Source: Cyanophora paradoxa CCMP329 (Eukaryota; Plantae; Glaucophyta). From it: a stretch of 64,000 nt of DNA. This document shows positions 1 to 64,000 of the stretch, piece by piece. A program made the position numbers and the translations under genes. The stretch spans positions 62,001 through 126,000 of the forward strand of contig QPMI01000209.1 in assembly GCA_004431415.1 (NCBI GenBank), read 5' to 3'. Position 1 is the first letter of the stretch; every line of letters begins with the position of its first letter. Under the pieces are notes generated by a model. It searched no databases. It saw only the letters and a list, made by a program, of their open reading frames with translations, and had not been told where the DNA came from.

Positions 1-1583
1 CTGGCAGCACGTGATCCCCCGCCTGACGCGGTCGGACTTCGCGCTCCCGACGCTGGCGCCGCTGCTGCGGGAGATCCAGGAGGGCCTTGTCCACGGCAAG
101 GGCTTCCACCTCGTGCGTTCCCCGCCCGCCCGCCGGCCGCCCCTCTCCTCCCCAGCAGAGCGTTCGCACGCCAGATCCGCGGGCTCCCCGCGCCGCCGGC
201 GACGACGCTGGACTCGGCGCTGGCGTTCTGGGCCATCGGCGCCCACGTCGGCGACGCCGTCCCTCAGAACGCCCAGGGCGCGCCGCCCCGGCCCGGCCGC
301 CTCTCCTCCCGCGCGGCTTCCTGATCATGACCGCTGGGCCTGGCAGGGCACGTGCTGGGGCACGTGAGGGACCTGGGGGCCGACCCCTCGCTCCCCACGA
401 CGCGCATCTACACCACGCGCGAGGCCCAGCGGTGCGGGCCGGGGGCGCCCCCGCCCGCTCCCTCCCGCCTGCACTTGAGTTCGCGACGGGGCGCGCAGGT
501 TCCACACGGACAGCTGCGACATCGTCGGCCTCATGTGCCTCGCCAAGGCGCCGGCCCCTGCTGGTCCAACCCCGCCCGCCGGACCCGAACCCGAACCCGC
601 GCCCCGCAGGCGAAGGAGGGCGGCCTCTCCTCCTGGTGCTCCTCCGTCACGGCGCGCCCGCCCCCTCCCCGCCCCCAGCGCCGGCGCCCGGTCCGACGGT
701 CCTGGGGGAACAGGTGTACAACGAGATGGCGAGGCGCCACCCCGAGCTGGTCGCGGAGCTGACGAGCGAGGCGCTCGTGTGGGACCGCAAGGGCGAGATC
801 CCCGCAGGCAAGGCGCGCCCCGGCGGCCGCACCCCCCTCGCCATCGCAGCCCTCGCCCCCCCCGCTGAACGCGCCCGCGCCCCCGCCGGCGCCCGCGCAG
901 CTGGCGTACTACAGCGGGGCGGTGATGAACTGGACGGGGGAGGGGCAGCTGAGCACCATCTACGACCGCTCCTTCTTCTTCGCCGCCCAGGCGCGCTTGG
1001 CGGCTCCGCCCCCGACGGCGAGCCCGCCCCCGCCCCCGCGCTCACGCCGCCCCGCAGCGCTTCCCGGAGGTCCCCCGCCTCACCGAGCGCCAGGTGCCGG
1101 CCGCCCCGGCAGCGGCGCTGTACCCCCCCCCCGGGGGGGGGGGGCGCGTCTGAGGTGGCGCAGGTGGCGGCGTTCGAGGCGCTGGAGGCGACGTGCGCGC
1201 GGGAGGACGTGAGCCTCCGCTTCGCCCTCGAGCCCGGCGACGTCCAGGCCCGCCCGCCCGCCCCGCCCGCCCCGGCGCCCGCCCCCGCGCCCGCGCCACG
1301 CCCCCGCCCCCTCCTCGCGCCGGCGCCGAGGCCTTTTCGGGCGCAGCTGCTCCACAACCACACGACGCTGCACGCGCGCTCCGCCTTCACCGACCACGCG
1401 CCCCCGCGCGGCAAGCGCCACCTCCTGCGCCTCTGGCTCAGCGCCCCCAACGGGCGGCCCCTCTCGGGCACCGCCTTCTCCGAGCGCTACGGCGGCGACC
1501 TCTCCTCCCCGGGGGCCCTCCGCGGCGGCATCCGCACCCCCGGGCAGGAGCCATACGCCCCGCTCGACGTCGACGCGGGGTAG
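1..1583 (+). CDS. TauD/TfdA-family Fe(II)/2-oxoglutarate-dependent dioxygenase (5'-partial, 9 visible introns)
   Basis: Spliced translation gives GKGFHLIRGLP...QNAQGHVLGHVRDLG...RIYTTREAQRFHTDSCDIVGLMCL (HxD motif), WDRKGEIP, and QLLHNHTTLHARSAFTD...RHLLRLWL (distal His and 2OG-binding Arg). Stop TAG is at 1581-1583. Confidence 0.88.
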
Positions 1584-1809
1584 CTTCCGATGTTCGAAAT
1601 TCGAATTTGTAAAGTATAATAAAAGCAGCAAAATACAAGACGACAAATCTGCACGCGACTGGTGATGCAATTGAAAGGGATCCCGAGGACGCGCTCGAGC
1701 TCGCCACTATACGCCGAGCGTCTAGCTTATAGCCAGAAGTGATCATGAAACGAGAGTATACGTACAGCGAAAAGAGAAAACGGATGTGAAGGGGCGGCGA
1801 GGGGCGGGG

Positions 1810-2515
1810 CTACCGCTTGGGGGCGGGGGGCGGGTTGTGCGGGGCCCGCGAGCAGATGGCGCCGCAGACGGCGTCCTGCAGGGACATGTTGTTGCGCAGG
1901 CGGAGGCCCGAGAAGACCGCCTCCAGCTGCCGCTTCCGGTTCCTCAGCGGCACCTTGATGTCGTACGGCACCTCCTCCTCCCGGATCGCCTGCCGCCCCG
2001 CCCCGCCCCTCGTCAGCGCGGCCTGCGGCGGGGCGGCGGGGCGGCGCGGCGCCGGCGCGCGCGCCTTCCTGCACTCTGCGTCCGACGAGAACTGTGTTGG
2101 AAGCCCGCCGATAAGGTGGACCGGCGACTTCGAAGCTTCCGCGCCCGCAGCTTCCAGCGCCCGTAACCGGAAGTGCTCGAGCCTGCGGGGCCGCGCGAGG
2201 TCAGCGATCGCGATCACGCAAGCTATGCATCGAAGCTTGAGCAGCGCGCACTTCTTTGGTAGCCGCACAAGCCTCTGGTGATCCTTCTTGTCGACGAAGG
2301 CGGAGATTCTATCCAGCTCGCTCTTGAAGTGGCGCACGACGTCGGTGGTCTCAGGCTGCACACAGCGATGTGCGGTGAGCGGCGCGAGGCGGCCGGCGGC
2401 AGCATTCGACGCGCTCTCGTCAGCGCACCAGCTCCGCGACGACGCAGTGCAGGTCGAAGATCGGCGGCACGCTGTCCGCCGTCACGGCGGCCTGCGTGGA
2501 CTCGCTTCCGCCCAT
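1810..2515 (-). CDS. small hypothetical protein with N-terminal MGxxxS (possible N-myristoylation) motif, 4 exons
   Basis: ATG at 2515 gives MGGSESTQAAVTADSVPPIFDLHCVVAEL|PETTDVVRHFKSELDRIS...|LEHFRLRALE...|IREEEVPYDIKVP...PAPKR*. Introns are GT/GC-AG with ctcac/ctgac branch-like motifs. No family recognised. Confidence 0.55.
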
Positions 2516-2543
2516 CCAGTCGTCTCGCCAGGCTGTCGGCAGG

Positions 2544-5500
2544 ATGTTTGATGTCAATCCGGACGGGTACAGGAGCCGGCTCGCTGTCATGGCCGCCGAA
2601 GAGGAAACGCGCGGGGAGTTCGAGGAGCTCGACCGCCTCCGCACGATCAAAACTGCGGCGGCCGAGCAGCTGCTCAAGTCCCGCCTGGGCGCCAGCTTTC
2701 GCAGCGGTCTCATCGGGCAAATTGAACTTGATTTCGACGAGGAGGACTGCGTCGTGAGCTTCCACTGCGTGCGCCGCCGTGCACCCCAGCCCGCCGCCGC
2801 CGCAACCTCCGCGTAACGCCCTAACCGCCGGACGGCGTACAGAACTACAAGGAGCTCGGCTTGCAGCCGGGAGTTTTGATCAGGTGCTAACGCGCACGCG
2901 GGGTCGGGGACGTGGACGCTGGGCCGGCATGACTGGTCAAGCTCCGAGCCTTCCTGACCTCTCGTGCCCGCAGTGTCACTGGCTCTCCGAAGTGCCTAGG
3001 CGAGAGCTTTATCCTTTTACAACGCGCGAATAATGCATAGAGGCCGCTCCGAGCTCGAGGCGGGCTGGCCCCAGCCTGGCCGGGGCTCGGGGCTGACGCC
3101 GCCGTCTAACGCCATCCCGTCTCCGCCGCAGGTGCGTGGGACGTCACGAAGAGCATCCCTATCAATGGTGAGCTTGAAAAGCGCCGCGGCGGCGCTCCCG
3201 CCGCCCGCCGCCGCCGCCGCGCGCACACGAGCTCGAGCGGCGGGCCGACACGAGGCGGTGGGCTGAGACGACGTGCCTGCAGAGCACGGCGGGCTATTTA
3301 TCCACATCTCCAAAACGTTGCTTCCCTTCGGTGCGGACGCCGCGGGATTCGCCGCGGCGCCCTGTGAGCTCGACGGCCGCGCAGAGTTCAAGTTCATCAT
3401 CCGCAAGGACGACCGCATCCTCTGTGGGCCCATTCGATCTCACATACACGAAAACATTCGATCCGGCCCGACCCTCCGTGCGCAGGGCAGCGCGGCTCGA
3501 ACTTCGCGATCGGCGCCAAGATGCCGGATCGGTTCCACATTTACGCCGATATGTTCATGGGCGAGGGTACGCCGTACCCGGCCCGCCGCGACGCCCGCGC
3601 GCATGTGCCGGCCCAGACAACGACGGCGCCGGCCGGCAGTGACGGACGCGAAGAAGAAGCCCATCACGTACAACGACTACAGCTGGAACCACTACGCGTG
3701 TGCCCGCCCCCGCTTCGAGTGCCGAGCGGAGGGAGATGCTGACGACCCGGCACCAGATGGGCCCTCACGAACAAGAACTCGTGTCAGGTCACGGTCGAGG
3801 CCGACCACATGTACCCCCTCTGCCTTCCTCCTCCCCCTCCCCCTCCTGCCGCCGAACGGCGTACCCCTGCAGGTACCTGGATCCTTCCTGCCGCATGCGC
3901 CGCCTCCTCGACAAGGTTCTACCCCACGCTCCGTACCCCTCCCCCCCTGCAGCCGACGTGCCCCTCCGTCCCCCAGGCGATGGCCGCGCTCGACAAGGCG
4001 CTCAACGTGCGCGCGTACCCCTCGGGCCGCGCAGCCCCGCCGGCTGCCGGTCTGATCGATGATGCGGGGCGCGGGGGCAGCCGCCGCGGCACAGCGAGGA
4101 GGACCTCGAGCCGCTTCGGGGCCGGCTGCGCGCCCTCGTCGCCCGCATCGACGCCCTCCAGCCGCTCCTGACCTCCCCCGAGGCGAGCGTGGCCCGCGGC
4201 CGCTCGCGCGGGGCCTGACGAGGCGGGGGGCAGGACCTGGGGGCGCTGGAGAGCCTGCAGAGGTACGTGGAGCTCTCCGCGGGGCAGCCGCACGGCGGCG
4301 AGGCCGGCGAGGCAGCCTTCCGCGTCGCCGCCGCCCAGGTCCCGCCCCGCACCCGCCCCGCCCGCCCCTGCCCCAGCGCGGCCGGCGCCGACCGGGGCCC
4401 GCCCGCCCGCAGGCGGCTGCGCTGATCGAGCGCGCCCGCGTCTCCCTCAACGAGGCGCCGGTGGGCCTGCGGGCGGTGCGGGTCGGGTGCGCGGAGGGAG
4501 CGGCCGCCGGCTCGCGGGGCGGCTGGGCGGAGCTGGCGTGGGCGCACGGCCCCGCCGGCGCCCCGCCGGCGTACGTCGTCCTCAAGGACGGCGTCCCCCT
4601 CGCGACGCTGCCGGGCAGCGCGACGGGCTTCAGGGCCGAGGGCCTCGCGGTGGGCGCCACGGCGGCGCTCTCGGTGGCGGCGCGGACGCCGCACGGGCCG
4701 GCGGCCGGCCCCGTGTGCGCCACGCCGGCGGCCGAGGGGCCGCAGCTCAGCGCCGCCCTCGCCGGCCCCACCAGCGCCCTGCTCGCCTGGACGGTCCCGG
4801 CGGTGGCGGCGGGCAGCGGGCCGGTCCTCTCGTACGACGTGGAGGCGAACGGGCAGAAGGTCGGGAGCGTGGAGGCGGGGGCCGGCAAGCCCGGCGACGG
4901 CCCGCTGACGTTCACGGCCGGCGGGCTGCGGCCGGGCTCGACTGTCGTCTTCCGCGTGGTCCCCGTGACCAAGGCGGGGCCCGGCCCGGCCTCGGCCCCC
5001 GTGCCGCTCCACATCGGCGCGGCGCCGCCCGTGCGCGCCGGCGGCTCGGACGCCGCGCTCGGGTTCCGCGCGGTGCGCGTCGGGAGCGCGCCGGGGGCCG
5101 CCGCCGGCGCCGCGAGCGGCTGGGCGGAGCTGGCGTGGAGCCACGGGCCGCACGGCGCCCCGGCTGCCTACGTCGTCCTCAAGGACGGGACGCCCCTGGC
5201 GGCCCTCGGCGGCAGCGCGACGAGCTTCAGGGCCGAGGGCCTCACCGTCGGCGCCCCCGCCGCGCTCGCGCTGGCCGTCGGCTCGCCCCAGGGGCCCCTC
5301 GCCGGCCCCGTCGTCGTCACGCCGGTGGCCTCGGAGGCGCCGCAGCTGACGGCGGCGCTGTCGGGGGCGACGAGCGCGCTGCTGGCGTGGAGCGCGCCGC
5401 AGGGCGCCGCCGCGCCGGCCCTCTCCTACGATGTCGAGAAGGACGGGGAGAAGATCGGCAGCATCGACGCCGCCAAGGCAGGCGAGGGTCCGCTCACCTT

Positions 5501-7744
5501 CGCCGCCGCCGGCCTCGCCCCGGGCGCCACTGCCGTCTTCCGCGTGGTTCCCGTGACCAAGGCGGGGGCCGGCCCCGCCTCCGCCCCCGTGCCCCTCTTT
5601 GTCGGTTCCACCCGCCCCGGCCCCACCTCGAGCTCCGAGGCGCCGGTGGGCCTGCGGGCGGTGCAGGTCGGGTGCGCGGAGGGGGCGGCGGCCGGCTCGC
5701 GGGGCGGCTGGGCGGAGCTGGCGTGGGCGCACGGCCCCGCTGGCGCCCCGCCGTCGTACGTCGTCCTCAAGGACGGCGTCCCCCTCGCGACGCTGCCGGG
5801 CAGCGCGACGGGCTTCAGGGCCGAGGGCCTCGCGGTGGGCGCCACGGCGGCGCTCTCGGTGGCGGCGCGGACGCCGCACGGGCCGGCGGCCGGCCCCGTG
5901 TGCGCCACGCCGGCGGCCGAGGGGCCGCAGCTCAGCGCCGCCCTCGCCGGCCCCACCAGCGCCCTGCCCGCCTGGACGGTCCTGGCGGCGGCGGCGGGCA
6001 GCGGGCCGGTCCTCTCGTACGACGTGGAGGCGAACGGGCAGAAGGTCGGGAGCGTGGAGGCGGGGGCCGGCAAGGCCGGCGAGGGCCCGCTGACGTTCAC
6101 GGCCGGCGGGCTGCGGCCGGGCTCGACTGTCGTCTTCCGCGTGATCCCGGTGACCAAGGCGGGGGCCGGCCCGGCCTCCGCCCCCGTGCCCCTGTACGTC
6201 TCGGCCGCGCTCCAGGCGCCGGCCTCGCCTGCGGCTTCGTCGCTGGCCGTGGCGCCGGCCGACGGGGAGCACGGCTCGCCGGCGCGCCCCACGATGGGCG
6301 CCATCCGCCGCTCCTCCCTCGGCACCTCCGACGGCGAGCTCGCCAGGTGCGGGGTACCCGATTCTAGGCACACCCGGCCGGCGGACCCTGAGCCAAGGCG
6401 CGCGCAGCCCCGAGTCGAGCATGGACCGCGGCAAGGCCCTCGCGATCTCTAACGAGTTCCGCGTCCTCGCCCGCCTGGTACCCCCCACCACTCGCCCCCT
6501 CCACCGACGCCTGCGAAACGCCGTACCCCCCGCAAAGGTGCCGGGGAAGGAGGCGGAGCTGGCGGTGCTGGAGGCGATGCTCTCCAACGCGGACGCCCTC
6601 GCCCGCGCGCCCCGCGCTCCCGCCCCTTTCCCTCCCGCCGGCTCCCGTCTGAGGTGCGGGCAGGCCTGCGGGGGGAGCTGGCGGGCCTGCGGGAGCGCGA
6701 GGCAGCGCTCCTGCGTGACCTCGAGGCCGCCCGCGCCACCGCCGCCGCCGCCAGCGCCGCCGCCGCCGTGCCCCAACGCCCCGCCCCGCCCCCGCCCCGC
6801 CCCGCCGTGCTGAGCCCGGGCCGGCGCGTGCACGCAGGAGCGCTGCCGCGCGCTCGAGGCGGAGCTCGCCGAGCTCTTGGCCCTCCTCGCGGTGCCCGCC
6901 CGCGCGCGCGCCCCTCCCGAATCGGGCCCCGGCCGGATTCGAACCCGCGGGGCGCGCGCAGGCCAAGGAGAATGAGCTCGAGGCGCTGCGGCGGGAGGTC
7001 GAGGGCCTGCGGGTGCGCGCCCGCCGCCGGCCGGCCCTCCCGCTCTGCCCCGGTCCGAGCGCGGGTGCGCCCTCCAGTCGCAGAAGGCGGGCCTGGACGC
7101 GCGCGTCGCGGAGCTCGCGGCCGCCGGCGACGCCGCCAAGGCCGAGGCGCGCCCGCCCCGCAGAGCCGGCCCCGCGCCGCGGCCGCGGCCGCCGCCCTCA
7201 CGCGCCGGGGCAGATCGCGGCGCTGAAGGCGAAGCTGGCGGCCGCGGAGGCCCGCGCCGCCGCCCTCGAGCGCGACCTGAAGGTGCCCGCGCGCGCCCCT
7301 CCCGCATCTCCCACCTCTACCTCCGTTCCGAGCGCCGCGGCAGGCGCGGGAGGGGGAGCTGCTGGAGGTGGCGAGGGAGGTGGCGGCCATCCGGGACGCC
7401 AGCACCGGCATCTCCCGCGACCTCGACGCCGTGCCCCCCCCGCCCCCCTCGCCCGCCTCGCCCGCCTCGCCCGCCCACGCGCGGGGGCGCCAGATGGCCG
7501 ACCGGAAGCTGGACGTCCACGCCCGCGTCTGCATCTGCGGCCGGCAGGCCCCGGGTGGCGGCCCCGGCCAGGCGAGCCCCCCCCGCCGCCCCCGTACCGG
7601 TCCCGGCTGAGAGGCGCCCGCTCACGGCAGCACCGGCAGTCGCCGGGGAGCGTGAACCCGGCGGCGGGCCGGCGGGGCGGCGGCGGCGGCAGCGGCGGCG
7701 GCCACTCCTTTCGCAGCGTCGCCTCAGACGACAGCGCCTTCTGA
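2544..7744 (+). CDS. multidomain protein: CBM20 starch-binding domain + six fibronectin type III-like domains + C-terminal coiled coil
   Basis: Spliced exons at about 2745-3520 read VVSFHCNYKELGLQPGVLISVTGSPKCLGAWDVTKSIPIN...FEFKFIIRKDDRILWQRGSNF, matching the CBM20 pattern (G-S...LG-W, EFKF, W-x-x-G-x-N). The exon at 4412-6346 encodes three units of two FN3-like domains (LAW...YVV...F-A-GL; LAW...SYDVE...GLRPGSTVVFRVVPVT-AG-GPAS). Heptad-rich exons follow at 6400-7520. Stop TGA is at 7742-7744. Confidence 0.72.
4452..6194 (+). repeat. intragenic A-B-A' triplication of a two-FN3 unit; A (4452-5009) and A' (5637-6194) are nearly identical 558-bp copies
   Basis: Both copies start gaggcgccggtgggcctgcgggcggtgc and align colinearly with few substitutions. 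The middle unit (about 5056-5598) is clearly more diverged. Confidence 0.9.
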
Positions 7745-8038
7745 GGGCCCGTGAGGGCCCTTTTCCCGGCCGGACCGCGCACGGGCGCCGTGCCCTTGTT
7801 CTTTACTTTCTGTTCTTTCCTGCACAGAGCCCCCTTCGCTGTTGCGGAGGGGGTCCCATAATTGACTTAGCTTTTAGATGTGTACCTTGCCGCAGGCACG
7901 CAGTGTAGATCTTGAGTAGCCGCAAATTACCGTGTCACAGCTACGATGCTTATTGTAATTTGTAAAGTACACCGCACATTTTCCCCTGACCGTCGGACTC
8001 TAGCCCAGTGTCTGTGTAATTATATAAAAAGCTTGCAA

Positions 8039-8332
8039 TTAATATTTCCAGCTAGGCCGGTACCACGCGCGCGGGGCCGGCCCGCAGCCGCGGCCGGCGA
8101 CTGCCGCTGCTGCTAGCGCTTCGCGCGTGCGCTGCAGCGGCGGCCCCCGACGCCGGCGTTCGGATCCGCATGCGCAAGTCTCCCCTAGCATCGTGTTGAG
8201 CAGCGATGACTTTCCGTCGCCGGTCTTCCCGACGACCGCATGCGCAATGACGACGGCTTGCGGCAGGGGCGCATCGGCACGAACGCTAATCGTGCGTCGA
8301 AGCTGTGCCGCTTGACTCGGAGGGGGCATCAA
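8039..8332 (-). pseudogene. relic of a P-loop GTPase (dynamin-like/SLIP-GC/AIG1-type N-terminus)
   Basis: Reads LPQAVVIA[HA]VVGKTGDGKSSLLNTMLGE, a Walker A GxxxxGKS after a hydrophobic strand. No downstream G3/G4 motifs follow before the AT-rich spacer, and the strand before the P-loop carries an apparent 6-bp palindromic insertion. Confidence 0.55.
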
Positions 8333-8800
8333 TGTCGTTCAACGGTTCAGCTGCAACGTACGCGTTAACTGGGCAGAGTTTAAATGGCGTACCCGAAGCA
8401 GGTGGACGCGCACGAAGCAGACTGTACCCCAGGTCCATTGACTTTGGTTGCCTCAGGGACTCGACTGCGAGTTTTTTTCGTCCTGCTTCTCGTACCGGTA
8501 TCAACGATCAGTGCATTGTTCGCGGTCGCTGTTCATCGCGTCACGCAACTTCGGCGAGCGAGGAGCTACCGGTAGTCGCGTCATTCGAAGTCGCAGCTAG
8601 CCGCGGCGAGCATCCCCCGAAGCCTCGAGCTCCCGGCCGCGAAGTCGCCGTTCGTCCCTCAGCATCCCTCTAGCCGAGCCTCCCGTATTCCCGGTGCGTA
8701 CGTGCGTCAACTCGCGTTTTTCGGACGCGGCCGGGACGCCCGCGTCCGGCTCTCGGCTTGCGCTGAAAAACGTCATCGCTGCAGACAAACACGCGCAACG

Positions 8801-11800
8801 ATGCCGCCGATGGGCCTTGATCTGTCGAAGTTCGCGCTCTGGGACGAGGTTTTCCACCCCCAGGTGCGAGCTACAAGCTCGAGGAGCTCCCAGTCTCGGG
8901 GAAAAGTGCGGTGACGCGGGGCGTCCCCCTCCGAGCAGAGCGGTCCCCGTCGCATCGTCATTCTCTATGGCACGCAGACTGGCACGGTTCGTCGGCTCCC
9001 ACTTCTTTGCATTCGCCGTAACCGAATTTCCCGTTCGCAGAGCGAGGGCTTCGCCAAGGCGGTAGGAGCATTCCCCGCGCTTCGCCGCCGCGACTGCTCA
9101 CGCGTACGCAGGTCTTCGCCTCGGCTTCGGCTCGCAACTACGATGTCAGGATATCGTGCATGGATCGCTACGATTGCTCGAAGCTCGCCGAGGAGGACGT
9201 CATCGTCTGCCTGACTTCCACTTTCTGTGCGTTTTCCGCCGTTACGTTCAGCGGCGCTCGCGCAAGCACCCGTGTGCTTACTCGCGGGCCGCTCGCAGAC
9301 AATGGTGAGTTTCCGGACAACGCGCGTTCGTTCTGGGCCTTCGTCAACAGCGCCGACCGCCCTGCGGACTCCCTCTCGAAGACCTCGTACGCGATGCTCC
9401 AAATTCGATCGCATCGAGGCGCTTATTCTCGGCGACGCAGGTTCGCCGTGTTCGGCCTCGGCAACAAGAAGAACGTGGAGAACTTCAACTCGGCCGGCAA
9501 GATGCTCGACGAGGTGCGCGCCTCGCTATGCGTGCGTACGCAGCCGCACTGATTGCCGCCTTTCTTGCAGAGGTTGGCTGCGCTCGGCTCGAAGCGCCTG
9601 GTTCCCATCGGTTCGCTGCGCTGAAACTCGCTCGCGCTCGTCCGCATCTGATCGCCGGCGCCCAGGCCTCGGCGACGAGTACGACCAGAACGGTCACGAG
9701 TCGGCCTACCGCCCGTGGGTCAAGAGCCTCTGGGCGGCCCTCGGCTCGAGCGAGGCCAAGCGCCACCTCCCGATCACCATGAACTGCGAGCTCTCGAGCG
9801 ACAAGTCGGCCCCCGCCGCGGCCGCCGTCCCCGCCGGCTTCGCCTCCCTCAAAGTCGGTGCGCCCCCGCCGCGCCGCGCCGCGCCGCGCGCGAACGCCCC
9901 TCGGGCCGGCGCCTCACGCCGCCCGCAGTGTCGAACGACCTGCTCTCGGCCACGGGCTACGACCGCGAGGAGCGCATGCTCGTGCTTGACCTCGCCGGCT
10001 CGCCCTTCGCCTCGTACGAGCTCGGGAGCCAGATCCTCGTGCAGCCGCGCAACTCGGCCCAGAAGGTGGCGCGCACCGCGGCGGCCCTCAAGCTCGACCT
10101 GGACGCCGTCGTCAGCGTCTCGGCGGTGGCGGGGCAGCACTCGCAGTCGGAGGAGATGCCGATCGCGGCCTCGCTGACCGTGCGGGACCTCCTCTCCAGC
10201 TACCTCGACGTCTCCAGCGCTGTCTCGCGCACCCTCCTCGAGGGCCTCAGCATCCTCGCCGCCGACAAGAAGGAGGCCGAGGAGATGGAGAAGATCGCCA
10301 CCGACATGCTCCCCGGTGCGCCCCGCTCCCCGTGCCCGCTCGGCGCCAGCCCTCGCCCTGACCGGGCGCCCCGCAGGCAACGAGTACGGCCGCCTGATGA
10401 CGACCGAGTCCTTCTCGCTGGCGGACGTGCTGGAGCGCTGGCGCAGCGTCTCGATCACGCTGAGCGAGCTCGTCTCGAACGTGCCGCGCGTGGGCCCCCG
10501 CCACTACTCGGTCGCGAGCTCGCCGCTGGTCAAGCCCAAGAGCATCGAGATCCTGTACGTGCTGGACACGTGGGCGACGAAGAAGGGCCCGGCCTTCGAG
10601 GGCCTCTGCACGCGCCACATGGCGTCGCTCAAGGCTGGCGACACCGTGCTCGCCAAGATCGCCCGCGGCGGCATCGCCCTGCCCTCGGACCACGGCCTGC
10701 CCCTCGTCGGCGTCGCCCTCGGCTCGGGCATCGGCGTCTTCCGCGGCATCCTCGAGCACCGCGCCTCCCTGCAGGCCAAGGGCAAGAAGGTCGGGTGCGC
10801 GCCCTCGACGAGGCTTCGGCCGGAGCTCCGGGCCCCCTCCACGCCCCTCCCCAGCCGAGCTGACTTGCGCGCAGGCGCGTGACGCTCTTCTACGGGTGCC
10901 GGCACCGGACCAAGGACTACCTCTTCGAGAAGGACTTCCAGGAGTGGGCGAAGAAGGGCCTCGCCGACGTCGTGCCGAGCTTCAGCCACGACCAGGCCGA
11001 GTTCATCCACCCGGGCATGAAGATCGCGGAGAACCCGCACAAGGTCGCCGACACGCTCGACGCCAACGGCGTCTACGTCTACTGCGGCATCGGCGGCTCC
11101 GTCCCGGGCATCGTGCTCGACAGCCTCATCGCGGCCGTCCGCTCCAAGAAGCAGCTCTCCGACTCGCAGGGCGCCGAGCTCCTCGCCAAGATGCGCAAGG
11201 AGAAGCGCATCGTCGAGGAGGCGTACAGCCGCTCCATCGACGCCGAGAACGCGCTCGGCAGCGTGCAGCTGCGCAAGGGCGGCCACGCCGACGCGGCCGA
11301 CGAGTCCAAGCCGATCGCCGAGTCGTGCGGGGACGCCAAGATGTTCTGCTTCCAGTGCGAGCAGACGGCGTTCGGCAAGGGCTGCACCACCGTCGGCATC
11401 TGCGGCAAGACCCCCGAGGTTGCCGCCCTCCAGGACCTCCTCGTCCACCGCGTCCAGGTGCCCCCGCCCGCCCCGCTCGCTCGTGCTTCTGGGCCAACGC
11501 TCACCGCCTCGGTTCCGCCGCCCGGCAGGTCATGAGCTGGTACGCGCACCAGCTGCGCAAGCTCGCGGAGGAGCACAAGAACCTGACGGCGGAGGAGACG
11601 GAGATCCCGGCCGGCAACCGCTACACGCTCATCGGCATGTTCTCCACGCTGACCAACGTCAACTTCTCGGCCCAGCGCATGCTCGAGTACATCGCCGAGT
11701 GCCGCGACTTCACCACCAAGTACGTCGCCATGTACAAGGCCGCCTGCAAGAAGGCCGGCGTCAAGGAGCGCCAGTGCCCCGCCCCCGTTCAGACCGGCGC

Positions 11801-13726
11801 CGAGGCCGACGGCGACATCGAGGTGCGCTTGGCGCCCCGGCGTTGCGCGCGGGCGCAGGCGCGCTCTGAACCGGACGGGCGGGCGCGTGCAGGACGCGAT
11901 GGTGGAGAAGGGCCGCTCGGTGGGCGTGCTCTCGCGCTTCCGCGCCACGAAGAACGACGCCCTCGTCGGCTGCCAGGAGATGCTCGTCTACGGCATCAAG
12001 GGGTCCGCCCGCCCTCGCCCGCCCGCGCCGTCCCCTCTAGAGAGCGTTCGCTGACGCCGCTGGGCAGCGTGTGCGCGTACGCGGACCACGCGGTGATGAA
12101 CAAGCACGAGAGCAACAAGATCTACGAGTTCGTGCACCACGGCCTCTCCTTCCTCCTCGAGAAGGAGTCCAAGGACCTCAACGAGGTCCTCGGCATGCTC
12201 CTCAAGTGCGGCGAGGCCAACCTCGTCACCATGGCGCGTGCTCGACGCCCCTCCCGTCGCCCGAGCGAGCGCCGCTGACGGCCGCTCGCGCAGGCGCTGC
12301 TGGCGCAGGCGAACGGGACGTACGGCGAGCAGACGCCGGCGGTTGTGCCCGTCAAGCCCGTCCCGGGCAAGTGCATCCTCATCTCGGGCCACGAGCTCAC
12401 CGACGTGGAGGCCATCCTCAAGCAGACCGAGGGCACCGGCATCAACGGTCCGCCGCCCCCGCCCCACCCCGCCCCGCCCCGCTCCGCCGCGCCGCTGACG
12501 GGGGCGGGGGCGGCAGTGTACACGCACGGCGAGGTGCTCCCGGCGCACGGCTACCCCAAGCTCAAGGCGTACAAGCACCTCGTCGGCCACTTCGGCCAGG
12601 CCTGGCAGCGCCAGTCCGTCGAGTTCGGCTTCTTCCCGGGCGCCATCGTCATGACCACCAACTGCATCACCGCGCCCCGCGAGGAGTACAAGGACCGCAT
12701 CTTCACCGCCGGCGCCGTCGGCTGGCCCGGCATCCCCCACATCGCCAACCAGGACTTCAGCGCCGCCATCAAGCGGTCCGCCCCCGCCACCGCCGCAGCC
12801 GCAGCCGCCCCGCCGCTGACCGCGCCGCCCCCTCCGCAGCGCCCTCGAGCTCCCGGGCTTCTCTGAGAAGGACACCGAGTGCGCGCGGCCCCGCCTCCGC
12901 CCCCGCCCCGCGCCCGCGCGCTGACGCGGCGGCGCGCGCGCAGCTTCAAGTACCCGTCGATCGCGTCGATGCCGCGGGTCAGCCAGTTCACGACGGGGTT
13001 CGGCTCGAAGCTGGTCATCTCGCTGGCGGACAAGGTGATCGGGGGCATCAAGGCGGGCGCCATCACCCGCTTCTACGTCATCGGCGGCTGCGACGGCTTC
13101 GAGGGCGAGCGCTCCTACTTCACCGGTCCGCCCCTCGAGCCCCCCTTCTGCCCGCTCCCGTCCCGCCCTCTGACGGAGGAGCGCCCGCGGCGCAGACTTC
13201 ACGAAGCAGCTGCCGGAGACGTCGGTGGTGCTGACGGTGGGGTGCGGCAAGTACCGCATCAACCACCTCGACTTCAAGACGATCGGGGACACGGGCATCC
13301 CGCGCCTGCTCGACCTCGGCCAGTGCAACGACTCGTACGCAGCCATCGAGATCGCCCTCGCCCTCGCCGGTCCGCCCCTGGGCCCCTCCCCGCCCCCTCC
13401 CTTCTCCAGCGGCGGCGGCTCACGCACGCGCCTCGTCCCCGGCAGGCGCGCTCAACTGCACGGTGCACGACCTGCCGCTCTCGATCGTGCTCTCGTGGTT
13501 CGAGCAGAAGGCCATCGCCGTGCTCCTCACGCTGCTGCACCTGGGCCTCAAGAACATCCGCGTCGGCCCGAACCTCCCCGCCTTCCTGCGGCCCTCGGTC
13601 GTCGGCGTTCTGTCGGACATGTTCGGCCTCAAGCTCGTCTCCGACCCCACGGCCGACCTCACCGACATCCTGGGCGGCGCCCCCAAGGCCGGCGCCCCCT
13701 GCGTCGTCAACTCCCCGGCCGCGTGA
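8801..13726 (+). CDS. hcp: fusion of a cytochrome P450 reductase-like diflavin reductase (flavodoxin FMN + FAD + NAD(P)H domains) with a full hybrid cluster protein (prismane; hydroxylamine/NO reductase)
   Basis: Flavodoxin motifs: [48 protein letters not shown] motifs: [29 protein letters not shown]...DYLF, YVYCG. HCP motifs: [74 protein letters not shown]. The reductase end and HCP start lie in one exon (about 10875-11457). Confidence 0.93.
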
Positions 13727-14578
13727 GCGCCCAGCGCCACTCCGAGCCATCAACCCTACAGACCAGTTCATAGTACAATAAGTATACCGGTTACCAAACC
13801 TACACAGCAGAGTAGTTTGTAGTGTACGTGTAAAGTGTTTTTTCATAGGCGCGCCGGGCCTCGAATTATGTTGATCGTTATACTTTCAGTTATTGCAACG
13901 TTGGGGTGTAACTTTCTTCTTTCCCGAGGTAGACCAGTTCGGTCCTCAGGCAGCATTGATGTTGTGTGTTGAGTGTCACAGTGTGCAGCGCTGAGTGTAC
14001 TTTCCTTTCGCATGTGATCCTGAGAGAGTTCAGTGACAGCCGATTTTGAACGTTAGCGGAGAAGGTTGTCTATCAATATCGATATCTCAGCGTTAGCTGC
14101 AGTGACCGATTTTCTCCAGACAAACCAGACAGTTGATCTAGATTTAGAGTGCCGGCGCCGCGGTTCCTTGTCCAAATTAAAGCGGTGTAGTCCGTCGCTC
14201 CCCCCGACCTCGCACACCTGCGGCTGCAGCTGCGCACGCGCCTGATGCACCTTTCAAGGCTGCTCATATCACATATACGTATACTGGGCTATGATCGATA
14301 TCATGAAATAGGCCCAGCTGCAGGGCGGATCGGAGGATTCTGCGAGCAGATGTAGAGGCCTCCGGATCCGGTCCCGACGCGCCGGCCCGCGCGCCGGCCC
14401 GCGCGCGGCCCGCGGCGCGGCCGTGACTCGGTGGAGTTCCACGTGCACGCCTCTACGTAACTTGCAATTGGGACTCCGGGAAGATCTGGCACTTGCAACG
14501 CCGAACGCTCGCACTAGCGGACGTCGAGACGAAGCTCTGGGCCTAGCGAGCTTCAAGGCTTAAGCCGCTCGCGCGCGC

Positions 14579-16495
14579 TCAGGCGTGCGCGTGGCCCTCG
14601 ACGGGGGGCCGCCCCGCGAACATGGCCTCCACGGCGGCCCTCGCCCCCGCGAAGGCGGCCCCGGCCTCCCCGGTCCCTCCCGGGGGCTCCAGGAGGGATA
14701 CCGCCACGGCGACGCCGGGGTGCAGCCCGCGCAGCGCCTGCCGCCCGCAGCCGCCCGCCGGCGCTCGGATCAGGCGGGGCGGCGGGGGCGGCGGGGGCGG
14801 GCGGGCGGGGACCTCGTAGGGCGGAGGCAGGCGGGGTCGAGGGGCCGGAGGTCGGGGTTGACGTGGAGGCGCTCGAGGGCGGGGAGGGCGAGGAGGGCCG
14901 CCGCCTCCTCCTCCGAGAGCGGCCGCGCGACGCTCAGGTCGAGGGCCGTCAGCGCCCGCCGCGCCCCCGCGCTCCCGAGGAGCCCGGCCACGTCTTCCGC
15001 CCCCGCGAAGAGGCCTGCGGACCGTCGACGTCGGCCGGGGCCGGGGCCGGGCTGGGGGCGCACAGAGGAGCTCGAGGCTGAGGCGGGCGAGGCGGGGCAG
15101 GCGGGAGAGGGCGGCCGCGAGGGCGCGCAGGAGGCCGGCGGCGCGCTCGGGGGGCAGGGTCCCGCTGAAGCAGACGGCGAGCTCGCGCAGGCCGGCGAGG
15201 CCGGCAAGGGGTCCCAGCGCCTCCGCCTCCAGCCCGTTCGCGTCGAGCTGCGCGGGGTCAGGACCCGCGGCGCTCGCGCGAGGGGCGCCGGCGCCGGCGC
15301 CCGCGCCTGCAGGGGCTCCAGGGCGGTGAGGCTGGGCAGGCGGGCGAGGGCAGCCAGGCCGGGCCCTGAGAGCTCCGCGAAGGCCGCCGCCGCCCCGCGG
15401 CGCGCGCCGGGAAGCCGCCGGCCCTGCGCCCGGCTCGCTCGCTCGGGGGCGAGATGGGGCGGGCGCGGGGCGGGCCGGGGGCGCGCCTGTAGAGGCCGTT
15501 GCTGGCGAGGAAGGAGAGGCGGCGGAGGCTGGCGCCGGCTGGGCCGGCGGCGAGGGCGAGGAGGCCGGGCGTCACGTCGCAGAAGCCGGCGAAGGCGACG
15601 GCGAGCTCCTCGAGGCGCGCGAGGGAGCCAGCGCCGCCAGCACCGCCGGCACGTCGCCCGCCGCCGCCCCGAGGCCGAGCGAGCGGAGGAGCGGGCAGGC
15701 GGCGGCGACGGCGGCCGCCGCCTCGGGGCCGGCGCCGGCGTCGAGGCCGCCGAAGAAGAGGGTGAGGGAGCGTAGCGCGCCGAAGGGGGCGAGCGCGGCG
15801 CGCAGCTCGGCGGCCGCCGGCCACGGGAGGCCCTCGGGGCCGCCGCGGTGCGGCTGGAGGCCCGCGTGGACGCCGACGGCGAGGCCCTCGAGGGCGCTGG
15901 GCGCTCCCTCCGCGGGCAGCAGCGCCGCCAGCGCGCCGAGGAGGCATGCGCGAACGAAGTCCCCGCCGGGCCGGAGCGCGTCCAGGGCACCGATATCCCC
16001 GGCGACCAACTCCAGGGTCACCCCCCGCGGCCGCCCCGGGCCGGCCGCCGCGCGCCCGAGGAGGCGGCATGCCGCCTCCAAAGTACGCCCGGTCTGCTCC
16101 CGGGCAGCCGCTGCCGCAAGCGCAAGGTCGGCCGCCGGCTGCACAAGCTGCGCCCTCAGCGCGATGCTGGCGCCGCCGCCGAGCCGCAGCTTCCTCTCCT
16201 CGAAGAGGGCAGAGAGGGCGTCGTACGCGCTCGCGGCGCCGGCTGCGGCTCGCACGTCCAGATCAAAGCACGCCCATTCCATCTCCTCGACCACCCGCCG
16301 CCACCGCCTGCAACGCGAAGTGGGCAATTGCATGTACGAGGATTGCAATTGCATATGCAAGGACCTGCAGACGGCGCGCAGAGGCCAGCTCGCCCGCACC
16401 GCGAGCGCCTTGAAGACATCGCTGAGAACAGCGTCCGGCAGAATGTCAAGCGGCGCCGGAGCGAGCCTCGTCTCCTCCTCCTCCTCGTCAGTCAT
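14579..16495 (-). CDS. F-box / leucine-rich-repeat protein
   Basis: The N-terminus MTDEEEEETRLAPAPLDILPDAVLSDVFKAL...LRAVC|RRWRRVV is an F-box. LRR-like units follow: LRSLTL, CPLLRSLGL, LEELAV, LRRLSF, LPSLTALE, LTALDLS, LERLHV. Apparent single-base frameshifts in C runs (about 15625 and 14820) are probably assembly errors. Confidence 0.8.
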
Positions 16496-16767
16496 CGCTT
16501 CGTCGACGTCGCTCTGCCCCGCCGGCGAGACCGGACGGTGCGCGGCGAACCACACGAACGTTAAAGTTAAAGCAACCTCCGGATCTGGATCGATATCCTT
16601 TGCAGCGAACCACGCAAACGGCGAACGCAGGCTTCCGGGTACATCGTTCAGAACTCAGCAGCTGAAATGTGAGTTGCTTCCACCTTCGCCTCTTACACCC
16701 ACCGAATCCCAAAGATGCCTCTGCAATCTTCGCGTTGGCTCGGCTGACCGATTCCTCTCACCGGCAG

Positions 16768-17645
16768 ATGAACGCGTTCGTGGCCCCCGCGACCCCGGCA
16801 TCTTCTCGCGCCTCGCGATGCAGCTTCCACACTGAGGCGGCCCAGGCCTGCTCGTCCAGGCAAGTCTCGCGCGCCGCCAAGCACGTGCATATCCAGCGCG
16901 CGCACGCCTTAGCTCCCGCGCCGCCCTGCCCCACGAGAGCGAGGCGTGGTTGGCAAAGGAGTCCTTATCACATTGGCAATCTAAGCCACGCACCGTGCCC
17001 GGGGATGCCGCCGTCGGCTACTCTGACTGTCGTTTGCTCAGGCCGTCCCGTGCTGTAGCTCTCCGTGCCTCTGCACCGTTCTCGGCCGAGGAGACACGCT
17101 TTTTCTTTGCTGGCCAGGGCCCCCGCTTTGAGGCCGCATCCAGCAGCGCCGCGCAGGTTCGCACCCGTCAGGCTAAGATTCGCCAGTGCTTTGCCGCCGC
17201 GGCTCTATCTTCCCGCCGGCACTCTGCCTCGCTCGCATTGCGCGCTAATCAGAGCCCCCGCAGAGCGCGCCCGCGTTCGAAGTCGTCTGCCGGTCCAACG
17301 CTGAGCAGGAGGTCGAGAAGCTGCTGAAGTCCGAGAAGAACCGCGAACGGTTCAAGGTCCGCAGTCGCTTCCGAATGGCTTCGCATCGCGCAACTCCGCC
17401 TCTAGCCTCTCTGAGCGGCGGGCCGGCGCAGCTCGGCTTCGTGACCAACGCGGAGCAGTGGAACGGCCGCGCCGCCATGCTCGCCGTCATCCTCACCATC
17501 ATCATTGAGGTCGTCTCCGGCCACCCGATCGTGCGCCGCCCTCCTCTCCGCTTCCTTTTCCTTCCTTCCTCTCCCAACGCCCGCGCCTCGCGCCCGCCAG
17601 GTCTACTTCTGGGACCAGTTCACCCAGGGCAGCAGCTTGTACTAG
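16768..17645 (+). CDS. plastid-targeted high-light-inducible / one-helix LHC-like protein (HLIP/OHP)
   Basis: Transit-peptide-like start MNAFVAPATPASSR. The mature part reads EVEKLLKSEKNRERFK|LGFVTNAEQWNGRAAMLAVILTIIIEVVSGHPI|VYFWDQFTQGSSLY*, containing the chlorophyll-binding ExxNGRxAM helix. Confidence 0.88.
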
Positions 17646-18060
17646 GCAGCTATCGAACCCGTTTTCAACCGATTCCATCAACAGGAACAGAAGAGCCCTC
17701 TTGTGATCCAGAGCGCCTCCGGGGCTCGAGCTCAGGGTGCACGTGCCCCCCGGACCTTCCATGTTCGGTCCAAGCGACTTCTAGCTCGACGCATTGCAAT
17801 CGGCCGGCGGGGCACGCGCACCACCCTAACTACAAGCTAGTGCACGTGGGGATTACCGACGCGCTTCACACGCCACAGTGTACATATGCTCGGCGCGTCC
17901 GATCCAAGGCCTAGGGAACATCTGGGACCTGGTTGAAATACGTATACATAAGTAGCTGTAGCGTGACCGCAAAAGAAATAGTACTGCAGAGCTGAAAGCA
18001 ATTGCGCAAATTCTTAAAGAGCCGGAACGGATGGAAGTTCGAGGAGGAGTCGTGATCAGT

Positions 18061-18135
18061 CGCCGAACGCGTGGTCGGCCGTCAGGGCGCGCGGCGCTAG
18101 TACTGCTAGCGCTTGATGACGTCGGCCTGCTTGCG

Positions 18136-18174
<39 letters not shown>

Positions 18175-18235
18175 CCGTGAGACCCGGAGCCAGAGGGCCG
18201 AGGAAGGGCGCGGGGGGGCGGCGGGGGCCGAGGAA
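18061..18235 (-). repeat. degenerate tandem copy of the last intron/terminal exon of the acid phosphatase gene
   Basis: 18091-18130 (gcggcgctagtactgctagcgcttgatgacgtcggcctgc) matches 18299-18332 (gcggcgctagtactgcttgacgacgtcggcctgc). The flanking cgtgagac...gccagagggccga is also duplicated, and the copy contains a poly-G tract at 18139-18173. Confidence 0.75.
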
Positions 18236-18304
18236 AAGGAATAGTACTAGTACGGCAGAGCGAAACGGCTCGAACGGGATTCGGTCGCCATGGTCACGGC
18301 GGCG

Positions 18305-20465
18305 CTAGTACTGCTTGACGACGTCGGCCTGCGAGCGGGGAGGGGGCCGGGGCGTGAGACCGAAGCCAGGGCCAGAGGGCCGAAGAAGGTGGCAGGCCGG
18401 GGCGGCAGGGCGGGGCGTGCCTGGTATATGGCCGAGCCGTCGTGCTGGTACGCCGTCGCCCGCAGCGTGCGCGGCCCGACGAACGTGAAGGTGAAGAAGC
18501 CTGCGCCGCGCGCCTCTCGGACGGGGGCTGGGGGCCAGGGGGGCGCTGGGAGGGGCGGACTGGTCTCGGCGGTGCCGAAGCGGAGCTCGGGGGAGCCGTG
18601 GAGCAGGTCGTCCCGGCACTCGCTCCCCGCCCCGGACACGAAGAACGCCGTCCGCGGCTGCGCGGCGACCGTCTTGGCGCGCGCGCCGCCGCCGCCGAGG
18701 GCGCGCCGCAGGGATCCCACCTGCTCGGCCTTGGCGATGTGCTGCAGGTTGTGGTCTGCTGGCCGGGGTGAGGCGGGGGCGGGCCAGCGGGGGCGGAGGG
18801 CGCGGGAGGGGCCCGGGCTGACCGTGGCCGCAGATGTAGGCGTCGACCCTGTGCTGGCCCAGCAGGGGCCCGATCGCCGCCTGCAGCTCCTGCCCGCCGC
18901 CTCAGCTGCCACAGGCCGGGGGCGGGGGCGGGCGACGGGGCAGGGGGAGCCGGGGGGGGGGGGGGGGGGGGGGGGGGGGCTTCTAAGGAGTACTACGGGT
19001 ACGGATACGCGCCTGCGTGTCGCCGTGCGTGCCGGCGAGCGAGTAGACGGGGTGGTGCCCAACGAGGATCTGGGGAAAGCGCCCGCCCGGCTCGGCGGGG
19101 GCGAGGCGGTACCCCCCCAAAGAGGGAGGGTACGGTACCTTCCAGTCGGCTTTGGAGGCCGCCAGGGCGCCCTTCAGCCACTCCAGCTGCCCCGCCACGT
19201 CCTGACGCCCACGCCCCCTCGTCAGGCTGTTCCGCCGAAACAAAACACGGTCCGCGGCCGCAAATCAAGGCGGACCTGGCTGAAGAGGTCGGGCTTCATG
19301 TACTTCTTGTTCGAGCGGTACTCGCTCAGCATCGGCGTCGTGTCTGCCGCGCGGCCCCCGCCGCATCAGCTTCGGCCCGGGGACGGGGGGCCACTGGCCA
19401 GATGCACGAGGGTGAAGCTGCGGGGGGCGCCTACCGATGAAGAAGAGCCCGAGACGGAGGGAGGGGCCCGTCCCGTTGGCCGAGAGCGGCACGAGCACCT
19501 CCTCCGTGTAGTACCTGCCTCCCGGAAGACGGGGGGGATGTCAGGCCGGGGTACTGCACTGTTGGATCGGAGCGAAGCCGCACCGCGCGGGGAGGTGCCA
19601 GCGGTCGCTAATGGCGGCGTAGTCAAGCTGCGCCTGCGGCGTACCCCTGTAGTCGTGATTCCCGAGGATGATGTACCACCGGCGCTGCAGGGACGGGGCG
19701 TCGTAGACTGGGGCCCCGCAGCGCAAGCGGGTCAGAGAGGCTTCCAGGGGTCCGCCCGTGGGTGGGGGTACGCGCACTCTTCTCGAAGCTCGTCTTCCAG
19801 TGGTGGTCGGTGGTGCTGTCCACGCCGTCGTCGTAGAAGTTGTCCCCGACGCTGATCGTGAACTCGCACGGGGCCCTGCTCGATGCGCAGACCTGCCCCA
19901 TCACTCGTCCTGCGCGCGTGTGCGGGGCATGAGGGTCGGGCGGCTATGTGCTGTCGTCAGGGCGCTGCACCGAGCGCCGCCTGGTGGTGCGCCCCTTTCC
20001 GGCCCCAGTCCCTGGAAGGAGGCACGAAATTCAGTTTCCCAACGCGCTGAGGAGCCCGCGCCGGCGCCCTCGGGCACCCGATCACTGCGAAAGTGAACCC
20101 TTCCAAACTCTCGATGTGCACGACTGTGCCGCCGACAGTCTTCGGCCGGCCCCGCCACGTGAGAAGCACGGAGAGCAGGACGATGACTGAGCAGGACGAT
20201 GAGCTTTCGCGGCGCGCGGCGCGCGGCGCGCGGCGGTGGAGGAACGGCGGCACGCACTCGATGCGAGGACGCAGCCGATCACAATCAACCAGCGGCGCTC
20301 GGTGATTGTGCGCTTTGCGGAGGTGAAGAATGACCTCAGCCCCTCCTGCTGCCGCGGCCCAGCCGCGCGCGGCGCGATGTCGACCTCCTCCAGCTCCAGC
20401 TCCGCGCGCTGCACAAGAGGGCCGCGCATCTCTTCCAGCTCGTTCTCGTTCAAGGACGCGGACAT
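18305..20465 (-). CDS. purple acid phosphatase (ACP5/tartrate-resistant type metallophosphoesterase) with N-terminal membrane anchor
   Basis: Motifs FAVIG|DWG, GDNFYDDGV, WYIILGNHDYRG, VGHHPVYS...HGD, YICGH|DHNLQH and FFVSGAGS. A hydrophobic segment (LIVLLSVLLTW) precedes the catalytic domain. The gene ends ADVVKQY*. Confidence 0.9.
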
Positions 20466-20738
20466 CGCCAAGCGCGCCGCCGCCACCGCACGCCGGTCCT
20501 AGCGCCGCACGCCGCCCTGCGGTACCAGCGGAACCGCTGCGTCCGCGTTGTCTGGCGCGCTGGGGCTGCTGCGCTCCTGTCGGCCGGCCGCGTGGGGATT
20601 CTTTCAGGCGTACCCCTCTAGTGCGCTGGTAACGCGGCTGGTTGCGGCTCAAGCAACACGCCTGTGCAATACGCGCGCGAGCAAGGTGCTCGTCCAGACA
20701 ACACGGCGCCTCACAAAGGCGCCAGCGGGAGGCGGGGA

Positions 20739-22218
20739 ATGGGGTTCGACACTTTCGCGTGGGCATGGGCCGTCGTGAGCTCGCCGCTCCGCCTCATGGG
20801 CGGAGTCCTGGTGCGCAGCGCCTGCCGCGTCGCGCGGGCCCTCCCGCCACCATCGCCCGCCGCATCATGACCGGTGCCGCCGCGCCGCAGGTCTGCCTTG
20901 TGGCCTTCCTTTACGCGTGGGCTTGGTATGCATTCGTCATCGTCAGCGCCTGCAACATCGTTTGGCCGAACAGCCCGGCATGGGCCGTCTTCCACATCCT
21001 CTTCTTCCACATTAGCTACATCCCCATGGTCATCAGCTACATAAAGACGATCTACGCCAACCCCGGCATCGTGCGCCCGTCTTGCCGGCGCGAGGAGCGG
21101 GGACTGATCCCTGTTGCAGGTAACGCCCGAAATCGTGCGGGAGTGGCAGCGCGCGACGACCGATCTGGGAGAGAGGTGCCGCCCGCTCGCCGGCGTCTCC
21201 TCCCGGCTTCACCGGGGCTGATCAGGGTGGAGCTGCTCAGTTTCGAGCGGAAGCGGGACGGCAACGCGCGCTTCTGCCGGAAGTGCAACAGCCCGAAACC
21301 AGACCGCGCTCACCACTGCAGCATTTGCAACAAATGCGTCCTGAAGATGGACCACCACTGTGCGCCGAGCCCGCCCGCCGTCCCAGCACCGCCCCCGACG
21401 CGCCGCGCGCGACGCGCAGGCCCCTGGGTGTGCAACTGCGTCGGCTTCTACAACCACAAGTACTTCGTGCTCTTCATCCTGTGGACGGAGGCGATGTGCG
21501 TGACGATCATCGTGCTCGCCTTCCCGTCCTTCATGCACGCCATCAACCACGTCGTGCCCGCCCGCCCGCCCGCCCCTCCCGCCCCGCCGCGCCTGCCCGC
21601 CGCCGACCGCGCGCCGCCCAGTCCGACCTGGTCTTCGGCGGCTCCGGCGCCTTCTCCCTCGCCTTCGTCTACTGCCTGGCCCTCGTGTCCGCCCCCTGGC
21701 GCCCCCGCCCCGCCCCCGCCCCCGCCCCGCCCCGGCGCCCGACGCCGCCACCGCCGCGCGCAGCTTCGCGCTGGCGCTGGGCGGCTTCGGCGGCTTCCAC
21801 ATCATGCTGATCCTGAACAACAACACGACCATCGAGATGTACGAGCAGAGGGGCAGCCGCACCATCGACGGCGTGCGCCTGCACGCCCCCCCCCCTCCCC
21901 CCCCCCCCCCCTCCCCCCGCCCGCCACGCCCCGCCCCGCCCCGCCCCTCCCTCGCGCCGGCCGCGGCCGACGCGCCGAGCAGAAGATGGTGTGGAAGTAC
22001 GATTGCGGGCGGCGGCGGAACTGGGAGAGCGTGATGGGCACGCGCCCCCTCTACTGGTTCCTCCCCACCCTCGCCACCGTCGAGGGCGACGGCATGCACT
22101 GGCGCATCCGGTGCGCCCCACCGCGCGTCCACCCCGGGTGCCGCGGCGCCGCTCACCGCTCGGCAGGGACGACATCGACCTGCGAGATCTGCAGGCCGTC
22201 CGCACGACGCAGGTCTGA
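20739..22218 (+). CDS. DHHC-type protein S-palmitoyltransferase (ZDHHC2/15/20-like)
   Basis: Motifs [31 protein letters not shown]|[24 protein letters not shown] and [14 protein letters not shown]...WFLP...GDG, with four hydrophobic helices. Confidence 0.93.
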
Positions 22219-22704
22219 TCATGACCTGGCGCCCGCCTCGGGGCGCGCCGCAGCGGCGGCGGCCCCGCGAGCCACTTCCGACCCCCACCCCTCACCCACC
22301 CCTCCACCCCTCGACCCAGTTTCAGTGCTTGCTAGCTCAAGGATTCTATATCGCATCTTCATTTCCAGACTCTGAGAGCTCGGAATGACTCGGCGATAGA
22401 ACTGCGTGCGCAATCGATTCAAATTGCTAAGCGAATCTGAACTGACGTGCACATTCACTACGCATGCGAACTTATAAAATTATATTAAATATTACGTCTG
22501 CGAGTCGCCCCGTAAGAAGGCCGACATAAAGCGAACGTCTGCGACGCGTACGCGCGCTGCTACTCGCAAAATTCTCATAGTTTACAGTAGGTTACACTGC
22601 CGCAGTGCTCCGAGCCTTGGAGGGCGTGCCACGTCCGCGCGAACGACGCAGCGCTCAAGCGCCCGCTCGCCAGCGCTCGGCGAAGCTGGCGCGAGACTCG
22701 CAGC

Positions 22705-23883
22705 CTACTCCTGGACCTTGCGCTCCAGAATGAACAGCGTCGGCGACTTCAGATCTGCGCGGAGAGAATGAGAGCGATGCAGAGCCGCGCGCGCGCCCCG
22801 GGCCAAGCGCCGGCCGCCGGGCACGAGGCGGAGCCCAAGGAGGACGCACCAGGCCGCGCGAGGACGTTCGACTTGATGGCGCCTGCGTACCCGCAAGCGT
22901 CATGGACGCGTCTTCGGGGGCGCGCCGTGTGCGCCCGCACCTGTGACGGTCGCGAGTTTCATGCGGCGGACGTCGACGAGCTTGGACTCAACCTTGCCGA
23001 TCCCCTGCACGACTCGGATCGAGGCGGGTGCAGGGAAAGGCGGCGGGGCGCGGGGATCCCGGACCTTGTCGATGACGAACGTGGCCATCACCTTGCTGAT
23101 GACTGCGGAGGCGGCGCGCGTGGGCCCTACCGCACAGAGCGCGCGGCGTTACCGCAAGCGGGGATATAGACGCACTGTCGCCGACTTGGACGAGCCCGCT
23201 GCGCTCCGCCGCTCCACCCGGGGTAAGTTCTGCGCCCCATGCATACATAAGTATGGATGCCGCAGTGCTATTCGAGACGACAGGCGGCGAGGGGGCTCGC
23301 ACCGGCAACAAAGACGTCACCGGTCTCGTTATCCTCCTCCAAGATCATTCCCATTGGGGAAGTGAGCTCGACCCTGCGGACGTGATGAGCTCGAGCGCAC
23401 GAGGTGCGCGCGCGGTCAGGGGACGCGGCCCTAAGCATTGCACGAGAATGTCGGCCAATTGCAGCCGCAGACTAATCGTTCCGCCGCTAGGGCGCGGGAG
23501 CCCGCGTTCGACGACACAAGCCGAGACGCGTGCAACCGCCAGCGACGGGGCGGGCGGGGAGCCTCGGGATTGGCCGTAAACGATCAGCGATCTTTAAGCG
23601 CGCACCGAACGAGGGTCGAGCGACCACCCGACGGAGAGGGTGCGCCGTCATCGGCCTTCTCCTCGGCCTTCTCCTCGCAGACGATCCGTGAAGGCGCAGA
23701 CACAAAGGTACGCCTGTGCAAAGACGCCTCGAACCGGCGGGCTGGGGCGGCGAGGAAGCTCGACCGCAGCTGGTCCGTTCGGCGGCGCGGCGCGGCGTCC
23801 GCAAGCCTGCAAACGCCCCTCGAATCCAGGCACGCGTACGACCGGCTCGCAACCGCCGGGATCGCTGTCACGAAGGCTGCCAT
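22705..23883 (-). CDS. plastid-targeted small PDZ-domain protein (PDZ resembles that of MET1/ZKT)
   Basis: Transit peptide MAAFVTAIPAVASRS...FVSAPSRIVCE. Spliced exons read VELTSPMGMILEEDNETGDVFVA|ELTPGGAAERSGLVQVGD|IISKVMATFV, matching the PDZ pattern. The gene ends PTLFILERKVQE*. Middle exons are uncertain. Confidence 0.72.
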
Positions 23884-23949
23884 TTTCTGCAGTCGTACCC
23901 GTCTGTTGCGGTTCGGGTTCGACGCCGGCTGGGGGCATTCAGGCTTGCG

Positions 23950-26920
23950 ATGCGGGCGTTCCGTGTAGCCTCGGGCTCGCTGGGCGCGGCATCTCGCGTG
24001 CATGTGGGGCGCGACACACGGACGTTGGTCGCCGTTGCAGCGGTAGCCGCCGCGCGACCCGCCCTGCAGGTCCCGGCTTCTGCGGCGCCAGCGGCGTCCT
24101 ACGCCACGGCAATCGCTCCGAAGCCGCGTAAGCATATAGAGCGATCTAGCGGGACCGACAAGCAAGAGGGCCTCGGCGAGCGCGAGCTCCAGGCGATACG
24201 GGAGGAAGTCCAGCTCGAGATCGCACGCGCTCGGGCCTCTGCCGGTGCTTCCTTCGGGGCCATAGTTTAACGTATCGCTTATCGGAGCTGCAGAGCACGA
24301 GCCCCAGGAGCGCCCGGCGCTGGATGACGGTTTGGTGCCCGACTACATTCCCTGGGCGCCGACGCCGCCGCGGGGCGTGTCGCGCGAGACGGTCACAGCG
24401 GAGTCCGGCGGAAACCGTTGGAGGCGCGAGGCGACGAAGACGCAGAAGGCGGCCGCGCGCGTCCTCCGGACGATGAGCCGCCCAACAAAGGAGCAGCTCG
24501 AAGAGCAGGAGTCCGGCCGTGCTGCAGATGACGACGTCGACGAGGAGGACGATGCACCAGCGAGCCCAGCTGTTAGTGGAAACGAGAAGGAGGCGCCCGG
24601 GCCGGACCGAGCGAAGCGTCGCTACTACGGATATGAATCGGTGCGCGGGTCAGGGCGGCGCTCGCCTTGCGCGGGGGGCTTGCCGATCGCGCGGCAGTGC
24701 ATGCGGGCGGTGCGGGCGGCGCTGGCGTCGGTTCACGAGTCCGTGCGGCCAAAGATCGTCGCGTGGTGCGCGTTCGAGCTGGCGGAGGCCGGCCTGGAGT
24801 CGCGCGGCGAGGACCTGGTCCGCACCCGCGCCGGGCGCCCGCTCGCCCTCCGAGCTCGCCGCGCCCGCTCGAGGCCGCAGCTCACGCACGTGCCGCGCAG
24901 GTTCGGATGACGCGCCAGCTGCAGTTCCGCTCCGCGTCGCCGACGACGTACCCCCTCCTGCGGCGCGTGATCGACGCGGGAAGCACGGACTGGCAGCGCA
25001 TCTTCGGCGAGGTGGTGCGGCCGTACCCACCCCCCGGCGCGCCCCGGCCCCGACGACCGGCCGGCAGTACCTCGACTCGAGGGCGCCAGGGGAGACCGAG
25101 CCGCCCCGCGATATGCGGTGCGTGCCGCCCTCCGCCGGCGCCTGGCCCGCAAGCCCCGCGTCTGACGGGCGGGAGGCAGGGAGCTGCTGGCAAAGGCGTG
25201 CGCGATGGAGGGCGACTTCGAGCGGGCGGACGACGCGGTCGAGGGCCCCCGCTCCCTCGCCCGCGCCCTCCTGGACGCCGCGGGGCAGCTCGCGGTCCTC
25301 GCGGTGACCGGCCGCGGCGGCGAGGGGCGCGAGGAGACCGTCGTGGAGTGCCTGAGGCAGTTCGCCCGCGTCCGCATGACCGCCTCGGAGCGCCGCGCCG
25401 TCGCCGACGAGTGGGCGCGCCCCTTCTTCGCCTCCTTCCCCCGCTCCTCCTCCTCCTCCGCCGCCGCCGCCCTCCTCCTCCGCTCCGCGCGGGCCGCCCC
25501 GACGTTCGGCGAGGCGTGCTGGGCCGCCGCTGCGGCGCGCGCCTGGGGGGCCCCCTGCGCCGACGCCCTCGCCGAGGACCTCGAGCCCCTCTGGTCGGCC
25601 CGCCAGCGCCGGCCCGACGCCCCCGCCGCCGCCCCGCTCGCCGCCGCCCTCCTGCGCTGCCCGGACGCCTCGCCGGCCCTCCGCGCCGAGGCCCGCGCCG
25701 CCTTCCGCGCCGCGCTGCGGGGCCCGACGAGCGCCCGCCTCGCGGCGGCTGCGCTGCGGGACTACGCGGTGGGCGCCCCGCCCGAGGAGCTGGCGGAGCT
25801 CTTCGAGGCGGCGCGGGCGGCCTGCGGGCCCGACGCCGACGCCGCCGCCACGGCCGCGGCGCTGGCGCCGCTGGCGCGCGAGTGGAGCGAGGCGCTCCTC
25901 TCCGACTGCGGCCTCGGCCCCGCGGAGCGCGAGGCCGCCCTGCGCGCCGGGCGCGCCCTCTGCAGCGGGCACGGCGCCGCCGCGGCCAAGAGCCAGCCTC
26001 TGGAGTCGGACCCCTTCGGGCAGGCCCTCTGGGCGTGCAAGAAGTCGGCCGTGGGCGACGCGGACGACTGGCTGCAGCTCGCCGCCGCCCGCGCCGCCGC
26101 CGCCGCGCTCCAGGGGACCCCCGAGCAGGCCGCACGCGCCGCCGGGGAGGCGCGCACGCCCCGCCCCGCCTCCCTCGAGCTCGATCCGGGATCCAACCTC
26201 AACGCGCACGCGCCCCGCAGGTCCGCGGCGTGCTGGAACTCGCTACCCTCGTCGCCCGCGCTTCGAGAGACGTGCGCATGCGCCCCCTTGACGCTCTTCC
26301 CCCGAGTGCGGACGGCGCCCTGAGGCGCCGTGCAGCCGGCGGTGTACCTGCGGGTCTCGGCGATGTACGCGGCCGCCGCGGACCTGCCGCCGGCCCTCCG
26401 CCTCGGCCGCTGGGCCGCCGGCCGCTGCGCCGCGCTGCTGGCGCCCGTATCGGGCGTGCAGGAGACGCTGCGGCGGCTGGCCGCGCTCGAGGGCGCCCCG
26501 CCCAAGCCCGCCGCCGAGGAGGAGCAGGCCGAGGGCGAGGCGAGGGCGAGGAGGAGGGGAGGAGGAGGAGGAGGAGGGGCCCGGGGGGAGGGACAGGAGG
26601 CCGCCCCGAGCTCGGCGCCGCAGAGGCGGCGGCCCGAGCGGGGACGGCCCCCGCCGCGATGGCCTCGATCGCCGGCGCGGCGGCGGCGGACATGGCCCGC
26701 CTGGAGCGCCCCGACGAGGTCCGATCCCCCGCCGCCGGCCCGCCCACTGCCCCGGGCGCCCCTCACGCGTGCGCGCCCCCCGCAGGCCCTGGAGGTGCTC
26801 CGGTGGGCCCGGGCCCGCGGCTACCGCGCCCCCAGCTCGGCGGCCGGCGTCCTGGCGCGCGCTTTTGCCGCCGAGGGCCACATCGAGCAGGCCGTCCGCG
26901 CCCGCGCGCTCTGCGCCTGA
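23950..26920 (+). CDS. putative mitochondrion-targeted alpha-helical (degenerate PPR-like) protein
   Basis: Arg/Ala/Ser-rich presequence MRAFRVASGSLGAASRVH...ASYAT. Helical-repeat-like segments include ELLAKACAMEGDFERA and ALEVLRWARARGYRAPSSAAGVLARAFAAEGHIEQA. Stop is at 26918-26920. Confidence 0.5.
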
Positions 26921-27019
26921 CCGTAGCTTCCGGTGTTCTGTCTGTACACATTGATCCAAGCTCCAAAGCTCGGGACACGAGGGGGCCGAGCTCTCGCCGG
27001 GCAGGGTGGCCATGGCTGC

Positions 27020-27990
27020 CTACTCGTCGCCGCCGGCAGCGACGACCTTCTGTGAGCGGCCGACGGCGCGCGTCAGCCGCCGCCTCGCAAGCGGGCACTC
27101 GGGAGCGGCCCACCTTGAGGTTGACGACCTTCTTGCGCGGGGCCGCGGCCTCACCGCCCTCCGAGGTCGTCGTGGCACCGAAATAGCCATCCAGATCATC
27201 ATCGAGCTTCTTCGCGTAGCCGTCCTTGTCCTGAAGAGGGAAGAGTTAGCGGACATGGGGCGCCCCGGGCTCGGTTCGCCGGCGCGAGCAACGTGCTTTC
27301 TGGAAGTAATTATCGAGGTCTGTGCGAAGGTAAGAAGATGCAAAACAGGCAAGGGGGAAGGAAGAAAAGAGAGCGCACCGTTGTCGAGGTCCTCCTTGGA
27401 AACGGGGCCACCACCGCGGCCTCCCCGCCCCCGCCCCCGCCCGAAGCCGCGCCCGCGTCCCCGGCCGCCGCGGAAACCTGAGTGTGCACCAGAGTGAGTG
27501 AGTGAGTGCCAAAGAGTGAAAGGGACGTAGAATGCTGGGAATAGGACGAACCATCGCCGCCGCCGCCCCGGCCGCGCCTGAAGCCGCCCGCTGGACCGAT
27601 CATCCCCTCAGCGAGCGCCGCTACGCGCTTTCGAAGAGCGATGCACCGCCGCCATAGTTACCGCCGCCGCCGCCATAGCCACCGCCACCGCGAGCCCGCC
27701 CGCCCCGGAAGCCACCGCGGGCCCGCTGGGGGAGTTCGACAGTCCCGTCGTCGTAGTCGTCTACGTTCATGCGATAGCCACCGCGATCTGCGATGCCGGT
27801 CGTCGCGTCACAAAAGTGGGAAGGGAGCGAGATCGGGATCCCAGGGGGACGCCGGAAATGCTCTCGCACCGTCATGAAGGTAGAAATCGCCGCCAGCACC
27901 CCCATCGTCCGCGTACTCCTCGACCGGCGGCGCCCGCGCGTACGGCTGGTACCGGGCGCGACCGCGCCCTCTCGGAGCGCGCTGTGCCAT
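27020..27990 (-). CDS. RGG-rich CHTOP/FoP-like (chromatin target of PRMT1) RNA-binding protein
   Basis: Long RG/RGG tracts are followed by the duplicated FoP-type motif VSKEDLDN|DLDNYFQK|DGYAKKLDDDLDGYF. The gene ends KVVAAGGDE*. Confidence 0.75.
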
Positions 27991-28559
27991 TTTCTGAACG
28001 AAATGAAGTGAAAAGGGGTCTTCGCTGGGCGGCCTAGGCGAGTGGAAGGCGAAAAAGCTGGAGGCTGGACGGGTACACTGATAGAACGACGCAACGACAA
28101 GCCTAGGCGCGGCAGCGCAGCGGGCGGCAGCGGCTTCGATAACGCGACCCCCCCGCACGAGGAGCTCGTTCCAGGCAACTTCCAGCCCTCCGACTGTCGG
28201 TGCGCCCACGTGCACCGGAAAACGCGGCCGGCTCGCTCAGAGCCGCGCGGGGCGACGCTGCGCCTTGGCGACGCTTCTGTCTGTTCTCTGATGCGGTCTT
28301 TTTCCCCGTGCATCTTGCAGCCGCGGGCCGCTAGCAACCGTGCCGAAGTCATCAATCGCAAGCGTCCGGAGCGCAGCGGCGACGAGCGTCGTCCTTACAC
28401 ACAGCCAGCTCTTTCCATTCTTCCGACTTCCGGTGCGTGGGCGACCCTGCGCATGCGGACCGCCCGCACGCGGCCGCGCGCGCGCTTGCAATTGCAATTG
28501 ACCAAGGCCCATGGCCAGGCCTTCAAGCTTGCGCCAGTCCTGCTGCAGGCCTGTATAAA

Positions 28560-31500
28560 ATGGCCAGATGCAGCTGCTGTAAGAGGCAAGGACCACAGAG
28601 CCTGCTCAGCGGCCCCCGGCCAGCGCTTCTTAAAGATCACGAGAGCGATTTCAAGAAGGCCAGCGATTACCGAAGCTTGAACGAGCGAATTCAAGAGGTC
28701 CAGCGTTCGAAACGCGATGGATATTCTGACAAGATCGACGAGATGCTGAAAAGAGACTTCGAGCAGTTCAGCAGTGCGTTCGACGAGCGCATAAACGCAC
28801 TCGAAGAACAAGTAGCGGAGAAGGTGCTCTCGCCGTTCGACTTCCGCTGCTTCATGTATCGCGTGTTACAACTGCTGTGGTGCTCTCGCCTATTCATCGA
28901 TGTATCGCCTCGCGATCTTCTTGATATGGCATGCAGGATCATCTCGTGCCGACGAAAGATACAGAAACAGTTCCCAAAAGTAGATCCGCAAGCTTGGGAA
29001 GCTCAGTACATCCACCACTGGTGAGTTTTAACTTGCGATATCGATTGTGCACTATATGCATACACGTATACGTGCGTATTAATCTGCACCATTATCGTTG
29101 GCCTCAGTACTGCTCACAACTTCCTCATCATCGCCAAGACTCTGTACAGCCGCCAAGCCGTCTCTGCACATGCCCGCCTACTTTGGGACGAATTGTTGAA
29201 GAAGGCCAAGGGCACGAAGCTCTCATTCAACATCACCCTGGAGTCCGGCGAGACGGTGCTTTTCGACACGCAGGACCTGTGGTTCGGCGATGGAGGCACG
29301 AAGAGGGCAGAGATTCTCGGGCCAGCAACTGGAAGAAGGCGGAAGAATAACGAGAAGCCAAGGCCGCTGAGCGAGCTCTTCCATGCGGGAGAAGCCATCG
29401 ATCTCGCTATCAAGTACGCCGAGCTGGCGGAGACAGGCGCCAAGACCCTCGATGTCGGTGACGACATAGATGAGCAGCAAGTGAAACACAGGAAGAGTGT
29501 TCGTGCTGCCATCCTGCTTGGAGATTGCTACAAACTTGACTGCGGTCCGTACTGCATGCGCAACTGCATGAGAAGAAACGAACTGACTCCCGCTGTAGAG
29601 ATAGGATTGGAGGACGGCGCTACACGCCATTTTCCCGAGAAGGCCGTGGAAAATTACAAGAACGCTCTCCAGCTTCTCGAAAAGTCCATCCTTCCAGCCA
29701 AAGAGACGCAAGAGCTCCGCGAGAACGTTACAGAAAAGCTGGTCGGTCCTAGAAATTCGAACCTTGGATCCAGATACCTTCTCATTGATCACTTTCCCCC
29801 TAACCTTCTTTTATTTCGTTTAGATTGCTACATATGCTGAGCACCTCGCCAAAATGCGGGGAGCTCTCCAATTCGTCGAGTGCATCAAAATTTATTTCTG
29901 AATATGAAATGATCATGGTCATGATCATAAATACCGCCGCGCAGGACTCGCGATTATCAGCGCTCTCAGATTCGGGAGGCACTCGACCTTCAACGCGATC
30001 TGAAAGCGTCCTCCAGAAAGCCTCTCGCAGGTTCGGCCAATAACATTTTGAATCGCACATTTCGACCGTGATGCTGTCATGCAGACCGTGAGCTGAGCGA
30101 AAAGAGGTATAGGCTCGGCTACATGCTCGTCGACGTGCGCAGCCGCACGCGCTCGGTTTCTTATCGTTTTCACATAGGAGTTTTCTTATCAGTCGCACGC
30201 AGGAATTTTTCGCGTTCGAAGATGCTCGGATTCAGCTCGAGTTGGAGCACGAAAGCCTTGATGCGATCCAACGTGAGGACGGTGCAGCCCTGCAGCAACG
30301 AGGCTGGACACGGTGGGACTTCAAGAGGCGCCTTTGCGAGGTCAAGGCGGCGTACGCCCGTGCCCTCATGCACGGCAGTGCGGCTTCCTCGGGGGACATA
30401 GCGGAAGCCGTTGGCCTTCTCCAGAGTGCTTGCAAACTCGCCAACAACCTTGTACAAGAATCACTGAAGCTTTCGCCCCGAACGAAATGCCGGGCAATGT
30501 TCGAGGAGGTGTGCCACTTTCCGATCGCGAGCCCATAGCTGTATATTAATTCGAACGATTTTGTTCTGGTACCCACACAGGCCGTGGTCCTCATCACTCG
30601 CTTCGACGCGGAGGACGAGCAGTCTCTCCTCAGACATGCTCGTGCGCGTTTCTTTTATCGTTTTGTGGGCTTGCGAACACGACGTATACGGAGCTCTGAT
30701 CATGTCGGCTGCCGTTGCTGCATGCGCAGTCAAAGGCACGCTGGGCAATTACAACGAGAAGGAGTATCTGGGCCACGTGAAGAACTCGGAGTCCCTCCTT
30801 CGGAAAGCCGCGCGCCTCATCGTGGACCACAGCATACGGGACGAGCGGCTCGTGGACGACGTCGTGTCTAACCTCAAGGTAGCCCTCGGGAATATCCGGG
30901 ACAAGACCATCACGGACGACGACCTGCGGCGAGAAGCGGATCCCATTCGAAGGCTGCTGGATTATCAGAAGGAGCTGAGTGCGTGGGCTCTATTTTCGCG
31001 CACGCCGCTCCCATGTAATTTTAATGGTGTTGTTCAGGCGCCTCGACAGCATCCAGCGATGCAGACTCGGTCGCGATTGCAAGTGCGACCGCTCCCGTCG
31101 TTGCTCCTCGTGCGCTGCTCCTCGTTGCGCTGCCCGCGTGCACTCTCTGAGGAAGCGCGTCTTTGCAGAGAACGCCAAAGCTTCGGCCCCCGTTTCGGCT
31201 GCCTCCAGCAGTGGCCGCTCGAACAGGGACGCCGCCGCCCGTGCGCTGCTCCCATAGCTAAAAATCGCTCTAGATCTGCCCGCACGCGCACGCTAATGAC
31301 TACTTTCCCAGCAGCGGTCGAGGTGGGCACGACTCTGGAGGGCGCGTCGCTTACGGTGGAGACCAATTGCAAGCACGTAGCGAAGAAGGGGAAGTTTGGA
31401 TCCCCTGGGCCGGCCACGCGGGCAGGGCTCCCTGCACGTGCGTACCCCGCCACGCATCCCGCGGTCGCGGCGCCTCGCCCTCACAGCGGCCGACAGCAGC

Positions 31501-33086
31501 CAATGTGGCCGCCCCCGCGCCCCCTGGCCTCTCGTTGGAGGCGCAGTGCCGGGAGAAGTACGGGAAGGTGTGTCGCCTCGGCCCTGCTGCCATGTAGCTA
31601 TAGCGCTCACAGTTAAATCGTCCTGTGCGGCGCACACAGCCAACTCACAGTTAACATTTACAGGCCATGGTCCTGTGTGGAAAGTTGACCGCCGAGAACG
31701 CGGGCGAGGCGACGAAGCTTCTTGTGGAGGCAGCGGACCTCATCCTGGAAGGCAACATCACGGACACGGTCTTCGTTGGCGATGTCATCAGTCTACTGAA
31801 GATAGCCACGCGCCGCCGCTACGGGGATGGTGATCGTGACGTCACGGACGACGATCTGAGGGGATTGGGGGATCCCTTCCCGCGCCTGCTGTCGCACTTT
31901 AACGCGCTAGGTGTGCGGGGGCCATCCGAATGGGCCGGCGCACCAGTCCCATCTGAGCAATTCGGGTCGGGCTGCAGGGAGGGGTAACGCGCTGGCGCAC
32001 AATCCTTCCGTCTCCAGCAGTTCATTCGCGACTGCGCGTGCGTTAGCGCTGTACCCACTTGCTACAACATCTCTTTTTTCTGACCACATGCATATGCATG
32101 TGCATGGGCAGGGTACGAGCACACAGCGAACGAGGCATACTCTCCTGGCATGGCCACGCGGACAGGAACCCGTGCGCTCCGCTTCCTCCCCCCTTCCCCC
32201 CCCCATCCCATCTCCCTCCCCCCCCCCCCCTTCCCCATTCCCCGCCCACCCCCCGCACCCCCGCACCCCCCCACCCCCCCACCCCCCCCCCCCACCCCCA
32301 CCCACCCACCCCGCACCCCTCCCACACCATCCCCCCCCACCCCCCCCCCCCCCCACCACACCCCGCACCCCCCACCCCCACCCACGCCCAGCCCCCAACC
32401 CCCCTCGCCGCCCTCCCTCCGATCCCTTTCCCCTAAGCCCCAGCGGCTCGGCCGGACCATACCCCCCCTCCCCCCCCCCCCCTTCCGTCGATCCCCTCTC
32501 CCCGTCCCGTCCCCCTTCGCAGCTCCTCCTCCTCCCGCGATCCTCCGGCCCTCCTCTCTCTGTCGTACATCCCACCCCACCCCCTTCGCAGCACCCCCCC
32601 TCTCTCTCTCTCCCTCCACCGCCCTCCCCTCCTTCCCCCCCTTCTCCTCTCGCTTCACCGGTTTTCGCTCGCGAAGCCTCACGTTCTCACCAGGCCCGCC
32701 GCCTTCGCCGGCCGGCGCGAAGCAGCCCCCTGTGAAGGAGGAAGGTGCACCGCGTCGCCCGCCCAGCGGCGCCTCGCCTGCGCACGAACGCCGACGGCGC
32801 GCTCGCAGCCTGCGACGAGGGCGAGGACGACGATCGCGAGGGGGTCGGGCCCCGGATCCGGAAGCGCTCGGGGCGGCGCCGGCGGGCGGTGGTGGAGGAC
32901 GAGGAGGAGGGGCGGGAGAACGCCCCGCCGACCGCCCCCAACGCGCGGGAGGATGGCGAAGACGAGGGGGTCGTCGTCAAAGCGAAGCCGCGGAAGCGGC
33001 GGGTGGTCGCCGATGACGACGAGGAGGAGGAGCGTGGGGGCGCGGACGGCGCGTCGCGCCCGCCCCTCGCGCCCCTGCGCGCTTGA
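28560..33086 (+). CDS. large hypothetical alpha-helical (TPR-like) protein with an internally duplicated domain; start uncertain
   Basis: Exons chain in frame across GT-AG introns, e.g. YIHHC|TAHNFLIIAK...KAVENYKNALQLLEK...|IATYAEHLAK|...|EFFAFEDARIQLELE...DIAEAVGLLQSACK. The acidic/basic C-terminal exon ends PLAPLRA* at 33086. GC content is lower than in neighbouring genes. Confidence 0.5.
32180..32650. repeat. C-rich low-complexity tract (probably intronic)
   Basis: Runs of C broken by single A/T/G over about 470 bp. Confidence 0.85.
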
Positions 33087-34040
33087 GCTCGGGCTTTGGT
33101 TTCGATTTTTCGTGATTTGATCTCTCCTTTTACCTTTTGTTGCCAAGTTGCAGTAGGCATATATTCCCATTATCCTAAGTCCCTGTAGACCTGTACCCCT
33201 AGTCTGTACCTGTACCCCAATGATACCAGTCCCCAGCTAAACTATGCTGGCAACACTTTTTGACTGACTTTTTGGATTTCATTTCTAGATGTCGCGATCG
33301 TTCTCGTAGAGCGGCTAGCTGTAGGGCCGCCGAGAGCGCAAGCGTGTACCGATATTTTTCTGGGACTCATGATCAATATGCAATGCATGCGCAGTAGTGA
33401 ATTGTTTTTCTTTCACAGTACTTTTGATAGCACTCGATAACCATGTGCACGTGCCACCAGGTAGTGCCTCGACGGTCCTTTTTCCTTGTCGCATCAGTGC
33501 ACCCGTATCGATCGATAGCTCTTCTTAGTTGAATGAACAAGCATGATCATGATGCATGCGCGGGTTTCCGCTACGGAATCACACTACGGAATCCTTGTGC
33601 ATGTACATGTACAGCCGCTCAGCTCCTGCAAATTTACTACGTATACGGTACTGAATCTTCAGAAAAATAACGGAATTCGAATGTAGTAGCTATAGTACAC
33701 TGCACTTCCTGCGGGGGCCGCGGGGCGCGGCTAGATACGCGTCCTCCGAGGCTCGCGGGCGAATTCGAATCATCAAATGAAAATAGAATTTATACGTGCA
33801 CGGGCGTGATTCTACGCATACCATAATCTATCTCACCAACTGCATCCTACACTCCATCCCTCTGCGAACTATAACGCCATACTAAGCTACGCTAATCCAC
33901 CAAACTACCGTAGTACCGCTAGACTACTAGCTATAGGCTACAATCCACGGCTACTTTAATGAACAGGCCTAAGGGCGCAAGAGGAGTCCACACGGCGCGA
34001 AAGGAGAGAGTCTACAGGGCCGCGCGTGGCGGGCGGGCGC

Positions 34041-35423
34041 TCACGCGGCCTCCATGGAGCGAACGGAGGAGGAGCACTGGCTGCACGTGGCGACCTCCGC
34101 GTCGGGGTAGGGCCAGGCGGGGCCGCCGCAGGCGGGGGCGGGGGCGGGGGGGAGGGAGGCGGAGGCGCGGGGGCCCGGGAGCTCGGGGGCGGCGCCGGGG
34201 GCGTCGGGCGGGGGCAGGTCGTAGGAGGCGAGGGAGCGGGCGACGATGCGGGAGACGAGGGCGATGCCGAGGGTCTTCGTGGAGGAGAGGAAGACGACGG
34301 TGCCGAGGACGACGGCGCGGGCGTCCACGTGGTCCAGCAGCGCCGCCCGCAGCACGGCCCGCGTCGCCGCCACCGCCACGCCGAGCAGGTCCTCCCCCAG
34401 CAGGATCGACGCGAGCCGGAGCGAGAGGAGCGAGCCGGCGGCGCGGAGGGCCGCGCAGAAGGGGTACGTGATGATCGCGGGGACGTCGGCGCGCCAGCAG
34501 AAGCCGAGGGCGAGGGCCACCGGCGCCGTCACGCAGGCGAAGAGGATGGGCGTCTGCGGGGCGGCGCGTCGGCGGCGGCGCGCGGCGCGGGGACCGCGAG
34601 GGCGCACCTGCACGCCGCTGGAGAGGAAGAGGAGCACGGTGCTGATGCCGGCGCAGAGGATACCTGCGGGCGCGCTTCAGCCCGCGCGGGGGCGCAAGTT
34701 AATGCGCTAAAGAAGGCGCGGCACCTCGTCGAAGCCCATGGGCCAGGACGATGTAAACGCAGGGCAGGGCGGAGAGGCAGGACAAGAGGAGCCGCGCCGG
34801 CCACACAAAGGCAGGTATGGACGCCCCGAGCAGGACGCCTATGCAGGATGTAGACGCCATGAAGGCACTGACGACGATGCGCCTCGCCTTGGCTGCGGGG
34901 CGGCGTCCGTCAGCACGGGCGGGAGGCACGCTGATCACAGAAGCAATCTAAGATCTCTGGCGGGCTCGGAGACTGTCAAGTGCTAGTGCGGTGGTTCAAG
35001 CTTAGTACAGAACGTTGGGCGGTGAGCCCGCGCCGTCAAGAGCACATGACGGGCTCTGGCCTGGGCTGTCACGCGGAGGGCATGCGCACCCAGGTGGTCG
35101 GGCGTGGCTGCGGTGGGCACGTCGTTCGCCTCATAGGCACAGAAAACGCCGCAATTAGCGCGCCGTAGCGGCTCGGCCGCGCGAACGACGCGAAGGACGC
35201 GGTGCGGGGAGAAGCGGGAGAAGGGGCGGGGGCTGAACGGCCCGCATGCTGAACTCCGTAGAGACGGGCGTGCCCCCGGCGCCCGTGAGACGGCGCCGGG
35301 ACAGGTGCGGCTGCGGGTTGGATGTGAGGAGTGAAGTCCCGGGACCGAAGGCGTCACGGAGAGCCGGGGGAAAGCCGCCGTTGCACTGCAGGCCGCGAAG
35401 GAACAGCAGGGCGGCAGCGGCAT
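34041..35423 (-). CDS. hypothetical multi-pass membrane protein with a transit-peptide-like N-terminus
   Basis: Ser/Arg/Pro-rich N-terminus MPLPPCCSFAACS..., then hydrophobic exons (IGVLLGASIPAFVW...; GILCAGISTVLLLLSSGVQ|TPILFACVTAPVALALGF...). The gene ends SMEAA*. Confidence 0.5.
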
Positions 35424-35588
35424 CTTGCCGCGAACGGGGCCGCCTGCTTCACGGGTACGCGAACGTCATAGCCAGCCAGACCCAACCCACAGCCAGCTTG
35501 CTCTCTCTTTCCCAAATTGTCGTCTTTAGCATCTTGAAGTACAGGGCCGGGAAGCCCCACCGAGCAGCGCGGGGCAGTCCTCGATGCC

Positions 35589-37194
35589 ATGCTCAAGCTC
35601 AAAGCGAAGCTCAAATCGCTCGGCTCCAACGACAATGTTGCGACCCACGGTGCGGCGGAGAACGCACTGGCCGCGGTGACCTCCAGCCCGTCGTCATCAC
35701 AGCTCGCCGCCAAGCTGCGGGCGGCCGAAGACGACCTGAGCGCCACTTCAGACCAGGTTCGAGCGTTCTAGCCGAGCGAAGCTCACCGGCCCGGTTGCGC
35801 TAGCACCTGCGAGCTCGCGTTCCGAACCTCGCCGCCTCGCGCAGTGCCAGGTGCTCTCGCAGCTCATCGTCGTCGCTCGGGATGAGGCCGCAAAGAAGGT
35901 GCTGAAATCAGCTATCCTGCCTCGCCTCCTCGCGCGCGCCATGCCAACCTCCGCAGGACGAGGAAATCGACTCGCTGAAGCAGCAAGTGGCGCGGCTCGA
36001 GCGCGAGCTCAAAACCACGCGGGAAATCTTCCGCAAGTACCTCACCGATCTGGTCCGCCCGCCGAGCCGCCGTGGGCCCGGAAAGAAGGGGCGACGCCCG
36101 ACGTGGCAATCGCTGCAGGGTCGCCACGAGGACGAGATCGCGGTACTCTGCGGTTTCGCGGAGGACCACCCAGATGAGCAGAGGAAGACCGCGGTCGCCG
36201 CGCCGCCGGGAAGCGCCACGGAAGAAGCCCGGCCGTGCGGCCCCCGCGACCCGCCGCCGCTCCTTTTTCTGATCTGCGGCGAGCAGGGTCACCGACAGCG
36301 ACATCATGGCGCAAATTACGCGGGTCAGTGGCCGCTTTCTATTCTTGCGCGTGCCGGCCCCTCGCCGCTCAGACCTGCGCAGGCATCCAACAGCAGCAGC
36401 AGCAGCAAGGGATCCGCTCCCGCCGCCACCCCCTCCGCTCCTACTTCCGCCCCGTCCTCCCCTCATGCTCCCTCCGAACGCGCCGCCGCCCCTGCGCCGC
36501 CGGCCCCCGCTCCCGCGCCGCCGGCCCCCGCATCCAACGCGCCGTCCACCGCCACCGCGCCCGCGCCCGCGGTCTCCATGCCGCCACCGCCGCCGCCGCC
36601 GCCGAAGGCGAAGCCGCCGTCCCCGCGCCGCCTGCGGACATCGATCCCGAGGTGGAAAAGATGCGCGCCATGTTCGGGTTCGGCGGCCTCAAGCCGTCGG
36701 CCTCGAGCTGCGACGTCGCGGCCGCCGGCAACGGCGCCGCCGCCCGCCCTCCCCTGCCCCGCTCGGCCGCCTCCTCGCCCGTGCCCCAAGCGATGGCCCG
36801 CGTGGCCTCGCCGAGCCCGTCCTCGTCTCCGGCGGCGGGGCCCTCGCCCTCGCCGCCCCCGGCGCCGGCGCTGGTCGTGGAGGCGGAGGCGGAGGCGGAG
36901 GCGGCGGGCGCCTCGGACCCCGTGGACGCCCTCCGCGCCAAGTTCGGCATGGCCGTCGACGCCCCCGGCTCCCGCAGCTCCTCCCCCTCCGCCCGCCCGC
37001 CGCCCCTCCCCCGCACCCGCACCCGCCGCCCCGCCCCGGACCCCGCGCCCCTCTCCCCGTCCGCCTCGCCCGTCCCGCCGGCAGACCCCGCCCCGCCGGC
37101 GCCGCCGCCACCGCCGCCCCGGACCGGCTCGGGGGACGACGAGCTCGAGAAGATGAGGGCGATGTTCGGCTTCGGCGGCCTCAAGCCCAAGTAG
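35589..37194 (+). CDS. hypothetical coiled-coil + Pro/Ala-rich protein with repeated KMRAMFGFGGLKP motif
   Basis: Exons read MLKLKAKLKSLG...|LAAKLRAAEDDL...|DEEIDSLKQQVARLERELKTTREIF (heptads). The Pro-rich tail carries two identical EKMRAMFGFGGLKP motifs. Stop TAG is at 37192-37194. Confidence 0.6.
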
Positions 37195-37382
37195 CCGGCC
37201 CGGTCCCCGCGCGCCGGCCTTGGTTGTTAGTTAGCTAGCGGGGGCCTGCATGCAGGAGTCGCTCAGCGCCCCCTTCTTTCAAGGGAGGACGGAGGAGCTT
37301 GCATTTCGAGAGGGAAGGGGGGGCGGGAGGGGCGAGCGGGGCCGGGGGAGCGGGAGCGGGGGCGGGGGGCGCGGGGCGGGGC

Positions 37383-39516
37383 TCAGTAGGTGGTGGCGGA
37401 GGGGAAGAGGCCGCGGGCCTCGCGGGAGTCCTTGGTGCTCTTGGCCGGCTTCCGCGCCTCCTCGGCCTGCTTGCCCAGCAGGCAGCAGAACCAGTTGCCC
37501 ACCTGCGCCCCGCCCCCGCGCCCTGCACGTCACGAGCCGCGCGCCAGCGGGGCGGGGCGGGGCGGGGCGGGCGGGGCGGGGCGCGCCCTGCCGAAGAAAG
37601 CCATGCTGAAGAAGTCGGGGGAAGGTGGCCGCGCCGGCGCGTTCACGACGCTCTGCGGCTCCGGGCTCCCACGGGGCGCCGCCGCGACGGGCCCGCTGAG
37701 AGGCGCCCGCTCCGGGCCGGGGCGCGGCCGCGTGGCGGCGAGGGCGTCTGGGAGCGCCGCGGGATGCGCCGCTGCGAGTGCGGCGGCGGCTGCTTCGAGA
37801 GGCGGATGCGGTCCTCGTCTGCCGCCCCGGTCGGCGGCGGGCGGGGCGGGGCGGAGATAAAGGCGGAGGCGGGGCGGCGCACCGCAGAAGGGGAAGTCGG
37901 CAAGGGCCTGCGCGCCGTTGGCCCAGCGCTGCTCGGGCGCCTCGCGCAGCAGCCGCCGGACGAACGCCGCGAGCGGCCCGCTCACGCTCTCCCGCGGCGT
38001 CCAGTTCTGGAAGTACCTGCGCTCGAGTCCGCGTGGGGAGGCTTCTCGGGGGACGGGGGCCGGCCCTGCGCACGTGCGCGACGGGGCCTGCTTCGTGAGG
38101 AGGTTGAGGCACGTCGCCCCGAGGCTGCCGCGGGGCTTCAGGGGCGGCCGACGTCGCGCACGGGCGCGGGGCGGGCGGGGCCGGGGCGCTCGCTCGCCTG
38201 TACAGATCGGAAGCGGGACCCGCCTTGCCCTGCACCTGCTCCGGCGCCGCGAAGCTTCGGGGGGCGTGAGCGGAGCGCCCCGAGCCCGCCGGGGGCGAGG
38301 GTGAGGGGCGGACGCGGCGGTGCCGACGTTGGTGGTGAAGGTGGCGCCGGGGGCGGACCCCCGCGAGTGCCCGAAGTCGACGAGGAGGAAGCGGCCGTCC
38401 CCCCTCCTGTGCACGATGTTCTCTGGCTTTACGTCCCTGCCCCGCGGTCGGCCGGCCGCCCGGGCGGGGAGGCGGCGCGGCGGGGGCGCCTGTGGACGAA
38501 TCCCTTGGAGTGGAGGTAGGCGAGGACGGGGAGGATGTCCATGAGGAGCTTGCGGACGGTCTCCTCGTTGAAGCCGGCCGTGGTCCGCGCCAGCAGCCGC
38601 CCCATGTCCTCCCCGTCCGCGTACTCCATCGCCACGAAGCTGCCGCCCGCCCCCTCGGCGCCGCCCCGCGCAGCGCGGCGCGGGGCGGGGCGGCGCACTT
38701 GTTGCCGTCGGCGTGCGTGCCGCTGGCGATGAGCGCTGGGACGTTCGGGTGGCGCAGGACGTTCAGCGCGCCGACCTGCCGGCAGCGTCAGCCACAGGCA
38801 GCACTGCGGGCACTCGGCGGGACGCGCCTCTGCCTCAAACAGGACCTGCGCGTCGGTCGTGCGCCCCGTGTACACCTTGAGTACGCAGAGGCTCGATTCG
38901 CTCGAGGTTGAAGCCTCATCCTGACTGTGAGAGAGATCCCGCGCCAGAAGGATGCTCGTGTGCGGGCCCTGCGGTAGGTGTCACCTCCGAGTAACATATC
39001 ACTCGGAATAATTGCCACGGGGCCACCTTCGCGAGCAGACGCAGAGGTTTGAACCGCTCGTCGTAGAAGAGCGGAGTCCTCTTCTGGGGGCACCTGATGC
39101 AGCGTCAGCTGGGGGCTGGACGTTTGGGGGCGGACCGGGCGCGCTTGTAGTCGGTCAGGGGAACGTCTGGCAATGTGACCGCTGTGTGGCTCCGCTTGCA
39201 TGCGACGCAGTAGACGCTGGACACTTGTTAGCTCTAAAGCGACTTGGAGGCCTAGGGCTCGCGTGGACTAGAGGCCTACAGCGCACTCTGTCTCAAGGAA
39301 CTGCGCGCCCGTCGTCGCCCCGGCGACCGACGTCGACGGCGGCATCGGCGTGCTGCTCAGCGACAGTTTGCCTGATGCTGCCGCTCTGCTGGGGTGCGAG
39401 TAGGTGGATGCGGTCAGTCGCACAGGCCGAAAAGCAGCCGCTGTTATCACAGGCTAGCAGGCGGAATGGCGGCTATCGATTCGAAGTTGAACGGCTTGAG
39501 AAGAACGTACCCCCAT
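37383..39516 (-). CDS. Ser/Thr protein kinase of cyanobacterial Pkn2/Spk appearance
   Basis: Spliced translation gives CVLK...LFEAE|VGALNVLRHPNVPAL...FVAMEYADGED...FNEETVRKLLMDILPVLAYLHSKGFVHR|DVKPENIVHRRGDGRFLLVDFG...VGTAA|FAAPEQVQGKAGPASDLYS|LGATCLNLLT...VSGPLAAFVRRLL...RW. The C-terminus is WFCCLLGK...ATTY*. Confidence 0.88.
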
Positions 39517-40343
39517 GAGCCGCACCTGGATCGGCGCTCTCTTGGGCTCTAGCTCTCGTTAGCGTTCCCCTCAATTGCGAGCTTCGACGACTTCCAGGTG
39601 AACCCGCATATGTATAGTTCTCCAGCTGCAGATGCACCCGACGCGAGCGCCTTGCACAACTGTAACCCGCCCCCGTTCCTTCCCCCAACATCGACCTCCT
39701 CCCCCTCGAGCTCCGCCAAAGCTCCAAGCACCCGGTCGCGGCGGCACCGTCGCGCGCGGGACCGTCGGACCCGCGAAAACAAATTAAGCTCCGAGGCCTC
39801 TCTCTCGCGTCGCAGCTGGTAGCTCTCGAGTCTCGAGGTTGCTTAAAGCTTGTGGTGCCCCGCCCGGGTAGACCGATCGGAGTTTTCGGCGGCACCAGCT
39901 AGCCGTCATGCAGGGCTAGCTTCTGTGGCTGTGCGCCAGCGCTCAGCGGCTAGCCGCGGCACCGGTGTCTGCAAGCATTGAAGCTGCGGTCGCCCCGCAG
40001 CTTCTGGTCCGACGGTCTCTACATCTAGATCATTGCTGAGCCGCTAGGCCTAGGCTAGATCAATTTCAGTGCAGCTATCGGCTATCCAAGCGCTTCTAGA
40101 TCTCGCCAGCAGCGAGTTGCTCTGCGTGACGGCCGCGCATCTACACAGGTGCCACTTAGCCAAGCGTTTCCGCGGCGAGCATCGCAGCCTCACGCAGCTG
40201 GGGCGAACAAGTCGACAAGAAGCCGTCGGGGGCGACGACGAGCTAGCGAGCGCTGCTGAGCGCATGCGCAGCGTTGCTGCGTGCGCCAGAATGGAGAGCC
40301 GCAGCAGAGCGATGTGCTTGGGCGTATACAGAAGCAGATAACG

Positions 40344-43300
40344 ATGCAGCCCTTTTGCGCCTCGGCTGAGCAGATGCGTCCTGCGCGTGCTCGAGGGCCG
40401 CGCCAGTGCTCGGAGGACCGCGAGCCCTTCCAGCTGGCCGATGCATGTGCAGTGCACTTTGCGGTGCACCATGCATCCGCGTCAGCGACAGAGGGCCACA
40501 CGGGCGCGAAGATCCGCAGCGGCCTTCCAAGCGACGTAGAAGCGCTGCGCCTGGCGGAAGAGTGCGGGGCGGAGCAGCGCTGTTGCTCTGCGCACCACCC
40601 ACCGCGGCGGAGACTCGTGCGGCCGGGAGCGCTCGCGCGGCTGGCCATTATCAGCGCGCTCCTCGCGCTCCTGGGTCTCGCGCCGGCGTGCCTGGCCCAG
40701 AACATCCGTGCGCAACGGTCCCGATTCCGCTGCGTCGCCCGCCGGCGCTGACACTCCGCTCAGCGGCCTTGCCCCCGATCTACGCGGTGGCCATCGCCCA
40801 GAACGAAACCTACGCCTACCTGCGCCTCCCCACGCCCATGGAGCTGGACTTCTCCAGGCGCGGCCCCGCCTTCCTGCGTGGCTCCGCGCCGCCAGCGCTC
40901 ACGCCCGTGCAGCGCGGGGGCCGGGGCGATGCTGGAGGCGTGGATCAAGTTCGACGCGCCGCCGGACGCCGGCCGGGAGTTCGTGCTCTTCGACCTGGTG
41001 GCCGCGGTGGCGGACCCCCTCGCCGATCCCCCCGTCCCGCCCTCCCGCGTCCGCGTCGCCGTGGACGACCGCGCGCTGCTCCACGCGCACGTCACGGGGG
41101 CCGACGGCGCGACGGTCAGCGTCTCCCCCACAGCGACCCTCGCCGCGCCCGCCAAGAACCTCTCCTCGGGCGACTGGCACCACGTCATGCTCACGCTCAC
41201 GGCACGTGTCCCCAACCCTCCCCCCCACCCCCCTCCCCCCCACCCCGACCCCCCTTCCCCGCCCCCGTCCTCCACATCCCTCTCGCCCCTCGCGCCGCGC
41301 GCCTGACGGGGGGCGGGCGCAGGCGGCGGGCTCCGGCGGGGGCCCGAGCCACGCGACGCTCTTCCTGGAGAGCGAGGCGTACAGCGAGGCGACGCCGGTC
41401 GGGCTCGACACGGCGGCCGCCGTCTCGTTCGCGCGCGCCCACTTCGGGCGCTCCGCGGAGTCCATCGACGCCGGCGGCGTCCACAACCAGACCTTCCTCG
41501 TCGCCACGCTCCGCGTCTGGCGCGCCCCGCCCCGCCCTGCCCCGCCCCCGCCCCGCCGCGGAGTCGTTCCCCCTTGTGACGCCGCGGGGCGCCGCAGGGG
41601 CCGCATCCCCGAGGAGTGCTCCATGCCCGAGATCCCCCGCCTGGTCTTCCAGTCCCCAGTGGACGGCCTGCTCGTCCAGGTGCGCGGCCGCCGGCGCGGC
41701 GCCGTGCATCCGCGGCTCGGCCCACGCCGGCGCGGCAGGTCGCGCTGGAGGAGATCGAGCTGACGGACACGATCCCGACGGTCGGCTCGCTCGGCTCGCC
41801 CACCTTCCGCTACGCCGGCCTCGAGGAGAGCAGCCTCGCCCAGTGCGCCCCGCGGCGGCCGCGGCGGCCGCGGCGGCCGCCCCCGCCCGTCCCCCCCCTC
41901 CCCGCCCTGACGCGCCGCCCCGGGGCCGGCAGGATCACTTCCAACTCGACGCTGGAGCTGTTCCCGTGCCGGTACCCCTACGAGTTCTCGGTGTCGCACC
42001 CGAACTCGATCGGGCAGCTGGACGGCGTGATGGGGTACCTGAGCGACCGGGACGCCGTCCTCCAGCTCGAGCCGGTCACCATGAACGCCACCACGCTCTA
42101 CACGTACGTCAACGTCGGGATCACCTTCAACGTGAGCTTCCAGTACACCGGCGGCCCGGACCCCGACGTCCTCCGCGAGGAGGTCCAGAAAAAGGACCAG
42201 AATGGCATCCCAATGATAGACCCGGACACATTGCAGCCCATAATCGAAATCAAGGAAACAGTCATTCGGACGCAATCGACAGTCGTCTCTCCGCCGAGCT
42301 GCCCGCTCACCACCAGGCTGGACTTCACGCTGCCGAACATCCCCGCGGGGCTGGCATACATCGTCTCCAGCACGCCGGTCGGCCTCTTCGGCGGCGGCAG
42401 AGTGACGATCACGGCCCCGGAGCCGCCGAAGTACCTCGTCGCCTCCACCGTCGGCGAGGGCGTGAACCAGCCCATCTACCTCATGGCGCGCCACCCCGGC
42501 CCCACGCCGGCCGTTTCCCGGGTCCTCACCGTGCCCTGCAGGGCCCGGCCGCCGTCTTCAAAATCACCGCGTACGACAAGAACGGAATTAACAGGGAGTA
42601 CCCCTCCGTTCTCGTCAAGGAGTGCGTACACCCGCGCCGTGCGCCGCGTTGCGCCGCGGCTCGTGACGGCGGCCCGGGCAGGCTCAACGCGGTCGTGATG
42701 GATCCGGAGGGGAACTACTCGTGCTCGATCTCGCCGCCGTCGTCCATCTCCAGCGTCGGCTCGGAGTGGGAGCTCCCCATGTTCTGCGAGAAGCCGGCGA
42801 CGGGGCCCGGCCTGCTCTGGACCGACCCCCCGCTCTACGGGGACGGCTTCTGGTCCTTCTACATCCGCTGTGCGCCGCCCGCCGGCCCCGAGCGCGCGCG
42901 GCGCAGACGCGCCTCACCCCGCGGCGCAGTCCAGCCGAAGTTCATCGAGATCGTGCTGAGCGACAACGCCTTCTTCGACGAGGCGTCCGAGCGCTGGGCC
43001 CTCACCGTCGGCGAGACGTACACGATGACGTTCTTCCCCATAAACTTCGCGAAAACAGTCTGGTGCCTGGGCGACGACGTCCGCATCCGCGCGGAAGGGC
43101 CGCTGAGCCCGCTGCCGGCGCTTTATGGCCCGGTGGAGACCCTCGGCATGTCGACGTCCTTCACGTTCGAGGTGACGCCGAATAAGACGGGCAGGGGCCT
43201 CATCGCCGGCCGCGGCCGCCAGAAGATCGACGGCGGCGTCTTCCTGTACAACGTCTTCGGTGCGATTCGAACCCGCGCGGGTTGTGCGGTCGCCGCTGAC

Positions 43301-46300
43301 GGGAGCGCCGGCAGGCGCGCCGAGCGCGATGAAGCTCACGTTCCAGGAGACAGGGGAGAGCACGATCGTGACCCAGGCCGGCGCGACGCTCACGCTCCGG
43401 GTCGCCTCGGTAGACTCAGCGACGCTGGCCCCGATCCTCATCTTCGTCAACGCGGAGGAGATGCGGTGCGCGAGGCCCGCGGCCGTGCCCGCGGCTCGGG
43501 CCCGCAGGGGAGGGGAGAGCCCTTACGCACGCGCGCCCCAGGATCACGGCGACGGACTTCCTCACGAACACGACATTCGAGTACCCGGAGCTGTACGGGA
43601 CGGACTGGGCGATAACCTTCACCGTGCCCGCCTTCGCCTTCGGTGCGGCCAAAATTGAATCGGCGTATCCCCCCTCTCTGGGCGCCGCCACCGTCTTCGT
43701 CACCGGTCCGTCCGCCCGCCCCGTCCCCCCGGCTCCGGCGCGGCTTCGAAATTCGATGCCTGAGCCTCGCCGCAGCGAAATTGACGAGCGTGGTGGTCAC
43801 GCTGCCGCCGGGCCTGCTCCGGGGCAACGAGACGGGCATCTACGCGTACACCGTGAACACCACGATCACGGTCACCGTGACGCCCAAGAACTTCGGCAAC
43901 GCCGTCTACGTCCCCGCCACCATCTTCGAGTGCGCACGTCGGCCGGTCCTGCCTCGCGCTGTTCGAATTCGCTGATGATGCGCGCCCGCAGCCTGCGCGC
44001 GTCGGGCGCGCTGACGACCGCCGACCTTGACACGCCGGTCGCGACGCCCGACGTCAGGGGCTTTGGCTCGCAGTTCGTGATGAAGGTCAAAATCGGGTTG
44101 CGCACGGGCACCGCGTCGATCACCAGCCGGCCGCCCCTCGAGTTGCCCGTCTCCTTCACCGTCGTCGGTCCGCCTTCCGCCGCCGCCGCCGTTGTATCTC
44201 CCGCTCTGCCTGACGTGCGCCGGCGCCAGACTCGCCGGACCAGGTCCGCCTGGTGCTGCCCGAGGGCGTCGGGAAGGACAGCGCGTACCGCGTCAACTCG
44301 ACCTTCGCGGTCACGGCGCGCCCCCGCAAGGCGGGCTCCGCCATCTTCATGACATCAACGGGCCTCACGCTCTCTGCCAGCGGCGTCCTCAAGAACTCGA
44401 GCATCCACCCCATCCCGCTGGGCGTCGACGCGATGTTCGCGGTCAACGTTTCGACCCCCGCCACGGGCGGCCTCGCCGCGCTCCACGCCAGGGGAGGCAA
44501 CGTCTCGTTCGCCATCGTCGGTGCGCCGGCGCGCGCGGCTCGCCGGAGCCCGCTCACCGCGCCTGCAGAGATGCCGACGGAGTTGACGTTCTCCATCTCG
44601 TCGCCGGCCTTCCGGACGCCCGAGTTCCCGATCTTCGTCTACTCGAGGACGCCCGCCATTAACTGCACCGTCGTTCCCAGAATCGCCGGCCGCACCGTCA
44701 TCACTCACTACACGGACGTCCGGTGCGCCTCCAGCGTCGTCCGGCGTTTCCGCCCCGTGGTTCGACACCCGCCGCAGGCTGAGCTCGTCCGGCGCGGTCC
44801 CCACTGCGGCGCTGCCACCCCTCGTCGGCGGCAACTTCGGCGTGACGACGTCATTCTCCTTCGTGATTCCCTTCTCGGGCACCACGGGCCCCGTCAACAT
44901 CACCGGCACGCCGGCGTTCAACCCGCCCCTCGTCTTCGCCATCGCCGGTGCCTCTCCGTGTCGCCCCGCCGCTGCCTACGCCGCACGCTGAGCGCACAGC
45001 CAGACGTACCGACGGGCATGCTGGTGGACGCGTCCAAGCCGGAATACATGGGCCCCGTCTACATGGCCAACACGACGATTGCCGTGCGATCGCCCCACGC
45101 CGTCGACGTCCCTGCAATCGCCGCTCACGCCTCTTGCAGCTGACGGCGACTGCTGTCCGCCGTTCCGACCGTATTTTCGCTCTGAACGAGACCATCAAGT
45201 CCGCCATCCGCATTTCAAGTTCTTTGTTCGACCGCTGATGTCGCGTGCAGGCTCGCGAGCTTGGGGGTGCGCACGCGGTTCAGCCCTCTGTCGCCGGTGT
45301 ACAGCAACGCGTTCGAGCTCACGGCGACGCTGTCGAACGACACCGGCCCCGCCGCTTTCGAGGGCACCCCCGGCCTCATGCAGCCCTTCACGTTCTGGGT
45401 GGTCGGGCCGCCGACGATAGCGGAGCTCACGTGCCCGCCGGTTATGATCTCCGCCGACTCGGGCCCGATCGAGTGCACGCTGAGGTCCCTCGTCGGCCTC
45501 AACCATACGACCTGGACGCACCACTCGTGGATCGACGCGGCGATTTCCAACAGCGCCGCGTCGGCGTCGGTCGCCTCGCCGCAGTACCCCTACGTCGCCA
45601 CCTCCTTCAGTGTCTTCGTGCAGGCGTCGCAGGAGGCCGCCGCGACGGGCAGCGAGTCAACGCGCGCCTTCGGCACCGTTTCCGCGGCGTTCACGATGCC
45701 CGACGGCGTCGTCGTCCAGTCGCCGTCCGTCAACATCAGCATGGCGTTCGTGCCAGACCGCACGAGCAGCGTGACCTGCTTCCCGCTCTACTTCGACCCG
45801 AGCACGGTCACCAACTGCACCTTCGTCGCCCGCCGCAAGTCCGTCGCCGTGCACACGTCCCTCACGCTCGTCCCGTCCACTATCGGCCCGCTCTCCATCG
45901 TCTGGGTGGAGAACGCGACGAGCTTCGGGAGCCCCTCGTTCCGCTTCTCGGCGCGGGCCACCAACCTCGGCGGCCCCGCCCGCGCTGTCGTCTCTTCCCG
46001 CACGGCGGACGGCCGCTCCTTCTTCCTCGCCGACTTTGCGGTCACCTCCGCCGGTGCGTGGCGGCGCGCTCTCTTCCGAATTCCCGTTCTCATCCGGGTT
46101 CTCTCTGACAGATTACCCGTCGGCCGTGCAAGTGGACATGATGACGCCCGTCTCGGCGGGACCCGTGTACAACTACAACTCAACTATCACGGTCTCTTGT
46201 TCTCTTGTTCGCCCTCCTGAGCACGCACGGGCTAACTTCGCCTTCAGATGACCGTAACGCCTCTGAAGAACGGAACGAGGATATACGCACTGAACTCTTC

Positions 46301-49300
46301 CATCATGTAACGCCCGGAGTCACTCTTTCGTTGCATTCCGCCGCATCTGATGCCGCGCAGCTTCACGACGGCGCTGCTCCGCGGGACGTTCGGTCGACTC
46401 GCCGCTCCGGTGGCCAACGGCTGGATCCTCACGTTCTCCCTGTCCGAGGACACGGGCCCCGGCCGCCTCGAATTCACGCCAGCCGCCACGCAGCCCGTTC
46501 TCTACTGGGCCATCGGTGCGCCTCGTGTCGCGCGGTGAAACGTGCGCCCCTCTGACCGCCGCGCAGGCGTGCCGGACGGGGCGAACCTGACGTGCCCGAA
46601 CGTGACGACCGCGCAAGGCAGGAAGTTCAACTGCACGATCACGGCGCTGCGCGGCGGCGCGCCCGTGACCGTCCTCCCGAACGCCATCCGAGGCGTGGTC
46701 GCGAACAGCCTGGCGTCGGCGGACGCCGCCATCGCGCCCTGGCCGCACGCCTCGACGACCTTCTCGCTGCCGTTCCTCGTCGCGAGCCAGCCGGCGCGCG
46801 TTCTGCCCGCAAACACGACGGTTCGCGCGTACGGCACGGCTGCGGCGACGATCACGGGTGCAGGCGGCGCTTTGATCCCCGTGGCGCCGGTGAACGTGAG
46901 CGTCGCGTTCGAGCCGGACCGCACGAGCAGCGTCTCCTGCTTCCCCCTCTACTTCGACAAGTCGGCCAGCCCGCTGTGCACCTTCATCGCGCGCCGCAGC
47001 AACATTGTCGTCCACTCCTCCCTCGTCCTTTCGCCGGGCACCGCCGGGCCCCTTGCAGTCCTGTCGTACGACCCGGCCGCCGTGGCGTACGGGAGTTGGA
47101 CCTTCGACTTCGTCGTCGTGCCGCTGCCGCTGGGAGGGCAGGCGCGCGCCGTCGTCTACTCGAACCGGACCGCCGACGGAGCGCAGACCTTCCTCGCCGA
47201 CTTTGCGCTGACGGCCGCCGGTGATGCCGCCGCCCCCGCCCCCGTTGGACTTCGTCTCACTCGCGACGCCCTCGCAGACGAGCCGACGGACGTGCGCGTC
47301 GAATTCCAGAATCCTCTCGCCCCGGGACCCGTCTTCAACGCCACCTCCACCATACAGGTCACGCTCTTCTTCCATCCCGAGTATTCGGACAACGCCCTGA
47401 TACCGGCGCGCAGATGACGGTCACGCCTCTGAAAAACGGGACCCGCATCTACGCGCTGAACAGCTCCATCAGGTCCGCCTCCTGGCCGATTCTTCTGGTT
47501 GGTTTTGCTGATTTCTCGGCCCAGCTTCACGACGCTCCTGCGGGGCGAGTTCGGGAAGCTGACGGCGCCCGTCGGCAACTCGTGGGTCCTGACTTTCACG
47601 CTCTCGGACGAGACGGGCCCCGGGAGACTCGACTTTACGCCCCCCGCCACGCAGCCCGTTATCTACTGGGCCATCGGTGCGTGGCGAAACAGAGCGAAAC
47701 GGCGACCCGCCGGCTCTGAACCACTGCGCAGGCGTCCCCGACGCGGCGGACCTGCAGTGCCCCGGGGAGCCCACGGCCGAGAACTCCAAGTTCAACTGCA
47801 CCATCACGGCGCTGCGCGCGGGCCAGCCCGTCTCCGTCCTGCCCAGCTTCATCCGCGGCATCGCGTCGAACAGCCTGGCGTCGGCGGACGCCGCCATCGC
47901 GCCGTGGCCGCACGCCTCGCCGACCTTCTCGCTGCCGTTCCTCGTCGCGAGCCGTCCGTCTCCGACTGGGGACCCGCTCCTCCGCGCGTACGGCACGGCT
48001 GCGGCAACCATCGCGGGCACCGGAGGCGTGCCGATCCCCGTGGCGCCGGTGAACGTGAGCGTCGCGTTCGAGCCGGACCGCACGAGCAGCGTCTCCTGCT
48101 TCCCCCTCTACTTCGACTCGAGCGCCACGACGCGCTGCACGTTCGTGCCCAGGCGCAACGGCATCGTCGTGCAGACGTCGGTGCCGCTGGTGCCGTCGAC
48201 GGCTGGCCCGATGGCCGTGGACTGGGTTGACGGCTCCGCGACGGGCTTCGGAAGCGACCTGCTCGAGTTCACGGCGGCCGTGCTGCCGATCGGCGGCCCC
48301 AGCAACGCCACCGTCTCGGCCATCGCCTGGGCAAACAAGACGCTGCCGTGCGACACGTCGCTCTGGGCCGGCCTCGTCCGGCGTTCCCTGCTGCAGAGCC
48401 CCACGAACGCCTCCGCGGAGAACTGCACGTCGGCGAACGCCACGGAGCCGTGCCTGGACCCGGGCGCGACGCCCTCGCCCTCGCCGTCTCCGTCGCCGAC
48501 GCCGACGCCGGTGCCGCTCTGCCCGGCGCTCGTCCAGGTCAACAAGTCCCTCGCCGAGTTCGGCGTCATCACCGCCGACGAGCCGACCGCCGTGCAAGTC
48601 GACTACCTCTCGCCCAAGTTCTCGGGGCCCGTCTACGTTGCCGAGACCGCCATCGCCGTGCGTCTCCGTCTCGCGCCCGCGCCCGTGCAGCGCCGACAGC
48701 TGACGGCCCCGCAGGTCTTCGTGACGCCGCTGGTGGAGAACGGGACGGTGATCTACGCGCTGAACACCTCCGTCTCGTTCGCCACGGTCGGCCTCAACGC
48801 GACCTTCGGCACGCTGGCCGCGCCCGCCGCCAACGGCTGGCTCCTCGACCTCTGGCTCCCCGAGAGCACGGGCCCCAGCGCCCTCGAGTTCCAGCCGCCC
48901 TCTGTCGCCCCGCTCCCGTACTACGTGATCGGCAACGCCGACGGGGGCCAGATCCGGTGCCCGGCGGGCCCCTTCTACGTGAACGCGACCTTCAACTGCA
49001 GCTTCGAGGCGACGCGCAACGGCAGCGACGTGCACCTCCACGTGACCAGCGTCCGCCCGAGCGTCGCGGAGAGCCTCGCCTCGGCGCTCACGCCGCTCGC
49101 GACCTCGGCCTGGCCGCACGTCTCCACGGCCTTCGACGTGACGATGACCGTCGCCGCCGAGCCGCGGGCGCCGCGGGACAGCTCGCGGCCGGCGTACGGC
49201 ATCGTGGGCGGGAGCCTGGCGGCGTCGGACGCGCGGGGGAGGCCCGTCCCGCTCGTGCCCGTGGACGTCGAGCTCGTCTTCGACGCCGACACGACGAGCC

Positions 49301-52300
49301 AGCTCGCGTGCAGCCCGGCGGGCGTCTTCGACGCGACGAGCACCGCCAACTGCACCTTCGTAGCCCGCCGCCGCGGCATCCCCGTCCGCTCCGTCTTCCC
49401 GCTCAGCCTCAACGTCTCGGGCGCCATCGCGACGGACGCGCCGGCCGAGTACAACGCCTCCACCTGGACGTTCTCCTTCGTCCTCTCTCCGCTCACCATC
49501 TACGGCGGCGTCGGGCACCTCGCCGTCTACTCGTACCCCAGCCCGCCGGCCCCGCCGCCCGCCGCCGCCGCGGCCGCCGCCCCCAGCGCCGCCGCCGCGA
49601 ACTCGACGGGGGCGAACGGGACGACGCCCTCGCCCTCGCCCTCGCCCTCGCCGACGCCGACGCCGCTGCCGATCGTCCGGCCGCCCCCGATCCTCCTCGC
49701 CAACATCACGATCATCGTTGCCGCCATCCCCGACGCCTCGTCGTCCTTCGTGCGCCCCGCCCCGCCCCGCCCCGCCGCCCAGCCGCGCACGGCTGACGCG
49801 GGGCGCGGCAGGAGTGCGCGACGAACCTCACGTGGGTCGGCTCGCCCGTCCTCTGCGACTTCACGCCGCGCCTCGAGGGCGAGTCCGTGTACGCGCGGCA
49901 CGGCTACCTCAACGTCGACTGGCCCTACATGCGGCCCGACCACCTGGCGGCCATGTACGGGGTGAACTACGCGACGACCTTCACCCGCGTCTCGATCGCC
50001 GCCGGCACGCTCGCCGACTCGGCCCCGGTGAACTGCACGGGCCTCTGCACCTTCACGCTGACGGCGCCCGGGCGGGGCGCCATCGCGGCGCTCGACTTCA
50101 TGGTCGTGGGGCGGCCCTCGAAGGCGGTCTCGACCATCGCGTGCCCCGTGAACGAGCTCGCCGGCAACCAGTCCGCCGCCTGCACGTTCCGCTCCGTCTC
50201 GCTCGTGCAGGGCGAGCCGGTCGTGACCGACCTGCACGCCCTCCGCGTCCTCGCCACGCCCGTCATGCTCGGCACCGCCTGGCTCGAGCCGCTGCCGCCC
50301 GCGCGCGACACGGGCGAGTGGGACGGGCGCTACTCGGACACGTTCACGCTGTGGGTGACCGCCGGCACGAACGTCGCCGGCACGCTCAACGTCGCCGTCC
50401 ACCCGCTCGCGAACCGCGGCGCCGGCTCGCCGCTGCCGGCGGCGGCCAGCGTCTCGTTCTTCATCATCGGGACGAACATCGCGTCGGTGCAGCCGCAGGC
50501 GGCCAACGTGCGCGGCGGGATCGCCGTCTCCGTCAGCGGCCTCGGCTTCGTGCTCCCGCCCGAGCCGCTCGTGCTGACCTTCTGCGGCGTCGAGGCGCGC
50601 GTGACGAGCCGCTCGACGACGACGCTCATCGCCATCCTCCCGCCGCTCCCGGCGGAGTACATGGAGGCCGGCCGCCGCTCCTGCGACGTCGTTGTCACCC
50701 TCACGCAGCGGCCCGCCGCCGCCCCCGTCGTCCTCAAGGACGGGTACACCTACAACGTGCCCCCCGTCGCCGCCGCCGAGCGCCTCGAGTCCTTCTACCC
50801 CCTCCCTCGGGAGATCGTCCTGAACGGCAGCGCCAGCGTCGGTGCGGCGCCCTCCCCTCCGCCCCTTTCCTCCCTCCTCCTCCTCCTCCCGCCTCACTTC
50901 TTACGGGGCAGACCCGGACGCGAGCGCCGGGGCGAGGAACCGTGGCCTGCGCTTCAAGTGGGCGGTGGTGGAGCGGCCGGACCCCGACGGGGAGGTCGTC
51001 CTCTTCGGCTCCAGCGAGGAGGTCGCCCTCGTCGGCCCTCTCCAGGTCGCCGGCTTCTACGCCTTCGAGCTCACCGTCACCGACGCCGGTGCCCCCGTCC
51101 TTTCTCCACCGCCCGCGCCCCCGCCCCTCTCCTCTTCTGAGGGCGCGCAGGCGGGGAGACCTCGACGGTGGGCATGAACTTCACCGCCGAGTTCCTCCCC
51201 GGTGCGCCCCCGCCGGCCCCGCCCCGCCCGGGCGGCGGGCGCGGCTGAGCCGCCGGGGGCGCAGAGCTGGACCTGGTGATCCGGCTGGAGACGGAGTTCG
51301 ACCCGTTCAAGGAGCAGTACGACAACGACGAGGCCTTCCGCGACTCGATCTGGATGGCGACGGCGGAGGAGTTCGGGGTGGCCGTGAGCCGCATCCAGGG
51401 CATCGGCCTCGCCCAGGGCTCCGTCCTCCTCAGCGTCCGCCCCGCCCCCGCCCCCGCCCGCCCCCGCCGCGTTGGGCTCTGACGGGGCCGGCGCGGCGCG
51501 CGCAGACGACGATCTCGGCCGACAACCTCGTCGACGCCGCCTCGCTCGTGGCGCTCCCGCGGACCTACACCGGTGCGCGCGGTGCGAGCCGCGGGGGCCG
51601 GCGGGGCTGAGGGCGGCGCCCGCGCGCAGGCGTGGCGTACAACCGGGTGCTGGGCGGGGGCGTCTCCTCGTCGGTCATCTCGTCGCGGACGCGGCAGCGG
51701 ACCGTGAACCAGGCGCCCGTGGCGAACATCACGGTGCGGTGCAGGTCGAGCCCGCTGCCCGACGGGAGCTACAGCGTGCGGGCCTCGGCGTGCACGCTGG
51801 ACGGCAACGGGAGCTTCGACCCGGACGGCTACGTCGGGATCTTCACGTGGAGCCTCATCCAGACGCCCGAGTCGAACTGCCCGGTGTTCCGGGGGACGAA
51901 GAACTGGGTGGACGGGCGCTCCAAGGGGACGCTGCTGATGATCTTCGGGGAGCAGCAGGGCGTCTGCGTCGTCGCCCTCTCCGTCCTCGACAACAACGTC
52001 CGCCCGCCCGCCCCGCCCCTCCGCCCCCGCGCCGCCCGCCCTCTCTCTGAGCCGCGCGTGCGCAGAACCTGCGGAGCGCGCGGCAGGCGAACGTGACGCT
52101 GCGGATGGAGGGCGTCCTCGTCAACAGCCCGCCCGAGTTCGAGTACGACGCCCAGGCACGCCCCACCCCGCGCGCGCGCGCCGCGATCCCGCCGGGCCTC
52201 CTTCTCCGCCGCCGCCGCCGCCGCCGCTCACGGGCCGCGCTTCGCCGCCGCAGGTGACGGTGACGGTGAGCCTGGAGGACGGGGCGTACGACAACTCGAC

Positions 52301-55300
52301 GACGGTGGAGCTGACGGCGATCGCCGCCGACCCGGACGGCCTTCTCGCCTCGGCCGCCTGGTCCTACCTCGACGGGCCCATCAACGCGACCCTCCGGCCC
52401 CTCCTCGCCGTCAACGCCTCGGCCGGGGCCGAGCCGGTGCAGCGCACGCCGGTGACGTCGCGGGCGCGCGTCGTCGGCCTCGGGACGTGGCGCTTCGAGG
52501 TGGCGGCGACGGACGACCTGGGCCTCACCACGCGCAACGTGACGGCGCTGACCGTGCGGCTCGGGCCCCCGCCCCCCGTCACCGACTCGATCGACCCCGA
52601 GGTCGCCCGCCGCGTCGCCATCTCCGTGCGCCCGCCCCGCTCCGCCCTCCGGTCTCCGGGCGCGTCTCGACGCCCTCACACCCGCGCGCGCCCCCCAGCT
52701 GGCGGCGCTGTCGCTCTTCTTCATCGTGGTGAACATCGTGGGGAACGCCGTCGAGTCGTGCATGCAGACGTGGGCGGGGGCGGTGCCGACGCGGGTCGTG
52801 AAGACGGCGGCGACGGCGGGGAGCGTCTTCGCCATCGCCCAGTTCCAGATGCTAGCCGCCCTCGGCCTCCTCACCAACCAGGACATGGTCCGCCGCACCC
52901 CGGTCGTCCCCCTCGCCCCCCACGGCTATCTCAAGCCAGCCCGCCCCGCGCAGCCGGCCTCGTTCCACGCCTTCTGCGACGGCATCTACCCGTACCTCCT
53001 GCAGGGCCGGAGCCCCGGTGCCGGCCCCGCCCGCCCGCCCCCTCTCTTTCGCGCCCCGCGCCCCCCCGCTCACAGCCCCCGCCCGCAGACGGCCTGACGG
53101 TGCCGACGAACGTGCGGGCGCCGATGGTGCAAGCGCGCCGCTCGCTCCTCTACGCCCGCGAGCGCGACGTCGTCGCCGGCTTCAAGGTCCCGCCTTCCCC
53201 TCCCGCCGCCCGCCCCGCCCGCCGCGCCCCGCCTCAAAGGCGCGCAGTCGGCGCTGCTCTACTCCGGCATCGCGATGGGCTTCGTCTCCCTCGTGCACGT
53301 CGCCGCCTCCTGGTTCTTCCGCCGCGCCTGCGGCCGCAAGACCCGCCTCCGCGGCGCCCTCGCCGCCCCCCGCCCCGAGCTCCTCGTCTTCCTCGCCGCC
53401 TTCGTGCGCCCGCCCGCCCCCCCGCCCGCCCGCCCGTCCGCCTCGCCGGCCTGACGACCGCGCGCGCAGCGACCGCTGGCGATCGCGGCGGCGGCCGTCG
53501 TGCGCTTCGAGAGCGGCGGCTGGCGCGTCTTTGCGGGGGCCTACCTGGTCCGCCCCCCGCCCTCCCGCTCGCCGCCCGCCCCCCCCCGCCGCCAACGGGA
53601 CGCCCGCCTCGGGGCGCGCAGGCGGTGGCCGGCGTCTTGGCCTTCGTGGTGCTGCAGGCCGTCCTCGTCTTCTTCCTCTGGCACGTCGGCGCCGTCGTCT
53701 TCGACGTCAACCCCCACCGGTCCGCCCGCCCCCGCCCGCCGGCCCCGCCGCCCCCGCCCCGCCTCACGCACCGCACCCGCCAGCGCCATGCTGCGCTTCT
53801 CCAAGCCGCCCCCGGCGAAGCCCGGCGCCGGCGACGACGCCGGCGCCGAGAAGAAGAAGAAGAAGGGCGAGGGCGAGAAGACGCTGGCGGCGTCCCCGCC
53901 GGAGCCGGCGCGGGCGCCCCCGCCGCAGCCGCCCCCGCCCTCGTCCCTCATCGAGCGCATGTTCCAGTTCTCTCAGACCGTCCGCCCCGCCCCTCCGGCC
54001 CCGCCCCGCGGCTCGGCCTGAGGGCCGGGGGCAGACGCGGAAGAAGGTCGTCAAGGGCCGCTGGATCGTCGACCGCCACCTCGGCGAGCGCGCGCACTGT
54101 GCGCCCCCCTGCCCCGCCCCGCCCCGCCCGGTAGGGACGCCCCTCACACGGGGCCGGGCGCGCAGGGTTCGCCGACGGCTTCGCGCCCATCTTCTCGCCC
54201 TTCAAGGGTGCGCCCCCGCCCGCCCGCCGGCCCCCGCGGGGGCAAGCGAGCGGGGCGCGCAGAGTCGCGCTCGGGCTTCCGCTCGTACGAGCTCTTCCGC
54301 GCCGCCGCCTGGGCCGCCATCCTCGCCGTCTTCGCCCGTGCGCGCGCCGGCCCCCGGCCCCCGCCCCGGCGCCGGCGCCGCCCTCAACGGGGGCGGGGGG
54401 CAGGGAACGCGGGGACGGCCCAGACGGAGGGCTTCAACATCGCCAAGGGGCAGGCCTTCGCCGAAGTCTTCTTCCTGACCACCATCGAGCTCCTTGAGAT
54501 CGGGTCCGCCCCGCCCCGCCCCGCCCCGCCCCGCCCCGCGCCCCCCGCCCCTCTGGCCCGGCTGACTGGCGGGGGCGGGGCAGCGTGCAGCTCTTCTTCC
54601 AGCCGCAGATCTCGTGGTGGGGCACCGCGCTCGGCCTCCACTGGTCCGCCCCGCCCCCCGCCCCCCGCCCCTTTGACAGCGGCGCGCTGACGGGGCGGCG
54701 GGGGCGGGGGCGGGGGCAGCTCGCTCTGCTTCGTGGGGATCTTCGCGGCGCTGGCGTGCGCCATCCTGCGCCTCGGGTGGCCCTTCGACGTCGGGCGCGC
54801 CCTCTTCCTCCTCGCCCTCGCCGCCCTCCTCCCCGTCCTGCTCGACCAGGCCATCGACGCCGCCGCCGTCCTCCTCGTCCGCCCCGCCCCGCCCCGCCCC
54901 TCCCCCCTCTTCTCCCCTCTGACTGGGCCGCACGCAGAGCATCGCGAGCAAGGTGAGGCGGCGGGTGGAGCGGAGGCGGCAGGGGCGGATGGGCGTCATC
55001 GCCCCCAACTCGCCCCTCGCCAAGGGCCCCGACGGGGCGCCGGCGGCCGCGCACGCCGACGAGAGCGACGACGCTACGACGGAGGAGAGCGAGGACGAGG
55101 CTGCGGGCGGCGGCCCCGCCTGGATCGCCGCCCGCCGCTACGCCCCGTCCCTCGCCCCCGCCGCCCCCGCCCTCGCCCCCGCCCTCGCCCTCGCCGGCGC
55201 CGGCGGCCCGCAGCCGTCCCTCTCCCTCCTCTCGGACTTCTTGACGAGGCAGGACGGCGGGGCGCGGGCGCCGGGGGCGCGGCGCGGCTCGACGCACTCC

Positions 55301-56679
55301 CAGGCGTCGGACACCGGCTCGGGCGCCTCCTGGATCGCCGCCGGCGGCGCCTGGCACCGCGTCGGGGAGCCCCCGGCCGCCGCCGCCGCCGCCGCCGGCG
55401 TGGGGCGGGCGGAGCGGGGCGGGCTGGTGGCGGTGGAGGAGCGGCCGGCGGGGCGCAGCGCCTCGTTCGCGGGGCGCCGGCGCGGGCGGTGCCCATCGCC
55501 GGGGCCCTCGCCCTCTCCAACTCGGGCGTCGCCAACCTGCCCGCCTCCGTCCTCGTCGCCGCCTTCGGGGCCCCCGCCCGGCCCGCCGCCCCCGCGCGGG
55601 CCCCGGCCCGCAGGGCCCCCTCAACCCGCGAGGGCCCCCGCCCCGCCCCCGCCGGGGTCCCCCGCCGGCCCCGCGCCGGCCCCGCCGCCGCCTCCGCCGG
55701 GGCTGGCCCTCCGGGGGCGCCGGGGCGGGCGGCCGCCTCGGCCTCGCCGCGGCGGCGGGGCTCGCTCTCCCTCGCCCCGCGCCCCGCCTCCTTCGGCAGC
55801 CTCCCGCCCGCGCCCGCGCCCGCGGCGACCTCGGCCCCGGCGCCGCAGCGGGCCTCGCCGGCGGGGAGCTCGGCCGGGAGCGCGGGGCGGCGCGGGCGGC
55901 CTCTCTGGTGTCCCTCCCCGCAGCCCCCGCGCCCCTCTTCGACGCCTCCCTCCTCGGCGCCTTCGACGACCCGCCCCCGCCCGCTCCCGCCGCCGCCGCC
56001 GCCGCCTCCGGGGCGGCCGGGGCGGTCAGCGTGCAGGTCGTGAAGCCGGCCTCGGCGGCGGGGCTCCCGGCGCGGCCGCTGCCTCCTCCGGCGCCTCCTC
56101 GACCGCCTCCTCCGCCGCGCCCAGGCGGCGGCGCTCCAGGGGCGCCCTCCCCGCGCCGCCCGCCGCCGGCCCCGCGCCCGTCGCGCTGCAGCCCCGCGCG
56201 CGCTCCCGCCCTGCCCCCGGCCGGCCCCGAGCCGCCCCGCCCGCCGCCGCCGCCGCCGCGGCCTCGGAGGAGGACCACGACTACGACTTCAACGAGCGCC
56301 TCGAGGCACTCCTCGGGGCCGCCTCTGACCCCCCGGCGCAGGCGCCGGCGGCGCCCCCACCGCCCCGCTCCACCTCCAGCGCCTCACACGCCTCCCGCTC
56401 CTCGGGCTCCCGGCCCGGGACCCGCCCGCCCACGCCTTGGCCCCGCCGGCGGCCGCCGCTGGGGCCCCCTCCCGCCCTCGCTCCGGCTCGGTCGCCTCCT
56501 ACGCCTCGCACTCCTCGCTCCCCTCGAGCGCCCCCCGGGCCAGCGCGCGCTCGCCGGCGCAGGTCGCCCGGAGGGACCCCCCGCCGCGGGCGGCGCCCCT
56601 CGCCGCGGAGGAGGACCCCGAGGCCGCCGCGGAGCACAAGCGCCTGGCGGACCTCTTCCTCGGCGGCCCCCCCGAGTAG
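40344..56679 (+). CDS. giant cell-surface protein: signal-like segment, LamG/ConA-like domain, Ig-like repeats, IPT/TIG, PKD (KIAA0319-type) and SEA-like domains, multi-pass TM region, low-complexity cytoplasmic tail
   Basis: Hydrophobic segment LAIISALLALLGLAPACLA. LamG: LEAWIKF...GDWHHVMLT...LRVW. Four modules contain (V)AF-PDRTSSV-CFPLYFD-like motifs. IPT: IASVQPQAANVRGGIAVSVSGLGF. PKD-like: IVLNGSAS..DPD...FKW...GFYAFELTVTD and NQAPVA...LDGNGSFDPDG...FTW. SEA-like: FGVAVSRIQGIGLAQGSV. TM exons lie at about 52600-54880. Many NxS/T sequons. The start codon is uncertain and the tail has several apparent frameshifts. Confidence 0.75.
44998..49730 (+). repeat. four tandem Ig-like modules (about 1.1-1.3 kb each) within the giant gene
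   Basis: Each module runs D-PT/S-V...GPVY/F...IYALN...NGW...DTGP...C...FNC...PDRTSS-C. Modules 2 and 3 share long identical DNA blocks, e.g. gatccccgtggcgccggtgaacgtgagcgtcgcgttcgagccggaccgcacgagcagcgtctcctgcttccccctctacttcgac at about 46874 and 48033. Confidence 0.85.
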
Positions 56680-58471
56680 CTGCCAGGCCGCTCGCGATTC
56701 GCGCTGTGGATAGCACAAAATGCATTAGATCTGTAGCTACACAACTAGCAGCACATCTGTACGTACATGCGGTCTACGCCGGGCGACAATGAGTACGGTA
56801 GGCTATGAATATTGTGGATAAAGTTCGAGTTCGCTCCGAGGCTCTGTCGATGTCGTCGCCGAGTCGAGTGTGGCCCTCAGCTGCAGCCTGGGCCTCAGGG
56901 CCTTAATTATATAAGCTTGCCCGAATTAATATTCGCCGAGTCGAAGGCCCGGCCGTTCCGCCACGATCATGAGTGTCCAAGAGCGAGCGCACTCTGTCTA
57001 GGCTAGTTATCATGATGGCAGTCTGCTGCCGCCAGTGCAAACAGTGCCAAACACTGCAACTTGGGCAAAGCAGTGCGAACTTGAAATCGGCGAGCGTTCC
57101 TCAAGGCTTCGCGATCGGCGATCGAGCGACTCGGCGAGCTGGCGGCGCCTGGCGCTACTAGGCTAGGGCCCGCCGCCGAGCCGAGGGCCGGGGGCATATT
57201 TGGGAGGGACTGGATTCACTGGAATGCCCAACTCGCACCCCCAAGGTTGCAGGCTTGCAGCGATTACTGCGGCCGGTACCGGGTACTACCGGCGCGGCAT
57301 GCGCAGCTGCAGGAAGTACTAAGACCCTCGAATTGGAATATTAATGGTACATGCACATGTATATATATGTACCCGTCTGCCGGCCCAGCCGCTGAGCATG
57401 CGCAGCGGTACCGTAGTACCAGCGGCGCGCCGGCGCCCGGGCCGGCCCGGCCGCTGCAGCTGAGCATGAGCTCGAGCCGCATGCACATGCGCACGTACTG
57501 CGGCGCGTGCAGTGCGCAGCTGTGCGCTCAGTGAGCGGGTCGACCGTATACGTACCGGTCCGTACGCCGACGGTACGCGTCCGACGGTCGGCGGCGTCGC
57601 CTGGAAGTTGCTGGAACAGGTTGGAAGGCCCTGCAGGCTGCATCGCATCGATATCATTCGATTCGCATGCGCAGCCTGAGCTGCAGGCTGCGGCTGCTGC
57701 ACTCTGCCAGGCTGGCACTGCTCCGAGCCTGCTCGGTGGTCAGCCGCTGAGCCGTCTCAGCGCCGATCGCGACTCCCGGCCCGCTGCTAGTGCTTCGCAG
57801 TGTTCGCATGGGCAGTACTAGTGCGCATGCGCACTCACTGAGTCACTGCAGCGGTGATACTTGGTAGACAGCGAGGATCCGCTCCCCGGGCCCCCATGCA
57901 CTGCGGCAGGCCGCAGCTGTCCCCCTAGTAGTGATCCTCATGCATCCGAGCGCGTGCAGCCGAGTCTGGCCGAGCTTGAGCGGCGCGCGCGCGCGCGCTA
58001 GCGCTGGCCTCCTCAGGGCCTAGGCCTAGGCCTCGTCCGATCATCTTAATTGCAAGCTAGCGCTAGGCAGCAAGCGCGCTGCAGCTGAGCTTTGCCAAAA
58101 CGTGTGGTGGCTTGGCGAGCTCTGCGACCGCAGCCCCTATCGAGCCGTGCGCGTGGGATGCAGCGCTCGCACTTCCGTCAGTACTAGTGCCTGCAGCTGC
58201 AGAACAGCACGTGAGCGCGCCAGGGGAGCAGGCGCGCTGTCTGGAGTTCGAAGAATGCCTCATCCATATGCATACGCGTTCGCTTGGAGATAGCATCCGA
58301 CTGCTGGGGCGCGCGGACGCCGGCTCGCGCGGGGCGACGATGAAGCCGAGCGTCCGCCGGCGCCGGAGCAGCTGCAGGCGCCAGCTGGGCGCGACCGGCG
58401 CAATTGCAAGTGGCTCACGGCGAGAGCTCGAGGCATCCGCCTGTGCCGCGCTCCGGCGGGGTCAGGCCTGC

Positions 58472-61400
58472 ATGCGCGTCTTCATACTTGTCGCCGTGTG
58501 CATCGCCTGGCTTCCACGCTACGAAGGTGCGCCCCTAGACAGCGCTCCCGCGCGCGCATGCGATATTTACGTGCAAATATATATCGATATCTACTAAAAC
58601 TTAATCAACGTTGCTGCTCGCGCAGCGGTCATTCTGCCGACGACCGGCGTGCACCTGAACGACCTCAACCCCAAAGCCCTCAGCCTCGCGGGCGGCTACA
58701 TCGCGCCGCAGCCCGCCGCCGAGCTCGACTGGAGCAGCGCCACGATGCAACTCACGGTCGAGCTCTGGTTCGAATTCGCGCTCGCTGTACGCTTCGGTGG
58801 TCCTGGTGCTCGGCGACCGACGCGCCCGACCGCAGGCTCAAGCCGAGTGCGGAGTCGGCGAATGCATCGGACGTGCGGGGCATCTTCGTCCGGGGGGACC
58901 CGGGGACTTCGGATGTAGATTTCGCCCTCGTGCGCCCCCGCCCTCCCTCTGCTCTTACCCCCCCCCCTCCCCCCCTCCCCCCCCTCCCCCCCCCCCGCCC
59001 CCCCCCGCAACCCTGCCCAACCTCCGACCTTCGTATTCCCATGGCCGCCCCTGTTCGAATTCTCTTCCCCCGCTTCCCATCCCCCTAGGCCTTGCCTCTC
59101 CAAGCTTAAGCCGTAAAATTGCCTCCATAAACCGCTGCACATCATCCGCTCCAACGCGGCTATAGCTACTCCTATCCTCGTCGAAACTATAATTGCCCAG
59201 CTGCAGGCACGCGCGCGCGCGCGCAACGGACAGCTGACGCGATGCTCATCTCGCAGATCGTGACTGCCGGGGCGCTGCGTGTGGAGCGGGCGCGAGGAAC
59301 CGTGCAAACTGAGCCAGTTCTGGTCGCTTCCAAGGTGATTTCGGCTATTATCACATGTCGCATCCAGCCTTATCCCCTGCTGACTCGATGAGCCGCACGC
59401 GTGCGCTGCAGTGGACGCACGTGGCGGTGTGCTTCCTCGCAGAAGAGACGAATGCGTCCGCCTCGATTTACGTGGACGGCACGCTGCGCAAGACGGGACC
59501 CCTGCCAGCTGCGGGCGGTGCTTGGACGGGGCCGCCAGTCATCGGCGCGGCGCCCTTTGCGGGCTCATTGGCAGCCGCGCGGGCGTTCACGGGTGAGTTT
59601 GGATCTCTTAACTCTGTGCCGGAGGCGATCTTTGCGTTTACCGGACGGGGGCACCTTTGCGATCGCGAGCAGGTCTCATCGACGAAGTCCGAGTCTGGGG
59701 GCGGTTACTTGCTGCGGACGAGCTTTCCTCTATTGTTCACGGAACATTTGCAATTAATTTCTCATCAGCAAACTCAACATCCGAATCCGCAAACTCAACA
59801 TCCGAATCCGCAATGCGCCTTTTCTACAGGTTGATTTCGGATTTACTGCTTCGCGCTTCTGTACATGTGGCAGCGGCTGAAACCAACCCGCTGTGCAGCT
59901 TCGACCAGGATCCGGACACAGCGGAGTTTACGACGAGAGACGTGAGTCCCGCGGCTGCACATCCAGCGACGTTCTACGATGCCGCTGGATCGGCGCTCAG
60001 CACACCGTCGCCCTTGGTGCAGCGCACCGTGCAGAGCGCGACCCCGGACAGGACTTCCTCCGTCTCCTGCCCCGCATACGCAGCGATCCCCGGGGACACA
60101 ATACGGTGAGCCGTACGCGTCTGTTCCGCTTGCGCGATTGCGACCTCGGTATTGCTTACGTGCTGTTTCTCGCGCCTTAGTTGCACCGTAGCCATGCGAC
60201 GCTCCAACTCCGCTGTCACTTCCGAGGCCTCCTGGCTGCGCGTCGCCGTGTCCTCTTCCACCACCGTCCGCGCCACGCTCGGGCCCCTCTCTCCGGCAGA
60301 ACCGAGTGCCAGGGCGGGTCTCGTTGTGTTTGACGTGACTTTCCCAGCCTCGAATCCCTCCACCGGTTCGCCTACGGATACTGGAGCGGCTTGTGACAGA
60401 TCATGGGCTATATAGAAACTCAATTAAAATTGCCGTGCAGGTCTTTTGGAGTTCGCCGTCTTAGTTCCGGCCGGCCAGGTGAGCTCGGATATTAATGCTT
60501 CAGATCAAGATCTCAATGCTTCAAGTTGGGTCTTTCTCAATGCTTGCGCAGTTGGGAGCTTCGGTCCGGACGTTCATGGCAGAGGCCACCACGTCGACTG
60601 CGTTCAACAGCTCCTACATTCAGTGGCAGACGCACTGGGGGTACTCGACCCCCTTCCCGCCGACAGCGCGGGGCGAGGTCCTGTATGGCACCTTCTACCC
60701 TCGAAGGGGCCTGAACGTCCCGTACATGATTCCCCGGTAGGCTTCTTCTGCCACTGGGAGCTTCTCAATTATTATTCGCAGACGTCTCACCCGCTCTCCT
60801 CCAGCTCTTCGATCGTCGTAAACCCGAGCCGGACAACCGGGAACGTCAGTTTTGAGTGGTGGCCGCCGGCAACGGCCTTCTGGTACACGGAGAGTCTCCG
60901 GCCGGACTACGACTCCGCTTTCCCTTTCACCATCACGTTTCACGGGGACAGCGAGATTGAGCCGACGTTGTGGGACAAGATCTGTGTGACTAGAAGGTTG
61001 GGAAACAGTGATGACGGCACAGCCATTCGGCCGAGACTGACTCCCGGTGCCAATTCCAGGTTCTCGTTTCGAGTGGCAATTGGGAACAGGTCTCTAGATA
61101 CCCCTGCCTACCCCTTCTCCGTCTGCGGTGTGCCATGCTTTAAAAATTGCATTCAGACCAACAGCTGCTAACTCGCAATCGATGAAATGCGCAGCCGGAC
61201 TGCTTGACTACGCGTGCGCCCTCCTAACTTTTTCTGTCAACGTTGGCCACATTCAAGCTCACTTGGTTTTGCGTGACCGCACCGCAGCTGGTACAATAAG
61301 TACAACGCAAGCAGGACGATGACTTTCCGATTCATTAATGTGCAGAAACTTCTTTTTCGTTCCCTTCGGAAATAATCGTTGCACAATCTTTGTAAGTTTT

Positions 61401-64000
61401 ACTTGACGTGCTTTCTGTAAAACAGTTCTGGGAATCCGCCCTCCTCTACTTGCCGCGGTACGGATATCAATGTTCTCGTTCATCGCCCATACGTCGCGCT
61501 CTCTCGAATCTCGACCTCAGGGAAAACACCGGGAGTGCAGTTCCGGAACTCGGGAATGTGCGCGGCCGCGGCCCTCGACATGATTCCCTTCCTAAAACAG
61601 CTTCTTAATTCGCAGCTAACTCGTGATGGTAGCCTCTACTTTAATGAATCCAAGGTCTTGAAATGCCCCCCTCGCGCTCGAATGTCCCCCTCTCGCTCGC
61701 ATGTTCTCGCTCATCGATATCTCTCGATCGAAATCGGCATAGACGCACTACCACATCGTCTACGTCGACCCCGACATTTTGCAGACATTCGTGAGCCATG
61801 AGCTTTCAGTTACGCTCAAGATTCGTTTCTCTGAACCCTCGTATCCGCTGTAAATACCTAGCCCTACACCGATCCTGGTGCGCGCCTGCATAAATATCGA
61901 GATTCGCGATATCGAGATCCGCGATATCGAGATTCGCGATCGAGAGAAACATATATTTGTTTATACTAAAGGAGTTCTTTTCTGAAATCATGATCAGGAT
62001 ACAAGCGAAGATTGGGAGAATTGTGAGCTTTCGAACCTCTGCATTCCTCGCTCGATCTCTTCGGTTTTAGACTGAGTATCCGTGACAAATTAATACAGGG
62101 ACCCGTCGTGGGGATACATGCAAAGCTGCCAATGTACCATGAGATGGGTTGGTGGTTGGCACATGTGCAGAATCGGGTTCAATGCGGTTCGCGGCGCCGC
62201 TCTTGTATGTTAGATCGCGATCGCTAACCGTTGGCTAAACACTCTCTCAACGCAGCTTAAAGTGTGCTTCCCTATATTCGGCACCACATGGTGTATTTAC
62301 CTCGTTTATCCGTACTTCTTCTGTGACTGGTTTGTGCACCTTCTCGATTCTGCTTTCGCGTGCATTGTAATCGCGTCCGTGGTCAGGCATCTCCCGCACG
62401 GAGACTCTAACAGAACAGCAACAATGGACCTCCGTGCGCGGGCCGCACTTGTTTGTGCCGGGCACACGTGCACGGCAGCTAATCAGATTTCTTGTCGAAG
62501 GCGATACGCCTTTTACATTTCAAACCGGGAGGTATTCGCGCTTTTGGCTTTTCCCGCGCCTCCAGTTGCATTCATGCCAGTGGGCCTACTTTGCAGCTAC
62601 AACTTTGCAAGCGGGCGGAAGATTGCCACTAGTTGGATCACGACATGCAACGAGATCAACTGCACAGGAGGTGCTCCATGAAATTCGCGATTGCCTTTCC
62701 TCATGATCGCCTCTCTGCTGAGTAATTCTCATTTACAGGGGGTTTGTCGAACTCAACGGTTTCTTCCTCATTCATGATATGCTCTTAAACATTAAAGCCC
62801 CTCATCGTCGACTTTGCGCAGTTTTATGACAACAATCAGCTAGTCTTAAATTATGCGGAAGCCACGTTTCAGCCAGATTGGCCTCAAGTAACAGACACTT
62901 GCGACTGCAATGCAATATGTTGTGGCTCTGCTGCTATGCCCTCCAAGATCCAGCTCTCGATTCTCGGGGATTCCAACCCAGCCAACTGGATCTCAAACGC
63001 GCTACCCGACCTCCCTGACGCCACCAGCATTATAGATTGTGGCAGAGACTCTGTTCCCGTGAGCCGGCGCTTTACATTCTCCGCGGCCTATTGATATTCC
63101 GCAATCCCTCGCGATCGCCTTGCGATTGACACTTTGGTTTCAGAGCGGTGTGGTCATGAACTGCACGTACGTCGGTCTATACGGGAAGCTTCCGATCTTC
63201 TATCGGTTCTGGTAATTGCTTTTCTTTGCCGTAAGATCGCAATAGCGCCAATATGGCCGCCCACCCTCTTGGCACTTGCGCGCTCGCAGGGACATGTCCG
63301 TTGTGAGCATCGAGTACACCCGCGGCACGATCAGCGACATCACGCCCTTCGATCCCCCCGCGACGACCTACTTCGTCTACACCAAGAACTGCACGTTTTC
63401 GCTGCGGTTGCATACCACCATCGAGATGAGCGGAGCGGGTACTTTGAGGGTGCGCCTCGCCATGAAGTCTACTCCAAGCGTGGAGTCTGAGAGCAGTCTT
63501 GCAGTTCTACGGAAGGAACGGCATTATTCTCGGCTCGACGGATTTCACTGTCTACGGTGCTCAGTTCCTTCTAATTTATTTACTCGTTGTTGTATTCATT
63601 GTTGTTGTTTTCGAACCCCTCCGGCAGCGTTCGCTGACGACAGCAGTTTCATGGACTGCGGGACAGTCACTGTGGTGGCCACGGGCACGGCTGTCATCTG
63701 CTTCGTCTATCCACACTTCGAAGGGCAGCGCCTCGCCACCATTGCGTCAATGTTCACCACTGGCGTGTCGGGTACGGCCGTCAACGGCTCCGCGCTACCC
63801 AGAGATTCCCTCGGCAGTGCGGCTCTTCCCGCGGACACATCGGACGCTCTACGAGTCGTCATTACCGCCGGCACCGTCTCTGGCACTATGACTGTAACTG
63901 CTGCGCCGTGCACAAACTCGGTTTCACTCTACGTCACTAGTGCGTTCTGCTCTACATCTCGCAGCTGGGCTCTTCGAACTGCCGATTCGCTAATCAGTAT
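58472..64000 (+). CDS. second LamG/pentraxin-like + Ig-repeat secreted or surface protein, related to the upstream giant gene (3'-partial)
   Basis: Signal peptide MRVFILVAVCIAWL (alternative ATG at 58340). LamG motifs: LTVELWF, WTHVAV...SIYVDG, GLIDEVRVWGRLL...EL. The motif TPDRTSSVSCP is shared with the upstream gene. The exon chain runs off the window end. Confidence 0.7.
59768..59809 (+). repeat. perfect 21-bp tandem duplication in an exon (ANSTSES x2)
   Basis: gcaaactcaacatccgaatcc occurs twice in tandem and in frame, duplicating an N-glycosylation sequon. Confidence 0.85.
61894..61940. repeat. 15-bp tandem repeat x3 (atatcgagatycgcg), probably intronic
   Basis: atatcgagattcgcg atatcgagatccgcg atatcgagattcgcg. 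Confidence 0.8.

Follow-up and report, generated by a model that had tools for sequence, protein, structure and literature searches.

Introns and spacers of Cyanophora paradoxa were found to carry the products of a recurrent insertion, by which a trinucleotide X becomes X-rc(X)-X, with a gain of 6 bp, or in a minority of cases X-C-rc(X)-G-X, with a gain of 8 bp (hereafter class I and class II scars, where rc(X) is the reverse complement of X). The material was a 64-kb stretch of DNA with 69% G+C, referred to as the window. Insertion hit almost any X in unconstrained DNA, which comprised introns and spacers as well as one last exon under loose constraint, and the process was active over a long time. 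We consider it an even question whether the scars are excision footprints left, by way of hairpins on the flanking DNA, by a transposon that has C...G ends and duplicates 3 bp of its target.

Class I motifs were counted 253 times in the window, where approximately 80 were expected (z ~15). The expectation lay between 67 and 98 under global Markov models of orders 1–5, and between 79 and 86 when models were fitted per 1-kb block (again z ~15). After removal of short-period words (period <=3), 206 matches stood against 51.3 expected (sd 7.1; z = 21.7). The first-pass annotation of this DNA had reported the motif and suggested a Markov background as a check; the excess persisted under orders 1–5 and was sharp where X had a length (k) of 3, and all 15 of the 9-mers it named were found where it had placed them. 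Its chance estimate of 1/4096 per position was too low for DNA of 69% G+C. Nearly all of the ~80 chance matches have an X of G and C only, and where X contained at least two A/T bases there were 51 matches against 1.7 expected, an excess of about 30-fold. The free variation of X that had been described was also evident, since X spanned 27 of 32 strand-symmetric classes and its composition was roughly that of the background; target choice is broad. The matches formed 208 clusters, or 186 sites when restricted to non-overlapping, non-dinucleotide cases. When metagenomes were scanned for an exon of the HCP-fusion gene, only bacterial HCP genes came back, and the result was of use purely as a negative control; across 632 kb of unrelated bacterial loci, 277 motifs were observed against 280 expected, i.e., there was no excess.

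Within spacers, variants with one substitution were in excess by 111 and perfect motifs by 119, and the mismatched base was evenly distributed over the nine positions. This even spread, together with the similar size of the two excesses, is as predicted by steady production with neutral decay. An excess of variants with the wrong central base (351 against 162) was traced to trinucleotide repeats; once period-3 words were removed it fell to ~1.5x, the level of the two neighbouring positions in the middle block.

The positions of the principal features are given in Table 1. The class I excess lay in spacers and introns, as the first reading of the sequence had proposed, and not in constrained coding sequence. 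In tig00000882_g5271 the introns (1857 nt) held 8 class I sites and the exons (2484 nt) held 4, and 7 of the 8 intronic sites fell within the 1047 nt that make up its 15 short introns. The motif cluster noticed earlier between 14078 and 14470 was real, but its count of seven was not, the two omitted being GCCGGCGCC at 14151 and TCCGGATCC at 14361. Inserted nucleotides accounted for 302 of 2500 in the densest spacer. The hot regions showed no mutual homology except for C-rich runs. The coding repeats at 4451-6258 and 45663-48936 contained indels, none of which had the form of a scar.

Table 1. Positions of scars, scar clusters and associated features in the window
Feature	Position	Strand	Detail
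Class I scars, window-wide	322..62474		253 matches, 208 clusters
Class II example, GTT-C-AAC-G-GTT	8337..8347		one of 34
Nested pair, inner CGT-ACG-CGT (8357-8365)	8355..8369		minus 6 nt gives AAC-GTT-AAC
Spacer, HCP-fusion gene to next gene	14078..14470		nine class I scars in 393 bp
Nested pair, inner ATC-GAT-ATC (14294-14302)	14292..14306		collapse gives TGA-TCA-TGA
Tandem duplicate copy A, GCT-AGC-GCT	18105..18113
Cluster upstream of tig00000882_g5271	28207..28517		includes 15-mer TTG-CAA-TTG-CAA-TTG
Gene tig00000882_g5271	28743..33083	+	17 mapped exon blocks
Cluster downstream of tig00000882_g5271	33292..33936		12 class I matches
Nested pair, inner class I TAG-CTA-TAG (33928-33936)	33924..33940		within older class II CTA-C-TAG-G-CTA
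Nested pair, inner class II GCT-C-AGC-G-GCT (39941-39951)	39938..39954		within older class I AGC-GCT-AGC
Densest spacer	56800..59300		33 class I and 13 class II scars, non-overlapping
Class II example, TAC-C-GTA-G-TAC, in densest spacer	57409..57419

The geometry of class I was narrowly defined. With words of period <=3 removed, the k = 2 form was at 1.1x, k = 4 gave 5 against 7.4 and k = 5 gave 1 against 0.7, so that the excess was confined to k = 3. Controls for block order were flat (X-X-rc(X), 117 against 102–113; rc(X)-X-X, 98 against 104–109), and a spacer of 1–4 nt on either side reduced the excess to 1.2–1.6x. A middle block of comp(X) or reverse(X) reached ~2.2x, compared with 4.0x for rc(X); this residue may reflect overlap with rc(X) for those X that read alike in both directions, and period-6 repeats. 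The 6-nt period continued into the flanks in 62 and 63 of 166 cases, close to the 52 and 49 expected by chance. Such sharp 3|3|3 borders fit a fixed enzymatic stagger better than homology.

These observations bear on replication template switching, in which a nascent strand would copy three bases of the opposite strand and return to the start of X. A four-point model can formally produce X-rc(X)-X, and short inverted templated insertions are reported at yeast breaks (PMC11724301). However, template switching needs microhomology at the switch points, where flank extension was near chance, and predicts a spread of lengths rather than enrichment at k = 3 alone; it also leaves the two constant bases of class II, C and G, unexplained. 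Polymerase template switching, which had been put forward as one possible source of the motif, has lost support for want of border microhomology and length spread, and we now regard it as improbable.

Slippage of palindromic hexamer repeats, or selection for short palindromes (binding or restriction-like sites), is very improbable as the cause. It would account for a 9-mer as 1.5 units of a palindromic hexamer, and period-6 repeats were indeed enriched in the window, with a few 12- and 15-mers; yet 185 of the 208 clusters were a lone 9-mer without extension beyond chance, and the breadth of X across strand-symmetric classes is also contrary to it. The window held 2096 palindromes of 6 bp against 1784 expected, the whole surplus being explained by the class I 9-mers and those outside them remaining at baseline. 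Among pairs of palindromes, only the offset of 3 nt stood out, an offset of 6 nt showing no special enrichment. Moreover, class II is not a tandem repeat, and the short allele of the paralogue pair described below contains no palindrome.

Class II scars numbered 34 against 8.6 expected, while the mirror form X-G-rc(X)-C-X occurred 7 times against 8.6. The remaining 14 pairs of spacer bases were at or near expectation, the largest being G/G (12 against 6.8), and no enrichment was seen for 2-nt spacer pairs such as CA/TG. Enrichment was again found at k = 3 only, the k = 4 form being absent (0 against 0.9). One-sided forms were observed 71 times against 52.6, where independent processing of the ends would predict ~130 extra; the two sides of a scar are therefore coupled, which fits a single enzyme complex that treats both ends alike. 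The target is not the source of this constant C and G, which are compatible with an element whose ends read 5'-C...G-3'.

That the scars arose by insertion was supported by a paralogue pair and by nesting. The counterpart of copy A in the tandem duplicate is a single GCT at 18311-18313 in copy B, such that the copies differ by an exact 6-nt gap; this was the sole pair of its kind, and its polarity is not fixed, because a 3-nt microhomology deletion would look identical. When motifs were collapsed, 5 older motifs with A/T in X were exposed, compared with 0.70 (sd 0.82) after mock deletions, and none of 300 mock-deletion runs reached 5. Inner and outer scars of nested pairs are listed in Table 1. 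The earlier proposal of a 6-bp insertion at a 3-bp site with X free is thereby supported, by the paralogue difference and nesting as well as by the k = 3 excess and the 3|3|3 borders.

An assembly or polishing artefact had been named as a danger, and a sequencing artefact is a further candidate; the reference assembly was built from PacBio reads (PMC6704402), which can carry systematic errors. Logan contigs, built independently from short reads of four runs (2012, 2019 and 2024), were aligned to the window. Long contigs of all four runs covered the densest part, starting between 56300 and 56608 and ending at 58744, and reproduced its motifs without a base difference. Three were gap-free there; the listed contigs of X2 and X4 carried a single gap, a 1-base insertion at 56424, which is upstream of the motifs. 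Base differences at 58708 and 58714, past the downstream end of the dense cluster of motifs, belonged to a second, short contig whose depth was about half of the sum. Variants at half depth appear to be present in this strain. An artefact is thus ruled out in this part, and for the signature as a whole its probability is negligible. The contigs of the four runs showed almost no variation and no indel of 6 or 8 bp. Word-based protein searches gave no match, and a representative search returned one EukProt protein.

Under the favoured reading, a very active cut-and-paste transposon that duplicates a 3-bp target site would insert and later excise, its transposase closing each flank into a hairpin. 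Flank hairpins are formed by hAT, Transib/RAG and Mutator enzymes. Since both flanks terminate in the same X, palindromic nucleotides from the opened hairpins would be parts of the same rc(X); the two 3' overhangs could then pair through these parts, and ligation would give exactly X-rc(X)-X. Were the first nick placed one base inside an element with 5'-C...G-3' ends, as CACTA...TAGTG ends read, each hairpin tip would retain that base and the same pairing would yield X-C-rc(X)-G-X. Two traits of a footprint were present: two direct copies of X of exactly 3 nt, the duplication length typical of CACTA/CMC-like elements, with k = 2, 4 and 5 not enriched, and a middle block that forms a palindrome with the flank ends. 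Excision of a 3-bp-TSD element through hairpins was already suggested by the first-pass annotation; it gained support from the fixed bases of class II, which a target cannot supply, but the window provided neither element nor transposase, and so the agent is inferred. Within the window, pairs of terminal inverted repeats flanked by a 3-bp TSD did not exceed chance, and neither a CACTA...TAGTG pair nor a Pfam match to a transposase was present. At no position was a filled site (X-element-X) paired with an empty or scarred counterpart, the four runs being nearly identical and the lone paralogue pair setting empty site against scar.

Forms expected from loose hairpin opening were not enriched in the window, X-c'-a'-X occurring 231 times against 226–229 and the non-overlapping 2+2 form 32 times against 24, which was counted as not enriched. 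The form X-rc-rc-X (11 against 3.8) was dismissed, every case being G+C-rich or tandem sequence. Known transposon scars vary in form, and the uniformity seen here, with other hairpin-opening forms not enriched, speaks against a transposon. So does the density of scars, which is far above any reported and includes 7 sites in 15 short introns of one gene.

Host break repair without a transposon is a real though clearly weaker contender. Here, breaks with a 3-nt stagger, spontaneous or made by an enzyme, would be filled in, capped by hairpins and reopened to give the inverted triplication as the main indel type of the alga. It would suit a signature found throughout neutral DNA, short introns included, in a window without element or transposase, and a form far more uniform than typical transposon scars. 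However, we know of no repair pathway in which ordinary breaks are sealed covalently as hairpins or a fixed 3-nt measure is used. The fixed, strand-symmetric C and G of class II further point to bases supplied by an agent, although an activity adding a 3' C, such as Rev1, could mimic them in principle, and the coupled sides fit a single synaptic complex better. A specific version, for which we hold a slightly lower expectation, is a host-encoded glaucophyte nuclease or repair route with a 3-nt stagger, hairpin caps and the occasional addition of C to each 3' end. If a transposon-free reading were true, the main indel process of this genome and the builder of its introns and spacers would be a previously unknown outcome of eukaryotic break repair.

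Among known systems, hAT, Mutator and Transib excision and V(D)J coding joints open a flank hairpin off-centre and leave an inverted copy of the flank end (P nucleotides). Their duplications are 5- to 9-bp or none, P lengths are 1–4 nt and nibbling is frequent, whereas in Cyanophora the total palindromic length always equals that of the duplication, 3. For the hairpin model we refer to the Muta1 paper (PMC5499845). Footprints of CACTA elements (En/Spm, CMC superfamily) are similar in having two 3-bp target copies with palindromic nucleotides between them; the ends of CACTA elements read 5'-C...G-3'. Excision scars of carnation dTac1 (CACTA, 3-bp duplication) are palindromic, TGGTGG becoming TGCATGG or TGGCCGG, an X-rc(X)-X that lacks its two central bases (PMC3859356). 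This carnation type, 2 nt shorter, corresponds to the k = 2 form, which was not enriched in the window, a point against the transposon reading. Unlike CACTA footprints, Cyanophora scars keep both copies of X and the entire rc(X) in a nearly invariant form, with a second form retaining exactly one C and one G, and they are dense enough to shape the genome, in contrast to the few revertant alleles known from CACTA elements.

Short template-switch mutations (four-point; quasi-palindrome correction) likewise generate a short inverted repeat, or make an imperfect one perfect, in a single event, but are homology-guided and variable in length, whereas these scars are of fixed length and lack microhomology. 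A direct-inverted-direct triplication also characterizes DUP-TRP/INV-DUP rearrangements and origin-dependent inverted-repeat amplification (PMC4689423); those events span kb to Mb and start from pre-existing inverted repeats, while the Cyanophora unit is 3 nt and requires no pre-existing repeat. No description of the X-rc(X)-X signature was found within the searchable literature, and the 2019 C. paradoxa genome paper does not mention palindromes (PMC6704402).

Should the transposon reading hold, the genome preserves a dense, readable record of transposon excisions, and the growth of introns and spacers through excision scars becomes measurable, which makes such scars more than an oddity of revertant alleles. 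From the two invariant products the chemistry of 3-bp-TSD excision could be read directly, namely the position of the first nick and the joining of two hairpins; to our knowledge this chemistry is still to be established for the CACTA/CMC superfamily. Computational collapse of the scars can restore ancestral sequence, and scars can serve as a marker to date and polarize indels in Cyanophora. They may be a main source of spacer and intron DNA in C. paradoxa. Insertions at non-overlapping scars account for ~12% of the length of the densest spacer and for 1.4 kb in the window, about a quarter of these sites being expected by chance, and the decayed copies beside them were at least as many.

Matches to X-rc(X)-X, a 9-mer comprising a trinucleotide X, its reverse complement and X again (class I), numbered 253 in the window, where G+C content was 69%. 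The excess stood against Markov backgrounds, since 67–98 matches were expected under global models of order 1–5 and 79–86 under models fitted to each 1-kb block. Every site quoted in the first-pass annotation was correct, and its chance rate of 1/4096 per position was too low, about 80 chance matches being expected in the window; nearly all of these have X composed of G and C only. Observed counts were 114 against 65.8 expected where X had three G/C, 88 against 12.8 with two, 47 against 1.5 with one, and 4 against 0.2 with none. Target choice is broad, spanning 27 of 32 strand-symmetric classes of X, with composition roughly that of background; under-used X included CCC, ACC, AAC, AAA, CCA and AAG, in counts too small to define a preference.

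The first-pass annotation had proposed comparing different lengths of X (k), and this showed enrichment within the window at k = 3, but not at k = 2, 4 or 5. With words of period ≤3 removed, there were 206 matches against 51.3 at k = 3 (sd = 7.1, z = 21.7), 5 against 7.4 at k = 4 and 1 against 0.7 at k = 5, while the ratio at k = 2 was 1.1. Controls for block order were at expectation (X-X-rc, 117 against 102–113; rc-X-X, 98 against 104–109), and spacers of 1–4 nt on either side gave only 1.2–1.6-fold elevation, a background typical of patchy sequence here. In 632 kb of unrelated bacterial loci, X-rc(X)-X occurred 277 times against 280. The window contained 2096 6-bp palindromes against 1784, a surplus for which the 9-mers account entirely, and among palindrome pairs only the 3-nt offset stood out (3.2-fold); the unit is therefore the 9-mer rather than the palindrome. 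Extension into the flanks past the 9-mer borders was seen in 62 and 63 of 166 cases, compared with 52 and 49 by chance. The sharp borders and strict length of three favour a fixed stagger over copying guided by homology. Template switching, hexamer slippage and selection for palindromes all conflict with one or more of the tests here.

The scars had been placed in spacers and introns, and this was borne out in two ways. When the window was roughly divided into coding and non-coding DNA by codon periodicity, enrichment was 1.4-fold in coding-like sequence, 3.3-fold in short non-periodic stretches and 7.1-fold in long ones. The peak kilobases (57–60 kb) held 26, 16 and 15 matches, about one being expected in each; strongly periodic coding DNA at 10–12 kb and 44–51 kb held 0–1 per kb. 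The second line of evidence was tig00000882_g5271, the only gene whose model was known, for which a map of 7-residue exact matches recovered 2484 of 2493 coding nt and tblastn gave 96–100% identity in unbroken segments (protein tig00000882_g5271.t1 is EukProt entry EP00741_Cyanophora_paradoxa_P005436; the source is accordingly the glaucophyte alga Cyanophora paradoxa). Its introns contained 8 class I sites in 1857 nt, 7 of them in the 15 short introns (1047 nt), while its exons contained 4 in 2484 nt, three being in the low-complexity last exon. Directly beside the gene lay 9 matches upstream and 12 downstream. One intron, of 810 nt, includes a C-rich low-complexity block of 200 nt.

The window DNA was present in sequencing runs dated 2012, 2019 and 2024; two published genome papers date from 2012 and 2019, the same years as two of the run dates (PMC6704402). 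Contigs assembled independently from four runs covered the densest part, across which the runs were nearly identical. Long contigs from all four, starting at 56300–56608 and ending at 58744, showed zero base differences, and the single gap, a 1-base insertion present in two runs (listed contigs of X2 and X4), fell at 56424, the motifs lying downstream. This agreement excludes an assembly or sequencing artefact in the densest part up to 58744. Base differences at 58708 and 58714 were at half depth, on a second short contig. Over 58676–58916, a second contig at about half of total depth in all runs had clustered substitutions and 58 nt replaced by 76 nt; it derives from the alternative haplotype or else from a closely related paralogue.

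Dividing one-base-spacer forms by spacer base identified a second product, X-C-rc(X)-G-X (class II), with 34 matches against 8.0–8.6 (z ~9). The mirror form, X-G-rc(X)-C-X, occurred 7 times against 8.6, and the remaining 14 spacer base pairs were at or near expectation, as was the class II form at k = 4 (0 against 0.9); the control loci had 12 against 20. Class II sites share spacers with class I scars and X is again free (GTT, TGT, AGA, TAC, CTA, TCA and others). One-sided forms (X-C-rc-X and X-rc-G-X) were barely enriched, at 71 against 52.6, whereas about 130 extra are predicted if the two ends were processed independently; the two sides were therefore handled together.

A tandem duplicate bore on how the motifs arise. 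Besides other changes, a gap of exactly 6 nt distinguished its copies: GCT-AGC-GCT (18105–18113) in copy A corresponded to GCT (18311–18313) in copy B, a short allele with no palindrome. Microhomology deletion could yield the same pair, which alone therefore leaves polarity unfixed. The duplicate (~205 nt) includes the stretch of a minus-strand gene that encodes the C terminus, and the 6-nt insertion in copy A makes an earlier stop (...VIKR* vs ...VVKQY* in copy B). In a nesting test, 6 nt (class I) or 8 nt (class II) were deleted at all motifs. This exposed five more motifs, with A/T in X, each spanning a collapsed site; mock deletions 15–60 nt away exposed 0.70 (sd = 0.82), and five was not reached in any of 300 such runs. 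One of the five belongs to a 15-mer and the others are clean nested pairs. In spacers, one-substitution variants were ~111 in excess, beside ~119 for perfect motifs, and the odd base was spread evenly over the nine positions, the pattern predicted if motifs are produced steadily and then decay neutrally.

A covalently closed hairpin, opened off-centre, leaves an inverted copy of the flank end, an established chemistry both of V(D)J P nucleotides and of excision by hAT, Transib/RAG and Mutator. If an element with a 3-bp duplication excised through flank hairpins, both flanks would end in X, the palindromic bases of the left supplying the start of rc(X) and those of the right its end. Two 3' overhangs, complementary over the rc(X) stretch, would then join as exactly X-rc(X)-X. 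Were the element's ends to read 5'-C...G-3' and the first nick to fall one base within it, the same steps would produce X-C-rc(X)-G-X. In our derivation, such excision would cover both products, their symmetry and the coupling of sides. However, hairpin repair without any transposon remains a serious rival, because neither a CACTA-ended pair nor a transposase domain occurred in the window and elements with terminal inverted repeats and a 3-bp duplication did not exceed chance there, and because the scars surpass, to our knowledge, all known transposon scars in uniformity and, by far, in density.

We would class the scars with hairpin-type excision scars, a known kind. Excision of the CACTA element dTac1 converts TGG-TGG to TGCATGG and TGGCCGG; these are scars of the same kind as class I, but 2 nt shorter (PMC3859356). 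Unlike X-rc(X)-X, the shorter form was not enriched in the window. No earlier description of the signature was found in the literature searched, of which coverage was incomplete, or in the 2019 genome paper. These scars stand out for the invariance of their two products and for being dense enough to build non-coding DNA.

Positions of features within the window
Feature	Position	Strand	Basis
tig00000882_g5271, multi-exon gene (all exon blocks within)	28743-33083	+	exact-match map and tblastn
C-rich block in its intron	32188-32404		
Clean nested pair	8355-8369		collapse test
Clean nested pair	14292-14306		collapse test
Clean nested pair	33924-33940		collapse test
Clean nested pair	39938-39954		collapse test
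Tandem duplicate (18064-18410), copy A	18064-18226		
Tandem duplicate, copy B	18271-18410		
Second contig	58676-58916		
Diflavin-reductase-like/hybrid-cluster fusion gene	8801-13726	+	Pfam
ORF with DHHC palmitoyltransferase domain	20642-22375	+	E = 3e-19
ORF with Laminin_G_3/concanavalin-like domain	59355-59831	+	E = 5e-7
Coding-repeat array, period ~590 nt	4451-6258		
Coding-repeat array, period ~1160 nt	45663-48936		
tRNA call	1100-1193		ARAGORN
tRNA call	9732-9826		ARAGORN
G35 and C-rich homopolymer-like runs	18139-18173, 21886-21951, 58958-59006		
15-nt tandem repeat	61894-61940		

The fusion gene joins a diflavin-reductase-like part (FAD_binding_1, E = 2e-14) to a hybrid-cluster protein (Prismane, E = 4e-7; motif FCFQCEQT near 11400). 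Neither coding-repeat array had a Pfam match in the ORFs tested; copies 1 and 3 of the shorter-period array were 97% alike, and identity among all copies of the other was 66–87%. The tRNA calls (94–95 nt), one inside the span of the fusion gene, lie in G+C-rich DNA and are probably both false positives. The 15-nt repeat has 3.1 copies, its last unit being 2 nt short, and the 9-mer TCG-CGA-TCG at 61934 is a chance product of that shortened unit.

What the first reader, a model, noticed from the sequence alone, without database searches (positions are those of the whole stretch)
8801..13726. Self-sufficient hybrid cluster protein: CPR-like diflavin reductase fused N-terminally to a complete HCP
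Seen in sequence: one gene encodes flavodoxin (FMN), FAD-binding and NAD(P)H-binding domains followed by a whole HCP. The junction ([21 protein letters not shown]...[11 protein letters not shown]) is stop-free inside a single exon (about 10875-11457), so the fusion does not depend on a guessed splice. The cubane motif is C-x2-C-x8-C-x5-C, and the hybrid-cluster ligand motifs (SGH, THGE, TNC, GGCDG, GCGK, GQCND, SWFEQK) are all intact. Established knowledge: bacterial HCPs are NO/hydroxylamine reductases fed by separate donors (Hcr in E. coli, ferredoxin or rubredoxin elsewhere), and diflavin reductase fusions are known from NOS and P450-BM3. Inference: this is a single-chain NAD(P)H to FAD to FMN to [4Fe-4S] to hybrid cluster enzyme. 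It is probably cytosolic, as no transit peptide or membrane anchor is visible, and may detoxify NO or hydroxylamine, or produce N2O, in an oxygenic alga. I do not know of this architecture being characterised, but cannot exclude database entries.
Basis: partly seen in the sequence, partly recalled or inferred. Interest (0 to 1): 0.88.

Follow-up and report, generated by a model that had tools for sequence, protein, structure and literature searches.

The report
Reductase-fused hybrid cluster protein gene
This Cyanophora paradoxa gene really does join an NAD(P)H-using diflavin reductase to a complete hybrid cluster protein in one chain, but the gene model and dozens of relatives in other eukaryotes are already public and the enzyme has simply never been studied at the bench.

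Summary
Window 8801-13726 (+) is a 20-exon gene. Its product is identical to the public EukProt model tig00000882_g5263.t1 of Cyanophora paradoxa (1228 aa).

- **Domains:** Flavodoxin_1, FAD_binding_1, NAD_binding_1 and a full Prismane/HCP domain all pass Pfam cut-offs.
- **Junction:** it lies inside one stop-free exon (10875-11457).
- **Cluster ligands:** the class I cubane motif and all seven hybrid-cluster ligands align with D. vulgaris HCP.

The architecture is not new. About 75 full-length fused protein clusters exist, from glaucophytes, oomycetes, early-diverging fungi, ichthyosporeans, Chromera, a pelagophyte, a kinetoplastid and many metagenomes. Some are transcripts or intronless ORFs. 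A 2021 review footnote already notes the Cyanophora fusion, calling the partner "sulfite reductase".

- Trees of the two halves agree, which fits one fusion event.
- No fused copy appeared in the prokaryote genome scan.
- The linker carries a conserved D-x-E-N-x-L helix.
- The residues that bind the NADPH 2'-phosphate in CPR are replaced by S-H-D, so NADH may be the donor.

The function is inferred, not shown: NAD(P)H to FAD to FMN to [4Fe-4S] to hybrid cluster, reducing NO or hydroxylamine. No biochemical paper was found. RNA reads could not be obtained. The scan had not noted this before on other DNA.

The parts
8801..13726 (+). Whole coding region of the fused gene. The 20 exons are 8801-8863, 8939-8986, 9041-9061, 9112-9226, 9299-9386, 9441-9513, 9571-9610, 9666-9857, 9929-10315, 10377-10794, 10875-11457, 11529-11822, 11893-12002, 12068-12233, 12294-12447, 12517-12775, 12840-12878, 12944-13125, 13196-13369 and 13446-13726.
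   Evidence: P0158 was mapped exactly on the window. Each intron has a unique GT/GC-AG solution. The spliced translation is identical to P0158.
8960..9718 (+). FMN-binding flavodoxin-like domain (res 29-167; exons 2-8). It has the motifs YGTQTGT, TSTFYNGEFP and FGLGN.
   Evidence: Pfam Flavodoxin_1, 111 bits against a cut-off of 25. The motifs are conserved in at least 90% of 38 fusions.
9851..10615 (+). FAD-binding/connecting domain (res 212-422), including RHYSVAS (R-x-Y-S).
   Evidence: Pfam FAD_binding_1, 125.9 bits against a cut-off of 32.3. R and YS are invariant in alignment A1.
10712..11088 (+). NAD(P)H-binding domain (res 455-553) with GSGIGVFRG. At 10978-10995 it has SFSHDQ where CPR/NOS have the 2'-phosphate Ser-Arg.
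   Evidence: Pfam NAD_binding_1, 23.8 bits against a cut-off of 22. Alignment to NOS reductase 9q05. The family alignment shows S-H-D in most members.
10875..11457 (+). Junction exon (exon 11, 583 nt). It holds the end of the NAD(P)H domain, the FAD-stacking Tyr599 (11224-11226), the linker and the first 40 residues of HCP in one stop-free frame.
   Evidence: A phmmer search with this exon alone matched seven proteins of about 1200 aa across query residues 2-193 in a single stretch.
11227..11340 (+). Interdomain linker (res 600-637). It has a conserved helix with D604-x-E606-N607-x-L609 (11239-11256), then a low-confidence tether (res 612-624).
   Evidence: D, N and L are conserved in 70-90% or more of 38 fusions. 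In the AF2 model the helix is at model residues 584-596 and pLDDT is below 50 at 593-605 (model numbering is P0158 minus 19).
11341..13657 (+). Complete class I hybrid cluster protein (res 638-1206; exons 11-20).
   Evidence: Pfam Prismane, 463.7 bits, profile positions 1-511 of 513. NCBIfam hydroxylamine reductase equivalogs score 657 and 636 bits against cut-offs of 367 and 361. Collinear with PDB 7de4, 8cnr and 1e2u.
11347..11403 (+). [4Fe-4S] cubane motif C640-x2-C643-x8-C652-x5-C658.
   Evidence: Aligns with D. vulgaris HCP Cys3/6/15/21. Invariant in the fusion family.
12390..13504 (+). Span holding the seven hybrid-cluster ligands: H899 (12390-12392), E923 (12531-12533), C967 (12663-12665), C1066 (13089-13091), C1094 (13243-13245), C1121 (13324-13326) and E1155 (13502-13504).
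   Evidence: Counted against 1e2u numbering H244, E268, C312, C406, C434, C459 and E494 in the alignment. Coordinates. All seven are invariant or at least 90% conserved.

Best explanation
The locus is one nuclear gene of the glaucophyte alga Cyanophora paradoxa. It encodes a protein of about 135 kDa. A CPR/NOS-type diflavin reductase (FMN domain, FAD domain, NAD(P)H domain) is joined by a linker of about 38 residues to the exact N-terminus of a complete class I hybrid cluster protein.

The most likely mechanism runs in four steps:
1. NADH or NADPH gives a hydride to FAD.
2. Electrons pass one at a time through FMN.
3. The mobile FMN domain delivers them to the N-terminal [4Fe-4S] cubane of the HCP part.
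4. From there they reach the [4Fe-2S-2O] hybrid cluster, which reduces NO to N2O and/or hydroxylamine to ammonium.

The fused reductase thus replaces the separate partner that bacterial HCPs need (Hcr, ferredoxin).

**Shown here:** gene structure, domain content, intact ligands, family-wide conservation, and one clade for each half.

**Inferred:** electron path, substrate, coenzyme, cytosolic location, and a role in hypoxia or nitrite stress.
For: - **Single stop-free junction exon.**
- **Domains.** All four Pfam domains pass their cut-offs. The HCP half passes two NCBIfam equivalog cut-offs.
- **Ligands.** Four cubane Cys and seven hybrid-cluster ligands align with D. vulgaris HCP.
- **Reductase features.** The FMN, FAD and NAD(P)H motifs are conserved. 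An acidic residue plus an aromatic (E-A-Y599) aligns with the D-V-W of the NOS reductase 9q05.
- **Gene model.** The model is collinear with 61 fused homologues; the only indel is a 4-residue insertion in the linker.
- **Fused ORFs elsewhere.** They occur in transcriptomes (Cyanoptyche MMETSP1086, Papus, 'Hpha') and as intronless ORFs on metagenome contigs L001 and L002.
- **Trees.** Trees of the HCP half and of the reductase half recover the same subclades. The fused rows fall in one 100% SH-aLRT clade in each tree.
- **Fold.** The AF2 model has mean pLDDT 86.8 and pTM 0.72, with well-folded domains and a flexible tether only at residues 612-624.
- **Cellular context.** PMC8003979 (Table 4) lists Cyanophora as having PFL activase, PFO, HydA and HydEFG as well. 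This is a fermentative, anaerobic enzyme set in which an HCP fits.
Against:
- No activity data exist for any member of the family in the papers I could search.
- Docking of the FMN domain on HCP could not be tested. Complex prediction did not fold the pair.
- The CPR residues that bind the NADPH 2'-phosphate are missing, so the coenzyme is unsettled.
- The Met just before CFQC is invariant. This leaves room for internal initiation that would yield a free HCP.
- The physiological substrate of HCPs is debated even in bacteria (my own knowledge).
Confidence: 0.75

Rival explanations
1. The fusion is real, but its physiological job is not NO or hydroxylamine reduction. The NAD(P)H-fed hybrid cluster would serve another reaction proposed for HCPs, such as peroxide reduction in oxidative stress or protein S-nitrosylation, or it would act on a substrate not yet known.
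For: Protist papers list HCP as an H2O2-to-H2O enzyme (PMC3916229, Table 3). Nothing in the sequence tells the substrates apart. The active-site residues are simply those of all HCPs.
Against: The HCP half passes the curated 'hydroxylamine reductase' equivalog models. A recent paper states that bacterial HCP homologues are thought to convert NO to N2O anaerobically (PMC13632651).
Confidence: 0.15
2. The long ORF exists in the DNA, but the cell mostly makes two proteins. An internal promoter, or initiation at the conserved Met638, would give a free HCP, and the reductase would act separately or in trans.
For: Met638 directly before CFQC is invariant in 30 of 30 fusions. Stand-alone HCPs are nested inside the fused clade. 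One metagenome contig carries a fused copy next to an unfused copy that is 99.6% identical.
Against: The junction lies in one exon with no stop. The linker has a conserved motif, which would be pointless between separate proteins. Assembled transcripts of relatives carry the whole ORF. The two halves have co-diverged.
Confidence: 0.07
3. The gene model is an annotation or assembly artefact that merges two neighbouring genes.
For: The public model and the window come from the same assembly, so their identity is not independent evidence.
Against: No splice is needed at the junction. 61 homologues from independent genomes, transcriptomes and metagenomes show the same collinear architecture. L001 and L002 are single intronless ORFs.
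Confidence: 0.02

Closest known systems
E. coli Hcp-Hcr (hybrid cluster protein plus its NADH oxidoreductase)
   Same: A pyridine nucleotide feeds a flavin, then an Fe-S centre, then the hybrid cluster. The HCP half aligns over its full length with E. coli HCP 7de4 (E = 1.8e-136).
   Different: - Hcr is a separate FNR-like FAD/[2Fe-2S] protein (title cited in PMC1484493 and PMC13632651). Here the donor is a fused FMN+FAD diflavin reductase with no Fe-S centre of its own.
- E. coli HCP is class II (C-x2-C-x11-C-x6-C in the alignment). The window protein is class I.
Desulfovibrio vulgaris class I HCP (PDB 1e2u/1w9m)
   Same: It has the same N-terminal MFCFQC…C…C cubane motif, the same seven hybrid-cluster ligands and the same length.
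   Different: It is a stand-alone bacterial protein of 553 aa. The Cyanophora protein has 637 extra N-terminal residues.
Fused reductase-HCP proteins already in databases (Cyanoptyche, Achlya OQR93068.1, Aphanomyces, Saprolegnia, Basidiobolus, Gonapodya, Sphaeroforma, Creolimax, Chromera Cvel_13627, Chrysophaeum, Papus)
   Same: The architecture is identical, with 39-56% identity over the whole length. They share the linker motif and fall in the same clade for both halves.
   Different: None in kind. The window gene is the Cyanophora member (EukProt EP00741_P005427). Some relatives add presequence-like or Dpy-30 N-termini.
Self-sufficient diflavin-reductase fusions: NOS, P450 BM3, PNO and CysJ-fused [FeFe]-hydrogenases of protists
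   Same: A CPR/CysJ-like NAD(P)H module is fused to a redox enzyme. The reductase half aligns over its full length with the syNOS and BM3 reductase domains. Protist hydrogenase-CysJ and PNO fusions are described in PMC4989108.
   Different: In those proteins the reductase is C-terminal to the catalytic part. Here it is N-terminal and the acceptor is an HCP cubane. The nearest unfused reductases are only 24-28% identical.
Chlamydomonas HCP1-4
   Same: These are algal HCPs linked to anoxia and nitrate (PMC8003979, PMC4773151).
   Different: They are stand-alone and organelle-targeted, and thought to be fed by ferredoxin. Chlorophycean HCPs fall outside the fused clade in the tree.

Membership tests
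Hybrid cluster protein (Pfam PF03063 Prismane; NCBIfam TIGR01703/NF003658) | Full-length match above the curated family cut-offs | tested here: met
   Prismane scores 463.7 bits against a cut-off of 27, covering profile positions 1-511 of 513. NF003658 scores 657 against 367, and TIGR01703 scores 636 against 361.
Hybrid cluster protein (Pfam PF03063 Prismane; NCBIfam TIGR01703/NF003658) | N-terminal four-Cys motif for the cubane (class I: C-x2-C-x8-C-x5-C) | tested here: met
   C640, C643, C652 and C658 align with D. vulgaris Cys3/6/15/21.
Hybrid cluster protein (Pfam PF03063 Prismane; NCBIfam TIGR01703/NF003658) | Seven hybrid-cluster ligands (D. vulgaris H244, E268, C312, C406, C434, C459, E494) | tested here: met
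   H899, E923, C967, C1066, C1094, C1121 and E1155 were counted in the alignment. They are conserved in 62 fusions. The list of ligands itself comes from my knowledge of the D. vulgaris structures.
Hybrid cluster protein (Pfam PF03063 Prismane; NCBIfam TIGR01703/NF003658) | Binds the two Fe-S clusters and reduces NO or NH2OH | not testable with these tools
   This needs anaerobic purification, EPR and activity assays.
Diflavin reductase (CPR / NOS-reductase / BM3 / CysJ superfamily) | Flavodoxin_1 + FAD_binding_1 + NAD_binding_1 in that order | tested here: met
   All three pass the Pfam cut-offs on P0158. Residues 24-613 align with the reductase domain of 9q05.
Diflavin reductase (CPR / NOS-reductase / BM3 / CysJ superfamily) | FMN and FAD motifs and a C-terminal acid-x-aromatic that caps the FAD | tested here: met
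   QTGT, GLGN and R-x-Y-S are present. E597-A-Y599 aligns with the D-V-W of 9q05.
Diflavin reductase (CPR / NOS-reductase / BM3 / CysJ superfamily) | NADPH 2'-phosphate site (Ser-Arg…Lys…Tyr of CPR/NOS) | tested here: not met
   [12 protein letters not shown] stands opposite FSRLTAQKVYV of 9q05. S-H-D is found in most family members. The coenzyme may therefore be NADH. The role of these residues is from my own knowledge.
CysJ (assimilatory sulfite reductase flavoprotein), the label used in PMC8003979 | Score above the curated equivalog cut-off | tested here: not met
   TIGR01931 scores 203.9 bits against a cut-off of 668, and NF008197 scores 118.5 against 838. PDB CysJ matches at 4e-27, against 3e-65 for the NOS reductase. 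The half is CysJ-like in fold but is not a CysJ orthologue.
Microsomal NADPH-cytochrome P450 reductase | Orthology to CPR and an N-terminal membrane anchor | tested here: not met
   The best unfused CPRs are 24-28% identical. The fused reductases form their own 100% clade apart from the CPRs sampled. The N-terminus is 25 acidic residues with no hydrophobic stretch.
Hcp-Hcr two-component system | A separate FNR-like FAD/[2Fe-2S] partner (Hcr) | tested here: not met
   The donor is a fused FMN/FAD reductase with no Fe-S motif of its own. It works like Hcp-Hcr but is not a member.

The most novel reading that the evidence does not exclude
The fused proteins are a eukaryote-only enzyme family that arose once. 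One CPR-like reductase captured one bacterial-type class I HCP, and the family has since spread patchily across at least five eukaryotic supergroups, by gene transfer between eukaryotes or by massive loss. The family would work as a self-sufficient, possibly NADH-specific, NO/hydroxylamine reductase whose conserved linker helix controls FMN-to-cubane electron transfer. That would make it the simplest system in which to settle what HCPs do in eukaryotes.
Probability: 0.45. Interest if true: 0.55.

Novelty: already known. Interest (0 to 1): 0.35.

Why it matters
HCPs are widespread, but their physiological role is still argued over, and in eukaryotes their electron donors are unknown. A natural single-chain enzyme carrying its own NAD(P)H reductase would be a convenient subject for biochemistry, because no partner protein has to be found. 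It also bears on algal and protist NO and N2O metabolism under hypoxia.

For the scan itself the result is sobering. The gene, its fusion and its many relatives are already in public databases, and the fusion is mentioned in one review. The value lies in the comparative details gathered here (single origin, linker motif, altered coenzyme site, absence from prokaryotes), not in a discovery.

Tried and rejected
- **Docking.** Complex prediction (FMN domain against the HCP half, with FMN and 4Fe-4S) was counted but not folded, for a policy reason unrelated to the biology. There is no verdict.
- **ESM Atlas.** The search returned only generic CPR and MTRR clusters at 0.78, which is uninformative.
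- **Fused or adjacent copies in prokaryotes.** Its best 80 loci held stand-alone diflavin reductases at 28% identity or less over their full-length matches, and stand-alone HCPs. No bacterial or archaeal locus had both halves within the flanks. Two apparent junction-spanning hits were false:
  - L004 is a 604-aa stand-alone reductase.
  - L069 is a bacterial HCP preceded by a 4Fe-4S ferredoxin-domain ORF.
- **'Sulfite reductase' label.** The label from the review was tested and rejected as membership.
- **tRNA calls.** The ARAGORN calls at 1100-1193 and 9732-9826 are over-long. One lies antisense inside exon 8. I take them for false positives.
- **Neighbouring genes.** An fn3-domain ORF lies at 4059-6449, a DHHC palmitoyltransferase at about 20.6-22.4 kb and a TauD-like piece at 87-1580. 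None has a functional link to the HCP gene.
- **Joined exons.** Full-length searches used the stored public protein P0158. The spliced CDS was only compared with P0158 inside a script.


Full report
**What is in the window.** The region is GC-rich eukaryotic DNA (65-70% GC here). ORF listing and direct reading show coding pieces on the + strand separated by short introns. Pfam on the separate ORF pieces gave Flavodoxin_1, FAD_binding_1 (two pieces) and Prismane (six pieces) in that order.

The piece at 10876-11457 reads through from the end of a CPR-like NAD(P)H domain (…[11 protein letters not shown]), over a linker, into [36 protein letters not shown] without a stop. Its borders are an AG acceptor at 10873-10874 and a GT donor at 11458-11459.

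**Identity of the gene and the organism.** A search started from a relative returned P0158, a 1228-aa EukProt protein named tig00000882_g5263.t1. Its accession is EP00741_Cyanophora_paradoxa_P005427. All of P0158 maps exactly onto the window as 20 exons from 8801 to 13723. Each of the 19 introns (50-80 nt) has one unique solution, 18 GT-AG and one GC-AG. The spliced translation equals P0158 (this was a comparison inside a script).

So the window is Cyanophora paradoxa, and the fused gene model is already public. Exon references and the stored protein P0158 were used instead.

**Domain and residue checks.**
- On P0158, Flavodoxin_1 (29-167), FAD_binding_1 (212-422), NAD_binding_1 (455-553) and Prismane (638-1206, profile 1-511 of 513) all pass Pfam's cut-offs.
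- The HCP half passes two curated NCBIfam 'hydroxylamine reductase' equivalog cut-offs. The reductase half falls far below the CysJ equivalog cut-offs.
- Against solved structures, the HCP half is collinear from its first Met with E. coli HCP 7de4 (1.8e-136), a methanogen HCP 8cnr and D. vulgaris HCP 1e2u.
- Counting along the 1e2u alignment, Cys3/6/15/21 and H244, E268, C312, C406, C434, C459 and E494 correspond to C640/643/652/658 and H899, E923, C967, C1066, C1094, C1121 and E1155.
- The spacing C-x2-C-x8-C-x5-C is that of class I. E. coli shows the longer class II spacing in the same alignment.
- The reductase half aligns over residues 24-613 with the reductase domain of a cyanobacterial NOS (9q05, 3e-65), and then with CPRs and P450 BM3. 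CysJ is weaker at 4e-27.
- The terminal E-A-Y599-S aligns with the D-V-W-G of that NOS reductase (9q05). From my own knowledge of CPR, this acid plus aromatic caps the FAD.
- One feature is not met. Where CPR/NOS have the Ser-Arg…Lys…Tyr that holds the NADPH 2'-phosphate (my own knowledge), this protein has S-H-D…F…H. S-H-D is the rule in the whole family. The coenzyme may therefore be NADH. I mark this as an inference.

**Is the fusion real beyond this assembly?** A phmmer search with the junction exon alone against 1.84 billion representatives found seven proteins of 1186-1235 aa that match query residues 2-193 in a single stretch. Among them are a Cyanoptyche gloeocystis transcript (MMETSP1086), Achlya hypogyna OQR93068.1, Chromera velia Cvel_13627 and a Trinity transcript labelled 'Hpha'. 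All carry Flavodoxin_1 + FAD_binding_1 + Prismane.

A full-length search found about 75 clusters with 98-100% coverage, from:
- Basidiobolus, Gonapodya, Hyaloraphidium, Polychytrium, Podochytrium and Siphonaria (fungi);
- Sphaeroforma and Creolimax (ichthyosporeans);
- Aphanomyces, Saprolegnia, Thraustotheca and Achlya (oomycetes);
- Chromera, Chrysophaeum and Papus ankaliazontas;
- many metagenome and metatranscriptome contigs.

Most are named 'hydroxylamine reductase' or 'hybrid cluster protein'. Two metagenome contigs carry the fusion as one intronless ORF. Against 61 of these homologues the Cyanophora model has no indel of 4 or more residues except a 4-residue insertion in the linker. Every splice in the model is therefore backed by homology. 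Only exon 1 (21 residues) has no counterpart.

**Evolution.** In a quick ML tree of the HCP half (81 rows), all 43 fused rows lie in one clade with 100% SH-aLRT. That clade also holds 11 shorter proteins. The clade is sister to bacterial HCPs (Planctomycetota, Verrucomicrobiota, Armatimonadota, Chloroflexota). Chlorophycean HCPs lie outside it.

Of the 11 shorter proteins, most sit on contigs of about 2 kb. One Aphanomyces entry is identical to the fused gene's HCP part. At least some appear to be truly unfused.

A tree of the reductase half puts the 42 fused rows in one 100% clade, apart from the CPR, BM3-like, NDOR1 and SiR-alpha-like sequences sampled. It recovers the same internal groups as the HCP tree: the glaucophyte trio, the Monoblepharidomycetes, Basidiobolus, and ichthyosporeans plus chytrids next to oomycetes. 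It also recovers a second large, mostly environmental subclade with Chrysophaeum, Papus and 'Hpha', with Chromera branching next to it. Congruent halves argue for one fusion event followed by co-divergence.

The nearest unfused reductases are only 24-28% identical. A scan of one genome per prokaryotic species found stand-alone diflavin reductases at 28% identity or less over their full-length matches, and ordinary HCPs, but no locus with both. Two seeming junction hits were false. These are quick LG+G4 trees; I did not run AU tests.

**Linker, fold and targeting.** Right after the FAD-capping aromatic, the family shares D-x-(E/D)-N-x-L (D604, E606, N607, L609 in Cyanophora). A variable stretch follows, then (P/T)-(I/L)-A and an invariant Met before C-x-Q-C.

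An AlphaFold2 model of residues 20-1215, built with the 62-sequence alignment, has mean pLDDT 86.8 and pTM 0.72. The conserved linker motif forms a helix, and only residues 612-624 fall below pLDDT 50. The docking test was not run by the tool.

The reductase's C-terminus sits at the FAD (my knowledge of CPR structures), and the HCP cubane sits at the HCP N-terminus. A tether of about 38 residues would therefore keep the cubane near the FAD/FMN interface. This is an inference.

Cyanophora's N-terminus ([21 protein letters not shown]…) is short and acidic. Many members of the second subclade start with MMRRT or MLRR, which looks like a mitochondrial presequence. Cyanoptyche has two Dpy-30 motifs. 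Cytosolic location for Cyanophora is the default reading and is not shown.

**Literature.** Ten full-text searches found no paper that characterises such a fusion.
[quoted passage not shown] The same table credits Cyanophora with PFL activase, PFO, HydA and HydEFG.
- PMC4989108 describes analogous protist fusions: CysJ-fused [FeFe]-hydrogenases and PNO.
- PMC13632651 states that bacterial HCPs are thought to convert NO to N2O, and it shows an anoxia-induced mitochondrial HCP in Acanthamoeba.
- Subscription papers (van Lis et al. 2020; Hagen 2022) could not be read.

**Verdict.** I give about 0.95 that a single fused polypeptide is encoded, and about 0.75 for the whole self-sufficient reductase mechanism. 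The architecture is already known at the database level and has been mentioned for this very species, while remaining biochemically unstudied. Interest is moderate to low.

Noticed in passing
L001:2611-8727: On a metagenome scaffold, an intronless fused reductase-HCP gene (2611-6333) is followed by a stand-alone HCP (6841-8727). The last 1750 nt of the stand-alone copy are 99.6% identical to the fused gene's HCP half. It has its own presequence-like N-terminus (MRPSVKLANRMTLQAVRLG…). Fused and unfused copies coexist, apparently through recent duplication or gene conversion.
   Followed up: partly
P0151 residues 1-126 (Cyanoptyche gloeocystis transcript): The Cyanoptyche orthologue carries an N-terminal extension with a Dpy-30 motif matched twice, ahead of the flavodoxin domain. 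Either it is a docking or dimerisation module on a redox enzyme, or the transcript assembly is chimeric.
   Followed up: no
window 10978-10995 and family alignment A1: The family-wide S-H-D replaces the Ser-Arg that binds the NADPH 2'-phosphate in CPR/NOS. This hints at NADH specificity in the whole family.
   Followed up: partly
window 11341-11343 (Met638): The Met directly before CFQC, which is the initiator in stand-alone HCPs, is invariant in 30 of 30 fused proteins even though it is internal. It may have a structural role, or it may allow internal initiation.
   Followed up: no
window 12234-12293: Intron 14 of the gene is GC-AG. The other 18 introns are GT-AG. Here the share is 1 in 19.
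   Followed up: partly
window 1100-1193 (+) and 9732-9826 (-): ARAGORN calls two over-long tRNA-like structures (94-95 nt; Arg-CCG and Ala-CGC). The second lies antisense inside exon 8 of the HCP gene. They are probably false positives in GC-rich DNA.
   Followed up: no
window 4059-6449 (+), 20642-22372 (+), 87-1580 (+): The neighbouring long ORFs carry an fn3 domain, a DHHC palmitoyltransferase domain and a TauD-like piece. The very GC-rich stretch at 4-8 kb (up to 82% GC) has long overlapping ORFs on both strands, most of them likely spurious.
   Followed up: no
L069:187-2724: On a contig binned as Dependentiae, a bacterial HCP gene is preceded in the same frame, after one stop, by an ORF with two 4Fe-4S ferredoxin motifs. 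This would be a different, unfused candidate electron donor.
   Followed up: partly
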